Shown: piece after piece, positions 1-64,000 of the stretch
Position numbering within the stretch: the first letter of the stretch is position 1
Layout: the number at the start of each line of letters is the position of its first letter
NCBI GenBank assembly: GCA_039096225.1
Contig: JBBPEB010000005.1
Coordinates: 558,001 to 622,000, forward strand
Reading direction: 5' to 3'
Source of the DNA: Blastocystis sp. Blastoise
Lineage: Eukaryota; Protista; Bigyra: Opalinata
Length of the DNA: 64,000 nucleotides
The notes under the pieces: model-generated
What the model was told of the DNA's origin: nothing
Seen by the model: the letters and a program-made list of their open reading frames with translations, nothing else
Databases searched by the model: none
Position numbers and translations under genes: made by a program

Positions 1-113
1 ATAATTCTATGTTATATATAGATATAGTTGTTAAAAGCATCTTATACAATTATATTATATTATAAATATTATACTATCTATTAGTACATTAACTAATAAT
101 TCTATTTCTATAG

Positions 114-840
114 ACGCAAATAATAGTTCATTTATTAATACAGATCCAAATTTATATCAAAATCAATCTAATAATGTTTTTATACCATTTTTTAATAATT
201 CTACATTTATAAATTCAAGTGTTGGTGTAACACCTTTATCATCACAAAATAATATTTCTTTATCACAAATACAAAACAATTTTATAACTTCTTTAAATAA
301 TAATTCAAATATAAATATTGATATAGATAATAGTTATTCACAAATAAATAATAATAATTCTATATTAAATAATGGTTCAAACTTATTCAATCAAATGAAT
401 CCAGTTAATCAATCAATTAATAACATATCTATTGTTCAAAGTCAAATTAATAATAATAATCAATCTATTCCTATATCAACTACTATTATACAACCTACAG
501 AAAAAAATACTTCTGTTTCTAATAACAATAATGATTCTATTAATACTTCTTCACACTCTTTACCTGTTGTTACTACTATTCCAACTGATGTAAATATATC
601 TAACAATAATAATTCTGTAATCATTAATGACAATACGAATCATTCTATAAATAACACTAATACTAATAATAATGAAACAATAATACAAAGAAATAATAGA
701 TCTATTAATTCCATCATGAATAGTTATTTAACCATTCCTGATTTAAGTCCTATTCTTCCTCCTTTAAGTATTCTAACAAATATTCCTCATATTAATTTAA
801 ATAATGATAATGAATCAGAAATTATAACAACAATACCTAA

Positions 841-898
<58 letters not shown>

Positions 899-3800
899 TT
901 TTCTGATAATGATTCTGATTCTGATTATATTGATCCTTTTCCTGATATCAATAGTAATACTCAAAATAATGATGAAACACAAGCTATAAGAACTATTAGA
1001 AGACCTATAACAGATAATAGTATGTTTTTTTTTATTATTTAAATATATTTATTTAATACTTTTTTATAGTTGAAGAAGACATAACTATTCATCCTATTAT
1101 TAATAGAGGAAGAAGTAGAGCTTTAGATATTTGTATGATATTTATATTTTTTAATTCTTAATAAATAATGAAATAACAAATTATTTTTATAGATAATCAG
1201 CAAAGATTATTATATCCTGGATTACATAATTGTATTGCTTCTATTCAAAGAAGTATTTATATATTTTATACTATTTTATATTATTTTATATAGATTCTCA
1301 TGGTGATTTTGTATTAAATGAAGCATTGAATACTTATACAGCTAATTATTTAGGTGATTTTAATGTTCATTGTGAATATTGTCATGCTAAACATTTTGAA
1401 TTAGAGAAAGGAATGAATGATAAGTTTTATACTTGCTGTGGTAGTGGTAAAGTAGTTCTTCCTGAGCTTCCTGATCTTCCTAATACTATTCGTTCTTTAT
1501 TACAAAGAGATAATCCAGATTCAAGAGAATTTATTAATAATATTATTCGATATAATAATTCTGTTGCTTTAGCTTCTTTAGCTGGAAATAATACTTCTGA
1601 TGATGATTTAAGAAATTCTTCTGGACCTTTACTATTTAAATGTGGAGGTAATATATATCATACTTTTAAGAGTGCTTTAGATTTTGATGTGAATGATCCT
1701 ACAAGACATCCTGTATTCAATCAATATTATATGATAGATGGAGATGAAGCTACTCATATGAGAAGTATGAATCGATATTTTTGTGATTTAAAACCAAATA
1801 TTTTAGAGATATTAGATAGTACAATAAGAGAATATCATCCATTAGCTCAAATATATAATTCACTTCGAGAAAGAGTAGATGAAGTATTAGAAGAGAATAG
1901 TCAAATGAATAGAAATAATATTAATTTATTAATAGAGTTTAAGAAACAAAGAAGAGAAGTACCTGATATAAGAAGATATAATACTCCTCAAGTAGATGAA
2001 GTAGCAGTAATATATCAATATAGAGAAGGAGGAGTAATGCCAGAAAGAAGTTATTGTTGTTTTCCTAGAAGTGGTATGGAAATAGTAGCTACTAATAGTA
2101 ATAATGAACAGAATCGTTATACTTCAGGTCAATATATAGTAATGAAGAATACTAATTCTTATATAGATTGTATGGTTTATCCAGTTATGTTTCCAACTGG
2201 AAGACAAGGTTGGTATCCAGATTTATTATCATTGAATCGTTCTAATCAAATTACTATTACTATGTTAGAATATTATAATTATATGCTTCAAATGAAAGAT
2301 CCACCTTATGATAATTATTTATTAAAATATAAGAAATTAACTTTACAATATATTACTGATAATTATATTCGAGTAGAACAAAATAGAATTAATTATATAC
2401 GAAATAATCAAAATAAGTTAAGAGCTTCAACTTATCAGAATATAAATAATATGTTAGAAGAGAGAGGAGATCAAATAAATGAGAATGATAGAAATATAGA
2501 TAGAATAGGTAAAGCTATTATATTACCTTCTTCTTTTGTTGGTAGTCCAAGAAATTTGCAACAGAAATATATGGATGCTATGAGTGTAGTTCGAGAATAT
2601 GGTAAACCTGATTTATTTATAACATTTACTTGCAATCCAGATTGGTTAGAAATAAAGAATAATATTCCAGAAGGTTATACTGTTAATGAATTTCCAGATT
2701 TAGTTTCAAGAGTGTTTCATTTAAAGTTGAAACAATTACTTTCTGATATAAAGGATAAGAATATATTTGGTACTGTAGAAGCTTTATTATATTCAGTGGA
2801 ATTCCAAAAGAGAGGTTTACCACATTCTCATATATTAATTATTTTAGATACGAATTCTAAATATAGAACAGAAGATGAAGTAGATAGTATAATAAGTGCA
2901 GAGATTCCTGATAAAGAATCAACTCCTCTTCTTTATGAATTAGTTAAGAAACATATGATTCATGGTCCATGTGGTCCTGATTATGATACGAATTGTGTTT
3001 GTATTGATAGATCAACAGGTAAATGTAGTAAGAGATTTCCAAAAGAATATATAGAGCAAACTAATTGTCATTTAAATTCTTATCCTTTATATCAAAGAAG
3101 AAATATTCCTGATAGAACTATTACTCTTATTCGTAGTCATAATACTTATACTATTGATAATCGTTGGGTAGTTCCTTATAATCCTTATTTATTATTGAAA
3201 TATCAAGCTCATATTAATGTAGAAGTCTGTTGTAATATTCAAAGTACAAAATATATATATAAGTATGCATTAAAAGGAAATGATTCTGTGATAGCTCAAT
3301 TAAGAAGAGTGAATGATAATGGAATAGTAGATGAAACTCAAGCTTATTTAGATTGTCGATATGTTTCTCCTCCTGAAGCTTCTTATCGTTTGAATTGTTT
3401 TGAAATTACTTATAATTCTGTTTCTATTAATAGATTACCTATTCATTTACCTGATGATCCATATATATTATTTCGAGAAGGACATGAAGTAGAAGCATTA
3501 AGGAATAGTTTAGAGAAAGGTACTAAATTAACAAAATACTTTGATTTAGAGAAAGAAGTTCAGAATCAAAGAAAGATATATACTTATTATTATATAGAGA
3601 AGAAGCATGGTATTCGTAATATGAATAATGTAGAAGAAGAAAGAGAATTGATTCAAGTTCGTTTAGAAGAGATAAATAGAATAAATAGTTATGAAGTAGA
3701 TGATGATAATATATCCGAAGAATTATTGAAAATATTAGATGAGAAATATCCTATTTATGCTTATCATGAAATACCAAAATATTATGTATGGAAATCGAAT

Positions 3801-5906
3801 ACAAATACTTGGAATAGACGTCAGAGAGATATAAAAGCTTTAGGAAGAATGTATTATGTGAATCCAAAAGATAAGGAACGATATGCTTTGAGATTATTAT
3901 TATTGAATACGAAAGGAGCTGATAGCTTTGATTCTTTGAAGATAGTAAAAGGATTGAATAGTAATGAACCTTATAGAACCTTTAGTGAAGCAGCTATAGC
4001 AAGAGGATTATTGAATAATGAGAGAGAAGTATTTGATTCATTTTCAGAAGCTATTGTTTTTGCTACTCCATGTCAATTGAGACAATTATTTATTACTTAT
4101 ATTTCAGAATCATTATTAACAAATGTGAAAGAGTTTTGGATTCGATTTAAATCATTTCTTAGTGAGGATTATAAACATTCAATGCATAATAATGAAATAG
4201 ATTATATAAATACTCCTTTAGCTCAAGATTTAGATTCATCAAGTGTTATAGAAGATGATACTAATAGTGTTCTTCAAGATTATGAAATACGTACTTTACA
4301 AGATATAAAAGAGATGATGATAAGTATAGGAGTGAATTATAATGATTTAGGATTACCTCAAGTAGAAGAACAACATCATTATAATGATTATAATTATAAT
4401 CCTACATTAGAATTACAAGAAGCTAATAGAGTAATAGAATTATTAAATGAAGAACAAAGAAATGCATTTGATAGAGTAATTCATTCAATAGAAAGTAGTA
4501 GAATAGAAGATAAGTTATGTTTCTTTATAGATGGTCCAGGTGGAAGTGGAAAGACTTTCTTATATAATAGTTTATTAAGTTATTTACGTGGACATAATAA
4601 GAATGTATTACCTGTAGCTTCAACAGGAATTGCTTCTACTTTATTACCAGGTGGTAGAACAGCTCATAAACAATTTGGTATTCCTTTGAATGTTGATCCT
4701 GATTCTACTTCAAATATAGATTTAGCTAGAGATAGAAGAAAAGTAGAAGAAATAAGAATAGCTGATTTAATAATATGGGATGAAGCTCCTATGATGAAAG
4801 GTGATTGTTTTATGGTAGTACATAGATTATTATGTGATATAATGAATACAGAATTAGATATTCCTTTTGGTGGTAAAACAGTAGTATTAGGAGGAGATTT
4901 CAGACAATGTTTACCAGTTATAAGAAAAGGAACTCAAGCTCAGATTGTTAGTTCTTCTATAAAGTTTTGTTCCTTATGGAATTCTATCAAAAATAATGTC
5001 ATTCATTTATCAAGAAATATGAGAGCTTTAGAAGGAGCAGATGATTTTAGACAATGGTTATTACAAGTAGGAGATGGTGTTCTTTCTAATAATTATACTA
5101 TTAGTCATCATTTAGATATAGATTATATTCCTATTCCTCCTCAATGTATTGTGAATGATGATTTATGTGTTACTGTATTTGGACATCGAATCAATACTTC
5201 TCTTGATTCTGATATCAAACGATTAGCTTCTTCTGTTATATTAGCTTCTACTAATGATTGTGTTGGTACTTTAAATGATTTCATTGTTGATAATCTTCTT
5301 TCTGGAACTACTACTCCTTATATCTCTTCTGATTCTATTCTTGATTCTGAAACAGATGATCCAGAATCAAATTATCCTATCGAGTTTATCAATTCTCAAA
5401 CACCTTCTGGAATGCCTCCTCATATATTAAATTTAAAAATAGGTTGTATCATTATGCTTTTAAGAAATCTTAATCCTTCTAAAGGATTATGTAATGGTAC
5501 TAGACTTATAGTTACTCGATTAGGATCAAATAATATTACTGCTACTATTTTAAATCCTCCTCCTTCTCTTACTATTGATGAACGTACTGTTATTATTCCA
5601 AGAATCATCTGTAATTCAAATCCTGAAGATCTTCCTATTATTATATCCAGAAGACAATTTCCTATTCGTTTAGCATTCGCAATGACTATTAACAAATCTC
5701 AAGGACAAACATTTGAAAGAGTTGGTGTTTATTTAGATCGTCCTGTCTTCTCTCATGGTCAACTCTATGTTGCTTTCAGTCGTGCTCGATCTTTCAACTC
5801 TCTTTTTATTAAGGTAGTTGATAGTGTTTCTCAAGGTAAGATGATTAGTAGTAGTAATGAAATATTTACTAAGAACGTGGTCTTCAGGTCTACTCTAAAT
5901 AATTAA
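114..5906 (+). CDS. Helitron RepHel (HUH Y2 endonuclease + Pif1-family SF1B helicase), spliced; exons 114-1019, 1070-1132, 1193-1252, 1294-5906; start unresolved
   Basis: Zn-finger CEYC..HFE..CC. Rep motifs PDLFITFTCNP, VEFQKRGLPHSHIL (HUH) and KYIYKY (Y2). Helicase motifs GPGGSGKT, IIWDEAPM, GGDFRQCLPV, AMTINKSQGQT, HGQLYVAFSR. Three GT-AG phase-1 introns (50, 60, 41 nt) join the Asn-rich ORF 395-1042 in frame to the ORF 1230-5906. Confidence 0.93.
840..898 (+). repeat. (AGT)n microsatellite encoding poly-Ser in the RepHel N-terminal exon
   Basis: About 19 AGT units read directly. Confidence 0.95.
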
Positions 5907-6070
5907 ATGCTTTATTTTCTTTTCTCTTCTTTTTGTTTTATTTGTTTTTTATTATTTATTTAACTTTTTACCTTTTCACTTTTTATTTGTTCTAAAAATG
6001 TTTTTAATAAACAAGATTGTTTTGTTAGCCCTTATTTAATACATATTTTAAAACCCAACTGAACAACGCA

Positions 6071-6117
6071 GCCGCGGCGCGTCGCCGTTAGGCGGTGCGC
6101 CAGCGGCGTTACCCTAG
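6071..6117 (+). terminator. Helitron-1 3' terminal hairpin and CTAG
   Basis: gccgc-ggcgcgtc-gcc-GTTA-ggc-ggtgcgcc-a-gcggc, then gttacc and CTAG|T. Confidence 0.92.
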
Positions 6118-6249
6118 TATATATAATGTACATATATTTCAATTTTATGTATAATGAAAATTATTATATATAATTAGTTAGTAATATCTATTATATTGTA
6201 TTATAATTATATATGTTTAATATATCTATTTTTTTTTTATTATAAATAG

Positions 6250-7146
6250 ATTCAGACAAATCATTTCATTTTTCTTCTCCTCCTAAAGGTCAATTATATA
6301 ATAATCAAGATGAAAACGGTTTTGTTAAAAAGATAAAATACAACAAGGAAACTAATGATAATGACCAGTATGCTGATGGGAAAAATGGGTCTAATCATGG
6401 TTTCAATATTATTGGTAAAGGTATGCTATAAATATATATATACTATTACTATACATATAGATATACTATTACTATATATATATATATATATATGTATATA
6501 TACTATTACTATACATATAGATATACTATTACTATATATATATATATATATGTATATATACTATTACTATACATATAGATATAATTTTACTATATGTATA
6601 GGCTATAAGAATACTAATACATCAATAACTTTTGATAAGAGTACTCTTTTATCTGTGAGTGGTCTTCATCAAAGTATTTATATATATTATTGTATTCCTT
6701 ATATTATTCTTTCCAATATAGCTAAAGATATTATTGAAGAATATCTACCCAATCTATTAGATGTTATATCAAAAACCTTCAGTGTTGTAAGTTTGGGTAT
6801 GTAAATATAAATATTTTTATTTTTTATATAATACCTATTATACTTATTAGATATATATATATTTAGCAAATGGAAAGAATGATGCCGATACAGCAAAAAC
6901 TGATATTCATTTTATGAATAACAGTTCTGTTATCAGTCTTAGGGCAAATGAGGACAAGAAGCCAGAAGATAATAATAAAAATAGTATATAATTATTTATG
7001 ATTATTTTTTTGTATTAATTATATTTTATATAGTAACCAAACCTAAAAAAAGAAAATCAAAATTGGATAAATTATCAAAAATTATTCAGCTGCTAAATGA
7101 TCAAGATTCTGATTCTTCCTTTGAATCTGATAATAGTAGTATATAA
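6250..7146 (+). CDS. Last five exons of an unknown spliced protein (exons 6250-6420, 6602-6673, 6722-6796, 6867-6983, 7034-7146); 5' part not found
   Basis: All introns are GT-AG and phase 1. Internal exon lengths 171, 72, 75 and 117 are multiples of 3. The joined frame is open (SDKSFHFSSPPKGQLY...GYKNTNTSITFDKSTLLSVSGLHQTKDIIEEYLPNLLDV...KPKKRKSKLDKLSKIIQLLNDQDSDSSFESDNSSI*). TGTTTTGTT at 7302. Confidence 0.75.
6432..6585. repeat. About 60-bp tandem duplication (2.5 copies) inside an intron
   Basis: tactattactatacatatagatatactattactatata recurs with a 60-nt period. Confidence 0.85.
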
Positions 7147-7608
7147 CATATATATTATATATATTATATATATTATATATATTATATATATTGTTTATTC
7201 ATTATTCATTTATTTATCCTGATTAATATGCTTTTATTCTAATTTTATATCTTTTTTATTCTGATCTATTATAAACAATTCTATGATAATTTTTTTTATT
7301 TTGTTTTGTTTTATTATTATTTATTTAAACACTGAACAGATGTGATCAACATAATAATTCTAATACATAAAAATAATATTTGATAAATCTAAAAATTTTA
7401 CGAAAGAATTTTAGTTCTATGTTTTTTTTTATATTATTACTTTTTTAAATAATAATTATACTACTGTTATTTAATAACCAATTCCTTTATAGTTTTTAAA
7501 CAACAAAATCAAAATAATATTATACAAGAGCAAATTTTAAATTCAAAACATTCTACAGGTAAAAATAATGTTATTCAGTCGGTAAAAGAAGTATTCAGTA
7601 ATGACAAT

Positions 7609-8823
7609 ATGATTGCAGATGATACTAACATAAATAGCAACACTATTAATAGTGACTCAATATCCATCGATTCTGAAAAATCTGTTTATGAAATCATTGA
7701 TAATAATCTTTACAATGAAATAAATGAAAACACTTCTAATAATATTTATCTGGCAGATCAAAACTATTATTGTAATAATAATAATATTACTTTTAATCAT
7801 GATCAATTTGAAGTTGAATCACAGAATGCCATAAATTGTAATAATTTTATGACTTTTATTAATAGTGAATCACAACAAATTGAATTGAGTGATTGTAATT
7901 CACAAAACAATTCTTTGATTAATCCTTTTGAGCAAAATATAGGAAATTTAACTTTTCATATGGAAGATATAGATATAAATGAAAACATAACAATTGAAAC
8001 TAGAATAAATGAGACAGAAAATAATATAATTAATAATGAAAATGAAGAAAATATTGCTGATAATTCAGAACAGTTTCAAACAGTAAATAATACTATTATT
8101 GTAACACAACTTGACTATGACAACCCTTCTCATTCTAATAATGATCAGATTATGAATGTTTTGCAAAATAATAATGTTAATCAACAATATATTGATTCTA
8201 ATATTAATATATCACTTTTTATCGATGACAATACCCGTATATACTATTCTATAATATTTCATATAAATAAATTATATAATATTTTTTTATAGAAATAAAC
8301 AACAACAGTCAACAAATAGAAGATATAACAATATATCCATTACCAAATATAATATGTTCATCAATACTAAGTATATAAAAATAAAATAATAGTAATAATT
8401 TCAATCAATCATCAATATTTAACTATTTTTTTTGTATATAGGAAACTCTTATCAAATAATTGATGAAAATAATAATAAGTATGAATATTATGATTTGGGT
8501 AAAATGATATTTAAATGTCCATGTTGTAATGCTTTACATTTTGAACATGAACGAAACAAATTTATATGGACTATAAACTATGATACAACATTTTTTGAAG
8601 AACCATCAAATTCATATAATGATACAATAAATAATACAATAATATATACAAAAAGAAGAAGACAATGGACACTTGACACAGAAGGAAATATTATATTAAA
8701 GAATAGTCAATATAGTGGTTGTTGTCGTAATGGAAAAGTTCATTTAGGTTCATTATCAGAACCAGATATATCGATTCAAAACTTATTGAATGATAATACA
8801 GATTCTTCAAAACAATTTAAAAA
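7609..8823 (+). pseudogene. Helitron-2 RepHel, part 1 (Asn-rich N-terminus and Zn finger); exons 7609(7493)-8236, 8293-8370, 8442-8823
   Basis: Two phase-1 introns. Micro-exon IEDITIYP resembles Helitron-1 IEEDITIHP. CPCC..HFE..CCRNGKV Zn finger. Frame ends KQFK at the MULE-A TSD. Confidence 0.85.
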
Positions 8824-8935
8824 GAGGTTCTGATAAAAGTGTCTGAAAATTCGATTTTGGTGAGAAGCATGTCTCTTTTTAAATTTTTTTTAGCAAAATA
8901 TCGTTTTTTTTTTCAAAACTGATAAAAATGTCTCT
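8824..8935 (+). repeat. MULE-A left TIR, motif TGAtAAnnaTGTC at about 30-bp period
   Basis: Motif at 8831, 8861, (8891) and 8920; mirrored by GACATAtTTaTCA at 36030, 36060 and 36090. Confidence 0.85.
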
Positions 8936-9779
8936 TTTATGACTTATTTTCTTCTGATTTGTTCTTAAACATAGTATTTTCCTCCTTTTTTAAAGATTAA
9001 TTCCCGTGAATAAAAAAAATAGCTTTTTTATTGGATAACATTTTATAAAAATAATTTTTATTGGATAAATAAAGAAATAAAGAACAAAATAATTGTTGTT
9101 TATCAAAATAAACAGTATATATTTATAATTTGTGCTGTTTTGTTATCAGTTTTGAATAAATAGCAATTCTGTTATATAAATTAGTTATAAATAGACACTT
9201 CCTTTTATTATTATGCATAAAATAAAAGTTTAGCGTAGCTAATTTTCTTTGGCAGAACTATATTAACAGCCAGCATAGCTATTCTAAATCAAAAGCATTT
9301 TTTGGCTTAATAAAAATCTAGAAAAACTTTATAACTGGTTCTTATTGTTAAAAAAAAGTGTAATCAAAGAATGACTTTAAGTTTGAAAAAGTTATAAGTA
9401 ATTATTTATTGTGAAACTATAGTTGCTTCGATGAGTCAATGTTAAAAAAAAACTTATTTTTAATATTTTGCTCACAATTGTTACTAATCCATTTGAGGAA
9501 GACAATTTTTTACAAATGAAATGTGTGCTGGAATAAGTCATCTATTGATTTATCGCTTTTGTTAAAGAAAACGATGTGTAAAAATGATTTAAAATAAAAA
9601 GAAGAAATATATTTTTTATATAAAGAATATTTTTTGTTATTTAAGTTTTTAAGTTTCTTTTTTATAACGTGATAATTTAGAAAACATAGAGACTCAAAAT
9701 AATGTATTTATAACATTATTAAAACTCACTTTCACTTGATTCAGGTTAATGATGCACTATGGACATTTTTTCAGGTTTC

Positions 9780-9990
9780 TGTCAAAAGGTCCAACGACTT
9801 TTTTGTTTTGGTTTCCCCAGTGGTGAGCAGTGAAAATTTTTAAATATGTAGCTGACAAAAGGTTATTTGATTTTTCTGTTTGGTTTCCCCAGTGGTGGAG
9901 CAGTGAAAAAATTTTAAAGGGTAGCTGACAAAAGGTCCAACGACTTTTTTGCTTTGGTTTCCCCAGTGGTGAGCAGTGAAATTTTTTGTC
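9780..9990 (+). repeat. CACTA left subterminal repeats, 3 x about 72 bp
   Basis: caaaaggt...ttggtttccccagtggtg(g)agcagtgaaa occurs three times in tandem. Confidence 0.9.
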
Positions 9991-10142
9991 AGAGTTTCAG
10001 TGATTTTATAAAATCGAAAAGCAGTGCAAAAGTATGACGCACCTTAAAACAATAATTGGCGAATAAAAATGGTTTTAAATATTCTCTATTTTTTCATTTA
10101 TTGGTTTTTTTATTCTTTTTGTGGTGTAATAATAAACGATAT

Positions 10143-10950
10143 AACAAAACAAACAAATTAAATATTATCAAATAATCATAAAAACAAATAATAGAAAACA
10201 ATAATAATAAATATATAAAAAAAAGATAATAAAACATATAATAAATAATATAATAAAATATATATAATATTTAATTTATAATATTTCAACCAGGACAGTT
10301 TCAGTCTTTAATTTGCATTTAAGCCTAAGCAACCTATATAAAGAGATGATATTAGTTAAGTATTACTAATAATAATATATATATAACATTTTAAAATAAT
10401 AATAAAATAAAAAATATATACCTTTTCTAATCATTACAAGACAGGCAAGGAATCAAAGACAAAGAACCATCCTATAAAAGATATATGATAAATAGTATAA
10501 TGAATAAAACAATATAATTAAATATATATATATACTTTTTATAAACCATTCTCTCCAATTAACAACAACGACAGCAACGGAACCCCTGGAAACCTATATA
10601 AAGATAGAGTAAGTTATATAATATAATAATATATAATAAAGTAAATTAATATAGAATAATAAAATATAAATATATACATTAATGCTATATAAATATAAAG
10701 TGGGGTTAGTTATATAATATGTAATAGATAATATAGATGATATATACCTTCTTTTAACATTGATTCCTTCCATTCTAGACCTAAAGAACCCATCTATAAG
10801 AGAGCCACGACCACACACAAGAAGGACCAGAACGTTTAAGGAGACCAGCAAGTGTCAAAACACCAAGCAGAGACAGCTACTATAGAAAATGAATGAATAG
10901 AGTAGAAAAAATAAAATATAAAGAAAAAGCAAACACCTACCATCATAATA
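10143..10950 (-). ncRNA. Spliced unit in CACTA without a long ORF (exons 10748-10879, 10536-10593, 10422-10471, last exon from 10333)
   Basis: GC-richer blocks bounded by tatag| and |gtatat. Stops occur in all frames. TGTTTTGTT on the minus strand at 10143-10151. Confidence 0.5.
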
Positions 10951-12786
10951 GTATCATATATAATAAAATAAAAATAAAATTTAATAATATATCATATTAA
11001 TCATATAAGATATAATAAAATAAATATGTGATAAGTCATGTAGCATTTTGTTTTGTTATAAAAGGGTGTAATAGGAATTTAGAAGATATAGCTGAAATAA
11101 TGAAAATAAACATGAATAATCTCATATCTACTAAATATAGAGAATCTTCATCATAAGAAAAATGAATGGTTAAGAATAAAAGAGAAAGAAAAATTTTATT
11201 TCTATGAGGAAAATGGATATTGTTATTGTTATTTTCAATTTATCATAATTATCATAAGTAATACAAAAATTGTTTTATTTTAAAGAATTATATAGTTATT
11301 TATCATTATATCATTTTATAATCAGTTTTGACTATGGAAGAGTGATTTTTATCCTTAATTGTCAAAATTATTTTTAGTATCACTCAGTAAGTATAAGTCT
11401 TTTAAAAAATAAATATAGGTTACAATACAGACTTATAGAGAAGACTCTGAAACTTCTATTTCCAGAATAAAAGTCATTTATATAATCCAGAATGATTGCC
11501 TGAATCATTATTTAAAGAATCAGTTTTATCACATATCTTCAATAAAATTATAAAATAAAGAAAATGAAGATAAAAAGGTCTAGAGTCGAAAATGTTATGA
11601 AATATTATCTTTTTAATGTATTTGTCCCGATTTTTTATTAATCTGTTATCATAATATGACAAAGAGAGTGGTAAAAACATTTTAAAAGTGAATTAAAGCA
11701 ATAATTGGAATCAAGTTAAAGTCTTCTAATACCTTTAAATAGACTTGAAATACATAGAGTAAGCATTTTTTCATGCAAATAGTGTTTTTCATTTAAATAA
11801 TATCAAAAACAAATCAAAATAGTATTTTATAATTACTCAGCAAGAACTTTTTCTAGTATTCAAGGACTTACTATTATCAAATATACGTATAAACAAACAA
11901 AAATCATATTTTATATATTTTTAGTTGAATAGTCGGAGTCGTGTTGATAGTTTATTATAAAACAAATGCAAAAATCACTTTTTTGTCAAAAAAAGTCTTA
12001 TATCGATATATAGTTTTATTCATAATTTATTTATTGTCTACAAACTCTGTGTATTCATTTTAAGTGATTTTTAGTAAAACTAAAATTATTTGAAATACAT
12101 ATTCTAATTTCGAAAATGACAAAAACATATTATATTACATATTTAGTGTTTAAATGAAGTTTAAAAGTTATTAAAATATCAATTAGTTAAAAAATATAAA
12201 ATATTGAGAATCTCCATTTTTATGACTTGTCTTAAATCACGTTAAAGGTGTATAATTGAATAGTTGCATTGATTATTTGTATGATTCTAGTAATATTTTC
12301 TAAGAATTTTGTTTTTTAACAAGAATAAATTCTTAATTTATTGTTTATCAACTTAAAAATGTATTTAAATGATTATTTTCTTGTGTAAAAGGGTATAGTG
12401 GTTATATGAAAAAAAAATTACGCAGAATCATTTGATAATATAATTTTGAAAATTTATAATTATTATTTTGAACTAAACTAATTTTTCACATATACTCATT
12501 ATAAAACGACTTGAATAATCTTTTGAGAAGATTATTTTGTTTTATAATACACTTAAGAAGTAATTGAATGTTATTGTGTCTCTTTTTGTTAAAAAGATTA
12601 TTTTGAATGCTATTTTTGATTGATCTATATATTATCAATGCATTCAATGATGAAATAAATACATATGTAAAGAAAAAATAGTAATTGATCTAATTTATCT
12701 TCATCTATTTGAATAGATAATTTTTGAAAAAATTAATATAATATAATTATTGATACCTATATATAAAGAATTAGTTATGTAATTGA

Positions 12787-12854
12787 CCTTAAGACAGGAA
12801 TTGAACCTGTTTTCTATCATAAACTGATAGATACTTACCAATATAAGCTTAAGG
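12787..12854 (-). ncRNA. 68-nt tRNA-like cloverleaf, copy A (in CACTA)
   Basis: ccttaag|ctta-tattgg-taag|ta|tctatc-agtttat-gataga|aa|acagg-ttcaatt-cctgt|cttaagg; all four stems pair perfectly. Confidence 0.85.
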
Positions 12855-14596
12855 ATAATATAGAATAAAAATACATAAATGAAAGTAAAATAGTAGGAAT
12901 AATGAGTCAGTATGATGTGTAAGGATATATTTATATATGTATAAGTGAAAAAGGATGCTAGAAGAAGGGAAAAGAAGTAAAAAAGAATAAAAGAGAAAGA
13001 AATATAAAGTAAATGAGATAGGGTCTTTAATTATTGAGATTAATAAAAAAAATGAAAAATAATTTATAATAAATGACAAAGATAGATATATAGAGATCTA
13101 TAATAATAAGGAATGCAGAAGAGAAGAGGATTAGAGGATAAAGAATAAGAAGAAGATAAGGAAGATAAGGAAGAAGATAAGGAAGATAAGGAAGAATAAG
13201 AAGAAGATAAGGAAGAAGATAAGGAAGATAAGGAAGAATAAGAAGAAGATAAGGAAGAATAAGAAGAAGAAAAGAAGAATAGGAAGAAGATAAGGAAGAT
13301 AAGGAAGAAGAAGAAAAGAAGAAAAGGAAGAAGATAAGGAAGAAGAAGAAGAATAGGAAGAAGAATAAGAAGAAAAGGAAGAATAAGAAGAAGAAGAAGA
13401 TAAGGAAGATAAGGAAGAAGAAGAAGAAGATAAGGAAGAAGAAGAAAAGAAGAATAGGAAGAAGAAAAAGAAAAGAAGAATAGGAAGAAGATAAGGAAGA
13501 AGAAGAAGAATAGGAAGAAGAATAAGAAGATAAGGAAGATAAGGAAGAATAAGAAGAAGATAAGGAAGAAGAAGAAAAGAAGAATAGGAAGAAGATAAGG
13601 AAGAAGAAGAAGAATAGGAAGAAGAATAAGAAGATAAGGAAGATAAGGAAGAATAAGAAGAAGGAAATGAATAATGACAACAAGAAGATGAAGAATAAAT
13701 AGAATAATGATAAGAAAGAATAAATAGATTAATAAGAGAACAAGAGGATGAATGTGAAGAAGAGACAAGGAAGGAGGTGAAAAAAAGAAAGAAAAGTAAG
13801 ATAAAGAATAGGAAGAAGATATACAAGAAAATGAAGAAGAAGAGAAAGAAAAGAAAAGAAGAATAAACAAGAAACATATATAGAGAAACAGAAAGATATA
13901 AAGAAATAAAAGAGATAGATAGATAGATAGATAGATAGAGAGAAAAAAAATACAAAGATATAAATAGATAGATACACTAATAGATGAATAGAAAGAAAGA
14001 AGAAAAGAGAGACATAAAGAAGAAATTAGATAGAAAGAGATAGAATTCTATATAGAATGAGAGATATACAAAAGAAATCAAATGAAATAGAGAATAAGAT
14101 AAAAATAGATACAAGAATAAAGATAAAAAGAGAAATAGAGGAGTAGGGAAGGTGTATAAAAAAGAAAGAATATAAAGATAGGTAGAGAGGAATTGAGAAG
14201 GATAGAGAAGGAGGAGGAAAACAGATAGAATTGGAAGACGAAGAAAAGAAGATGAGACGAAGAAGGGAGAAAAAAGGAGCAGGAAGTGAATATCAAGAAA
14301 GATAAATTTATATAGAAAAAAATTAGAAAGAAAAATACATACAAAGAAAACGATAGGGAATGATAGAGAGAATTATAATTTGAATGACATAGAGAGAAGG
14401 AGAGACAAAGCAAGATAAAGAAGTATAATAGAAAAAACAAAGAAGAAAAAAAGAAGAATAAAAAAAGAAAAGATAGAACAATAGTATATGAGAGAAGAAA
14501 GAGACAGAAAGAAAACGGGAAATAGGGTAGAGACATAGAAGGTAATAAAATATATAGAAGGGGAGAGGGGATTGAGATAAATAAATAGATAGATAT

Positions 14597-14669
<73 letters not shown>

Positions 14670-16960
14670 GATAGAAGAATACCGAAAGATATAGAGAAGG
14701 AGATAAATATTAATAAAAAGGAAAATATGGATAGAGAGGAGATAGAATCAAACAGAGAAGGAGAAGTAGATAAAAGTCGATTGAGGGAAGAGAGAAGTAG
14801 ATTAAAATAAAAACAAATAGCAAGAGTTAAAAGGAAGAAGGGAAGAATATAGAATGATTTGAAGAATGAGATGTATATAGAAGTGAATAGAAGGAAATAG
14901 AGAAGGAGAAGTAGATAGAAAAGATTAAAAATAGAAGGAGATAGAAAGATAAGAGAATGATATAGATACAATAGAATGAGATAGAGAAGATAAAGTAGAT
15001 AGAAATGGATAGAAATAAGAAAAATAAATAGGATAAGAGAGAAAGAGAGATAAAAGGATATAAAAGGATATAGAAGGAGAGAAAACGGATTGAGATGTAG
15101 TAAGATGGAAGGATGTAGATGGAAATAGAGAAGTAGATAGAAGATGATGGAGAATAAAGAGGAGATAGAAGAGGAGATAGAAGGAGAAAAAGAAGAAGAG
15201 GAAGTAAATTAAGTTAGAAGGAGATATAATAAGATAGAGAAGTAGATATACGTAGATATAAGGAAATATACGAAGATATAAGTAGATAAGAGAAAATAGA
15301 AGGAAATAGAGAATGAGATTGAGACACATAAATGAGGTAGAATGAGATAGATAAGGATAGAGAAATATGAAGAGAAATATAGGAATACAGAGAGATAGAA
15401 TGATGTTGAAAGAGAAAGAAAAGGAAAGACTGAAGATTGAGACAGAAGGAGTAGCTGAGATAAAAGGAAGATAGAGAAGGAAATTGAAAGATGAAGGAAG
15501 AAGGAGAGAAGATGAAAGAAGAAGAATATAGAAGAAGATAGAGAATGAGATAATAGGGATAGAAAGAGAAAAATAGGAAAAAAGATGGTTAGAAGAAAAT
15601 AGAAAAGGAGAAAGAAGGAGAGATAGAAGGAGAAATAGAAGGATATAAAAGAGATTAAGAAAGAAGTTAGAGACAAGAAGATATAGATATATAGAAAGAA
15701 ATAAAAGGATTAAATAGAAGATTAAGATAGAAGAAAAGAGACAAAATAGAAGTAGATATAACAATATAGAGAATGAAAGGATAGAAATAAAAATAGAAAA
15801 TAGATAACTAGAACATAAGAATATATAATAATAGAGAGAAGGAGAGAGAGAAAAAAAAGTAGATATAAAGTGGAAAAGGAGACATAGAAGGAAATATAAA
15901 AGGAAACAAGAAGGTAGAAAGAGACATATAAGATAAAATAGACAGGGACAGAGAGAAATAAATGGAAAAAGAATAAGGATAAAGATGGATACGAGAATAG
16001 AGAGGGAGAGAAGGAAGATTGAGATAGAATTATACAGAAAGAGGAGAGAAGGAAGATAAAGAAGGAAAATAGGGCAGTAAAAAAAAGGGAATCAGAAGGA
16101 GGAGAGAAGAAGTATGAGAAGAATAGAAAGAAGGAAGAGGAGGAAGGCAAATAATAGAAGAGAACTATATATATAATAAATAGTGATATAAATATAAATA
16201 AGAAGATGAAGATCTGAAAAAAGCAAAGAATTATATGGAGAAGAAGAAGAAGAAGAAGAGGAAGAGGAAGAAAAGGAGGGTATACACTAATACATGTCGA
16301 GGAAAAAGAAGTATAGAATAAGGAGAAGAGGATAACAGGATAAAAGAAAAAGACATAACGAAATACAATGTAAATAGAATAGTGATTAAGAAAGAGTAAT
16401 GAAAGAGTGATATAAAAGGGAAGCGAAGATAAGAGAGAGGTATAATTAAAAAAAAGAAAAATAAAGGAATTTAGATAGAAGAAAAAATAAAAGAAAAATG
16501 AAGATCTGAGGAAGATAATGAATCAAAGGGAGAGACAAGGATATAGGCTGGAGACAAGGCATAGGAAGAAGTAATAAAGAAAGAAGATGAAGAAATAAGG
16601 AGATAAAAGTGTAGAAGGAAGAAAATGAAGAAGAGAGAAGAAGGAATCATTTTGTGTAAGAAGAAGAAATAAAGAAGAACTAGATAATAAATAAATAAAT
16701 AAATAAATAAATAAACATACCTAATAGAAAAAAATGAATTTGGTGATGTTGAGTCATAGGGAAAGATAACCAACAGAAACAGTAGAAAACAACCTAAATA
16801 AATAAATAATAATAAATAAAAATATAAAAATAATGAAAATAAATAATAAAATGAATTAGATTCTAATTTAAGAAAAAACAAAAAGAAAGCTAATAATAGA
16901 TAGAATGAATATACGATAAGTACTCTATTATATAATACTTAAAAATATAACAAAGAAAAA
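12855..16960 (+). repeat. Purine-rich (A/G) low-complexity tract with GAAGATAAG/GAAGAATAAG array (13140-13660) and (GATA)n (about 14586-14668)
   Basis: Very few C on the plus strand. Overlapping F/L/S-rich ORFs in all minus frames are compositional. Confidence 0.9.
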
Positions 16961-18622
16961 AATTAGAGATAATTATAAAAATAAATAAATACATATATAC
17001 TTTGAAAGTAGTTTGACATCATAGACGTTGTTGACATGGACTGAAGAGGACTCTTATAACCATGGACGAGCAGGAACCTATACATGCTAGAGAATGGGAG
17101 AATGTTAATATTGATAAAGAATAAAAAATAGTAATATACATACAAGAGAATAATCTGAAGTTAAAATCAACTTCTATTTTTTAAAATAACAGCTAATAAA
17201 AATAAAATAAAAATAAAGAAAATAAGTAACAAATGAAAATATTTTCTAAGTTAATAGGCTCAATAGCGTATGGGTGTATTCAGGTCTTAAAAGAAAAATC
17301 ATTTTTGCGGGAATATCAAGAAACTCAAAAAAAGTATTTTTTCCCTCCTTTTTTCACTGTCACTTTTCTTTAATATTTTTGACTTTTTAGTATTAAAAAC
17401 GATTCTTACAGGCATGTATAGAGACTCTATACCACTTTTGAGACTAAAAATCAAATATTTAAAAATGAGTGAAAATCTTGACTAGCAAGAAAAACAATTA
17501 TGTGAAGCTGAGTATGTTGTGTATACACATATCTAACAACAGAGATGATAAAAACACACAACTCCTCTTGGTTTAGGACATAATTATGAATTCTCTCAAA
17601 AAAGCTATTTTAAACCTTAAAACGATACCCTGAACTATAAATCAAGTCCTGAATGATATTCTAAAGTCATATTTTTAAAAACAGGTTTAATGACGATAAT
17701 CAATAAACAAAAACAAGAGCTTCCGTTTTACTTTTCTTTTTTGAATTTTTAATTGTTTTGACTTTCTAGGGTAGTTGGCTGAAAGAAATGTTGTCGTCTT
17801 TAGGCTAAAAAATGATGAATAAAAAAGTCAAGTCATTTTATTGTTTTTTCCTTGGGAAATAAAAAAGAAGAAATTTTTAGGTGTGTTTTGGTTTAGGCTG
17901 TATAATGGTTTTTATTGTAAAAGGACTTGACGAGAATGATTGAAATGATAATACATCACTCAGAGAACACACAACTTTAAAAAATTTGTCACTCATGTAA
18001 TCCATTCCTGAATTATAGACTTCAGAGAAAAAATTAAAGTCTTTTTGGTTTTAAACAGTCATTTTAAATCATAAAACACTGTAAAATAGTCAATATTTAG
18101 AATGTCTATGATTATATAAATAAACAATATATTTTGTAGAGTTATTTTTAAGTTTTTCTCGTCAAAAAGAGAGAAACTTGACAAGTTGGCGGACACTCTT
18201 TTCTCGAGTTTAGGCCAACGTATTTTTGATTAAAAAATCCCAGTCATTTTGTTGTTTCTCTTACGGGAAATAGGGTCAAAAAAACACAAAATGTCCATAG
18301 TGATGTTGATGATGTAAATAGTATTCAGAATGAAAACATGGAATCAGTGTGTTATAATGAATTTACAAGTCGAGAAGATATGCTAGAATTCGAGATTAAT
18401 AATTTATACTCTATTAAAACAATATATCAAACAAAACAAGAATTGATAAAAGATATAAGTACAAAACTAAAAGATAAAGGCTATTCATATAAAATTAATA
18501 AATCAAATAAAACTTAAATAACCATTATCTGCCCTTTTAGTGATTGTGGATTCTACCTTCACTATAGAGGAAATAATATTAGAGGATTCATATTAAAAAA
18601 ATATAAAAATCATAAAAGTGAA

Positions 18623-18656
<34 letters not shown>

Positions 18657-18724
18657 TCTTATTATTTATTATATATATATATGCATTCTTATTATTCTTT
18701 TTATTCATTCTTATTACTCATTCT

Positions 18725-19060
18725 ATATATATATTCATCTTATATCATCATATTATCATATATATATTCATCTTATATCATCATATATTCATATATATAT
18801 TCATCTTATATCATCATATATTCATATATATATTCATCTAATATCATCATATATTCATATATATATTCATCTTATATCATCATATATTCATATATATATT
18901 CATCTTATATCATCATATATTCATATATATATTCATCTTATATCATCATATATTCATATATATATTCATCTAATATCATCATATATTCATATATATATTC
19001 ATCTAATATCATCATATATTCATATATATATTCTTCTTATATCATCATATATTCATATAT
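18725..19060. repeat. 33-bp minisatellite, about 10 copies
   Basis: atatatatattcatcttatatcatcatatattc unit; the ORF track shows the 11-aa repeat YSYIYSSYIII. Confidence 0.9.
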
Positions 19061-19339
19061 TGTTTGGTTTATATTCATCATGTAGAACAACTCAGTATGA
19101 ATAATTTGTATATTTATTAGCCAGTATAATATAATATGGTACACGTATTATTCATTAACAAGGAGAGTAATAACATTATTATGTTACTAAAAAACTGAAT
19201 TATTTGAATTCATTAACTAAATAATATATTTATATTTGAATACATATATCAATATTTTGAAAATGAGAATATAATGGCAACATCAGTGACTAATTAGTAA
19301 TCTAATTCATTAATACGAGAAAAGAGTTTATATCAATTG

Positions 19340-22300
19340 AGAGACTAATAAAGTTTGAATAATAGAGATAAGAATAAAAATAAATAGAAGACTAGTAATA
19401 AAAATCTGAATAGAAGTATGGACAGTAATATAAGAAGAAACAGGAGTTATAGGTACAACCAGAAGAAGGAGAATAATCTATCAATATAGTAAAATTTGTT
19501 TCATAATAAGAAGAATTTGGAAAATAAAGTAACTAAATATGTATAAGGAAGATAAAGGAGAAATTAGGATTAATAGGAGCAAGTAATGAAATAGCAACAT
19601 AAGAATGATGAATAATAATAGAAGAAGAGGAAAGTAAATAAATATAATTGAAGAAGTAGTAGCATAAGAAGAAGAATATTATACAAAATATAAGAAGATG
19701 CAGTAGTAGTGTAAGAAGAAGTAATAGTATAGTTATACCACTATAAGAAGAAGAAGAAGAAGAAGAAGAAGAATCATAATAATAATAATAAGTAGAAGAA
19801 GAAGAACAAGTAGAAGTAGACTTATAAGAAGAATATCAAGAATGAGAATGAGAAAGAAAAGGGGAAAAAGAAGAAAGAGAAATAGAAATAGAAGAAGGAA
19901 GAGAAAATAAGTACAAGTAGAATGAGAAGAATAACAATAATAAGAAGTAGTGAAGTAGATATAGATATAGAAGATATAGAAAAAGTAGAAGTATATGTGG
20001 ATGTATAAGTAAAAAAAAAGTAGTGAAGTAGAAGTAGAAGTAGATGTAACTAAGTAGAAGTAGAAGTAGAAGTAGAAGTAATTCTAGAAGAAGAAAAAGA
20101 AGAAAAAGAAGAAGAATGAGAATGAGAAGAATGACAAGATGTAGAAGTAGAAGTAGAAGTAGAAGTAGAAGAATAAGAAGAAAATAAGAAGAAAATAAGA
20201 ATAAACCAAGAATAAACATAATAAGGAAAACATCAGTAGAAGATAAGAAGAAGGAGAATAAGAATGATTAGAAGTATAAAAAAAAGAAGAAGTAGAAGAA
20301 GAAGAAAAAAAAAAAAGAAGAAGAAGAAGAAGAAGGAAAAGAAGGAGAAGGAGAAGAACAACAAGAAGAAGCAGAAGAAGCAGGACAAGTACAAGTACAA
20401 GGACAAGGAAAAGATGAAAGGCAAGAAAAGGGAGTACAACGATAAGGACAAGAAAGATAAGAATAAGGATAAGACGAATAAAGAAGAAGGACAAGGAAAA
20501 TAAGAATAAACCAAAAATAAGTATAATAATGAAAACATCAGTAGAAGCTAAGGATAAGTAGCATGAGAATGATTAGAAGTAGAAGTACAAGGATAATAAA
20601 AAGAAGAAGATGGAGAAGGGAGAAGAATATGTGGAAATAAAAGAAAAAACATGAAAATAAAATGTGGAACAAGAAGAGACTAAAAAGAGAATAGAAGGAG
20701 AGGAGTAAAATATGAATAGGAAGGAGAAGGATAAGAAGGATAAGAAAGATAAGAGGATAAGAATGACAAAGAGAAGGACAAGATGGAGCAAGAGATGAAC
20801 GAGAAGAACGAAAAGCAGAAGAAGGAACAAGAGAAGAAGAAGAAGTAGAAGTAGAAGTAGAAGTAGAAGTAGAAGTAGAAGTAGAAGTAGAAGTAGAAGT
20901 AGAAGTAGAAGTAGAGTAGAAGAAGAAGGAGAAGGAGAAGAAGAAGGAGAAGAAGAAGGAGAAGGAAAAGGAAAAGGAAAAGGAGAAGAAGAAGAAGAAG
21001 TAGAAGAAGAAGAAGAATAAGGAGAACAAAGGGAAAATAAGAATGATTATAAGAATAAGTATAAGGATAATAATAAGAAGAAGACGTAGAAGCAGAAAAT
21101 ATGTGGAAGTAGAAAAAGAAACATATAAAATATGGAACAAGAAGACTAAAAAGAGAATAGAAGGAGAGGAGCAAAATATGAATAAGAAGGAGAATAAGAA
21201 GGATAATGATAAGAAGGGGAAGAGTAGAAGAATGACAAAGAGAAGGAGGAGAAGGAAGAAAGAACGAGAAAGAGACGAATGGAGAAAGGAAAGAGAAGAG
21301 GGAGAAGGATAAGAAGAAGCAGAAGGAAAAGTAGAAAAAGGAGAAGCAAGAGTAGAAGAAGGATAAGAAGAAGCAGAAGGAAGAGTAGAAGAAGGAATAG
21401 AGAAGGAGAAGTAAAAACAGAAAGAGAAAGAAAAAAAGGAACAAGAGAAAAAGAAAGAGAAAGAGAATGAGAATGAGAAGAATGAAAAAGAGAAAGAGAA
21501 AGAAATAGTAGTATAGAAGTAGAAATAGAAGCAATAATAGTTGGAAAAGGAAAATTAGAAGAAGAAGAAGGTGGAGAAGAAAAAGAAGTAAAAGTAAAAG
21601 TATAAATAAAAGAAGAATAGGAAGGAGATATAGAAGCAGACGAATAAGAAGAAGTAGAATGAGCATGAAAAAGAAATAAAAGTATTAGTAATAGTGTAGA
21701 AGTAGAAATAGAAATAGAAGGAAAAGGAGAATTAGTAGTAGAAGAATGAGAAATAGAATATAGAAAAGAAATAGAAGAAGAAGAAGAAGAAAGAGAAGAA
21801 AGAGAAACAGAAAGAGAAGAACAAGGAGAAGTATAAGCACAAAGATAATGAGAAGAAAAAGAAGTAGTTGTAATAGAAGTGAATGTAGAAGTATAAGAAG
21901 TAGTAGAAATAGAAGTAGAAGTAGGAGTTGGAGTTGGAGTACAAGCGAAGTAGAATAGAAATATAAGTAGAAATATAAGTAGAAGAATGAGAAGTAGTAT
22001 TAGTAATAGTGTAGAAGTCGAAATGGAAGAAAAAGAATAAGAGTAAGTAGTAGTCGTAGAAATATGAGTATAAGCAAGTAGAAATAGAAGAATAAAGAAA
22101 AGAAGGAAAGAAGCTGAAGTAGAAGAAGTATAAATAAAAGAAGGTAAATATAAGAAGAAGAAGAAGAAGTATAAGGAAAAGAAGGTAAATATAAGAAGAA
22201 GAAGAAGAAGAAGTATAAGGAAAAGAAGGTAAATATAAGAATAATAATAATAATAATAGTAAGGAGAAGTAGTAAAAAAGAAGAAACAGAAGAATAAGGA

Positions 22301-25300
22301 GGAGGAGGAGGAGGAGGAGGAGAAGAAGAATAAGGAAAAGTAAAAAGGAGTAAAATTTTGAGAAATAGAACGAGAAGTAAAAGAATAATAAAAAGCAAAC
22401 TTTAATAAGTATGGATAGAAGAAGAAGAAAAAGAAAAAGAAAAATAATTAGAAATAGAATAATGAGATTGAAAATGATAAGAAAAAGGAAAATCATGAAA
22501 GATAATAGGAATAAGAATAAGAAGAATAAGTAGAAGTATAAGGAGGAGTATAAAGAAAAAGGAGATAAGGAGTAGAACAGAAGTAGAAGGTAATGTTGAA
22601 GAAAAATAGGAAGGCTGATAATAAGGAAGATAAAGAGAAATAGAAGGAAAAGGAGAATGTGAAGCAAAATAAGAATCACAAAAAGAAAAAGAAGAAGTAG
22701 AAAGAGAACGAGAAGAATTACATTTTTAGTGAGGAGAAAAAATGTAAAAAAAGAAGAAATATAATAATAAGAATGAGAACAAGAACAGGAATGAAAATAA
22801 GAAAATGAATGATACTACAAATTAAAGGAGTAAGGAGGAGAGAAAATATAGAGTAAAAAAAGATATAGAAGAAAGAGAAGATAGTGAATAGGAGAAGAAG
22901 AAGATAAAGTAGAAGAAGAAGTAGAGCGAGAAACAGAATAAAGTGAAAAGAAAAGTAGAATGAAAATAAGAAAGATAATAGGAATATAAATAAAATGTAG
23001 AAGAAGAAATAGAAGTAAAATGAGACGAATTTAGAAAAAAAATACATAAAGCAGAAGAATATGAAGAATAAGAAATGAGAAACGTACAAATAGAATAATG
23101 AGAAATAGACAAGAAAGTAGAAGAAAGGCAAAAAAAGAAGAATCTGGAAAAAATAAGAATAAGAATAAGAATAAGAATAAGAATAAGAATAAGAATAAGA
23201 ATAAGAATAAGAATAAGAATAAGAAGACTAAAAAGGAGAAATTAAAATAAAATAGAAGGAGAAAAAGGAAAAGATAAAGAAGAATAAGAAGGAAAATAGG
23301 AATAGTAGAATAGAACAGAGATTGAAAAGTATAAAGAAAACAAGAAGAAGAAGGAAAGCAATAAGATGAAGAAATAGAATAAATAATAAGAAAATGAAGA
23401 ATACGAATAATGAATATAAGAAGCAGAAGTGAATCAAAAGAAGGAGAAATGTAAGAATGATACTAATAATAAGAAGAAGAATAAGAAATAAGGCTAAGTA
23501 GAAGTAGAAGAAAAATACTAATTAGAAAAAGAATACTAATTAGAAAAAGAAAATAAGGTTAAAATGTATAACTACAAATAGAATAATAGAGAGAAAGATA
23601 ATGTTAGTAAAATTTATAGAATAAGAAGTAGAAGGAGAATAATAAGAGAAAAGATTAGGAAGTAGAAGTAGAAGAAGAGTATGAAAGATAATGAGAATAG
23701 GAATAAGAATATGAAATGAATAAGAAATACAATAAGAAGTAGAAGTAGAATGAGGGTGAGAAATATAATGTGAATAAGAATAAAAAGCGAAAGGTGAATA
23801 AGTAGTAGAAGTTGATTAAGAAGTAGACAGAAAATGGAAAGTAAAATAATAAGGATAATGAAATGGAAAAAAAAATAGGAATAACACTAAGAATACTAAA
23901 TGAAATAGAAAAAGAATAAAAAGATGAAATAGAAGAAGAATCAAAAGAAGACAGGAAAAGAAGTAGGAGGTGAAGTAGAACGAGAATAAGTGTAAGAATA
24001 AGAATAATTGGAGTATTAGAAGATTAAGAAGAAGGAAAATAGGAATAAGAAGTAAGGTATAAATTACTATAAGAAAAAAGAAGTATAAGTAACTAGAGAA
24101 GTAGAAGAAAAACGAAAATATAAATAAGACGATGAAAGAAAAGGAGAAAGTAAAATATGAAAGAAAAAGAGAAGAAAGAGTATAATAATAATAAGAAGAA
24201 GAAAGAGAAATTGAAATATAAGGAGAAGTTGAATAAGAAGAAGAATGTGAAATATAAGAAGAAGCTGAATAAGATAAAGAAGTAAAAGTAGAAGACGGAG
24301 AAGAAAATATGAATACGAATATCAGGAAGGATAATAAAAGAAGATATCAACAACAAAGAGAACAAGAAGCATCAAGGAAGCATAAGTATAGAAGAAGATT
24401 AAGGAGAAGAAAAATATGGTGTAAAGGTGAAAGAAGAAGAAGAAGAATAGAAAAAAGGAGAAGGAGAAGAAGGAGAAGAAGAAGAAGAAGAAGAAGAAGA
24501 AGAAGAAGAAGAAGGAGGAGAAGAAGGACATGAAGGAGGAGGAGAATGACAAGAATGGCAAAAAGTAGGAGAAGTAGAAGAAGTAGAAGAATAAGAAAAA
24601 GAAGAAAGAGAAGAAAATAAGAATAAACCAAGAATAAGCATAATCAGGAAAAAACAGTAGAAGGTAAGGATAAGTAGAATGAGAATGATTAGTAGTAGAA
24701 GTATAAGAAGAAAAAGAAGAAGAAGAAGAAGAATATATGGAGCAAGAAGAGAATAAAAAGAGGGAGAAGGAGAGGAGCAAAATATGAATAAGAAGGAGAA
24801 TAGGAAAGATAAGAAGGATAAGAAGGACAAGAAGGACAAGAAGGACAAGAAGGACAAGAAGGACAAGAAGGAGGAGGAGAAGAAGAAAAACTATATGAAG
24901 AAGGATAAGAAGGAAAAAGAAAAGTTGGGGAAAAAAGATGAAAGAGAAAGAAAAGGATAAGAAGAACAATTATAAGAAGAAGGACAAGAAGGAAAAAAAG
25001 AGGAGAAGAAGAAAAATTATAAGAAGAAGGACAAAGAGGAGGAGGAGAAGAAAGAGAAGAAGAAGAAGGATAAGAAGGGCAAGAAGGAGAGGAAGGAATG
25101 TCAAGAAGAAGAAGAAGAAGAAGAAGGATAAGAATGAGAAGAAAAACAAGAAGAAGGATAAAGAAAAGTAAAAGTATAAATAGAAGGAGAATAAAGAAAA
25201 GGAGATAGAGATGGAGACAAAAAAGTAGACGTAGAAGGAGAAAAATAAATAAATAAAAGTATAGTAGTAGAAACAGAAGTATAAATAGAAGTATTAGGAA

Positions 25301-26290
25301 TAAGAAAATGAGAATTATTAGAAGAAGAAAAATGAGAAGAAAAATGAGAAGAAGAAGAAGAAGAAGAAGAAGAATGAGAAATTGAATATAGAAAAAAAGA
25401 AGAAGAAGAAAAGAGAAAGAGAAAGATAATAGCAAGAAGAAGTATAAGTATAAGAAGAATGAGAAGAATAAAGTAGTAGAAGCAAAAGCACGAGTACGAG
25501 TAGGAGTAAAAGCAGAACTACAAGTAGAAATATAAGCAGAAATATAAGTAGAATAATAAGAAGTATTATTATTAGTAGTGTAGCTGTAGAAATAGAAGAA
25601 AAAATAAAAGAGTAGTAGTAGTAGAAGAAATATAAGTAGAAGTACAAGTAGGAATAGAAGAATGAAGGAAAGAAGGAAAGAAGGAAGAAGCTAAAGGAGA
25701 AGAATTGCAAGGAGAATAAGGAAAAAAAAAAGGAACAAAATGGAATGGAAATGATAACGAGGGAAAAAAAGAAAAGAAGAAGAAGAAAAAAAAATAAGAA
25801 GATGTAGAAGGATAATAAAAGAAGAAACAACAATAATAATGAGAACAAGAAGTAAATCTATAATGAAAAGGAGAAGTGGAAAGGAAGTATAGTAGAGAAG
25901 AAGAATAATGAAAAGTAAAATAAGATGTAAAGGTGAAAGAAGCATAAGAAGAAGTAAAGTAGAAGAAAAAGAAGAATCATGAAAGGATAAGAAGAATGAA
26001 GAATAATGAAAAGGATAGGGATAAGAAGTATAATGAGAAGGACGAAGAAGTAATAGTAGAATTTGTGAAGAGGTAATAGTAAAGAAAAGAAAAGTTTATA
26101 TCTATACATAAAAGAAGAAAAATTAGAGTAAGATGTACAGTAGAATTATGAATTAAGAATTAACAATAAAGAATAAAGAATAAAGATTAAGAATGAAGAA
26201 TGAAGAATTAAGAATGAAGAATTAACAATAAAGAATGAAGAATGAAGAATGAAGAATGAAGAATGAAGAATGAAGAATGAAGAATTAATA
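19340..26290 (+). repeat. Purine-rich low-complexity tract of MULE-A with internal duplicated modules and (GAAGTA)n, (AATAAG)n, (AAGAATG)n microsatellites
   Basis: Read directly; inverted homologue at 49280-55640. Confidence 0.9.
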
Positions 26291-26939
26291 CCAATAAATC
26301 TAAAAAATATATAATATTATAAAAATAGAATAATAATAATATTATAAAGACAAAAAATAACATATATATTATTAATAGTCAGTTAAAACAAACTAAATAT
26401 ATTATTAAATACATATATACCTTAATAAAGACTTGAATCATTGCAATCTGTTTTTTTGGTTGTGCTTCAGTTTGATTGGTTTTACTAAAGAAATAAATAC
26501 GTAGAATAAATTAAATAGATAAAAGTATATATATATTAAAGAAACAACTAGATAGAAAAGTAGGAGCTAATTCAATTATAAAAATAATAATACTAATGAA
26601 AACAAAATAAATATGTTATGTGAATGATAAAAATATACTAATAGCATAGACATGAAATAAATATAGCAAAGAATAAACAAAATGAGAAAATGTAAAATAA
26701 TTATATACCTTAGATTCATCTTTATTGTTCACCAAGACCTTTAGAGTTGATTTGAAACTAGATATAGCTTTTTCTGAATATCTAAACAATACGCAACCAA
26801 TTGATCAACTGATTACTATATAAAACAAAATATTTGAAGAGAGTAAACTATATAATATATATATTTATGACTAGAAAACATACGTAGATCCATTTTATAT
26901 GTCTATAATGACAATATATGAAATAAAACAATATTTGAG

Positions 26940-27130
26940 TTTCAAGAAATAATCATTCTGAGGATGGGAACAGGGATAAAACAGCCTAAATAGCGGAATC
27001 AACCTCTTTGATAAAAACTGTTTTGTGATTCAGTGAACAAGTTTTAAAAATAATTTCTAGAGATTCAAAGTATGGGATAAAAAGTCTTCTTTGATATGGT
27101 CCCTATTCTTAAATTTTTTTAGAATTACTT
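26940..27130. promoter_or_regulatory. Putative bidirectional promoter between divergent spliced units (MULE-A copy)
   Basis: Complex sequence well conserved with 48350-48530 (inverted). Minus-strand GT-AG exons lie to the left and plus-strand exons to the right. Confidence 0.45.
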
Positions 27131-27732
27131 CAATCCGTGAAAGTCTTATTCAGCATCAGCTTAAATGAACTGCTGAAAGAAGTATATTTTTTAAATATTA
27201 GTATATGGATTATTTAATTATATATATGGCTATTTTTTATTTTATAATTATATTATATTTTTATATGTATATTATTATAGATTAGGAATGAAATGAGCAC
27301 AGATAATGGACCAATTGGTGATTCGTTTATTCTGGTATATGTTAATTTTATCTAATATTATTCATATAGGCTGAAGAGACTAGTTTGAAGAGCCTGTAAA
27401 CGTTAGAAATTCATATTGGAAGAAGTTCCATTTGTCAACATTTCTTCACTGGAAGTCTTGATCAAATATGTTTAAGTGGTATGTTATTTTATATATATTT
27501 ATCTATCTTATAATTATATAGTGAAGAGTTTGAATCAAAACAAAATGAATTACATTTTTCAGAAGATGTTGATATATTGGATGTTTTTTAAATTTATTCA
27601 ACCTTGTTATTGTCTTTTAAGTTTATAACTATATTATTTATAATGTATATTATCTACATATATATAGAAATGGTGAATGATTATCTATTTGAGTTCTTTT
27701 CTTTTCTTATTCAGCACCATCATTGAGTACTT

Positions 27733-27774
<42 letters not shown>

Positions 27775-28093
27775 TAATTATTATATCTTCTATAGATACA
27801 AGCAGAAAATAAATGATGATTATGTATCACAATTCTAAAAATAATATAAATCAGTTAAAAGTATATATTTATTTTATTTTATTTATTGTTAGCTAAATAT
27901 AATAATTTCTAATTGTTTAATATATGTATATTATATATGTATATATTATTTATTATCGTTTTTATTCTATTATATATATATATAATATTATTCTTCATTT
28001 ATTATTATATATAGATGAGATAATAATTAATTCGACTATCTCCTCATTATACACACATTGTATATATATATCTACATATATTCTAATAATTTT

Positions 28094-28141
<48 letters not shown>

Positions 28142-28453
28142 TTGATTATACTATATGAACACTATCTTCTTATCAATACAATTAATATTTATATATATTT
28201 TTATCAATATATGCATATTTCCTATTAACTTTTTTTATAATCTATTTAAAAATTTTGTATATAACATTTTATTACTATTATATATTCTCTATTTGTTCTT
28301 ATAATATATTATTTAATATGTTATATATATATATATATATAGTACTATCACATTTATTATATGTCTATTTCTCCTTAATCGATATTACTACATAATTTAT
28401 ATAATAAGATGTATATATATTCTTTTCTTTTCTGTTATTCTTTTTATTCTTTT

Positions 28454-28491
<38 letters not shown>

Positions 28492-30412
28492 ATTACTTTT
28501 TTTATTTATTCATTATTTATATATAAATAGTTATTGTGGTATACAAGATTAGTGGCTATTATGTATCTATATTATTCCGTATAAATTTTATTAACATATA
28601 CATATATTTATATTTATATATATATATATGTATAGTATTCTATTCTGAGTTATGTACATCATTTTTTATTATATATAAATAAGGTATATAGTTTTATATA
28701 TATTTTTATATTAAATTATAATCCCCTCTAGATAATTTATTTTATTGTTTTATAATTCATATAATTATTATTATTATTAATATTTATTATATATTCATCC
28801 TATATGTATAAATATATTTAATAACTATCACATTATATGTGTTTATTTATTTTTATTTAGTTTTATAAGTTATATATATATATATATATACTTAGAGATA
28901 TATATATATAAATTATTATTATGTATTATTTATTTTTATTATATTATTACCATAATATGTCTATTTGCTTACATATGTATATATAGTTGTTTTATTTCAT
29001 ATTCAAACGTTGCTTTAGTGAACAAATATATATATTTATATATGATATTATAGAATTATTTTGTATTCATTATATATATATATTATGCATTAATTTTTAC
29101 ATGTTTGTTATACTTAATATATATATATATATGTAATTATTTTATATCTATATATATACATATATATATATAGATATCATTGATATTAATATTCAAAGTA
29201 TATATATATAAACATATATAGACTTATATATAGTATTTTATATGTATTCATATTATAATATATTATGTATAGTTTAATAGTTATATGTAAGTCATCCTTT
29301 CATGTTTCTTATGAATTTATATAAATATATTCCTTTAATTCTGATTATGTATATATTATTATATATATCATCTTATTCTATATATATATATATTATGTAT
29401 TTTTTATTTAATATAAAAGATAATATTTTGTGTATTTAATATTTTATATCAATTATTCTTCTATTTAACTCTTTTATATCATTTATCTTTCTACAACTTT
29501 ATTATTTATTATCTTTTTTAAATACCATTTACCATATAGTTTATTATACATACATATAGTAATAGTCATAGCGCTTCTTTATGTATGTTTTATTCAATTA
29601 TGTTAGTATATGTATTGTGGTATATATGTATATTAATTGTCGTTTATTTATATATCGTTTTGTATTTAATTTAAAATAAAGATTAATAATTATTATGTAT
29701 ATACTCTTATATTTTATTATTTTTTATATTATATTTATATTATTTTTGTATATATAGGATTAATATATATATAACATAATTAATTGTGAGAAATTTATTT
29801 TTGGTAATATATTAAGTCTGCTCTCTTGTATATATATATATATATCTAATTCTTTACTATATGTTTTCCAACTTTATGTTTCTATTTTATGTATATATAT
29901 ATATATATATATACAATATGTTCTATTATTATGAGATATATAGTGTCTAATGAGATTTTAATATGGTCCATCTACAGAATATATATTTATATATATATTA
30001 ATTACTTTTATTCTTATAACTATTATGTTCTCATATTATATTTAAATATATATTTTTTTCAATTTCCTTTTTACTTTTTGAAATTTTTTTTTAAATATAT
30101 ATATATATATAACTTTCTACTGTTAATTAGTTCTTTTCTAATGTATATCTATATTTATTTATATTTATATATGTTATTCATATGTATGTTATTAAATGTA
30201 TCTATAGAATCTAAACTTCTAATTGAAACTACTATAAATAATAGTGATACAACTATTTGTATATATATATATTAATAATTTTTATAAAGCTTATTATATA
30301 GTATTTTATTAATATTTTAACCAAATTTATTTATATATTATTATTCATTTTCTTTATTCTCTAACTATTTATAGAACATATCCTTAGCTTGTCTCCTATG
30401 TATATATGGCTT

Positions 30413-30460
<48 letters not shown>

Positions 30461-30563
30461 TCTCTTTTTATATCTCTGATACATTATACTTATCACATAT
30501 TAATAGTTATCTTTTATTATAAGGTTTTTATTATATAGATTATTATTAATAGGTATAATGGAG

Positions 30564-30619
<56 letters not shown>

Positions 30620-30686
30620 TATAATTATATTTTGGGTTTTTGTCTGTTAAACATATATACATGGTTATATTCAAATAATTAATATT

Positions 30687-30754
30687 CCTTAGACTGAATA
30701 TGGTTAGTAGCAATCATTAATAGATTGTTATCAGGTTCAATTCCTGATCTAGGG
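30687..30754 (+). ncRNA. 68-nt tRNA-like cloverleaf, copy B (MULE-A)
   Basis: ccttaga|ctga-atatgg-ttag|ta|gcaatc-attaata-gattgt|ta|tcagg-ttcaatt-cctga|tctaggg; the differences from copy E are all G-U compatible. Confidence 0.85.
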
Positions 30755-32274
30755 TCATATATTATATTTTTTATAAAAATTTTCAATATTTTTCTCTATA
30801 GATATTTTCATTCATTATAGCCAGTATGAAAGGGTATATTGAGTTTCATGTAATTGAATAAACTCTATACATTGCTAGTCGCTTTTCTATAATGTTTTTA
30901 GTTTACTATATTCAACACACAACACATTCACAATTGCATTCACTTAGAATACCATATTCATTATTTTGTTTTGCTATATATCCTATTGATCAATTCTACA
31001 CACAAATAAAAAATAAATATTCATCAATAACACCTTGAAGTCTATAAACACGCAATGCATTCTTTGTTTATACTCTTAAAAAGCATTTAAATCATCTATA
31101 TTAATATGATTGACACTAAAAGTCATTTGTAACATTTCTAAACTACTTTTAAAACTGTTGAAGAACCTTGACAAATCTACATTACCTCGAAAACTATTAT
31201 AATCAACTTTGGCTTATACGAGTCATAATTAAATTTAAATTATTAACAGAATGTCAGAATAAAGGCATTCTAACTCAACATATCACCAAGAAAAATCAAT
31301 TGTGTTTGTAACTTCTCTAAAATTGAATTAATTAGTGAAATACGTATTCAAACTAATGTTGAATTTAAATTCAAACACACACAAACTCACCTTTTCTGAC
31401 AGTTCTACACATTTAGGCAATCTAGTGACTATCACATAATCGACTAATTTTTGTTGTCTTCATCAAGTCTAACTATTTCCTCATGACCATAACCATTAAT
31501 TTCATTTTATGTAACACTCTATAAATAATTAATCAATTAACTATTTTTATTTACATAAATACATACTCCATCAACAACAAGAAGACATCATGAGTAAGAA
31601 TAACGGTTTAAACTATTTAAATAAAATAATAAATAATAAAAAGTAGAAATATTAAGATTTCAATAAAATTTAATAAGTTAATTTATAGTGAAGTTTCAAT
31701 AATCATATAAAAAATATGATTAATTTCGTTTTTGTACGTTCTAAGCATATATCTATTTATATATAGGCCCTAGGAGTATAGTAGAGTACCTTGCGGTCTC
31801 CATTGGCAGATTGATCTGTTGTGCTATGTTCTCTTTCTCTATGGTGAGCTTGTCTGAGTGGTGTAAAGTGGTTGAGCTAGATGATCTGCTATTGTATTGT
31901 GGTTTAAATTGGATGATCTGACGTCACCATACAAAACTATTTCTTTAGGCTTTCTCACTGAGTAGCAATTGGTCGGTTATATTAACTGAGCGTGGCTTGA
32001 TACTTTCAAAAAAAAAATTACTTAATTGGATAAATAGATTGGTCTTAAATTACAGAGAAGGATGGATCTCTTCACTTAATCACTACCTATACAACTCAAA
32101 TGCTTATAATTAGAGTTAGTTTGTATTAGTCATATTCAGATTCTAGATGTATATATTTTCTGTATTTATTTTCTTTATAATTATAATTATAATATTATAT
32201 AGATATTTATATAGGTTATTATATAGTTATTAAGCCTAGTTCTTGTTCTTCTTGTCACTAACTTCTTGGTTTTT

Positions 32275-32317
<43 letters not shown>

Positions 32318-32439
32318 GACTTTTTTTATTTTGCTTATATATTATTATTTTCTTTATTATTAAGAATTACTTTTATTTTTCTTTATTATTAGTTTAATTC
32401 AATATATTTATAGACTTATTTATATTTTTTATTCTTTTT

Positions 32440-32526
<87 letters not shown>

Positions 32527-32539
32527 CAAAACTTTTATA

Positions 32540-33760
32540 TATTTGTTTTTCTTCATTCTTATTTTCTCCTCTTGTCCTGAATTGGCCTTGTTCTCCTCTT
32601 CTCTCTTCCATTCATCTACTCTTCTAGTTTTACTCATTTTTATTCTTATACTCTTATGTTACATAATACAGTTATTGTTTTTCTTAATATTACTTTATAG
32701 TATGTTTTATTTCATGTTCTTCTATTCTATATTCTAGTTTTTCCTTCACTTTCTTCTTTCCTCCATAATTATTACTGGCTCTTCTTCTCCTATCATTACA
32801 TACTCTCTTCATTTCCTTCTCTTTATCATGATCTTCTTCTTTTTCATTTCCTTCAACTCTTCCTTTTCCTATTCTTCTTCTTTATTTCCTTCTATATTAT
32901 TACTTCTTTTTCTCATCTTCTTCCAATTATACTTTCCTTATTTCTTATTCATTTTAATTATTCATCTACACATTATTTCTATTTTCCTTCTTCTTCTATA
33001 TATCCTTATTCTCTGTCCCTTTGTTCATTCCCTTCTCGTTCTTCTTCATCTATTTATCCTTCTTCTATTTATCCTTCTTCTATTTATTTTAATTCTGAAT
33101 CACCTTCTTTCTCTCTCCTTCTGTTTCTTCTTCTTCTATTTGATCTTATTTTTCTTCTTCTCTTCTTCTTCTCTTTCTATACATTCTTCTCTATATATTC
33201 TTTTTCTCTCTATCTCCTTCATCTGTATTTTCTCTTCTATTTATCCTTATTCTTATTCTACATTTTCTCCATATCATTCTCCTCCTATATCTTATGTACC
33301 TCCTTTATCTTCTTATTCTTCTTCTATGTCTTCTATTTATCATTCTTCACCTTTTTTCTTCTTCTATATATATATTCTACTTATTCTTCTCTATCCTCGT
33401 CTATATATCTTTCTTCTATATTTTCTGCATCTACTTCTTCTTCTATATCTTCTATTTATCATTATTTTCCAACATATTTTTCTATTGTACTTCTTCTTTT
33501 CTCTTCCTTCTCCTTCTTTTCTGTATCTTCTGTTTATCTTATTCTTCGTCTATATATCATTATTCTCCTTATTCTTCTTCTTTATATATATATTCTTCTT
33601 TTTCGATATATTCTTTTTTTTCTTTTCGCTCTTTTCCTTGTTCTCATTCTCAATCTCCTTGTTCTCCTTCTTCTTCTTCTTCTTCTTCTTCTTCTTCTTC
33701 TTCTTCTTCTTCTTCTTCTTCTTCTTCTTCTTCTTCTTCTTCTTCTTCTTCTTCTTCTTC

Positions 33761-33792
<32 letters not shown>

Positions 33793-34520
33793 CTTCTTCT
33801 TCTTCTTCTTCTTCTTCTTCTTCTTCTACTTCTTCTTCTCTTCTTCTTCTTCTCCTTCTCCTTCTACTTCTCCTTCTCCTTCTACTTCTCCTTCTACTTC
33901 TCTTTCTCTTTCTCTTTCTCTTTCTTCTTCTTCTTCTTCTTCTTCTTCTTCTTTCTCAATCTCATTTTTATTCTTATTACCTCATTCTTTTTCTTCTCAA
34001 TCTCCTTCTTTCTATGTTTTTCTGTTCAATCTTCATATTCTTCTTCCTATTTTTCTGCTTTCTAAATCTTCTACTCCTTTCCCTTCATATTATCGTCATT
34101 TTATCTAATCTCAATATTTTACTCTATTATAACATATAGTATCATTTGCAATTCATTCTTATATATATATATTTTATATTCCTACTCTATTTCTTTTGAA
34201 TAGTTATTTCTTTTCTTTTAGATGTCTCCACTCTATTGTACTTCCTATGTATACTCTCCTCATACTTTATTTTCCTTGACTATTCTTCTAATTTCTTTCT
34301 ACATCTTCTTTTCTAATTATTCTATTATATAGTACTTTTTATTGTCCTTCTTTTTTAATTCTTAAAATATTTTCTAGTATTATTTCATTTTCTTTTAATT
34401 CTTCTTTATATTTTTTTTTCTTACTCTATATCCTTTTAGTTAGCTTCATCCTCCTTTCTTCATTTTTTAATACTTAGTTTCTGTCTTTTATTGTTTTTTA
34501 TATTTGTCATATATAGACTT
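32540..34520 (+). repeat. Pyrimidine-rich (T/C) tract including a long (TTC)n run at about 33668-33838
   Basis: Read directly; loose inverted homologue at 41250-43250. Confidence 0.9.
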
Positions 34521-34792
34521 CTTTTTCATATTTAACTAATTTCTATCTATTAAATATATTATTATATTATATATTTTCTGTTTTTATTAATAAAAAGATT
34601 TATTTTTTTTTTATATTATTGATTACTATTTTAGTAATTTATATCTATTTACATGATTCTTATTCCTACATTAATTAATATTTAGTTGAATAATTTTTTC
34701 TTTATAAATATACATATATATCATATTAATATTCATTCATATATAATATATGCTTCTATATATATATATATATATATTAATACTGTTATAAC

Positions 34793-34859
34793 TCTTATGC
34801 TCTATAAGGTGAGAGGCTTTAATAATTACATGGCCATCAGGTTCAACTCCTGACATAAG

Positions 34860-34860
<1 letters not shown>
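34793..34860 (+). ncRNA. 68-nt tRNA-like cloverleaf, copy C (MULE-A; anticodon stem partly decayed)
   Basis: tcttatg|ctct-ataagg-tgag|ag|gcttta-ataatta-catggc|ca|tcagg-ttcaact-cctga|cataagc. Confidence 0.75.
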
Positions 34861-34951
<91 letters not shown>

Positions 34952-36118
34952 ATGTTTTATTTAATAAAAATCTGTTTAAAAGTTCTATTCACACTCATGA
35001 AAATCTGTATTATTTTTTTTATAGTTTTTCATGCTTTAAAAGCGAACAGTACCTGATATGAGTTGTAATCTGATGTATTCTCAATAGTGTAGGTTAATGA
35101 ATTTATGTTAGTTTTGAGTCAACTATAATATAAAAACTGAGAATAATCATTTCATTATCAAAATGAGCCAAATACAGAAAATTATTTAGCAATTATCAAG
35201 ATTTTAAACACTTAAGCTTGCTATTATAAGCTGATTTCTTGTCAGTATAATTAGCGTAGCTAATTAAACGCAATATATGTAAATTTGTAAATTTTTAACA
35301 ACATTTTACATTTCGACATTTACTTGACACAGAACAATATCTCCTCTCCTTTTGAGAAAATATAGACGAATGTCTGTAATATATGTAAAAGCCAATATTA
35401 TTTTGAATCTCACTCTATTAAATGAATTTTAGAAGAAATTCTAAGAATTAGGCCGTAAGCATGTACTTAACGGATTTCATATAAATATTTATATTAATCA
35501 CTTATAATGAAGTACTAATAACTGCATAATTACAAATATGTATTTAATTTCAGTATTCTCTTGGTCTTCAAAAGTTGTTATATGAGTTTAAATTTTTGTA
35601 TAGTGACTGATTTTGACAAGGTATAAAGGATGTTAAGAATAAAATCTTACAATAAAAGAAATATTTAAAAATATTCTCATTATAAATTCTAATATTGATT
35701 GAATTTCATTATTATTGTATATTTTGTAATAAACTATGCAGTCTATTGTTTCAAAAGTATATAATCTACCTTTTAACGGGCTATTGAAAAATCGAATGTA
35801 TAATTCTATTCTAAAAGATAAATTTATCTATTATACAGAATATATTGACATATTATGTTTCATTCAAATGGATATAAATCATTCATTTGTATTTAATAAA
35901 ATAAAAATAAAAAATGAAAAAATAAAAAATAAATTTTCATGAATAATAAAAAAAAGAAATGTAGAGCTTCAAAAGAATATAAGATAACAAATGATTGGAT
36001 AATAAATTCAGAACCTAACAGCACAAAGCGACATATTTATCACTTATGCAAAAATAAAAGACATACTTCTCAGAAGTAGACGTATTTAGGACATATTTAT
36101 CATTTTCTCATTTAAAAA

Positions 36119-39100
36119 AGATATTCGTAGATATAATAATTCAATAGCTTTTGCTTCTATGTCATGTACTGATACACAAACAAGATTAGATAATAATGGA
36201 ATATATTTCTATAAAGTACATGGAAATATATATCATTCTATGGCAGATTTATATCCTCCTGAAGGTATTACTCCTAATTATAATCAAATATATATTTATG
36301 ATCAAGAAGAAGCTTTTCAACTTCGATCAAATAATCAATATTATGATAATTTGAATACAGAAATAATGAGAATATTACATAATTCATTATTAAATAATGA
36401 ATTAATGAATGCTTTTAAGACATTACATGAAGAAGTAACTACTGCTACAACTAATAATAATAATCTTCATATATCACAAGTAGATGTTTCATTAAAATTC
36501 AAAACATTACATTCAGATGATCAAAGAAGATATAATACTCCTTCTGCTTCTCATGAAATAGCACTTATAGTTCCTATTAATTCTATGGAAACATTTCCTC
36601 ATACTGAATTTAGATGTTATCCAAGAATTCATCTTAATAATAATAATACAAATCATAATATGAATGAAGAAATAAGACAACATTTTACAAGAATGAAATA
36701 TGATAATCCATTTTGTGATCCTATGGTTTATCCTATATTTTATCCAACAGGAATTCCATTATTTATTCTTGCATCTAAAAGTGAATTAAGAAGAAATCCT
36801 AATTATATTCCAAGAAGAAATAATAATATAGAAATAAATTCTCAAATCAATTCAAATACAATAGAAAATACTAATATTCAAGTAGAACAAATAGAAAGAG
36901 AATCTAATAGAAATAGTAGATATAATAATAGAAATCAATTATTAGATAATGAAGAAGATGAAATAGATAATGAGGATAGAGAGTCTTCAAGACAAACTCA
37001 TGATGATTTTTCAAAATCAATTACTTTATTAGCTAATTATCAACAATTTAATAATGAAGGATATCCTATAGATTTAATAGGAAATCCTATATATGAGAAA
37101 TTATCTTTTACTTTAAAAGACTTTTATTCTTTTCTTTGTTTTCCTAGATCATTTCCTAATAAGAATTATTTCTTATCAGGAGGAAAATTATTCTTACAAT
37201 ATATTGTAGATGCTTATTCTAAAATAGAAGAACAACGATTATCATTTATAGAAATGAATCAATCAAAATTAAGAGCAGAATCTTATAATGTATTACGACA
37301 ATACAATCAGAGAAGAAGAGAACAAGTAATAGATGAAGAAGTAACAAATGGAATAGGAAAACCTATTATATTAAATAGTGGTTTTGTAGGAGGACCTAGA
37401 TATATGAAAGGAGCTTATTTAGATGCAATGACAATAGTAAGATATTATGGTAAACCAGATTATTTTATTACTTTTACATGTAATCCAAAATGGAAAGAAA
37501 TAGTAGAAAATTTATATCCTAATCAAGAAGCATGGGAAAGACCTGATTTGGTTTGTAGAGTATTTGCAATTAAATTGAAATATTTATATCATTTATTAAA
37601 AGATGAGAATGTATTTGGTAAAGCACAAGCTATTACTTATACTGTTGAATTTCAAAAGAGAGGATTACCTCATGCTCATATCTTATTGAATGTTGAACAA
37701 CAAGATAAAATACATGATACTAATGAACTTGATTCTATTATATGTGCTTATCTTCCTGATGAAGAAAAGAATCCTAGATTATTTAAAATAGTAAGTACAA
37801 TGAATATACATGGTCCTCATGTTTCAAATTCTCCATGTTTAGATTCTCATGGAATATGTAAGAAAGGATTTCCTAAACCATTTCAAGAATGTACTACAAT
37901 TCCTAATGATTCTTATCCTTTATACTTTAGACCAAATGATGGAAGAAAAGTAGTATTTCATCGTACTAATGGTGATTTAGAAGCTACTAATGAATATGTT
38001 GTTCCATATAATCCATATTTATCACTCAAATTAGAAGCACATATTAATGTTGAAGCAGTTTATAGTTTACATACAGTAAAGTATCTATATAAATATACAA
38101 CAAAAGGTCATGATTCAATGAGAGCAGAATTATCAGCTTCTTCAAATGAAACAAATAATAATGAAGTTAAACAATATTTAGATGCAAGATATATATCATC
38201 AACTGAAGCAGTTTGGAGAATATTAGGATTTCCTATAGTACAATCAAATATAGCTGTTCAAATATTATTGATTCATGATGAGAATGATAAGAATATAGTA
38301 TATACAGATGGTTCAGAAGAACAAGCAGAAGAAATACAAGGAAATAAATTATCTATGTTAGAAGCATATTTCAAAGAAAATGATGATTTAAATAATCATT
38401 TATATGTTCCTACTTTAGAAGAACCAGAGTTTATGACATATGATATGTTTCCTCAATATTATACATGGTGTAAAGGAGAACATATATGGAAACCAAGACA
38501 AAAGAATTCGAAGACACTTGGAAGAATACCTTATATAAATCCAACTAATAAAGAAGCATTTTGTTTAAAATTATTATTAACTCATGTAAATAGACCAACA
38601 AGTTTTGAATCATTAAGAATGTATGATCGAGAATTACCTTATCCAACTTATGAAGGAGTATGTATAGCAAGAGGATTATTAGATGATACTAATGAATATA
38701 GACATATATTAGATGAAGTAATGCATGATTGTCATCCTTCTCAATTACGATTAGTATTTGCTTTATTATTTGTATATTATAATATTACTGATAAAGCAAT
38801 GGATTTATGGAATGAATTTAAATATGAAATGATTTCTGATATATATTATCAATATACAATAGATCATTTTACTATAAATGAACGTATTAATCATTCTCTT
38901 TCAACTGATCCTGATATTATTGATCAAGATCCTATTGTAATCAATTATTGTTATCCAAGAGCTTTATATAATATCAAAACATTAATAGAATCAAATGGAG
39001 GTAAATATACTAATATGCCTACTATTCAATATACTTCACATTTTAATCCTAATAGTGGTGTTTCTACATTAGAATTTTATGATTTTGATGTTGCACATAG

Positions 39101-39584
39101 AGAAGCAGAAAGAAATTATCAAATGTTAAATAGAGAACAAAAAGAAATATTTGATAGAATTATGGTATCTGTTAATAATACTCAACCTCATAATAATAAT
39201 ATGTTCTTTATTGATGGTCCTGGTGGAACTGGAAAAACATTCTTATATAATACTTTGATTAAGATGATTCGTACAAGAGAAAAACCTGTATTAGCTGTTG
39301 CATTCACAGGAATAGCAGCTACTTTATTATCAGGAGGAAGTACTTCTCATTCTGTATTTGGATTACCTCTTGATCTAAATGAAATGTCTATTTCACATAT
39401 AACAAGAAGTAGTGCAAAAGCAAATGATTTAAGAAAATGTGCTATTATTATTTGGGATGAAGCACCTATGGCTTCTATTTATGCTTTAGAAGTTCTTGAT
39501 AATTTATTACATGATTTATTTAGTTCAATAGATTCTGAAGATCCATGTCTTCAATATCCTTTTGTTGGTAAAACTATTGTTTTA
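36119..39584 (+). pseudogene. Helitron-2 RepHel, part 2 (HUH Rep domain and helicase motifs I-II)
   Basis: PDYFITFTCNP, VEFQKRGLPHAHIL, KYLYKY, GPGGTGKT, IIWDEAPM. Ends GKTIVL at the MULE-B TSD. Confidence 0.93.
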
Positions 39585-39670
39585 GGAAAAATGTTAGAAA
39601 TACCCAGATTTCCCTATTGATTTGTATACATACCCAATTTTTTGTATGATTTGTTAGAAATACCCAAAAA
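39585..39670 (+). repeat. MULE-B left TIR, TGTTAGAAATACCC motif at 30-bp period
   Basis: TACCC at 39601, 39631 and 39661. Confidence 0.9.
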
Positions 39671-40889
39671 TTTCTGTTAACATTTTGATTTCGTTGTCCA
39701 ATCGTATTAATTTATATAATAACCGTGTTTATTAGATGTATTTCAAGAATTTAAATTAATAAAAAATGAAAAGAATAATTCATATTATGACGTTAGGATT
39801 TGACTATTTGATCCAATCAATCGATTTTTAAGTTTCTATTAGAAGTTCGTCTATTGTACTATATAATTCTAAGAATTTGCTTTTTGGCAATTTTATCTAT
39901 TTTTATTTATTTATATTCATTCCTTATTTTAATCAATATATACATTTATTTTGTTATATAACTTTTATTTATACTATTAATTCAATAAAATAACTTAATA
40001 GACAAGGATCATAATATAATTGTCTGTAATTGTTTTAAAAAATAAGATTAACAGACAAATAAACCATAAATAGCTATGAAATAAATCTGATTAAAAAGAG
40101 TAACCTAAAATTACGTTATATAACATACTTTTAATTTACTTACAAATAAACTAATTCAGCCAATACTTTATATAAGAGCTATGTTTTTATATGGTATAAG
40201 TTTATAAATCTTATAAATATGATTTTAGTAAATAGAACTTATTTTTTGATAATTAACAGATTTCTTGACTCTTTTAATTTTCATATATATTATTACAGTG
40301 TCATGAAAATATTGTATAAGGACAAATACATAAATATTAATCTTAAATAACTGTTTTAAGAGTATGAACTGTGAATTGATTAAGAAAAATATTTAATAGA
40401 TGACGAGATTCAAGTTAAAACGTTTTGTTTGGTATATGGTATTCGTTTTTCTTTACTATATCAAAAGGACAAATAGTTTTATAATGGATCAAGTAAAATG
40501 TCGAAATGGAAAAATGTTGTTTAAAAATCATGAATACGTATGTATTGTACTTAGTTGTTTGTATTGAGTATACTGACCAGAATTCAGTTAAAAATAATAA
40601 ACTACAGTCGTTAAAGTATTAATGATTGCTGAATATACTCTGTATTTGAGTATATTTTGAAAATAAAAAATGAATCTAAGTTTTAAAACTGTATTTAACT
40701 CAATTCAAACATATTTTGAATAAGCTACACTTTTGAGAATAAAACAGATTACAACTCATTTCAGAAACTATGAAGTTTTGAAGGATGAAGAGCTATAAAT
40801 AATTTAATAAATACATTAATAAGTGTAAAAAGAACATATAATTAAAACGTTTATTAAATAAAAAAAAATATATATATATATATAGAATG

Positions 40890-40957
40890 ACTTATGTCAG
40901 GAGTTGAACCTGATTGTTATCGAATTATGATAGCCTCTCACCTTATAGAGCATAAGA
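40890..40957 (-). ncRNA. 68-nt tRNA-like cloverleaf, copy D (MULE-B; positional orthologue of C)
   Basis: tcttatg|ctct-ataagg-tgag|ag|gctatc-ataattc-gataac|aa|tcagg-ttcaact-cctga|cataagt. Confidence 0.8.
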
Positions 40958-41090
40958 GTAATAATAAATAATAATAAAATACAATATTTAATATATATAT
41001 CTAAAAAAGATGAATCAATAATATAGATATATAAATATATACTTATCTCTTTCATATATATTTATCAAATAGAATACATATTACTGTTGC

Positions 41091-41134
<44 letters not shown>

Positions 41135-41249
41135 GAAAAAATTATTTTAATATATAAATTAAATATATAAACAAGAAACATATAAAATAATAAGTATAAA
41201 TAAGAAATAAAAAGGATAAAATCTTTTTATTAATAAAAATAAATACTAT

Positions 41250-43250
41250 ATTAATTAGTATAGTAGATAGAAATAGTTTAAATATGGAGAGAAGTATATA
41301 TATAGATATAAGATGATAAAAGATAGGAATTGAATATAAAAAAATGAAAACATGAATATGAAGAATATAGGAAAATAAATTAGGAAAAAGAAAAATATTA
41401 AGTAAATGAGAAGAAGAAGAAGGAGGAGTTAGTTAATAGGATAGAGAATAAAAAGCATATATATAAAGAAGAAGAATAAGAATAGGAAGCGAGTAAAAAA
41501 TAAGATAAGAAGGTAAGAAGAAAAGAAAGATAGATGGATAATAAAAAGTCATGTATAGGAGAAGAAGAGAAAACAGATAGAGAAGAGAGTTAGAAGAAGA
41601 ACAAGGGAGAATAAATTAAGAAGGAAATAAAAATATAAGTAGAGTACACATAGGAAGTACAAGTGTAAATGTAGGAAAAAAGATAGTATATGATGAAAGA
41701 AAAAGAGTATAAAAGATTATATATATATATATATATAATTGATATTATGTGTAATAAATCGAGAGAATATTGAGATAAAGAGGAAATAGATGAAAAGGAA
41801 TAAAATTAGAATAATATAAAGAGTAAAGAAGGAGAAGACGAAGGAGAAAAATGATATATAGAGATATCGAAATCGAAGAAGGAAATGATAGAAGAAGTAG
41901 AAGAATGATGATAAAAGAAGAAGGAAGAGTAGGAGGAGGAGGAAAATAATGATATATAGAAGAAGAAGAAGAAAAAGTACATATAGAAGATATAGAAATA
42001 GAAAGAGATAGAGATAGAGAGAAAGAGAATGATAAAATGAAGAGAAGGAGACTGAGAAGGAAAAGAAGGAAAAGAAAGATATATAGAAGGAGAATAAAGA
42101 GAAGCATAAAAAGAAGAAGAAGATACGGAAGAATATGGAGAATAAAGATATATAGAGAAATAATGAACATCAAAATATATAGATAAAGAAAGGTATATTG
42201 AAGATATAGAAGAAAAGAAGGAGAAGAAGGAGATATTTAAGAAGAAGAAAGAGACAAGAAGAAGATACAGTAGAAGAATACTATGGAAAATAATGATAAA
42301 TAGAGGATACAGAAGAATAAGAACAATAAATAGAAGAAGAAGAAAGATATATAGAAGAAGAAGCAAAAATAAGATATATAGAAGAAAAACGATATATAGA
42401 AGAGGAAAGATAAGAATAAGGATATATAGAAAAAATAGAAAACATAGGAGGAGAATGATATAGATAAAATGTATAAGAAGAATAATGGCAAATAGAAGAA
42501 GGAATGCAGAGGAAGGATATATAGAGAGAAAAAGAATATATATACGAAGGATATATAGAGAGAAAAAGAATATAAAGACGAAGGATATATAGAAGATGAA
42601 GGATATATATAAGATATAGAAGAAGAATAAAGATATATATAAGATATAGAAGGGGAATAAGGATATATAGAAGAAGAGGAAGAAGAAGAGATACAGAAGA
42701 GATTGAGAGAAGGAGATTGAGATTGAGAAGCAAAAGAATGGTATATACAAGATATAGAAGCATAAGGATAAATAGATGAAGAAGAACGAGTAGGAAAAGA
42801 ATATTGGAGACAGAAAAGGAGAAGGGGAATAAGGATATATAAAAGAAAAAGGAATATAGAAAGAACGTCTAGATGAAGAATTAAAAGGAATAGCGAATAG
42901 AAAAGTAGAAGTGGAAAGATATGAAAAGGAAGTAATGACATAAGAAGAAAATGAAGAAGAACAAGAAGATTAAGATATAGAGGTGGAAATGAAGAGAAGA
43001 TGTAATTATAGAAGGAGAACACAAAAAGGAAAGATAAGAAGAATGTAAGGAGAATGATAAGTAAGAACTAAAGAAAAAAGGTATATTATATAATGAAATG
43101 TGATATTGAGTAGTATTAATAGTAGTAACAATTACCCGAATCAACACGATGACTATAAGAAAAATATAAAGTATAACAAAGAAATTAATAAGAATAAAAT
43201 GGAAAAGAAGGCAAATATAGACAAAAAGAAAACCAAATATATATAGAAAT
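41250..43250 (+). repeat. Purine-rich low-complexity tract (MULE-B)
   Basis: Read directly; inverted counterpart of 32540-34520. Confidence 0.88.
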
Positions 43251-43252
43251 AG

Positions 43253-43289
<37 letters not shown>

Positions 43290-43443
43290 ATATAATTAAA
43301 AAAAAGAAAAAAGTGCATAAATTAATATTAATAAAAACTTCAAATAAGTACATAGAAGAAACTAATAATATGTATAAATAGAAATAATTTTCAAAAATTA
43401 AGAAATTTATATTATAAAATCAAAACATAAGAAGTTAATAATA

Positions 43444-43474
<31 letters not shown>

Positions 43475-44996
43475 CATAAAAGAGAAGAACCAAGAATTTA
43501 GTGACAAGAAAAGCAAGAACTAGATTTAATAGCTATATAACAACCTATATAAACATTAATATAATTATATAATTATATTTATATAAAAAAAATGTAGAAA
43601 ATATATACATCTAGAATCAGAATATGAGTTAAACCAAGTAACTTCAAATATGAATATTTGAATTGTAGATGTAGTGATTATGTGAATAGATCATGATTCT
43701 GTATGATTCAAGACAAATCTGTTTAGACATTTGACCAATTGATTTTTTGAAAGTTTCAAGCAACGCTCAGTTAACATAGCCAAGCATTTCCCACTCATTG
43801 ATAAAACCTAAAGAAATAGTTTTATATGGTGACGTCACATCATCCCATTTATAACCACGACACAATAGCTGACCATCTAGTACAACCACTTTACATCACC
43901 TAGATTAGCTCATAATAGAGAAAGAGAACATACCAGTTTAGATCAATCTGCCAATGGAGACTGGAAGGTACTCTAATATACTCCTAGGGACTATATATAG
44001 ATAGATATATGCTTAGAACATACAAAAGCTAAATTAATCATATTTTTTATATGATTATTGAAACTTCACTATAAATTAACTTATTAAAAATTATTAAAAT
44101 CCTAATATTTCTACTTTTTATTATTAATTATTTTATTTAAATAGTTTAATCAGTTATTCTCACTCCTGATGTCTTGTTGTTGTTATTGGAGTATGTATTT
44201 AAGTAAATAAAATTAGTTAATTGATTAATTATTTATAGAGTGTTGAATAAAATAAAATTGATGCTTCTTGTCATAAGGAAATCGTTAGACTTGATGAAGA
44301 CAACAAGAATTAGTTGATTATGTGATACTCACTAGATTGTCTAAATGTGTAAAATTGTCAGAAATGATGAGTTTATGTGTGTTTGAATTTGAATTCTACA
44401 TTAATTAAAATACGTCTTTTAGTAATTAATTTAATTTTAGGGAAGTTACAAACATAATTGATTTCTCTTGGTGATATGTTGAGATAGAATGCCTTTATTA
44501 TGAATTTCTATTAATAATTTAAATTTAATCATGACTCGTATAAGCCAAAGTTGATTATAATAGTTTTTTAGGTAATGTAAAATTTGTTAAGGTTCTTCAA
44601 AAGTTTTTAAAGTTGGTTAGAAATGATTCTTAGTGTCAATCATATTAATATAAACAGTAGAAATGCCTTTTAAGAGTATAAACAAATAATGTATTGCGTG
44701 TTTATAGACTTCAAGATATTATTGATGAATATTTATTTTTTATTTGTGTGTAAAATTGATGAATAGGATACATAACTCAACAAAATAATGACTAGATAAT
44801 TTTGGGTGATTGTAATTGTGAATGTGTTTGGTTTTAAGTAAAGGTATCTAAAATTATTATAAAAGAGCGACTAACGACGTATAGAGTTGATTCAATTGCA
44901 TGAAACTCAATGTATTTATTCATATTGGTTCTAATGAATGAGAATACCTATAGGGAAAAAACATTTAAATTTTTTTATAAAAAATATAGTATACAA

Positions 44997-45064
44997 CCTT
45001 AGATCAGGAATTGAACCTGATAGCAATCTATTAATGATTGCTACTGACCATATTCAGTCTAAGG
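44997..45064 (-). ncRNA. 68-nt tRNA-like cloverleaf, copy E (MULE-B; positional orthologue of B)
   Basis: ccttaga|ctga-atatgg-tcag|ta|gcaatc-attaata-gattgc|ta|tcagg-ttcaatt-cctga|tctaagg; all stems are Watson-Crick. Confidence 0.87.
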
Positions 45065-45083
45065 AATATTAATTATATGAATA

Positions 45084-45116
<33 letters not shown>

Positions 45117-45834
45117 TTGAAGAAAAGAGACTATAAAAATATTGTAATTATATATATATATACTCTATTACACCTATTAATACTAACCTAAATAATAAAA
45201 ACATGTAGAATAAAAAGATTATTTCAATATACAATAGAATATAATGTAATTAAGAATAAAGTTAAAAATAGAATATTAGCAAACAATATATATAATAAAT
45301 ATATACAATATATACTATCTATATTAAGTTGTATACGAACATAGAAGATAAGCTAAAGATACGTTCTATATATAGATTAAAAAAAAATTAATATATATAT
45401 AAATAAAATAAACACATTATATTGTTATAATAGAAAATACTACATAGCAAGCTATATAAATATAAATAAAATACATACAAAAGGATTGTATACATTATTT
45501 GTAATAATTCATAAAAGCTGATTATAGACTATATATATAAAATGAATGAATAAGACGGCATGAATTAATTAAGGGAATACCAAGTCTATATATATATATA
45601 TATGAATATATACATATATGTAATTATGAGAAAAATATATATATAAAGTAAAAAATATATATATTTAAATATAACATAGGAACATATTATGTATATGTAT
45701 TAAAACAATTAAAATACATACTCTTTACGTAGAATCTATTTAATATCTTCACAAACTATATATATTAATAATAGTACACTATAGTGAGTATAAATGTATA
45801 TAATAGAAAAGAAAGCTGGAAAATATAAAGAAAA

Positions 45835-45877
<43 letters not shown>

Positions 45878-46760
45878 AGAAAATAAGGTTTAACATAATA
45901 CAAAAGTAAATCATTCAAAACAATTATATATATCCTTAATCCTATATATAATAAAAATGATATTAGTATAGTATTATAAACAAAAAGAAAATGTAGTATA
46001 CATAACACTAAGTGTATATATAATTAGTATCAAAATAAATAGATAATATATATAAAAGGAGATAAATACAAAGTATATATATTATCATAGAAAATATACT
46101 AGTATAATTGAACAAAAGAGATAAAAAGAAGAGTTATTACTGTTACTACATATATATACATAATTAACTATAAACAAATTATATTATAAAATGATAATAC
46201 ATAATATAGTTATAGAAAGAAAAAGTGATATAAAAGAATAAAATAGAAGAATAGTTGAGATAAAATTATATATACAAATAATATTACCTTTTGTGTCAAT
46301 TATAAAAAATGTATTATATATATAATAAGATAAAAAGACTATATACTTAAAAACTCATGAGAAAAATAAAAGGATAACTGATATATTACTATATATAAGT
46401 CTATAAGTTTATATTTATATAATAAGTATATATAAAAGTATATATATAATATATTTATATATACCTTAAATACATAAAAATAATGTAGTAATAGAACTAA
46501 AGACCACTATATATAGATAATTCTTCATTATTCTATTTATATATAACTTTGACTTTGATAAATAATATATATATATATATATAAAGTTTAAGAATAAACA
46601 ATTGATATGAACTGATTCTAGTATATATTATCAACTTCCAAAATAAAACATATATCAATTTTCTAAAGAGTATATATTTGGTAAATATATCTGTGAATAT
46701 GTTATATAGAGAGAAAAATGTATAAAATAATAATATAAAAAGAATACAATAAAAGTCTAT

Positions 46761-46845
<85 letters not shown>

Positions 46846-49279
46846 TTCTTCAACTAAAGCAACATTCGTATATTTATATAACACCTATATAATATATATA
46901 TGTAATTACAGTTTTACTAGTTATATTTTTATATAACTAATAAAACTATAGAGACATGAATAACAGAAATATAAACAATAGGATATTATTAGTAATTATA
47001 GGTACATAATATAAATTATATAAAAAAAATAAAAAATTATTGTACGGAAAATAGAATAATATATAAAAATAATGTGAAACAATATACTACAATAAAACAA
47101 TTACTTACATATAAAAACTATATACCTTAGATATAAAAATTGATGACCATGAAGTTTATAACATAAGGGAAACGTCACATTCTCTATATAAAAATACTAG
47201 TTAATATATAAATATATATATATATATATTAAGAAGTAATAGAAAATAATATGCTAATAATTAAATATATATATAATATACCTAGTCACATAATAGTATT
47301 GATGTAGAGAAGCTAATGAGTACATAGCTTAATAATACTATATATATGAATAAGAATAAAATATATCGAAAATAAATAATACATATATATATATATAAAC
47401 TATAATAAAAGAATGATAATTAATAGTCCTATATAGAAAAATAATATAATAAATTAATAAAATATTAAGAATTTATAAATAATAAAAATATATATATATA
47501 TATTTGAACCATATATCAATGTTAGAGCCTCAGTTATAACAAAAATAAATAACTACAATATACAAATTTAATTAAACAAATATATATAATTTTAATAATA
47601 TAAAAATAAAAAAATATATACTTTTTAGCCATATTCTTCTAGTATTTTTTTTTGTATATATAACCATATCAATTTACTCCATATATCTATAGAAAAAAAT
47701 AATTATTTAATATATTTATATACTTTTAAGGACTCGATAATTGTGCTGAAATCGAAAAGTTACAAAAATTCCAAAACAATAATCACTTGCCATTTCTATA
47801 TAATTAGATACAATATAGCATTAATAACATAAATATATACTTCTGATAAAAAAATAAAATAATAAAAATCAAAAGAAGGACCTAGACATCAATTTTCTTA
47901 GTAGATGGAGACCAATTACTTTTTTTCTTTTGAATTTCCTAAATAAATAATTAAATATACAAACAAAAAACAAAATAATATACCACTAGAACATACACCA
48001 AAGAATATTCTTAAAGAGGAAATTCCGATCATTGCGTTTTCTTCCAATATTGTAGCCAACTCCACCGGGCTCTCTAAATCATGTTTCTAAACCTATATAA
48101 ATAATGGTAAATCAAATAAGTATATACGTGAAAGAATGAATCACTAATTGGTTTATTATCTGGATTCATTTCAAGCCTAATCTATAATAATCTACCTAAT
48201 AAAATATAATATAAATATAAATAATAAAATAACCTTCTAAATAAGCAAATAATCCATATAATAATATTTAAAAAATATTCTTTTTTAGGAGTTCATTTAA
48301 GCCGTAGCTGAATACGGTTTTCCAAAGATTTAAGTGATTCTGAAAGACTCCAAGAATAGGGACCATATCAAAGAAGACTTTTTATACCATACTTTGAATC
48401 TCTAGAAATTATTTTTAAAACTTGTTCACTGAAACCCAAAAAAGTTTCTATAGAAGAGATTAATTCCGCTATTTAGGCTGTTTTTCCTCTGTTTCCATCC
48501 TCAGAATGGTTATTTCTTGAAAATCAAATATTGATTTATTTCATATATTTTCATTATAAGCATATAAAATGAATCTATGTATGTTTTCTAGTTATAAATA
48601 TATATATTATATAGTTTACTCTCTTCAAATATTTAATTTTATATAGTAATCAGTTGATCAATGGGTTATTTCTTGTTTATATGCTCAAAACAAACTTCAT
48701 CTGGTTTCAGATCAATTCAAAAGGTCTTGGTAAACAATACTGATGAATCTAAGGTATATAGATATTTTTCATTTTCTCATTTTGTTTATTTTTTGCTATA
48801 TCTATTTCTTGTCTATGCTATTAATACATCACTATCATTCTAATAGCATCCCTATCTTTTTTTAATTTTATATTATACTTTTTATAATTGAATTAGCTCC
48901 TATTTTTCTATCTTGTTGTTTTTCTAATATGTTTATACTTTAATTAATTTTATTAATTTATTCTACGTATTTATTTATAGAATCTTAGCGTATTTAAGCA
49001 CAACTTGGGAATCAGATTGCGATGATTCAAGTCTTTATTAAGGTATATATGTATTTAATAATATAGTTAGTTTGTTTTAACTGACTATTAATAATATATA
49101 TGTTATTTTTTTCTTTATATTATAATTATTAATATTCTATTTTTATAATATTATATATTCTTTAGACCTAGTGGTATTTTTATTGTTTCTTCTATAAAAC
49201 AAAAAATTGATTACAAATATTATTAGTCTATTAGGAAAGTTGCAATTTATTATTCTTTTATTTATTAAATTTTTTGGTT

Positions 49280-52200
49280 TACAAAATTTCATTCTTCATT
49301 CTTCATTCTTCATTCTTCATTCTTCATTCTTCATTCTTCATTCTAATACACTTCTTACTACATCTTTTTCTTCTTTTTTGTATAGATATTAATTTTTCTT
49401 TATTTGTTTTCATAACTATTACCTCTTCACGAATTCTACTATTATATTTTATTATTATACTTCTAATTATCCTTTCCTTTTCATTCTTCTTCTTCTTCTT
49501 CTTATCCTTCTTCTTATCCTTTCATTCTTATTCTTATTCTTCTTACTTTACGTCTACTACTTATTCTTCTTCACCTGTACATCTTATTCTACTTCTCCTT
49601 ATTCTCCTTCTTCACTTATGTTTCCTTTTCTTTTTTTTCTCCTTGTAAATTTACTTCTCCTTGTTATTGTCATCTTCTTTTTATTATTCTTAGATATATT
49701 TCTCTTATTCTTATTTTTCTTCTCCTTCTTCAACTTCTTCAACTTCTTCTTTTTCATATATTGTTGTTACTTCTTTTTTTACTTCTTTTTTTACTTCTTA
49801 TTTTACTTAATATTTTGTTTCTTATTTAGTTTTTCCATATATCTCACTTTCTCCTTCTTATTCCACGTCTCCTTATTTTTTAATTTCTCTTTCTTATTTT
49901 TATTACTATCCTCGTGCTACTTCTCGCTTTCCTTCATATGCGACTTTCTCATTCTCCTTTCCCTTCATCATACTATTCATATTTTCATTCTGCTTATCTA
50001 GTTACTTTTACTTATTTTTTTTATTGTAATTTCTATTTTACTTCTCATTCCTATTTTCCTTCTTTTAATTGATATTATTCTTTAATTATTATTATTTTTA
50101 CGCTTATTCTCGTTCTGCTTCGCCTTCTACTTATTCTTGTCTCCTGTTAATTCTTCTTCTACTTCAGCATTTCATTCTTAATTTCCTTCTTATTCTAATT
50201 CTACTTCTTATTTCTGGTGTTATTCCTTTGTTTTCATTTCATAAGCCTTAGTGTCTACTTTCCATTTCTCTTTACTATTCACTCAACTTTTACTACTTCT
50301 TCATCTTCCACATTTTATTCTTATTCACCTTATTTTTACACTCTTATTCTACTTCTATTTCTGCTTGTATTTCTACTTCATTTTTTATTCTTATTCTTAT
50401 TCATGATATCTTTCTCTTCTTATTCATGATATCTTTCTCTTCTTATTCATGATATCTTTCTCTTCTTACTTTACTTATACTTCCTAATCATTTCTCTTCT
50501 TATTCTACTTCTATTTCTTGTTCTACAATCTTATTATCATTATCTTTATACTATTCTGCTTCTAGTTAGCCTTAACTTTTTTTCATTCTTCTCCTCCTCC
50601 TTTTGTATCTTCTTTTTCTTATTATTATTATTAGTATTGTCCTTCCATTTCTCATTCTTTTTATTCACTTCTGCTTATCATACTCCTTATTCGTATTCTT
50701 CATTTTCTTATTATTTATTCTAATTCTTCATCTTATCACTTTCCTTCTTCTTCCTTCTTTTCTTATACTTTTCTATCTTCAATTTATTCTATTATTCTTA
50801 TTTTCATTCTTATTAAACTTATTTTTTATTTCTCCTTCTACTTATTATTATTCTCCTTTATATCTTCTTTCTTCTCCTTCTATTTTCATTTCTCCTTTTT
50901 ATTCTTCTTATTCCTATTCTTATTCACTTCATTCTTATTTTTATTGTACTCCTTCCACTTCTAAACTTTCTCTCCTTAATATTCTTCTTTTTATTCTACT
51001 ATTTATCTCATTTTCCTTCTACTAACACTTCATATTGTCATCTTTCTTATTTTATTCTTATTCTCATTATACTTATACATATGGTTCTACTCATACTTAT
51101 TGTTCTCCTTCTACTTCATTTATACTTTTACATCTATTCATACTTCTCTTATGGTTCTACTACTACTCTCTTAGTCATATTCTTATTCTTATTGTTCTCC
51201 AAATTCTTCTTTTACTTGTATCTACTTTCTTGTCTAGTTCTCCTTACTCTGCTGGTATACTTCTCACTTTTTATTTATATATATTCTTCTACTTTTGCGT
51301 ATTCTATTTTCACCAAATTCTTCTCACTATCCTTCTATATCTTATTCTAATTCTTACTTTTTCTCCTATTATCTTTCTTTTTTAAACTTCTACTTTTCCT
51401 TCTCTTTGTTCTAGTTCTAGCTTTGGTTCTTCTTCTTCTTCTTCTTCTTCTACTTTTTATCTTCTTCTTATTCCCTATCTTCTCATTCTTTTATATCATC
51501 TTTTTTCTCTATATTTTCTTTTTCTTCTTCTTATTTGTATCGTCATTCTATTTCTTATTCTCATTCCTCTCTTTTTCCTACTATTCTCATCCTATTTCTT
51601 CTTTTTCAAATTCTCTGTCATGTATTCTCAGTTTAAGTCTACTCATTTTCCTTCTGCTTCTCCTTTTTTCATATACTTATTATTTTACATCAAATTCTTC
51701 TTTTCCTTTTGTTTCTCCTTATGTGGTTTATTATTATTCTCCAACATGTTTTTCTTCAACATCATCATCTCCTTTTGCTTCTACTTCTTCTCTTCATTTT
51801 CCTTTCTCTTCGTTGTACTTCTACTTATCCTTTTTATTCTTATTCCTATTATCTTTCATATTTTCCTTTTTCTTCTCATTCTCACTCTCTTTTTGATATT
51901 CTCCTTCTCCTTCTATTTCTTATTATCGTTCTATTTATATTAGTTCTTGTTCTTCTTATTTTACTTCTCATTCTCTTTCTAATTATATAGTCTCTCTTCC
52001 TTTTCTTTATTCTTCTCCTTCTTTTCACGTTTTTACATCATTATTATTATTTTCATTCCTTTTTTATTCTGTTCTTATTCTATTCCTTATACTTCGTCTT
52101 CTTCAGTTTTTTTTCATTCATTACTTTATTCTTCTATTTCTACTTGTACTTATACTTTTTGTTTACTTGTACTTATATTATTACTTACTTTCATTCTTAT

Positions 52201-53958
52201 TCCAATTTCTACTACTACTACTAGTTCTATTACTACTTGTTATTATTCTTATTCCTATTTCTTTCTACTAGTATTTATTCTTATTCTAATTCTACTTATC
52301 ATTGTACTCGTGCTTCTATTCTTACTTTTATTTATACATGCACGTCTACTTCTACTTTCTTTTCTACTTCTAGTTCTACTTATACTTTCTAGTTTTCCTT
52401 CTTCTTCTTCTTCTTGTTCTTTACTTCTACTACCACTACTTATGACTATTTCTCCTTCTACGTTCACTTCTCCTTTTACATGTACTCGTACTACTATTAA
52501 TTCTTATTCTTCAATTTGAACTTCTACTCTTTTTCGTCTACTTTTTATTTTAGTTCTATTATAATTCGATTTCTTCTACTTCTACTTATTCTTCTACTTC
52601 TAGTACTTCTTGTTTATCAACTTATATTCATCATTTTACATCTACTTATACTAGTATAACTTCTTTTTATTATTATTTATATTAGACTCTTTTAATTCTA
52701 CTCCTTATTCCTATTATATTTTTCTTCTATTTCTTCTATTTCTTCTTCTATTTGTACTTATAATTATACTTCATCTATTCTTATTCATATTCTCTTTCTC
52801 ATTCTTCTATTTATATTTATAATTATACTTCATCTATTCGCCTTTTCTTTTTCCTATTTTACTTATACTTTGTTTCTTCTATTTATACATACATAATTGT
52901 GCTTCTCCTTCTGCTTCTAAGTCTAAGTCTAAGTCTATTTACACTACTACTACTTCTACTACTTCTAGTACTTTCTCAGTCAGTTTTTATTCCATTCTTA
53001 TTCTTATTCTTATTCTTATTCTATTCTTATTCTTGTTTTTTCCAGATTCTTCTTTTTTTGCCTTTCTTCTACAGGCTTGTCTATTTCTCATTATTCTACT
53101 TGTATGCTTCTCATTTTTTATTCTTCATATTCTTCTAATTTAACGTATTCTGTTTTATTCTAAATTCGTCTCATTTTGCTTCAATTTTTCTTCTACATCT
53201 TATTTATATATTCCTATTTTCTTACTTATTTTCATTCTACTTTTCATTTCCCTTTATTCTGTTTCTCGATCTACTTCTTCTTCTACTTTATCTTCTTCTT
53301 CTCCTTATTCACTATCTTCTGCTTCTTCTATATCATTTTTTACTCTATATTTTGTCTTCCTCAGTATTCTTTTTATTTGTAGTATCTTTCTTTTTATTTT
53401 TGTGATTCCTCTTCTTGTTCTTATTCTTCTTATTATATTTCTTCTTTTTCAAATTCTTCCTCTCCTCATTTTCATTTAGTTCTTCTTGTTTTCCTTCTGC
53501 TTCTTTTTATTTTTGTTATTCTTATTTTACTTCACACTCTCGTTTTCCTTCTATTTCTTTTATCTTTCTTATTATCATCCTTTCTATTTTTCTTCAACCT
53601 TAGCTTCTCCTTCTGCTTCTACTCCTTATCTCCATTTTCTTTATACTCCTCCTTATACTTCTACTTATTCTTCTTATTCTCATTCCTATTATCTTTCATG
53701 CTTTCCTTTTTCTTATCATTTTCAATCTCTTTATTCTATTTCTCATTATTTTTCTTTTTCTTTTTCTTCTATCCATACTTATTAAAGTTTGTTTTTTATT
53801 ATTCTTTTACTTCTCGTTCTATTTCTCAATATTTTACTTCTTTTTACTTTTCTTTATTCATCTCATTTCCTCTTCCTCCTTATTCTTCTGTTTCTTCTTT
53901 TTTACTACTTCTCCTTACTATTATTATTATTATTCTTATATTTACCTTCTTTTCCTTA

Positions 53959-53991
<33 letters not shown>

Positions 53992-55640
53992 TATTTACCT
54001 TCTTTTCCTTATACTTCTTCTACTTCAGCTTCTTTCCTTCTTTCCTTTATTCTTCTATTTATACTTGTTCTTCTACTCATATTTCTACTACTACTACTTA
54101 CTGTTATTTTTTTCTTCCATTTCGACTTCTACACTATTACTAATACTACTTCTCATTCTTCTACTTATATTTCTACTTATATTTCTATTCTACTTCGCTT
54201 GTACTCCAACTTCAACTCTTACTCCTACTTTTGCTTCTACTACTTTTTTATGCTTCTACATCCATTTCTATTACAACTACTTCTTGTTCTTCTTTTTCTA
54301 TTTCTCTTTCTTCTTCTTTTTTTTTCATTTTCATTCCATTATTGCTATTCTTCTATTTCTTCTTCTTATTCTCATTCACATTCGTATTATTAGTATTATT
54401 TTTTCTTCTTCTACTTCTTTCATTCTTGTTTCTTCTATTTCATTTCTATATTCTATTTCTCATTCTTCTTCTTCTCTTTCTCATTTTCTTCTTCTTCTTC
54501 TTCTTCTTCTACTGATTCTCATTTTCCTTTTCCATCTATTTCTACCTATTTCTACTTCTGTTTCTACTACCATACTTTTATTTCTTCTTCTTTCTCATTT
54601 TATCTCAACTTATTCGTCTACTTCTCTATCTCCTTTTCAATATTCTTCTTCTCATACTTTTTCTTCTATTGATTCTTTTACTTTTACTTTTACCTTATTC
54701 TTGTCCTTATTCTCTTTCTCCTTTTTCTCTTTTCTTTTCCTTCTTCTACTTCTATAATTTCTTTCTTCTCCCCCTTTTCTTTGTGGTTCTTCTCTTTCTC
54801 TTTCTTCTTCTACTTTTTCTTCTTATAATTTTATTTTTTCATCTTCTTCTCCTTCCTCCTTCTCCTTCTTTTGATTCCTCCTTTTCCTTCTTCTCCTTCT
54901 TCTTAATCTTTCTTCTTCTCCTTCTTCTATAATTTTTCTTCTTCTCCTCCTTCTATAATTTGTCTTCTTCTCCTTTTTCCTTTTGCCATTCTTGTCATTC
55001 TTGTTTTTTTTTGTCATTCTCCTTCCTATTCTTTTTCTTCTCATTCTTCTCCTCCTTCTCTTTCTTCTTCTGTTTATTTTTTCCTTCTTCTCTTTCTCGT
55101 TCTTTCTTTCTTATTCTCCTTCTCTTTGTCATTCTTATCCTTCTTATCCTTCTCCTTCTTATTCATATTTTGATCCTCTCCTTCTATTCTCTTTTTAGTT
55201 TCTTCTTTTTCCATTTTTATTCACATGCTTTTTCTTCTACTCCCACATATGCTTCTCTTTCTCCGTCTTCTTCGTATTATTATTCTTATGCTTCTACTTC
55301 TAATCATTCTCATTCTACTTATCCTTACCTTCTATTGATGTTTTCCTTATTATGTTTATTCTTGGTTTATTCTTATTTTCCTTCTTGTTCTCCTTCTCCT
55401 TCTCCTTCTTTTTCTTTTATTTCTGCCATTCTCTTTTTTTATCGTTCTTCTTGTCATTTCTTTCTCCTATCCTTATCCTTATCTTTGTCCTTTTTATCCT
55501 TCTCCTTCTACTTCTTCTTCTTATCCTTATCCTTATCCTTCTTCTTATCTTTATCCTATCCTTCTTCTTCTGCTCCTTGTCCTTGTCCTTGTCCTTCTCC
55601 TTCTCCTTCTTATTCTTGTCCTCTTTCATTTATTTGCATA
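49280..55640 (+). repeat. Pyrimidine-rich low-complexity tract (MULE-B), including a 24-bp triplication at about 50395-50470
   Basis: Inverted homologue of 19340-26290; for example 54109-54211 is the reverse complement of 21932-22034. Confidence 0.9.
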
Positions 55641-55931
55641 TGCAATAATTTGTAATACATATTACTCTAGCTGGTTTCATTTTGGATTTATATCCGTTGA
55701 TGAGTATTCTTTTTTATTAGTCTTAGTCTCTTTAATATGAATATCTGCAATATCAACGACATATATGATATTATATTTGAATCAATAACAAAACAATGAT
55801 CTTATAAATAAGAAGACATTTATATTAAATATGATTAATTAAAAATATTTTATATTATTAGGAATGTAAAAAAATTAATATGTATTATAGATTATAATAA
55901 GTATATACATAGACTTATCATTTAAAAAATA

Positions 55932-58203
55932 CTACTTTCTTCTCTTCGAACTATATTCTGATGATTCTACATCTTCAAGTGTAGGAATTGAGGCAATATC
56001 AGTTTCTTCATATTTCTCTTTTTCAGCTTCAACTGCACACTCATTCAAACACTCCAAAGCTGGAATACTGTTCTTTATTTTCCAATACTTATTTTTCAGA
56101 TAATAAGATGTTATATGAGAATAGTTAAACTTAGATGGTCGACCTGATTTACGAATTGGATTATTTGGTCCTGTAATATTTATGTGACTTTCTTCTTTCA
56201 AGCATGAATCATCTATTCTTCTATATATAACAAAAAAAAATATTTATATAATATGTATTATATATATCATTACCTATCTACATAATAATTATAATAAGTA
56301 TTCATATGGTTCTTATATGGAATGAAGTATTTGGCAATAGTATTGAAATCGTCAATTCCTTGTTGATTATACGAAACACTGCTATTATACTTTTTATATA
56401 GAAGAATAGCATGTATACAAGGATAACCTTGGTATTGAAAAATTGAACAAGAACATGTATTCTGTTCAAAATTAATTATGTATTCACGGTTTTCTTCTTC
56501 CATTACTAGTCTATATAAACCCTTATTTATACTCTTATATGATATCACATTAGAAACAAATATATCAGCCATATCAAACTCTTTTTGAAAGTAAGGAAGA
56601 AAGAATGATATATGAGGTGCCTCTTTTATTTTCAGTTGATAATTAATTGCATGATTATAGATTTCAAACAATACCTTCTGTATAGACATTCCTCTTATGT
56701 CACTAATAAGATTATTAAATGACTCGGCCAAACTTGAGGCAATGTATCCATATCTGGATACATGAGGTGGTAGATCTATATTATACATATTCTTTCCCCT
56801 TTGTGAGAGTATTTGCTTCTTCTGGTTCTCTGTTATTGAAGAATCATTAATAAGCTTATAGAATTCTTCTTCATCATCAATTAGAATGAGTTGTGATATT
56901 AGTCCTATTATTCTTGAATTCACATTTGTCATCTTCTTTAGAATATGAAATGCACATGATATATATGTGCATTCAGGAAAGACTACTCCTAGGCTTCCTT
57001 TGAGACCTTTGTCCATATCTGAGAAAAATGTTATGTTTGTAGTTTTACATGACATGAGTTCAAGTGCTTTTTTCAGATTAGTTTGGAAATCACTCCAGGT
57101 AGCTAAACACTCTACAGCATATATACCATAAGCAAGAAGAAGTATTTGTCTATTAATAGTAATGGATATAGCAGTTAATATGATATGATCATTCATATAC
57201 ATATGAGTTCCATCCATAAAGATTACTGCTTTATTTCCCTTCTTATATAATGCTATATTTGATTTAATAGATACAAAAGAATATAGAAACTCATGACTTA
57301 TTACTTTATTATTCCCTACTGCTTTGTTTAATTCTCTATCCATGTTTATTTCTTCATGTATATTCATATTGGAATTATTTCCACTACAAACTGAATCATT
57401 TTCAGAATAATTCAGAACACTATCTTCCAAGTTTACTCTGAAAGTTTCATCTTGTTCTAAATGATTATCTACTATATTCTCATCTATATTAGATTGAATA
57501 TAAGAAGAAGAAGGATAAGCATTAATATTCTTATATGTATATCCTGGAGGGAGGCAACCATATATAGCATAATTTTCTTTGCTTATTATACTTTTTATAA
57601 TACATGGTATTTTACTATAGTCATTAGTTGACTTAATACCTAATTCTCTTAAGGCGTTTCTTGCTATTTCATATGAAACACTGATATTCTTCTTCTCCAG
57701 GAATTGTTTTAACTGAGATATTGATTTGAAATACTTGGCTAGATTATTTTCCTTTAAATAACTCACAACATCATTTGAGCTTATATCTTGATTGTATTTA
57801 TGTGACTTATATTGAATAAATATACATTTATCAGAAATATCTTTAAATATATTATTAAATCTATCTTCTGTAATTCCTTCATTTTGTTCTTCATAAGAAA
57901 ACACATTATCTATTGATGTATCTTCAATATTCAATTCTATATCAATTGTTCTACTTTCTTCATCTTCATGATTATTATCCTTTGATTTATTTATATCTTC
58001 TATGACCATTTCAGAATTTTTACTAGATATGAATGGATCTTCTAAGATAGGAAGAGTTTGGGTATTTGTAGGATTAGAATTAGCATCTGAGCTCCGAGAA
58101 TTGTGTGTAAAATTGATAGTTTCATGTATCTCAGCTTCATCTTCATGATTTTGATCATTACTATTACTAGCATCTTTTGATAGAATCATTGGATTAAGAC
58201 TTA

Positions 58204-58262
<59 letters not shown>

Positions 58263-59286
58263 TTCTTTGCTTCTTTCTATGCATCTCTCTCTATCTCTTC
58301 CATCTCTTACTCTCTCAATATATATATATATATTAGATATTTTTTTCTATCGCTTTCTCTCTCTCTCTCTATATATATATATCTGTCGTTCTCTCTTTAT
58401 ATATTCATAAATGTTTCTTTCTTTCATTCTTACTATATATATAATAGAATTTTTCTTTCTTTCTTTCTCTCTGTATATATTATATAATCTTCCTTTCTCT
58501 ATATATATAGGTGGATATTTCTTCTATTACTCTCATACATTGAATTAATATATAACACTTTTCACATACATATACTACTGTATTTCATTTTTTTCTCTCT
58601 ATATATTTATTTTCCTCTTTTTCCTTCTTTATTCAATGTATAGATTTCTCTCTCACAATTTATATATTGATATATATATATACCTTATATTAAATTGATG
58701 ATTTTTAATTCGATTTTTTATCACTGTATATAATAGAATATTATATACATTATATATTATATTTATATTTAGTTACTTGTCTTAATAATTTGATAATCTA
58801 TTTTATTTTGTTTGTTAAGCTTAATGTAAATCATATTAAAACGATTGCATTTCTATATTAATAATAAGTATAAACTATAATAATTAATTAAATAACATAC
58901 AGTTGAGTCATGATGACAGTATCTTTTCATTATCCATCCAGAAACGTCGTCACCTTGGAAATGAAGCATAAACGGGCAATCGGAAACACAACATTTGTAA
59001 ATAATTCTTCCTTTTTCTGATTTTTGAACCTTAATTGGATATCCTAGCTTTTGCATTTGAATTGAGACATCACTTTTGAGTTTAGACTTATTTTCGTACA
59101 TAATTTGTACTCCATATGTTTCTTCATTTTCAAATTTCTTAATTTCTTCACTATTTTTGAAGTCACTGTAATCAACCTTATTCATACAAAAACGATTTTC
59201 CACATCTTCTTGTGGCTGACTTGAATCAATTGTCTAATTATTAAAAAATAATAATGAAAATGTGTTTTTCGTCTATATACAGACAT
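55932..59286 (-). CDS. Mutator/MuDR-family DDE transposase, 892 aa; exons 59281-59286, 58901-59233, 58777-58852, 58684-58723, 56274-58208, 55932-56220
   Basis: Intron phases 0, 0, 1, 2, 2 are all compatible and total 2679 nt. N-terminal C-x4-C..HH Zn domain. MULE core IFMDGTH, FFSDMDKGL, CAFH, LAESFNN. SWIM finger CSC..GYPCIH. C-terminal RKSGRP. Confidence 0.92.
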
Positions 59287-59799
59287 AGTTGCCGACAATT
59301 TGTAGTAATTAACTTTTTAGTCGTGTAGATATAGTGAAAAATAAATAAATGTATTTTTTGGTGATTTATAACTGCAAATATTATTTTTATAGAGGAAAAT
59401 CACCAAAAAATCAGGAAAATTAGCATTGTTGTTTTCTAAATGCTTTATTTGAGAGCAGTACTATATATTATTACATTATAAATGACTCCAGTCAATTGAT
59501 AAAAGTATCTGAAATATTTATATTATATTTAGTTTAAAAATTCTAGCAATTATATAAAATATGTAAAAATAAAATGCTGGTTTTAACTTAGATAGTTATT
59601 TTTCTTCATTATTATGAGAATTTATTAAATTTTTTTAATGTCTTACATAGTATAAGCTTCACTTGTGAAATATAATAAATCAAATATAAAAATATTCTGG
59701 AGTTTTTTTTCTAATTCTAACAAAATAAAGAAAAAGAATTTTAATTGGTTATTAAGAAATTTGTGTTTTCAAAGTACCAATCGTTTAGAGTCTTGAAAA

Positions 59800-59946
59800 A
59801 GTTTTGGGTATTTCTAACAATTTTGTAAAATTTTTGGGTATTTTAACAAAAATTTTGAATATTTTTGGGTATTTCTAACAATTCGTTTTTTTTTTGGGTA
59901 GGTTAAAATAATTATGGTATTTTTTGGGTATTTCTAACAATGCCTC
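59800..59946 (-). repeat. MULE-B right TIR, five motif copies at about 30-bp period
   Basis: GGGTA(TTTCTAACA) at 59806, 59836, 59867, 59896 and 59926. Confidence 0.9.
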
Positions 59947-59955
59947 ATTGTTTTA

Positions 59956-60978
59956 GGTGGAGATTTTAGACAATGTTTACCAGTAGTTAAAAATGGAAAT
60001 GAATCATCTACTGTTGGTGTATGTTTGAAAAGATTTAAATATTGGAATAATTTTATACAATGTCATTTAGTTCAGAATATGAGAGCAGATAGAGATGCTT
60101 TAGATTTTAAAGAATGGCTAATGAAAGTAGGAAATGGTGAACGATTAAATAATGAATCTGATTTGAATGATAATATTGTAGAAATACCTTCACAATGTAT
60201 AAGTACAGAAAATTTATATAAAGAGATATGGGAGAATATACTTCATAATAGAAATATTTTATCAGAACAACATAGAAAAGATTTATCTGAGAATTGTATT
60301 TTATGTTGTACGAATGAAGATACTTTTGATATAAATGAGAAAGTATTAGATTTAATACCTTCTTCAGAATCAGAAAAAATATATTATAGTTTTGATACTT
60401 TAGAAGATGAAATAGTTAATGATTCTGAAAGAGCTGCTTATTCTCCTGAATTTCTTAATACTCTTCTTCCTCAAGGATTTCCTCCTCATAAATTAAGACT
60501 AAGAAAAGGCTGTATTATTATGTTATTGAGAAATCTTAATATAAAGAAAGGTTTATGTAATGGAACAAGATTAGTTGTTCTTGAAACATTAAATAATGTT
60601 ATTCGTGCTCAATTATTAAATAAGCCAGATAATTTATTACCTGGTGAAGATATTGTATTTATTCCAAGAATCAGTTTAATTACTTCTGATGATTCACTTC
60701 CTACTAAGATGAGAAGAAAACAATTTCCTGTTCGATTAGCTTTTGCTATGACTATTAATAAATCACAAGGTCAAACATTTAAAAATGTTGGATTATATTT
60801 AAAGAGACCTGTATTTAGTCATGGTCAATTATATGTTGCTTTCAGTAGAGTTCGTTCTTTTAATGGTTTACATATTTATGCTGAAAATTGTAATAACAAT
60901 AATCAAGGACATCTTAGTAAAAACTATCCTAATAAGGTATTTACGACTAATTGTATTTTTGATGGAGTTTTAAATTAG
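59956..60978 (+). pseudogene. Helitron-2 RepHel, part 3 (helicase motifs III-VI)
   Basis: GGDFRQCLPVV, LRNLN..GLCNGTRL, QFPVRLAFAMTINKSQGQT, HGQLYVAFSRV; stop at 60976-60978. Confidence 0.93.
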
Positions 60979-61183
60979 TTATCGTTTTATTTGTTTTATT
61001 TGTTTTATTCTATTCTGTGATTTCTTTTATATTTGCTATTGTCTGTTTATATATTTGTTTTTATTTATTATTTTTCTCTTTTCAATTTTTATTTGTTGTC
61101 TTAAAAGTTAAATATAGAATATTCTATTGTTTTGTTAAAACTTAAAAACCAAAAACTAAAAATAGATATTTTAAAATAAAACT

Positions 61184-61221
61184 CAAGCGTAGGCCTGCGT
61201 AGGCAGGCCGTGAAACGCTTG
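61184..61221 (+). terminator. Helitron-2 3' terminal hairpin ending CTTG|T
   Basis: caagcgt-a-ggcctgc-GTAG-gcaggcc-gtgaa-acgcttg, about 200 nt after the RepHel stop; Helitron-1 has a similar spacing. Confidence 0.75.
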
Positions 61222-61604
61222 TATATATTATTTTATTTATTTTTTCATTTTATTTTAGTAGGGACCTTATGAATTCCTTATTTTAAAATAATTATTCTTA
61301 TATATTCGTTACATATACAAGTTCAGTGAATTGTTATATATATATATATTATTCACATATTTGCTTTTTTATTTCATATATATAATTACTAGGGTCACGC
61401 CGCAGGTCCGGGGCCTAACGGCACCGGACCGCGGCTGCAATGAATAATAACTGTTTGGTTTTTATTTACTTTCTTTCCTTTTTATCTATTATATATTATA
61501 TATTATATATTATATAATATATATTATTTATTAAATATTATCTATAATATGTTACTTATTATATATTATATATTATATATTATATATATTATTTTAATAA
61601 CACT

Positions 61605-61672
61605 TCTTATACTCTATATGGAGAGTAGCAATCATTTATTGATTGTAATCAGGTTCAATTCCTGATATAAGA
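61605..61672 (+). ncRNA. 68-nt tRNA-like cloverleaf, copy F (inside the Helitron-3 end)
   Basis: tcttata|ctct-atatgg-agag|ta|gcaatc-atttatt-gattgt|aa|tcagg-ttcaatt-cctga|tataaga. Confidence 0.85.
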
Positions 61673-63136
61673 ACTAAATAGATTATTTGAATAGTATCTG
61701 AAAAACTAAAAACAATACTTGAAGAAAATAAGAAATCCTTTTTGAATCATTATATTTGTTATTTATTATTTTAAAAATATATTTTGTATTTATAAATAGT
61801 TGAGTTACTGCTTTAATTATTATGGAGTTTCTAAAGCTAATAAATTTAGAAATGGGTCATAATGTTAAGTATTGAAAAATATTTTTATGTTGTAAAATCA
61901 TTTTAAATAGATTATAATAAAATAGCATAAACTTATTTTAATCATTTCATAAAACTAAAACAAATCTAACACAACAAAGTCAACATTCATTTTGACTTTA
62001 ACAACTTAAACACAAAGTTTTTGAATTAATATTAATAAATTCAATCTAAATAGCATTTCTAAACACAAAAGTGTCAACAATATTACTTTTAGAGAGACTT
62101 TACCATTTCGATATCAAGTGTATCAAAATAGTTTTAGACATAACTTTCACATAGTATAGATCTCATTATTTTATTTATTAATTCAAGTTTAATGTCTTGA
62201 ATCTCTGACTTCAAGATCATTTTTAACACATTTTGAAAGGTTGACACACTTATAATTAATTTTAAAAGCTAATATTATAACATTATACTCATCATAACTC
62301 TATCAACATAAGAGTCACCATTTTGACACTCTTTATAAACATTTTACATTTGGTCATACACTTTGTCAAGTGTATTTTTGTCCTTTCTTTTGATATAATT
62401 TAGAATATAATTCATAGTTTGATAAATAAAATATTTTATATTGAATCTCATCCTTTGGATAATTCATTTCTACATTTAAAAATATTAATCCCTTTAAACT
62501 TGTTTTTAAAAGTCAAAATTTTCATAGTCTAATGAAAACACAATTTTAAAAGAATATACTAACTCTTTAAAATTTCTAGACAACTCAAACACATTGTTAA
62601 TTCACTTTTCAAAAATGAAATTCTCTTATTTTTTAATATGTTGTAGAATTTAGCTTATTATATATTAAACTTCTATTAGAATTTCGAATCTCCTATTTTA
62701 AGATAATATTTTTTATTTTACAACCTTAAAGTTACTTTTATGAGTTAATACGTTCACAAAATTATGTAAATATAAATGCGAGTAAACAGAGAAACTCAAA
62801 ACTTAAATATCTCAATTATTGACAGTTTTAAATCAGTAATACTATACAGTGTTAAAAGTGACAATAAATGTTTTAAAATTTAATTCAAATATTTAAAAAC
62901 TTGACACTATTTAACATACTAAGTATTTCAAGAATTATCTTAATAGTCGACACAATTTAAATAAAAAAAAAAGAAAAAGAACAAAACAAAAATAGCAAAA
63001 GAAAACATTTAAATATAGAATAGCTAAAACGATAACAACAGCATAAATAAATAAATAATATAAAGAAAGCAGATAATAGAAAGCTATTAAATGTGAAAAA
63101 TAATAATAATAATAAGCAAAAGAAAAAGAAAAAGAA

Positions 63137-63688
63137 CTAAAAAAAAAAAAATCTAAACATAACCATAACACTAAGAGAACCTATATAGATAAAAGATATA
63201 TATATATAATAAGAGATAGTATAATAAATATATCTAACATATATATATTAAAAGAAATATTATAAATATTTGTTATATATATATATATATACCTTTAGAT
63301 ACATTTTTATTATTAAAATGAAAGCTAACATTAGGGTGATAAGATCCCCTATTAGAAAAGACACCTATATATAATATAATAAATGATAAAATATATATAA
63401 ACAATAAATATATATATATACCTTCTAAAGAAGGAACAGAGGAATCACCATGATATCTTAACTGACTTGAAGAACCTATATATAATGAAAAGATAATTAA
63501 TAAATCAAAAAAAAAAGAAAGGAAGAAATAAGAATATACCTGTATCATTATTACTATTAATCCAAGACTCCATAAGAAAAGAACGACCTATATAAGATAA
63601 AAATAATAATAAACTAAATTAAATTTAAAAAGTAGACAACCTTCATCATTAATACGTTCAGCAACTACAACCACAACAGTAGAATAAC
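63137..63688 (-). CDS. Small unknown micro-exon protein (exons 63641-63688, 63540-63587, 63422-63475, 63293-63364, 63137-63180); first exon unresolved
   Basis: Exons of 48, 48, 54 and 72 nt; every intron splits a Gly codon (G|GT, phase 1). The joined frame is open (YSTVVVVVAERINDEGRSFLMESWINSNNDTGSSSQLRYHGD...). TGTTTTGTT lies about 150 nt downstream (62980-62988). Confidence 0.6.
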
Positions 63689-64000
63689 CTATAAAGAAAC
63701 AGTAATAGACAAATAATAAATAAAAAAAAAATAATAATAAATGAATGACAATATATATTAATATCCTTAATTTAGTTCATGTAGCGTACGGTGTCTCACA
63801 CACTTTCACATTTATTGACTTTGTTATTAACTTTTATAAAATAAAAATAACATCATAAAAACCGGAACACAATTCTGAAAATGACTGTTAAAGAAATTTT
63901 TCGAAAACTCTAAATTTCTGGCTAAAAAACGCAAAAAACCATTTTCGCACAAAATTTTAACCAAAATTATTGGATTATTTCTATTTTATCCAATATTTTT

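Follow-up and report, generated by a model that had tools for sequence, protein, structure and literature searches.

The tRNA-like elements of the locus

The window analysed here is a 64,000-nt stretch of the genome of Blastocystis sp. Blastoise, a gut Blastocystis isolated from a tortoise. It contains six copies of a 68-nt tRNA-like element, whose coordinates and strands, first given in an earlier note, were all confirmed:

12787..12854, minus strand: tRNA-like element c1, inside a CACTA transposon
30687..30754, plus strand: tRNA-like element c2, in MULE-2 at position a
34793..34860, plus strand: tRNA-like element c3, in MULE-2 at position b
40890..40957, minus strand: tRNA-like element c4, in MULE-1 at position b; the sole copy called by ARAGORN (tRNA-Ile)
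44997..45064, minus strand: tRNA-like element c5, in MULE-1 at position a
61605..61672, plus strand: tRNA-like element c6, in a non-autonomous H1-family Helitron, 215 nt inward from its 3' end and antisense to it

A 15-nt T-arm pattern has exactly six matches without mismatch in the window, and these are the six copies; the chance expectation is 0.92 even with three mismatches allowed. The six are not independent cases: 30687 and 44997, and likewise 34793 and 40890, occupy matching positions of two related MULEs.

We scanned about 0.45 Mb of the Blastoise genome, of which non-transposon DNA made up about 70 kb, with a covariance model. The scan added 15 copies, every one inside a transposon and some of them in a further MULE family, the third, or in a Helitron that is autonomous, to give 21 copies with 16 distinct sequences. 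The length of 68 nt, true of all six window copies, does not hold elsewhere, where the copies measure 64-67 nt and have a shortened third arm. Scores in this sample fell into two groups, 65 bits and above or 16 bits and below, with nothing between, and it held no decayed copies. The element is 0.74-0.97 identical between copies, above both flanks in 12 of 12 copy pairs. The element is missing from one H2-type Helitron (L008) and from another of the long TC-rich units in MULE-1, at about 49300-55650.

No homolog outside the Blastoise genome was found in viral contigs, metagenomes or prokaryotic genomes, collections so poor in Blastocystis DNA that the blank says little of other Blastocystis. 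Matches to a family-specific pattern numbered 0, 5 and 1, respectively, and these six were rejected as ordinary or chance T arms (at most 25.7 bits, without an acceptor stem). A blastn comparison with phages gave no match above 35% coverage.

Host transposons

The copies had been assigned to a CACTA, two MULEs and a Helitron. All of these assignments are correct, each host being bounded by termini or target-site evidence:

9755..18302, minus strand: non-autonomous CACTA with CACTA terminal inverted repeats, a 3-bp TSD (ATG) and an empty site in L008; carries c1
8824..36109, plus strand: MULE-2 with a 9-bp TSD, its transposase deleted; interrupts the Helitron RepHel gene and contains the CACTA; carries c2 and c3
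39586..59946, minus strand: MULE-1, 20.4 kb, with a 10-bp TSD and an empty site in L014; carries c5 and c4
61389..63771, minus strand: 3' part of a non-autonomous H1-family Helitron, with a hairpin plus CTAG end at 61389; carries c6
6118..61221, plus strand: host Helitron, its RepHel split by both MULE insertions (pieces at 7609-8833, 36120-39585 and 59947-60978); without an element of its own

The module is thus common to unrelated DNA-transposon superfamilies (CACTA, MULE and Helitron), as the earlier note had proposed. MULE-1, whose transposase is WA158_002995 (ORF 56270-58189), is present in seven copies that are 99.8-99.9% identical and lie at different sites. The TSD and the empty site are the grounds for saying that c4 and c5 travel with it, the distal end having been read in the window copy. 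A relative of MULE-2 in L008 retains the transposase P0002, and the H1-family Helitron part is 88% identical to a full copy in L012.

Fold and covariation

The cloverleaf drawn in the earlier note is the MFE fold of each window copy, with z values of -3.0 to -5.0 for four of them and of -1.4 and -1.2 for 34793 and 40890. Its stems covary in the six copies, 8 of 22 pairs being changed on both sides, and 94.7% of the alignment cells pair, compared with about 41% when the partners are slid. The claim of identical geometry fails for 34793 and 40890, which have broken pairs at 1:68, at 11:18 and in the third stem. The covariation persists in the larger alignment of 16 distinct sequences, with compensatory changes at 14 of 24 pairs; this 24-pair model is 93% paired (0 of 500 shuffles; slid controls about 41%). 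Two 2-nt linkers had been read as unpaired, but pairs 22:44 and 23:43 covary in the 16 sequences. The third stem comprises 8 bp, and the fold is a four-way junction of 7/4/8/5 bp with zero linkers and a 12-bp acceptor-plus-T stack. G16 and G17 of the D loop and T50-A54 of the T loop (UUCAA) are invariant in 16 of 16 sequences, while the third loop is free in sequence and in length (5-7 nt).

Judged by these alignments, the element is shown to be under purifying selection in recently active transposon families. The idea that shape rather than decoding is selected agrees with the location of 21 of 21 copies in transposons, the 14 of 24 compensatory pairs, conservation of the element above its flanks, the lack of decayed copies and the varying third loop.

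Upstream units and downstream tracts

The sequences on either side of the copies are as follows:

12855..17140, minus strand: pyrimidine-rich unit ending at c1, with GT-AG exon boundaries; start approximate
27150..30686, plus strand: unit B1 ending at c2, with GT-AG exons and then AT-rich, no conserved frame; start approximate
32050..34792, plus strand: TC-rich unit B2 ending at c3; start approximate
40958..43700, minus strand: TC-rich unit B2 ending at c4; start approximate
45065..48300, minus strand: unit B1 ending at c5; start approximate
30755..31950, plus strand: indel-poor, strand-symmetric tract downstream of c2, with a partner at 43800-44996 downstream of c5
34861..36109, plus strand: tract from c3 to the MULE-2 terminus, sharing homology in part with the sequence that follows the Helitron copies
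61673..62950, plus strand: tract downstream of c6, common to H1-family Helitrons

In six of seven contexts the element terminates a same-strand, pyrimidine-rich unit without a conserved reading frame, though a single ancestral cassette may underlie all seven, and this orientation count does not amount to seven independent tests. At the element the pyrimidine fraction drops from 0.56-0.94 to about 0.5. The mutation pattern changes too: indels per kb number 58 upstream versus 2 downstream for c2/c5, and 34 versus 3 for two H1 copies, a contrast that is weak or absent in the most diverged pairs (c3/c4, c5/L022 and c1/L014).

A coding role was considered and rejected on both sides. The upstream units (H1 unit B, MULE B1/B2) have stops and frame changes between copies; in H1 unit B the splice sites are kept on the element strand between copies 75% identical, around exons with stops and frame changes. 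Here the exons were read in place with the gene models unjoined, and the splice-motif count, which is crude and noisy, was used for H1 unit B only. In the downstream tract the longest stop-free stretch is 36-74 aa, and no codon periodicity appears.

The poly(A) signal of Blastocystis is GU-rich (PMC4159000). TTGTT is enriched after called genes (2.5 per 250 nt), and the H1 sister gene, which has the same promoter region, does end in a GU-rich signal. Before the element, such a signal is at background level (0.6 versus 0.7). An upstream A-tract for a triple helix is likewise absent, the final 20 nt having A runs of 1-4 at most.

The downstream tract of MULE position b can be aligned to that of the Helitrons with E 1e-11 and a score of 118, where shuffled sequences reach 64 at most, and we infer that a cassette has been exchanged between superfamilies. 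TGAATCTY was dismissed as a universal downstream motif: it is oriented and enriched only in the Helitron and MULE-b tracts and is also found without the element.

A candidate RNase P and RNase Z cut site

We favour, with a probability of roughly 55%, the reading that the element is, like mascRNA in MALAT1, a cut site for RNase P/Z inside Pol II transcripts, and one which ends or destroys divergent, antisense or read-through transcripts of the transposon. Pol II would transcribe through the element, transcription of the upstream unit being suggested by splice signals and strand skew. Host RNase P would cut before position 1 and host RNase Z after position 69, releasing an RNA of 65-69 nt. Since neither a triple-helix A-tract nor a poly(A) signal precedes the element, the upstream RNA would be left with an unprotected 3' end and would probably be degraded, while the uncapped downstream RNA would lead to termination. 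The element would cap off a divergent transcript in the H1 Helitron, a transcript convergent on the transposase in MULE-3, internal non-coding units in MULE-1/2 and CACTA, and transcription entering from the flank in mini-Helitrons. As a result, the conserved downstream tract and the terminus would be shielded and antisense overlap limited. The model predicts defined cut positions, a 65-69-nt RNA and a loss of reads past the element. Most RNase P substrates begin with a purine, but 15 of the 16 sequences have a pyrimidine at position +1, which speaks against the cut site, as do the perfect B box, the partial A box and the T5 run near the element. The c6 type, conserved without an internal upstream unit, and the TC-rich unit and H2-type Helitron that have no element also count against it.

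More tentatively, and with rather less conviction, we suggest that the three superfamilies share a horizontally exchanged "cut-off" cassette that converged on the mascRNA fold. It would recruit host RNase P/Z against their own divergent, antisense and read-in transcripts, and so protect transposase expression and the termini from interference or silencing.

Alternative explanations

The main rival of the cut-site reading, which we regard as unlikely, takes each copy for a stand-alone Pol III gene. TFIIIC/TFIIIB would form a chromatin boundary or roadblock between the low-complexity DNA and the promoter or terminal tract, and the transcript would be trimmed like a pre-tRNA. Internal A/B boxes, upstream TA repeats and a downstream T run are cited for it. 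The B box, pointed out in the earlier note, does match its consensus perfectly in every copy, but the context favours 3'-end cleavage or termination of non-coding Pol II transcripts over a reading from the B box only. Overlap with the B-box consensus is also a property of the T loop in every tRNA mimic, Pol II-derived mascRNA included. The A box agrees at 2-5 of 6 positions, yet its register differs between subfamilies and no copy reaches 6 of 6. Among 13 contexts, 8 have a T4 run in the first 30 nt downstream (background 32%) and 7 a T5 run (background 15%), whereas 6, with 3 of 4 c6-type copies among them, show no T4 in the first 50 nt, and in five the T4 lies 54-94 nt or more downstream. 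A Pol III gene would suit the c6 type, which is 88-97% conserved though its host element contains no upstream unit belonging to it, and a boundary would also account for the change in mutation pattern. A barrier acting at the DNA level, however, could do without compensatory changes between the paired bases of the acceptor, D and third stems. The fixed orientation relative to the upstream unit also speaks against it.

It is more doubtful still that the released 65-69-nt RNA is the true product, a transposon-encoded decoy or guide (occupying, for example, host tRNA-binding or small-RNA silencing proteins), and the upstream unit a disposable carrier. The element is far more conserved than this carrier, which diverges by 20-40% with frequent indels, and some transposons hold two copies. 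RNase P and Z chiefly read the acceptor/T arm and the elbow, yet the third stem too is conserved and shows covariation; mascRNA, for its part, is a stable RNA with a reported action in the cytoplasm (PMC12941219). Against such a product stand the drift of the third loop in sequence and length, the absence of an encoded CCA at the 3' end, and the fact that the element always precedes a conserved promoter or terminal tract, a placement that a trans-acting RNA would not need.

As for decoding, the standard tRNA spacing of 2-nt connector, 5-bp anticodon stem and variable loop is replaced by the 7/4/8/5 junction, and linkers are lacking in every copy. The loop triplet drifts without a consistent purine 37, as first described: loops are 5-7 nt long, the first base (32) is usually A, and 37 is mostly U. 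Rfam returned chance matches only, with neither a tRNA nor a mascRNA/menRNA family for the window at E up to 5 or for one copy in a 111-nt query at E up to 10. ARAGORN misses 20 of 21 copies, L025 lying outside its scan, and its lone call is 40889-40959 (c4) as tRNA-Ile. Nor do the copies have a TSD, tail or shared body of their own. The longest flanking direct repeats are AT-rich words of 0-8 nt, and flank sharing follows transposon families only. We conclude from these features that the element is a non-decoding tRNA mimic, not a SINE; organellar-tRNA and suppressor-tRNA readings were rejected along with the SINE.

The ordinary explanations (divergent tRNA genes or pseudogenes that Pack-type transposons picked up, insertions of organellar tRNA, SINE heads that landed in transposons) are thus largely refuted and very improbable, even with the tRNA-Ile call, an almost canonical D arm in variant L002 that suggests tRNA ancestry, and room for a host source gene, the sampled non-transposon DNA being about 70 kb.

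Implications and comparison with known systems

The earlier note knew of no described family of this kind, and literature on such an element yielded nothing relevant. NEAT1 and MALAT1 are the only lncRNAs described as using the tRNA-processing machinery (PMC12941219). If the cut-site reading is true, a second linker-free family, in a stramenopile and without detectable sequence kinship, would mean that this route to a 3' end is no vertebrate oddity. Cut-and-paste (MULE, CACTA) and rolling-circle (Helitron) elements would have a cis-acting RNA module in common, a transposon strategy for managing non-coding transcription undescribed in the literature searched. The 16 natural variants could be used to learn the requirements of RNase P and Z.

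Tying a Pol III-type RNA motif to mobile elements is familiar from tRNA-derived SINEs, tRNA-targeting Dada and 5S-carrying Cassandra. Unlike these, the element has no TSD, tail, body or decayed copies of its own, and it is carried inside transposons rather than being their target. Canonical tRNA, tRNA-Pyl and mt-tRNA-Ser(UCN) share the cloverleaf, the T-loop motif, the D-loop GG and the 7-bp acceptor, with a shortened connector in the last two; the element differs in that both connector and variable loop are entirely absent, anticodon-loop identity is lacking and the loop length varies. mt-tRNA-Ser(UCN), offered earlier as a structural analogy, gives way to the linker-free mascRNA/menRNA junction, which fits better.

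Plant mitochondrial t-elements are non-decoding tRNA-like structures that direct RNase P/Z cleavage in cis and thereby generate transcript ends (PMC1920247), the role proposed here. They differ in being organellar, heterogeneous in fold and linked to mRNA ends, and they are neither a single family nor mobile.

The closest likeness is to mascRNA and menRNA of MALAT1 and NEAT1. In mascRNA the same segments follow in the same order without linkers, and the D-loop GG and T loop form the conserved elbow (PMC11693755). Like them, the element joins the acceptor directly to the D arm, has a lengthened third stem, a 7+5 bp acceptor/T stack and a D-loop GG plus T-loop elbow (PMC11693755), and encodes no CCA. 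It may also resemble them in closing a long non-coding Pol II transcript in the sense direction, to which sequence signs point in six of seven contexts, the c6 type being the one without an internal upstream unit. It differs in lacking an Rfam family match, detectable sequence homology and an upstream A-rich tract for a triple helix. Its D arm (14 versus 10-11 nt) and third arm (23 versus 15-17 nt) are larger, and it is multicopy, on DNA transposons, in a stramenopile, behind upstream units that are probably spliced and are fast-evolving, with cleavage here predicted. On the evidence of its predicted fold, this is the mascRNA/menRNA architecture without sequence homology.

Copies of the element and their host transposons

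All six copies of the tRNA-like element reported by the earlier note (c1-c6) were found at their places in the window, which has a GC content of 24%. The T-arm 15-mer has six exact occurrences there and none elsewhere at three or fewer mismatches, with 0.92 expected by chance. The copies are not independent, since c5 and c4 lie in MULE-1 at positions corresponding to c2 and c3 in MULE-2 (MULE-a and MULE-b, respectively), which leaves only four contexts. Termini, TSDs and empty sites bore out all four proposed hosts, a CACTA, two MULEs and a Helitron.

Transposons of the window and carriers of the element at other loci (L numbers) of the same assembly
~6118-61221: host Helitron, split by two MULEs; RepHel alignment resumes beyond both insertions
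8824-36109: MULE-2, 9-bp TSD; transposase lost, kept in a relative in L008; carries c2 (30687-30754, +) and c3 (34793-34860, +)
9755-18302: CACTA inside MULE-2; CACTA termini, 3-bp TSD, empty site in L008; carries c1 (12787-12854, -)
39586-59946: MULE-1, 20.4 kb, 10-bp TSD, empty site in L014; carries c5 (44997-45064, -) and c4 (40890-40957, -)
Minus strand: non-autonomous Helitron hosting c6 (61605-61672, +), 215 nt inside its hairpin-CTAG 3' end
L009 6540-18616: full-length autonomous Helitron of family H1, carrying the element, as do H1 derivatives
L013, L014, L021: mini-Helitrons with the element
L002: H2-type Helitron with a passenger, carrying the element
L014: second CACTA family with the element
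L022, L025: MULE-3, a third MULE family; two copies, located at separate host sites, both with the element

Eighteen other loci of the assembly (~0.45 Mb), scanned with covariance models trained on the copies, yielded 15 more, which brings the total to 21; these comprise 16 distinct sequences, 64-68 nt long. Each new copy lies in a transposon, a result that the earlier note had named as support, although the loci were picked around transposon genes and "21 of 21 in transposons" holds for that sample only. Carriage by CACTA, MULE and Helitron elements makes the module common to unrelated superfamilies. No copy was found in ~70 kb of regions called as genes other than transposon genes, nor, within the sequence reached, in the MULE families of L023 and L024 or the autonomous H2 Helitron. 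Scores fell into two groups, one of 65 bits or more and one of 16 bits or less, with no decayed copies trailing between them.

MULE-1 is a giant, recently active element. Its ORF at 56270-58189 (-) matches WA158_002995 of Blastocystis sp. Blastoise at 100% identity, and at least seven copies (L001-L007) are 99.8-99.9% identical over the 14 kb readable, at different insertion sites. Locus L005, on contig JBBPEB010000005.1 of GCA_039096225.1, matches the window without a difference over 18,069 nt. The MULE-3 transposase shares 27% identity with that of MULE-1.

The element folds as a linker-free cloverleaf

All six window copies fold into the proposed cloverleaf, four of them with z <= -3; as anticipated, ARAGORN calls only one and Rfam none. 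From a plain MAFFT alignment of all 16 distinct sequences, RNAalifold predicted 24 pairs, 14 of which change on both sides, confirming the covariation of the stems. In total, 93% of cells pair, a level reached by 0 of 500 shuffles, with slid controls at ~41%; kinship among the sequences inflates the shuffle test, yet the changes recur across separate lineages.

The earlier geometry held for the 7-bp acceptor, the 4-bp D stem with a 6-nt loop ending in GG and the 5-bp T stem. The two supposed 2-nt linkers instead pair with each other: 22:44 forms U-A in 10 sequences and A-U in 3, the other 3 being unpaired, and 23:43 is A-U in 8, U-A in 3, G-C in 1 and G-U in 1, with A-U, A.A and U-A states in the mini-Helitron copies. 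The third stem thus has 8 bp rather than 6, and the fold of 7, 4, 8 and 5 bp is free of linkers. The D-loop GG and most T-arm positions are invariant, and the third loop varies in both sequence and length.

The element is more conserved than its surroundings

Element identity exceeded that of the 200-nt flank on either side in 12 of 12 pairs tested, for example 0.96 versus 0.70/0.78 for c2/c5 and 0.91 versus 0.63/0.65 for c5/L022; random pairs gave 0.53. Together with the covarying stems and the drifting third loop, this conservation upholds the view that shape, not decoding, is under selection. It is very unlikely that the element is an ordinary tRNA, a pseudogene or a SINE, as there is no Rfam match and the copies showed no TSD, tail or decayed relatives. 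The copies do not encode a CCA.

Position and orientation within the carriers

Six of the seven contexts (CACTA-1, CACTA-2, MULE-a, MULE-b, H1 and H2-type) place the element on the sense strand, where it terminates a pyrimidine-rich unit; just beyond it, the pyrimidine fraction drops to ~0.5 and complexity rises. The H1 unit, whose transcript is predicted from DNA, runs divergently out of a small passenger gene's promoter region, and its splice sites, but not its exon frames, are conserved between copies 75% identical. The MULE-3 unit points at the 3' end of the transposase, with the element 2 kb before it. The exception to such upstream units is the c6 type, conserved yet just 215 nt from the Helitron 3' end, so that any upstream RNA must originate in the flank or the terminal hairpin. 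In all contexts, the element is oriented into a 1.1-2 kb non-coding tract leading to a terminus or promoter region.

Indels switch at the element, from 58/kb upstream to 2/kb downstream between c2/c5 paralogues and from 34/kb to 3/kb between H1 paralogues, a contrast that weakens among the pairs of greatest divergence. In Blastocystis, polyadenylation requires a GU-rich signal (PMC4159000); its TTGTT core occurs on average 2.5 times per 250 nt downstream of called genes versus 0.6 times, the background rate, before the element. The tract after MULE-b aligns with the Helitron tract, indicating that DNA longer than 68 nt moved between superfamilies.

Two further motifs were noted in the tracts. 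A conserved CRE-like TGACGTCA (31925-31932, 43830-43837), likely a promoter element, lies at the distal end of the tract following c2/c5, directly before the TC-rich unit B2. The oriented motif TGAATCTY, possibly a protein-binding or nucleosome-phasing unit, recurs in Helitron and MULE sub-terminal tracts (35404, 40412, 62198, 62442) and, with 247-nt spacing and no tRNA-like element, at L008 7633-8127 and L023 6496-6990.

Other features of the carriers

Nested Helitrons, MULEs and CACTAs occupy the entire window, while the genome paper gives transposable elements only 5.6-7.5% (PMC10690189). Blastoise is tortoise isolate Rus-B, and tortoise strains have 11.8-12.7% low-complexity DNA and long introns (PMC10690189). 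Helitrons insert beside or into one another's ends, forming head-to-tail arrays (window 6117, 61221, 61389; L009 6539; L012 14963), and their 3' hairpins form two families, ending in CTAG and CTTG. At L013 3577-4484, a mini-Helitron breaks a hAT-type (DUF659) transposase gene, and its tRNA-like element faces the transcript coming in. A gene situated among MULE transposase genes (L024 20406-21512) weakly matches phage integrase (tyrosine recombinase) and possibly marks a Crypton-like element.

The H1 passenger gene (L009 9980-11420; window 63000-63760, -) is built of 60-80-nt exons in tandem, in which a GSS...GLE motif recurs. The gene apparently has a poly(A) signal of its own at its end, and the 2079-aa NCBI model in which it is fused to RepHel may therefore join two genes. 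Each MULE holds one 6-kb strand-skewed purine/pyrimidine low-complexity unit (19600-26300, 49300-55650) whose repeats are spaced by multiples of three. In other copies these units are annotated as 422- and 179-aa genes; no tRNA-like element terminates them. Both CACTA families have a small multi-exon unit near one end (window 10200-10950, -; L014 23500-24250), with one exon ~1600-1730 nt from the element in both despite deep divergence. Tandem arrays in MULE-2 relatives and a Helitron (window 18626-19153; L008 3000-5540, 9080-9350) comprise a 33-nt unit, a long degenerate AT-rich array and a 6-nt repeat.

A candidate processing site for transposon transcripts

RNase P and RNase Z excise tRNA mimics from MALAT1 and NEAT1 (PMC11693755, PMC12941219) and likewise cut plant mitochondrial t-elements (PMC1920247). 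By analogy, we favor, with a probability of about 0.55, a tRNA mimic that serves as an RNase P/Z cut site ending non-coding transposon transcripts. Inferring both transcription and cleavage from DNA, we propose that the two enzymes would cut the element out as in MALAT1/NEAT1, that the upstream RNA, having neither triple helix nor poly(A) signal, would then be unstable, and that the polymerase would terminate downstream. The benefit would be to protect the tract, the terminus or the transposase message against transcription of divergent, antisense or read-in origin.

We consider a Pol III gene or barrier doubtful. It would accommodate the c6 type along with the B box, the partial A box and some of the T runs, but it has no need of covarying stems, and several copies lack a nearby terminator. 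That the small RNA is itself the functional product is rather improbable, though compatible with either the cut-site or the Pol III route.

Relation to known tRNA-like structures

Pattern scans of viral, metagenomic and prokaryotic collections returned six stretches, none of them a member. The Blastocystis genome covered was that of this strain, to date the only one in which the family is known. The literature covered, mostly outside subscription journals, describes no such element in Blastocystis or DNA transposons, and the words "tRNA" and "Helitron" are absent from the text of the genome paper (PMC10690189).

The element is no member of the mascRNA family, as there is no sequence match and Rfam gave no kinship; nor does an A-rich tract precede it, which excludes a MALAT1-type triple helix. 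The topology is nevertheless the same: mascRNA has an acceptor (1-7), D arm (8-18), third arm (19-33) and T arm (34-50), lacks the eight linker residues and forms a tRNA elbow from two D-loop guanines and the T loop (PMC11693755). Given no Rfam kinship, this likeness is probably convergence, likely out of a tRNA ancestor because the L002 variant retains a nearly canonical D arm. The Blastocystis element most likely works like mascRNA.

Follow-up and report, generated by a model that had tools for sequence, protein, structure and literature searches.

Kilobase-long low-complexity tracts in the genome of Blastocystis sp. 'Blastoise' (GCA_039096225.1; the source isolate came from tortoise gut) are in places followed on the same strand by a small tRNA-like cloverleaf, and such loci raise the question of whether the cloverleaf makes the 3' end of a long non-coding RNA, as an initial annotation had proposed, or is an independent element carried as transposon cargo. 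The window analysed here is a stretch of 64,000 nt from contig JBBPEB010000005.1 (558001-622000), and the cloverleaf family was surveyed in ~0.45 Mb sampled from the same genome; it should be noted that the sampled loci were all found via transposon proteins, which biases the survey towards repeats. The genome has a GC content of 23% and ~12% of it is low-complexity DNA. Six cloverleaves of ~69 nt were found at the places annotated earlier, and the motif GGTTCAAYTCCTG occurs six times in the window against an expectation of 0.03:

12786-12854, minus strand: cloverleaf A (subfamily A; CM R1 84.8 bits), with the cloverleaf as the MFE structure (z = -4.4)
30687-30755, plus strand: cloverleaf B (subfamily B/E; CM 92.7 bits), with the cloverleaf as the MFE structure (z = -2.9)
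34793-34861, plus strand: cloverleaf C (subfamily C/D; CM 81.5 bits), which pairs with D in the self-alignment
40889-40957, minus strand: cloverleaf D (subfamily C/D), within MULE-B, found by ARAGORN at default settings and by CM
44996-45064, minus strand: cloverleaf E (subfamily B/E; CM 95.2 bits), within MULE-B
61605-61673, plus strand: cloverleaf F (subfamily F; CM 93.8 bits)

Together with 20 from the other loci, these bring the family to at least 26 cloverleaves in seven sequence subfamilies (A, B/E, C/D, F, G, H and I). The shared unit has a 7-bp acceptor stem, a 5-bp 'anticodon' stem and a 3-nt variable region, and in the best-supported structure the D stem directly abuts the acceptor stem, with nucleotides 8-9 absent. 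The D-loop GG is invariant in 15/15 aligned sequences, and the 17-nt T arm TCAGGTTCAAYTCCTGA, a consensus B box, is invariant in all subfamilies except H, whose one diverged copy differs at two T-loop positions and reads GGTTCAAACCC in the B-box region (GGTTCAAYTCC was found in 14 aligned sequences from six subfamilies). Covariation across 15 distinct sequences left 95.2% of cells paired (33-44% in slid controls of the alignment), with compensatory changes in 12/21 base pairs, a number reached by none of 500 shuffles. Four of the five T-stem pairs never vary, and the acceptor/T-arm minihelix (7 + 5 bp) is the best-kept part of the cloverleaf, which is also the MFE structure for 6/7 subfamily representatives (z from -2.7 to -4.4). 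Counts of G·U and A·C (9 vs 5) do not clearly pick out the transcribed strand. Similarity between subfamilies stops at the borders of the cloverleaf, beyond which the flanks cannot be aligned; within subfamilies the copies are near-identical and have kilobases of flanking sequence in common, being parts of DNA transposons or tandem units. A near-identical second copy of cloverleaf A, for instance, lies in sampled locus L015 (16681-16755).

These cloverleaves had been described as tRNA mimics rather than tRNAs, and this is supported by their non-canonical geometry, by their varying loops and by the failure of tRNA models to recognise them. None was matched by Rfam at the gathering threshold, and a search of 50 kb at E-values up to 10 found none either; for a 130-nt slice with D the Rfam tRNA model gave 12.4 bits, the threshold being 29, and for a short slice with E it scored nothing, and the only ARAGORN call in the window at default settings was D (as tRNA-Ile AAT), so that 5/6 copies were missed. 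The B box and the T-loop and D-loop invariants expected of a tRNA gene are present; nucleotides 8-9, a variable region longer than 3 nt and a conserved 7-nt anticodon loop are not, and we rejected this class on grounds of both recognition and geometry. The triplets in the anticodon position differ among subfamilies (TTT, TAA, AAT and TTA), the loops of the G type have 5-6 nt and that of A reads AGUUUAU, and because the anticodon loops vary the cloverleaves are not decoding tRNAs. By these sequence features we regard the family as tRNA-derived and non-decoding. A tRNA-derived SINE was also considered and rejected, as only the cloverleaf aligns between subfamilies and neither a tail nor target site duplications (TSDs) of its own were seen. 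Short slices around D and E gave no match to the Rfam mascRNA-menRNA family (RF01684) at E-values up to 10. The 140 nt upstream consist, depending on the subfamily, of either a Helitron end or a microsatellite, which is (TA)n, (TTA)n or (TATATTATA)n; inspection by eye and alignment of these 140 nt revealed no ENE-like triple-helix element with an A-rich tract in any subfamily, and no structured element shared between subfamilies.

As had been claimed, the cloverleaves are borne by transposons, with A in a CACTA element, D and E in a MULE, B and C in a partial copy of it, and F and G in Helitron-derived units. The main elements of the window are as follows:

9755-18302, unstranded: 8,548-bp CACTA-type element in which tract unit X and cloverleaf A lie
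20255-35327, plus strand: inverted partial copy of the MULE-B interior (65-90% identity), carrying B and C and originally called 'MULE-A'
36110-39586, plus strand: 5' part of Helitron-2, with Rep/helicase ORF 36159-39620 (PF14214 and PF05970)
39587-59946, minus strand: MULE-B, 20,360 bp, with cloverleaves D and E and three tracts
61391-61448, minus strand: Helitron 3' terminus with a GC-rich hairpin and CTAG followed by T, the body running rightwards and containing F

The CACTA label is correct, given a TIR (CACTATGGACATTTT) matching at 15/16 nt, the 3-bp TSD ATG (9752-9754 and 18303-18305) and an empty site in locus L016 (2107-2501/2494-2882). No transposase ORF of at least 150 aa was found in the non-tract part of this element, which is therefore probably non-autonomous (the long minus-strand ORFs in its tract are composition artefacts). 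MULE-B was likewise named correctly: it has a transposase gene (~55932-59286, minus strand; ORF 56270-58189) with PF10551 MULE and PF04434 SWIM domains, five subterminal TGTTAGAAATACCC repeats, inverted at both ends, an 11-bp TSD (ATTGTTTTAGG at 39576-39586 and 59947-59957) and an empty site in locus L002. At least seven genome copies are 99.8-99.9% identical (compared over 14 kb retrieved per copy), and we take this 20-kb MULE to be recently active. 'MULE-A' is not a MULE, having no terminal motif, no TIR between its ends, no TSD and no transposase; it is an older, left-hand partial copy of MULE cargo, with a (TA)n expansion 3' of C. By their domains (PF14214, PF05970) the large ORFs encode Helitron Rep/helicases rather than MULE proteins. 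The insertion of MULE-B has cut Helitron-2 in two; the 3' part (59947-61224) ends in a GC hairpin (61187-61222) and a non-canonical terminus (...CGCTTG), and in locus L002 (28305-23528) both parts are contiguous. The hairpin with CTAG followed by T recurs at 6050-6117 (plus strand), and both hallmarks of Helitrons, the Rep/helicase and a 3' GC-rich hairpin with CTRR and a host T, were found. Cloverleaf F lies 154 nt inside the minus-strand Helitron terminus and antisense to that Helitron, and all nine F-type copies are likewise close to such a terminus, at 121-154 nt or, where the microsatellite has grown, at 529-617 nt.

The tracts were found by a composition scan where they had been annotated, and those before D and E were also recovered by self-alignment:

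12916-17226, minus strand: tract unit X, in which a leader (17226 to ~16960) precedes a pyrimidine-rich tract of ~4 kb
27860-30660, plus strand: AT-rich low-complexity tract before B, 13-17% GC and mildly T-rich
32540-34520, plus strand: pyrimidine-rich tract before C, GC skew -0.47 to -0.87
~41100-43150, minus strand: mirror tract before D (self-alignment, composition)
~45100-47900, minus strand: mirror tract before E (self-alignment, composition)
49000-55616, plus strand: 6.6-kb pyrimidine-rich tract in MULE-B, with its mirror at 19600-26300 on the minus strand

On its own strand the DNA 5' of all six cloverleaves is T/C- or T-rich, strongly pyrimidine-rich upstream of A, C and D, and AT-rich and mildly T-rich upstream of B and E. 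A repeated architecture had been seen five times, and the units are indeed present, but self-alignment bears out the view of B/E and C/D as inverted orthologues, and because these are duplicate pairs there are only three independent tract-to-cloverleaf units (A, B/E and C/D). Two observations that limited the link from the start were upheld: a CM scan found no cloverleaf at the 6.6-kb tract or its mirror (this tract is 99.8-99.9% identical across seven MULE copies), and F has no long upstream unit. The co-orientation with pyrimidine-rich DNA extends beyond the window, with pyrimidines making up a fraction of at least 0.65 of the upstream DNA in 5/7 subfamilies against a background probability of 0.081 (~0.45 Mb), although the subfamilies may share one ancestral tract-plus-cloverleaf cassette, in which case such enrichment tests overcount independent events. 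The association between tract and cloverleaf exceeds chance at the genome scale, and the usual order on the cloverleaf's own strand is T/C-rich low-complexity DNA, then an AT microsatellite, then the cloverleaf. The architecture repeated in the window is the product of two pairs made by duplication of MULE cargo together with this genome-wide rule. Tract unit X, a discrete module that recurs, stops 58 nt short of cloverleaf A. Its homologue in locus L002 (18786-23571) has the same ends and no cloverleaf, while in locus L015 a Helitron-1 end replaces the tract upstream of the A copy at the equivalent of junction 12915/12916; because X recurs without the cloverleaf and A without the tract, the two are separable modules.

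We consider the probability that the cloverleaves are transposon-borne, Pol III-type, tRNA-like RNA genes, the 'cassette' being transposon cargo, to be a little short of even, and the evidence leans towards what the initial annotation had offered as its alternative, independent Pol III/TFIIIC-type elements. In 5/7 subfamilies the 25 nt 3' of the cloverleaf include an oligo-T run of T5 or longer (background 0.092), as would be expected if Pol III terminated there, and the invariance of the T arm with its B box, among other stems that covary, points the same way; no T run lies near copies A, C, F1 and F2, and the geometry is non-canonical, with a degenerate A box. Each cloverleaf would then be a small transcription unit with a TATA-like (TA)n on its 5' side, an internal B box together with the remnant of an A box, and an oligo-T run as terminator on its 3' side. 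Either the product would be a tRNA-shaped RNA or the cloverleaf would hold TFIIIC, with selection keeping the L-shaped fold, and the tracts are separate low-complexity modules whose place beside the cloverleaves may be inherited or favoured. Cloverleaves of the F type and the A2 copy in L015 have no upstream unit, which fits stand-alone genes, while the pyrimidine richness upstream in 5/7 subfamilies is given no reason by such a model.

In the earlier proposal of Pol II lncRNA genes, leader exons and a U/C-rich body would be ended by RNase P cleavage in the manner of MALAT1/mascRNA. Co-orientation and adjacency in A, C/D, G, H and I agree with it, as do the preservation of the minihelix needed by RNase P and RNase Z, a GTATGT...AG candidate intron in the leader of X (GTATGT at 17143, AG at 17088-17087) and RNA-seq-guided gene models that follow the pyrimidine-rich strand in several tracts, among them one running from Helitron-2 into unit X in L002 and one in L010 whose end is 22 nt short of a G cloverleaf (the RNA-seq published for this organism is poly(A)-selected). 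The conserved block 43845-44986 contains no ORF of at least 50 aa. The gene models in the tracts may, however, be ORF artefacts because pyrimidine-rich strands lack stop codons. The proposal is further weakened by the separability of tract and cloverleaf, by the largest tract having no cloverleaf, by the nine F-type copies with a transposon end rather than a transcription unit upstream, and by the missing mascRNA-menRNA match and ENE-like element, and it gives no role to the oligo-T enriched just 3' of the cloverleaf. We therefore favour it less than Pol III-type genes and judge it improbable. The still bolder claim, that a stramenopile independently evolved MALAT1-like 3' ends, with pyrimidine-rich RNAs of CACTA, MULE and Helitron elements cut by RNase P and the ~70-nt RNA functional, strikes us as more doubtful again; if true, cleavage at a mimic would both end and stabilise non-coding transposon transcripts, and the ~70-nt RNA could act, for example, in transposon silencing or anti-silencing.

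It is rather unlikely, though a more serious contender, that the cloverleaves are non-functional relics of a tRNA-derived sequence (a pseudogene or SINE head) captured once and copied passively with its transposons, the covariation being a record of how a master gene once evolved. Capture of host sequence is known for Helitrons and MULEs, every copy lies in repeat-rich DNA, the near-identical copies with shared flanks would have spread as parts of larger repeats, and the anticodon loops are free to vary and lose bases. Plain decay at 23% GC should nevertheless erode stems as fast as flanks, yet the flanks cannot be aligned, whereas 12 pairs show compensation and the T arm is invariant except for two loop positions in H; no master gene standing on its own was seen in the sampled loci, and the copies have none of the TSDs or tails of retroposed units. 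Least probable of all, in our view, is a role at the DNA level, with integration or rearrangement guided to the cloverleaf as a landmark or target, whether by the DNA itself or by TFIIIC bound to it, such that Helitrons and tract units accumulate just upstream in fixed orientation like elements that target tRNA genes. Helitron-1 3' ends stand at the same AT dinucleotide (the 12915/12916 equivalent) at two loci in opposite orientations, unit X ends at that very point, and the F-type spacing could be read in the same way; but these are two junctions at a single site, the spacing is also explained if the cloverleaf belongs to that Helitron family, and a B-box landmark would not need compensatory changes in three stems.

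Known modules shaped like tRNAs form the heads of SINEs, act as chromatin boundaries or, in a few vertebrate lncRNAs, signal the 3' end. The small cloverleaf family described here is common to three superfamilies of DNA transposon, of which one has been active recently, with its fold kept through compensatory change and in a polar, consistent relation to low-complexity DNA. If an RNA is made, this would be a clear example of a structured non-coding RNA gene under selection that travels in transposons, and it could help explain the origin or tolerance of the long tracts; if not, the family is still useful as a repeat annotation, and it also carries a warning that several long 'proteins' annotated in the tracts are probably composition artefacts.

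Compared with tRNA genes and SINE heads (Pol III type 2), the cloverleaves share the B box, the D-loop GG, the downstream oligo-T, conservation confined to a tRNA-sized unit and a dispersed multi-copy distribution, and differ in the unconserved anticodon loop, the missing nucleotides 8-9, the 3-nt variable loop and, for tRNA genes, the poor recognition by Rfam and ARAGORN; unlike SINE heads, they move as DNA-transposon cargo without their own TSDs or LINE-type tails. Among TFIIIC-bound tDNA/ETC boundary elements, ETC sites need only a B box, and Entamoeba chromosome ends carry arrays of real tRNA genes with short tandem repeats. Our family resembles both in that its B-box elements lie where repeats abound, in many cases close to contig ends, next to simple repeats and at times in symmetric inverted pairs, but the whole cloverleaf covaries, unlike an ETC site, and its members are not real tRNA genes as in Entamoeba. 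The mascRNA and menRNA at the 3' ends of vertebrate MALAT1 and NEAT1_2 (PMC8457004, PMC4824109) are similarly tRNA-shaped and non-decoding, follow immediately on the same strand after a long stretch of unusual composition, and have an intact acceptor/T-arm minihelix. In contrast, the cloverleaves described here have four full arms where mascRNA has a reduced anticodon arm, no RF01684 match or upstream U-rich/A-rich triple-helix element, and oligo-T immediately 3', and they occur in many copies, all within transposons and some without an upstream unit. Finally, as in Pack-MULEs and gene-capturing Helitrons, the MULE, CACTA and Helitron units carry non-transposase cargo, including multi-kilobase simple repeats, and the Helitron units form tandem arrays like Helitrons with internal microsatellites or tandem repeats; unlike ordinary captured fragments, however, the same small structured module is found in three superfamilies and evolves by compensatory change.

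The six tRNA-shaped cloverleaves (A–F, about 69 nt each) placed in the window by the initial annotation are borne out by the T-arm motif GGTTCAAYTCCTG, which occurs six times against 0.03 expected. Self-alignment shows 20255–35327 to be an inverted copy of 40489–55616 (identity 65–71% in the tracts and 81–91% in the unique parts) and B/E and C/D are therefore duplicates, so that the architecture of leader, tract and cloverleaf said to be seen five times amounts to three independent tract-to-cloverleaf units (A, B/E and C/D), plus F. The DNA 3' of these cloverleaves is balanced in composition in every case; the upstream DNA, read on each cloverleaf's own strand, has the following character:

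A (12786–12854, minus strand): 82–86% pyrimidine
C/D (34793–34861, plus strand; 40889–40957, minus strand): 66–85% pyrimidine
B/E (30687–30755, plus strand; 44996–45064, minus strand): AT-rich, with mild T-richness only (56–60% pyrimidine)
F (61605–61673, plus strand): microsatellite

The copies were used to build a covariance model, which returned 26 matches in seven subfamilies (A, B/E, C/D and F, with G, H and I outside the window) over about 0.45 Mb of the Blastoise genome. The four-helix structure is 95.2% paired with compensatory changes in 12/21 pairs (15 distinct sequences), a level of pairing and covariation reached by none of 500 shuffles, while slid controls pair at 33–44% only. The sequences fit a D stem placed directly against the acceptor stem better than they fit the canonical register, and the minimum-energy fold is this cloverleaf in six of the seven subfamily representatives (z −2.7 to −4.4). 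The 17-nt T arm is identical across subfamilies except H, where two loop positions differ, and 4/5 pairs of its stem show no variation at all among the 15 sequences; the 'anticodon' loops vary (TTT, TAA, AAT, TTA), and those of the G type have lost bases. The Rfam tRNA model stayed below threshold (12.4 bits for D, no score for E), the Rfam mascRNA-menRNA family did not match in slices around D and E, and Rfam searches, whether at the gathering threshold or relaxed to E up to 10, yielded nothing beyond the microsatellite 'mir-297' and weak chance matches. ARAGORN called D alone of the window copies at default settings and found 1/6 in mitochondrial mode. Judged from sequence, the covariation of the fold, the divergent 'anticodon' loops and the sub-threshold tRNA model together indicate that the cloverleaves are tRNA-derived mimics under structural constraint, and not decoding tRNAs.

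When we sought sequence common to the flanks of the copies, we found only AT microsatellite similarity upstream and, downstream, a block at +520 nt in F, G and I only. Roughly 520 nt 3' of the F, G and I cloverleaves there is a tandem repeat of ~500 bp with ~70% identity (window 62195–62547; L001 4103–4846; L012 8177–9484, L numbers denoting other sampled loci of this genome), followed in the window by a ~1-kb module (62833–63748) also present upstream of Helitron-1 copies. A family-specific pattern of 22 bases, scanned against metagenome data, produced one chance match, within a coding region. The protein-search matches included no homologues from the two sister tortoise isolates, amino-acid identity among the isolates being only 56%, and the literature searched had nothing pertinent on tRNA-like elements in Helitrons.

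The pyrimidine fraction 50–500 nt upstream is at least 0.65 in 5/7 subfamilies, compared with a background probability of 0.081 when positions and strands are drawn at random from the same loci, and upstream exceeds downstream pyrimidine content in 7/7, although these enrichment statistics would be weaker if the subfamilies descended, as they may have, from one ancestral cassette. The association of cloverleaf with tract that had been proposed is therefore real and holds beyond the window. As had also been anticipated, the link is not absolute. The tract unit 12916–17226 (minus strand; unit X) is repeated in L002 with the same ends but has no cloverleaf there, cloverleaf A, together with 2.9 kb of the DNA downstream of it, is repeated without the tract in L015, with a Helitron-1 3' end exactly at the 12915/12916 junction, and the F type occurs at Helitron termini, all nine copies lying 120–620 nt inside a terminus, antisense to the Helitron, with a (TATATTATA)n spacer between. 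The G- and F-type units are arranged as tandem arrays (about 4.3–5.3 kb). By its overlap with other loci that were retrieved, the window maps to JBBPEB010000005.1:558001–622000 of GCA_039096225.1; none of it looks to be of human origin, and it involves no toxin or virus gene. Tortoise-derived Blastocystis genomes have 21–23% GC and about 12% low-complexity DNA (PMC10690189), and because of the latter, multi-kb simple tracts are a genome-wide trait and not locus-specific.

We note that the Helitron-1 3' ends at L015 16625 and L002 18617 both abut a single AT dinucleotide that lies 58 nt upstream of cloverleaf A, and do so in opposite orientations; this shared junction (window 12915/12916) may mark a hot spot for insertion or have arisen by recombination. 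A 43-nt overlap between the Helitron-2 end and unit X was dismissed as chance low-complexity similarity.

The mobile elements carrying these modules could be delimited as follows:

9755–18302: CACTA element, with a 15/16-nt TIR, TSD ATG and an empty site in L016; cargo, tract and cloverleaf A
1230–5906: 1558-aa ORF, Helitron Rep/helicase (PF14214 + PF05970), with 100% identity to a protein of Blastocystis sp. 'Blastoise'
6050–6117, plus strand: Helitron 3' end, GC hairpin and CTAG/T
61391–61448, minus strand: Helitron 3' end, GC hairpin and CTAG/T
39587–59946 (20.36 kb): MULE-B, interrupting a Helitron whose two parts adjoin in L002; 11-bp TSD ATTGTTTTAGG

The CACTA label was thus upheld. Just outside the right end of this element lies a 33-nt tandem repeat (18626–19153; ~16 copies, up to 98% identical), and a 70-nt stretch resembling it occurs within the MULE transposase region at about 58200. 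We ruled out the cloverleaf as a Helitron 3' terminus, as the real termini are GC hairpins with CTAG and F is set back 154 nt within such an end, antisense. Helitron-1 (308–6117) is apparently intact, with a canonical hairpin and CTAG and many copies at 92–98% identity, and head-to-tail tandem Helitron arrays are found in L002 and L017. Near a contig start, a 4.27-kb palindrome (L001 1255–5524 / 6540–10806; 99.9% identical) surrounds a 1-kb Helitron-1 3' fragment, and its block is also seen at the ends of two further contigs (L011, L015); the palindrome reflects either a genuine subtelomeric inverted duplication or an error of long-read assembly. An exact-product look-up for the ORF at 36159–39617 found no record.

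MULE-B likewise proved to be a real element, given the split Helitron, the TSD, inverted TGTTAGAAATACCC subterminal repeats and a transposase with MULE and SWIM domains, the 853-aa product of which is identical in all copies. There are at least seven copies (window; L003–L009), 99.8–99.9% identical across the 14 kb that was retrieved, a stretch that takes in the 6.6-kb tract, and the element has probably been active recently. In five of the seven, the nearest contig end is no more than about 150 kb away. Cloverleaves D and E sit inside the TSD-bounded insertion and would have moved together with MULE-B, the copies having been compared over 14 kb outside D/E. The left arm (20255–35327), which had been named 'MULE-A', cannot be sustained as a MULE, as it has no termini, TSD or transposase, and a TIR search there found none. 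A 1.2-kb block (31100–32300 versus 44660–43450) shows ~90% identity between the MULE-cargo copies, far above the tracts; this region, earlier read as exons, has a GC-richer core (~31770–32000) and no ORF of at least 50 aa. Candidate GTATGT...AG splice sites were noted in the leader of unit X. A second MULE family (L016 10001–21146) encodes a 721-aa transposase 37% identical to that of MULE-B and is followed by a ~8-kb tract ~68% homologous to the MULE-B tract, which suggests that the tract may be an old, conserved component of both families.

Several tracts have gene models annotated on their pyrimidine strand, where the public annotation has 'proteins' of 422 to 4773 aa, some fused to Helitron genes. 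The long ones are:

window 53694–55654, plus strand, with equivalents in L003–L009
L001 24029–28380
L015 20182–26388
L002 20116–28380

The published Rus-B RNA-seq was poly(A)-selected and served to guide gene models (PMC10690189). Since pyrimidine-rich strands lack stop codons, these 'proteins' are likely to be composition artefacts, unless they have genuine support from RNA-seq. When a tract ORF was used as the query of a protein search it gave no matches, probably because it is of low complexity.

We favour a reading in which each cloverleaf would be a small Pol III-type unit, making a tRNA-shaped RNA or holding TFIIIC. This is consistent with a conserved part limited to a tRNA-sized unit, a B box constant in sequence beyond what pairing alone requires, a retained D-loop GG, (TA)n upstream, and oligo-T (at least T5) within 25 nt downstream in 5/7 subfamilies versus a background of 0.092. 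Against it, the T run is absent from some copies, and the upstream pyrimidine bias is left unexplained. The MALAT1-like reading, in which RNase P would make the 3' ends of Pol II lncRNAs at the cloverleaf, could draw on the intact acceptor/T minihelix and on the tract gene models, possible ORF artefacts as these are, but tract and cloverleaf behave as separable modules and oligo-T is enriched 3' of the cloverleaf, and we consider it improbable, though highly interesting if RNA were to confirm it. It is also possible that the cloverleaves are passive relics or DNA landmarks.

The closest known systems are tRNA-derived SINE heads or tRNA-like Pol III genes, boundary elements of the TFIIIC kind, and modules of the mascRNA type. 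Where tested, the family departs from the features that define tRNA genes, SINEs and the Rfam mascRNA family; the description that suits it best is a tRNA mimic, conserved in structure, that travels as cargo in CACTA, MULE and Helitron elements.

Follow-up and report, generated by a model that had tools for sequence, protein, structure and literature searches.

Two MULEs, M1 and M2, are inserted in the same Helitron-2 RepHel gene of Blastocystis sp. 'Blastoise', an isolate from the tortoise gut, and have in common an internal stretch of ~15.1 kb of collinear DNA, here called cargo. Sequence comparisons suggest that this non-coding block was probably transferred from the M2 superfamily to the M1-type lineage by DNA recombination. 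A 15-kb non-coding block with a separate history would thereby join two MULE lineages that are otherwise unrecognisable as kin in DNA. Families of DNA transposons are usually defined by their co-evolving transposase and TIRs, and their internal DNA is assumed to have the same history. All positions given below are those of the window, i.e. the whole stretch of 64,000 nucleotides that was analysed, and the features are collected in Table 1.

Table 1. Features of the window, with positions, strand and supporting details.
Feature	Positions	Strand	Details
Helitron-2 RepHel, N-terminal piece	8432-8823	+	cut by M1 insertion
M1, non-autonomous M1-type MULE	8824-36109	+	18.7 kb of own DNA plus nested CACTA
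Nested CACTA in M1	9755-18302	.	CACTATGGACATTTT...AAAATGTCCATAGTG; 8.5 kb; 3-bp TSD ATG
M1 transposase exon 1 remnant (N-terminal DNA-binding region)	18338-18619	+	tblastn with P0001, 36% over 94 aa
M1 cargo, part 1: purine-rich (AAG/GAA/GGA) tract	19340-26320	+	collinear with M2 55640-49300
M1 cargo, block B	26320-27480	+	unique sequence; corresponds to M2 47980-49170
M1 cargo, AT-rich spacer	27480-30660	+	14-16% GC
M1 cargo, block A	30660-32280	+	unique, GC-richer; corresponds to M2 43480-45090
M1 cargo, part R	32540-35327	+	pyrimidine-rich tract plus unique distal part 34500-35327
M1-type right subterminal region and TIR	35328-36109	+	5 full or partial genomic copies
Helitron-2 RepHel, middle piece	36119-39584	+	between M1 and M2; Helitron_like_N 7e-56, PIF1 1e-42 (Pfam)
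M2, autonomous MULE	39585-59946	-	20.4 kb
M2-type right subterminal region and TIR	39585-40488	-	TGTTAGAAATACCC repeats
M2 cargo	40489-55640	-	R 40489-43480, A 43480-45090, AT-rich spacer, B 47980-49170, purine tract 49300-55640
tRNA-like cloverleaf, 68 nt	44998-45068	-	block A edge; sequence and fold
M2 transposase gene	55935-59233	-	exon 1 59233-58778, exon 2 58210-56390, exon 3 56222-55935
M2-type left terminal region and TIR	59234-59946	-	78-80% beside exon-1 remnant of non-autonomous copies
Helitron-2 RepHel, C-terminal piece	59956-60978	+	Pif1_2B_dom 1.8e-19 (Pfam)

M1 and M2 are clean MULE insertions. Each is flanked by a 9-bp TSD (ATTTAAAAA at 8815-8823 and 36110-36118 for M1, ATTGTTTTA at 39576-39584 and 59947-59955 for M2), which confirms the element boundaries of the original prediction, and excision of both elements with one TSD copy each restores the Helitron frame as a single open ORF of 1,626 codons (local script; the pieces were joined in silico for this open-frame test alone). 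The C-terminal Helitron piece is in frame with the middle piece after removal of M2 and one TSD copy, the PIF1 match on the middle piece is broken off at profile position 146 of 223, and the GGDFRQ helicase motif straddles the M2 insertion site. Besides the 9-bp TSDs, which among the MULE copies were read for M1 and M2 only, both elements have similar ends and several copies at different loci; a MULE domain is present in the M2 transposase, while M1 itself keeps exon 1 only. Both elements have GAG/GGA at the start of their ends and inverted motif repeats in the subterminal regions; their TIRs are short and imperfect, whereas those of maize Mu measure ~200 bp. As sources of the inverted similarity, a palindromic segmental duplication and an assembly artefact were both rejected, since each arm belongs to an insertion of its own, with its own TSD, and the two are only ~70% identical.

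Protist MULEs such as the TvMULEs are a few kb long, and M2 differs from these in being 20.4 kb long, three quarters non-coding and present in seven near-identical copies. These lie on seven contigs and are 99-100% identical in each segment searched, transposase included; M2, a very large MULE, has probably been active in recent times. Its left and right ends are similar (z = 13.9). The annotated protein P0001 (853 aa) maps onto the transposase exon for exon, a stop-free frame covers 58189-56270 at exon 2, and the Pfam domains MULE (PF10551, 2.2e-10) and SWIM (PF04434, 3.3e-8) both score above cutoff. A homologue search with this transposase returned two proteins, both of this genome, and is uninformative on other isolates.

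The left and right ends of M1 are likewise similar (z = 7.4), starting with GAG and carrying a repeated TGATAAANNTGTC motif. The autonomous relative of M1 is the copy on contig C10, which matches M1 at 93.5% across 17.3 kb and is interrupted by a 35-kb insertion; M1-type copies were located on C31, C14, C10 and C28. The giant sizes first reported hold for M2, but the 27.3 kb of M1 include the nested 8.5-kb CACTA, whose junctions agree with the empty site of the C10 copy and whose own purine-rich tract lies outside the shared cargo. The M1-type copy on C14 is 18.9 kb long without this insert. Exons 2 and 3 of the transposase are deleted in M1, the missing stretch being local 25922-34975 of C10, and tblastn found no transposase in M1 beyond exon 1. 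The deletion is flanked by the repeat-rich intron 1 and by a 33-bp minisatellite that lies just past exon 3 in C10.

The common DNA runs from ~19.4/20.3 to 35.33 kb in M1 and, inverted, from 55.64 to 40.49 kb in M2; its left boundary falls inside low-complexity sequence, at the start of the purine tract, and is imprecise in position. The five inverted collinear blocks initially described all belong to a single chain of long inverted matches, so that the collinear sharing, ~15.1 kb in extent, is real. The chain comprises 20255-28012 versus 55616-47462 (67.5%, 2005 bits), 28840-34894 versus 46844-40855 (71.1%, 2741 bits) and 34933-35327 versus 40884-40489 (72.9%). Identity is 67-72% overall, percentages over long low-complexity stretches being rough, and rises to 80-92% in the unique block A and 82-91% in the unique block B, with ungapped cores at 31173-31912/43845-44584 (89%) and 26595-27142/48320-48867 (86%). 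These collinear unique blocks rule out a purely compositional similarity. Within the purine-rich tract, which in M1 has a GC skew of ~+0.8, an AT skew of ~+0.6 and no long sense ORFs (the M2 tract is called purine-rich in element sense), the collinear diagonal spans 5.2 kb at 70.8% and 2009 bits, against 64-67% and at most 1057 bits for off-diagonal low-complexity matches. On the right, M1/M2 homology stops sharply at 35327/40489, the cargo sequence there ending in ...CATTTCGACATTTTACTTGA. The two unique blocks, one of which bears a tRNA-like gene, lie around an AT-rich spacer (~15% GC), and the whole is framed by a 6-kb (AAG)n-type tract on one side and a complementary (CTT)n-type tract on the other. 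The cargo, largely composed of such slippage-prone purine/pyrimidine tracts, behaves as passenger DNA.

The cargo is non-coding, as it had first appeared to be. No Pfam match above cutoff was obtained for the ten ORFs scanned of its 12 least repetitive ones, codon periodicity is lacking in the substitutions of the cargo blocks, and none of the frames in block A or B stays open in all five copies compared. Open stretches common to the copies are at most 52 codons long or lie in compositionally stop-free low-complexity tracts, and composition accounts for the long ORFs of the pyrimidine-rich strand, which were dismissed as artefacts. Nothing significant was found with Rfam, where the one match, mir-297, scored 32.6 against a gathering score of 90 bits. 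A tRNA-Ile called by ARAGORN at 40889-40959 was rejected for its poor acceptor stem and its lack of counterparts in M1 and C10. The tRNA-like cloverleaf of Table 1 recurs close to a third MULE family as well as elsewhere in the genome (87-bp and 274-bp matches).

With Pfam, frame and periodicity tests all negative for a host-gene origin, and decayed host genes, raised as an alternative at the outset, not found, a Pack-MULE-style capture of a host subtelomeric locus, which would have supplied the block or its centre, is most improbable. Such a capture would fit the 77% copies on C16, C8, C23 and C29: those on C16 and C8 hold only the central 4.7 kb, amid multigene-family ORFs near contig ends, and the homology with M2 breaks off sharply at 48398. 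The C23 member (C23:423480), however, still has region R and, at 68%, an M2-like right terminus, and this group therefore consists of old or truncated MULE copies. Nor does the block contain Pfam-level protein homology or a conserved ORF.

The similarity of the cargo contrasts with the divergence of the transposases and termini. The transposases of the M1-type copy on C10 and of M2 are 37% identical over 607 aa (BLASTP), or 40% over aligned codons, where nucleotide identity is 54.6%, third positions agree at 41% and pS is 0.705; synonymous sites between the two are saturated. The ~36% identity first estimated by eye concerns exon 1 (M1 18338-18619 versus M2 exon 1), for which we obtained 36.2% over 94 aa. 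The differing TIR motifs are both as originally quoted and the termini are unalignable: M1 and M2 subterminal regions match no better than shuffled sequence (z 0-1.8), the right ones giving z = 0.9 in local alignment against shuffles. The transposase tree places the C15/C19 family as the sister of the M1-type (C10), with support 98/96. Cargo is absent from this family within 3.3 kb downstream of the transposase, and the statement holds for these 3.3 kb only, because no clear TIR is seen at the low-coordinate boundary that the C15/C19 copies have in common.

Genome searches with cargo segments and termini revealed ~25 cargo copies, every one within a MULE or MULE fragment and none outside. Block A has ~25 copies, and block B 24 matches (20 nearly full-length, four partial) at 80-100% to M2; insertions of 2.8-6.7 kb interrupt some cargo copies. 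Ten non-autonomous copies, which like the M1-type copy on C14 were compared via genome-search coordinates and percent identities, have M2-type ends, the right one at 90-93% and directly adjoining the cargo, the left one at 78-80%, together with a degenerate exon-1 remnant on the expected side and strand. Their cargo is 82-92% identical to that of M1 (82-86% in nine of the ten), against 70-76% for the cargo of M2 itself. One of the ten, C26:1202853-1219034, combines M2-type ends at either side with a cargo 92% identical to that of M1 across 7.7 kb, which equals the identity found within the M1 family (91% for both C10 and C14).

Similarity in the cargo is thus in conflict with similarity in termini and transposase, so that the history of the cargo disagrees with theirs, the basis of this discordance being identity tables and the transposase tree. 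Two readings had been offered in the original prediction. Exchange of a module between MULE families is supported by the C26 copy, whose cargo resembles that of M1 despite its M2-type ends, by the nine other M2-ended copies and by the sister position of the cargo-less C15/C19 family. Stronger constraint on the cargo than on the transposase is unsupported, since in the M2 superfamily the cargo is 68-86% identical and the right terminus 90-93%, and no coding signature is seen.

The latter figures also bear on vertical inheritance, according to which purifying selection on a non-coding RNA or cis element held an ancestral cargo alignable while transposase and TIRs diverged, and which we consider unlikely. 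The architecture is indeed alike in both lineages, M1/C10 and M2 sharing the order TIR, exons 1-3, purine tract, B, spacer, A, R, TIR; the cargo persists in three or more non-autonomous lineages that arose independently; and block A contains the tRNA-like gene. Moreover, the distal part of R, 94-99% identical among M1, C10 and C28:527460, reaches only 66-73% identity with any of the other copies, implying an older layer of shared sequence. Yet within the M2 superfamily the cargo has diverged no more slowly than the right terminus, substitutions in the cargo are without periodicity, and even the AT-rich spacer and slippage-prone tracts are alignable where introns, UTRs and subterminal DNA are not. 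The cargo of M1 is also far nearer to that of M2-ended copies than the cargo of M2 itself is, and the C15/C19 sister family is without cargo over the stretch covered.

A third mobile element inserted separately into each MULE family is very unlikely to have supplied the block. Nested insertions are frequent here (the CACTA in M1, 35 kb in the C10 copy, 2.8-6.7 kb elsewhere) and the right M1/M2 boundary is sharp, but the cargo boundaries, of which the left is imprecise, display no inverted repeat, duplication, TSD or Helitron/CACTA signature, and the own termini that had been named as an alternative were not found there. M2-ended copies furthermore align to M2 straight from cargo into terminus, the position and orientation of the block relative to the transposase are equal in both families, and all ~25 copies reside in MULEs or MULE fragments.

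Under the transfer that we favour, the 15-kb block would be the long-resident non-coding interior of one giant MULE superfamily, to which M2, the ten related non-autonomous copies and a number of old fragments belong, and the M1-type lineage would carry the same block because DNA recombination moved it from one lineage to the other, on at least one recent occasion and probably more often. Parsimony suggests the direction from the M2 superfamily to the M1-type. Likely routes would be gene conversion or template switching in excision-gap repair, or ectopic recombination between elements. Mosaicism also occurs within the M1 family: in a 1.4-kb patch (27322-28713) M1 and C10 are 70-79% identical, and 96-100% around it, and the distal R of M1 is only 69% identical to that of the M1-type copy on C14.

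It is doubtful that the cargo is a self-contained cis-acting module raising the fitness of any MULE that carries it, although such a module would account both for acquisition across families and for retention by every non-autonomous derivative. The retention of the cargo in each of the non-autonomous lineages that arose independently makes a cis function conceivable, and the layout of tracts, blocks and spacer could correspond to a long hairpin or regulatory non-coding RNA, or to a chromatin, insulator or replication-related element.

Pack-MULE cargo consists of short host-gene fragments. As in the Pack-MULEs of rice, maize and Arabidopsis, termini here flank non-transposase DNA and the cargo multiplies along with the non-autonomous copies; the present cargo differs in its 15 kb, in being without detected gene or Pfam-level homology, in its restriction to MULEs and in its presence in an autonomous element, beside an intact transposase gene. 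The reports on the TvMULEs of Trichomonas vaginalis (PMC2725143) and on a eukaryote-wide MULE survey (PMC6446971) present a MULE transposase, 9-bp TSDs and multi-copy protist families, as here. The closest parallel in kind is maize MuDR, where recombination between divergent Mu clades yields elements that are still able to transpose (Hunter, McCarty & Koch 2023, PMC10401008). Internal and TIR histories differ in these recombinant ('heteromorphic') elements as they do here, but the maize exchanges took place within one family and reshuffled mudra/mudrb genes and TIRs, whereas the partners here have transposases 37-40% identical and unalignable termini, the exchanged piece is ~15 kb of non-coding, mostly low-complexity DNA, and the host, a gut protist, belongs to the stramenopiles. 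Inter-clade recombination of Mu is already known; an exchange of such scale and content between MULE lineages is new, and would extend the maize phenomenon to a distant eukaryote and to far more divergent partners. It also carries a warning for TE classification from internal sequence, as done by repeat-library builders, which will merge distinct families.

The publication of this genome gives bulk TE content only. From the mapped coordinates we estimate a total of ~0.4 Mb of giant MULE DNA, or roughly 1.3% of the genome. Low-complexity purine/pyrimidine DNA is a hallmark of tortoise isolates (PMC10690189), and much of the ~0.4 Mb is of this type.

An all-against-all comparison of the window upheld the inverted collinear blocks between the M1-type MULE M1 and the autonomous MULE M2, which form a single chain of matches in three segments: 20255-28012 against 55616-47462 (67.5%), 28840-34894 against 46844-40855 (71.1%) and 34933-35327 against 40884-40489 (72.9%), with ungapped cores of 86-89% identity. 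One strand is rich in purines over much of this shared region, where GC skew reaches 0.8. The collinear diagonal of the purine-rich tract (70.8%, 2009 bits) rose clearly above the off-diagonal low-complexity matches (at most 1057 bits). The predicted boundaries of both elements proved exact, each with a TSD (Table). Homology stops abruptly at 35327/40489, while the other edge, at the start of the purine tract some 300 bp after the M2 stop codon, is imprecise since it falls within low-complexity DNA.

Table. Coordinates of mobile elements and related features in the window
Feature	Position	Strand	Details
M1	8824-36109	+	TSD ATTTAAAAA
M2	39585-59946	-	TSD ATTGTTTTA
CACTA element nested in M1	9755-18302		ends CACTATGG...CCATAGTG, also given as CACTATGGACATTTT...AAAATGTCCATAGTG; 3-bp TSD ATG
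tRNA-like cloverleaf, edge of block A	44998-45068	-	68 nt; GGTTCAATTCC T-arm
Intact Helitron RepHel	ORF 1230-5906		second RepHel gene in the window is split
Second Helitron RepHel, front and back	ORFs 36159-39620 and 60025-60978		ORF/domain search
Helitron-2 RepHel pieces	8432-8823, 36119-39584, 59956-60978		reading frame across MULE excisions

Read in element orientation, the shared DNA, or cargo, opens with a 6-kb tract of (AAG/GAA/GGA) type, after which come block B, a spacer of 3 kb with 14-16% GC, block A and then part R, made up of a 2-kb pyrimidine-rich tract of the complement type to the purine tract and of distal sequence that is unique. Both blocks are likewise unique sequence, showing no codon periodicity and no frame open in all five available copies; the open stretches common to cargo copies either span at most 52 codons or lie in low-complexity tracts compositionally without stop codons. 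Rfam returned no significant match to the cargo. A 274-bp piece containing the tRNA-like cloverleaf is 71-72% identical at C14:150066-150339 (contig C14), near a third MULE family with a transposase about 31% identical, and 87-bp matches to the cloverleaf region occur on C6, C10, C11 and C29. ARAGORN called a tRNA-Ile(AAT) with a mismatched acceptor stem in the distal cargo of M2 (40889-40959, - strand), for which no counterpart was found in M1 or its relative on C10. At 34865-34955 the distal cargo also holds a repeat, about 90 bp long and palindromic, that looks like a small MITE; its two strands have coinciding matches at many loci (C10:70704, C4:886993, C3:622218, C13:431830, C25:424660 and others).

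The transposase exon identity of about 36% originally estimated was reproduced between M2 exon 1 and the M1 exon-1 remnant (18338-18619), beyond which a search of M1 revealed no further transposase. The C10 copy, an M1-type element, retains a 637-codon transposase ORF that is 37% identical to the M2 transposase by BLASTP; their codon alignment gave 40% amino-acid, 54.6% nucleotide and 41% third-position identity, with a saturated pS of 0.705 and dS >2. The subterminal motifs of M1 and M2 are each confined to the ends of their own element, and the subterminal regions (780-1000 bp) of the two, aligned with each other, score no better than shuffled sequence does (z 0-1.8), compared with z=7.4 (M1) and z=13.9 (M2) for left versus right end within one element. 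In the transposase tree, the C10 copy is sister, with support 98/96, to the MULEs of the C15/C19 family (52% amino-acid identity), with M2 outside. No cargo follows the C15/C19 transposase over the 3.3 kb downstream for which this was established, where a 10-bp minisatellite and unrelated unique DNA are found, and these copies show no clear right TIR.

The M1 cargo (26320-35327) was compared genome-wide, using identities and coordinates from searches and not trees. It is 91% identical to the cargo of both the C10 and C14 copies, which have M1-type termini, and 92% over 7.7 kb to C26:1208894-1216521, which has M2-type termini at both ends. Identity to the remaining elements with M2-type termini is 82-86% for most other non-autonomous copies, 76% for that on C21, 70-74% for that on C24 and 70-76% for M2 itself. 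Judged by cargo identity, M1 has its place among the elements bearing M2-type ends, to which its termini and transposase are unrelated. This disagreement of cargo identities with termini and transposase tree favors the original prediction of a cargo exchanged between MULE families, and we consider it likely that the cargo is an internal module that can be exchanged. The alternative, a cargo more constrained than the transposase, was not supported: within the M2 superfamily, the blocks are 83-86% and part R 68-73% identical, against 90-93% for the right terminus. The cargo has thus diverged at least as far as that terminus and is, on these identities, not unusually constrained.

Between M1 and the C10 copy, identity is 96-100% along almost all of the cargo and at the right end, dropping to 70-79% in a patch of 1.4 kb (27322-28713). 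In the distal R part (34500-35327), M1, the C10 copy and C28:527460 match each other at 94-99%, and the rest of the copies match them at only 66-73%, the M1-type C14 copy among these (69%). This patch and the distal R mosaicism point to more than one exchange, seemingly in two layers: an older one in distal R and a recent one that took in most of the cargo at about the time when the M1-type copies spread.

Genome searches with blocks A and B and part R returned about 25 occurrences, namely seven M2 copies, four M1-type copies (C31, which holds the window at 558001-622000, C14, C10 and the partial C28:527106), ten further copies and four old or truncated ones (about 77% identity), one of which, on C23, retains an M2-like terminus at 68%. 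All ten further copies have the M2-type right terminus adjoining the cargo (90-93% over all 904 bp) and the M2-type left terminus (78-80%). What is left of exon 1 in each is degenerate, with 3-8 in-frame stops, and lies on the side and strand where it would be expected. By these features the ten are non-autonomous M2 relatives, of 15.6-23.8 kb. Every cargo copy found sits within a MULE or MULE fragment. The searches yielded no host source locus, and scans of 10 of the 12 least repetitive cargo ORFs gave no Pfam match above cutoff, which argues against a cargo of decayed host genes.

In the most economical history, whose direction of transfer we infer, the cargo would have long resided in the M2 superfamily before moving into an M1-type MULE that formerly resembled the short C15/C19 elements, and gene conversion between both families would then have continued, with the shared cargo as homologous substrate. 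The molecular route may have been ectopic conversion, a template switch during gap repair, or a nested insertion that deletions later reduced. In maize, TIRs have become uncoupled from internal genes through recombination across divergent Mu clades (PMC10401008); the present elements resemble those recombinants in this uncoupling of internal sequence, but the partners are more deeply diverged and the exchanged piece is larger and non-coding.

The transposase encoded by M2 is intact and contains both a MULE and a SWIM domain, and an annotated 853-aa protein maps to it in three exons; a homologue search retrieved only two relatives, both named Blastocystis sp. Blastoise. The seven genome copies of M2 are 99-100% identical in transposase, both termini and every searched cargo segment, so that M2 was very probably active recently. 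Six of them measure about 20.36 kb, and the C19 copy carries a 2.8-kb insertion.

M1 is 93.5% identical to the C10 copy over 17.3 kb and lacks the stretch equal to C10 local 25922-34975; one edge of this deletion is in intron 1, which is rich in repeats, and the other at a 33-bp minisatellite, which directly follows exon 3 in the C10 copy. The C10 copy retains the intact empty site of the nested CACTA element, and M1 without it measures 18.7 kb, the M1-type copy C14:1088481-1107378 being 18.9 kb long. This 8.5-kb CACTA element, in the left subterminal region of M1, has its own purine-rich tract, and a 908-bp piece of it (13137-14044) has 67% matches at about a dozen other loci. In the C10 copy, about 35 kb (C10:126139-161459) separates the left terminus (C10:161459-161999) from the remainder of the element, at the position matching window 9362, which suggests a large nested insertion; intron 1 of this copy also holds a 4.2-kb repeat and a 2.8-kb minisatellite. 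With these three additions, the sole 'autonomous' copy of M1 type may not be active. The 4.2-kb repeat (88-95% identical) occupies transposase intron 1 of both the C10 (C10:118468-122704) and C19 (C19:312193-315119) elements, but on C15 (C15:221500-225573) it is found next to the element, outside it; its end recurs at the window edge (63756-64000).

The genome holding the window comprises 33.3 Mb in 34 contigs; that reported for isolate Rus-B, from a Russian tortoise, is 33.3 Mb with 23% GC, of which transposable elements make up 5.6-7.5% and low-complexity DNA about 12% (PMC10690189). When M2 and one TSD copy were removed and the flanks joined by a local script, an open 1,482-codon RepHel frame spanning the GGDFRQ helicase motif was obtained, and once M1 was taken out too, the frame began at 8432 and lengthened to 1,626 codons. 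The apparent palindrome of the window therefore consists of two separate MULE insertions, in opposite orientations, in one Helitron gene. The two giant MULEs hit this gene 3.5 kb apart in Helitron coordinates, which may reflect chance or target preference. Beside the C15 MULE, two inverted Helitron-1 copies flank each other (C15:194064-200220 and C15:204867-210773), 97.5% identical to window 1-6125 and each with an intact 1,497-codon RepHel ORF.
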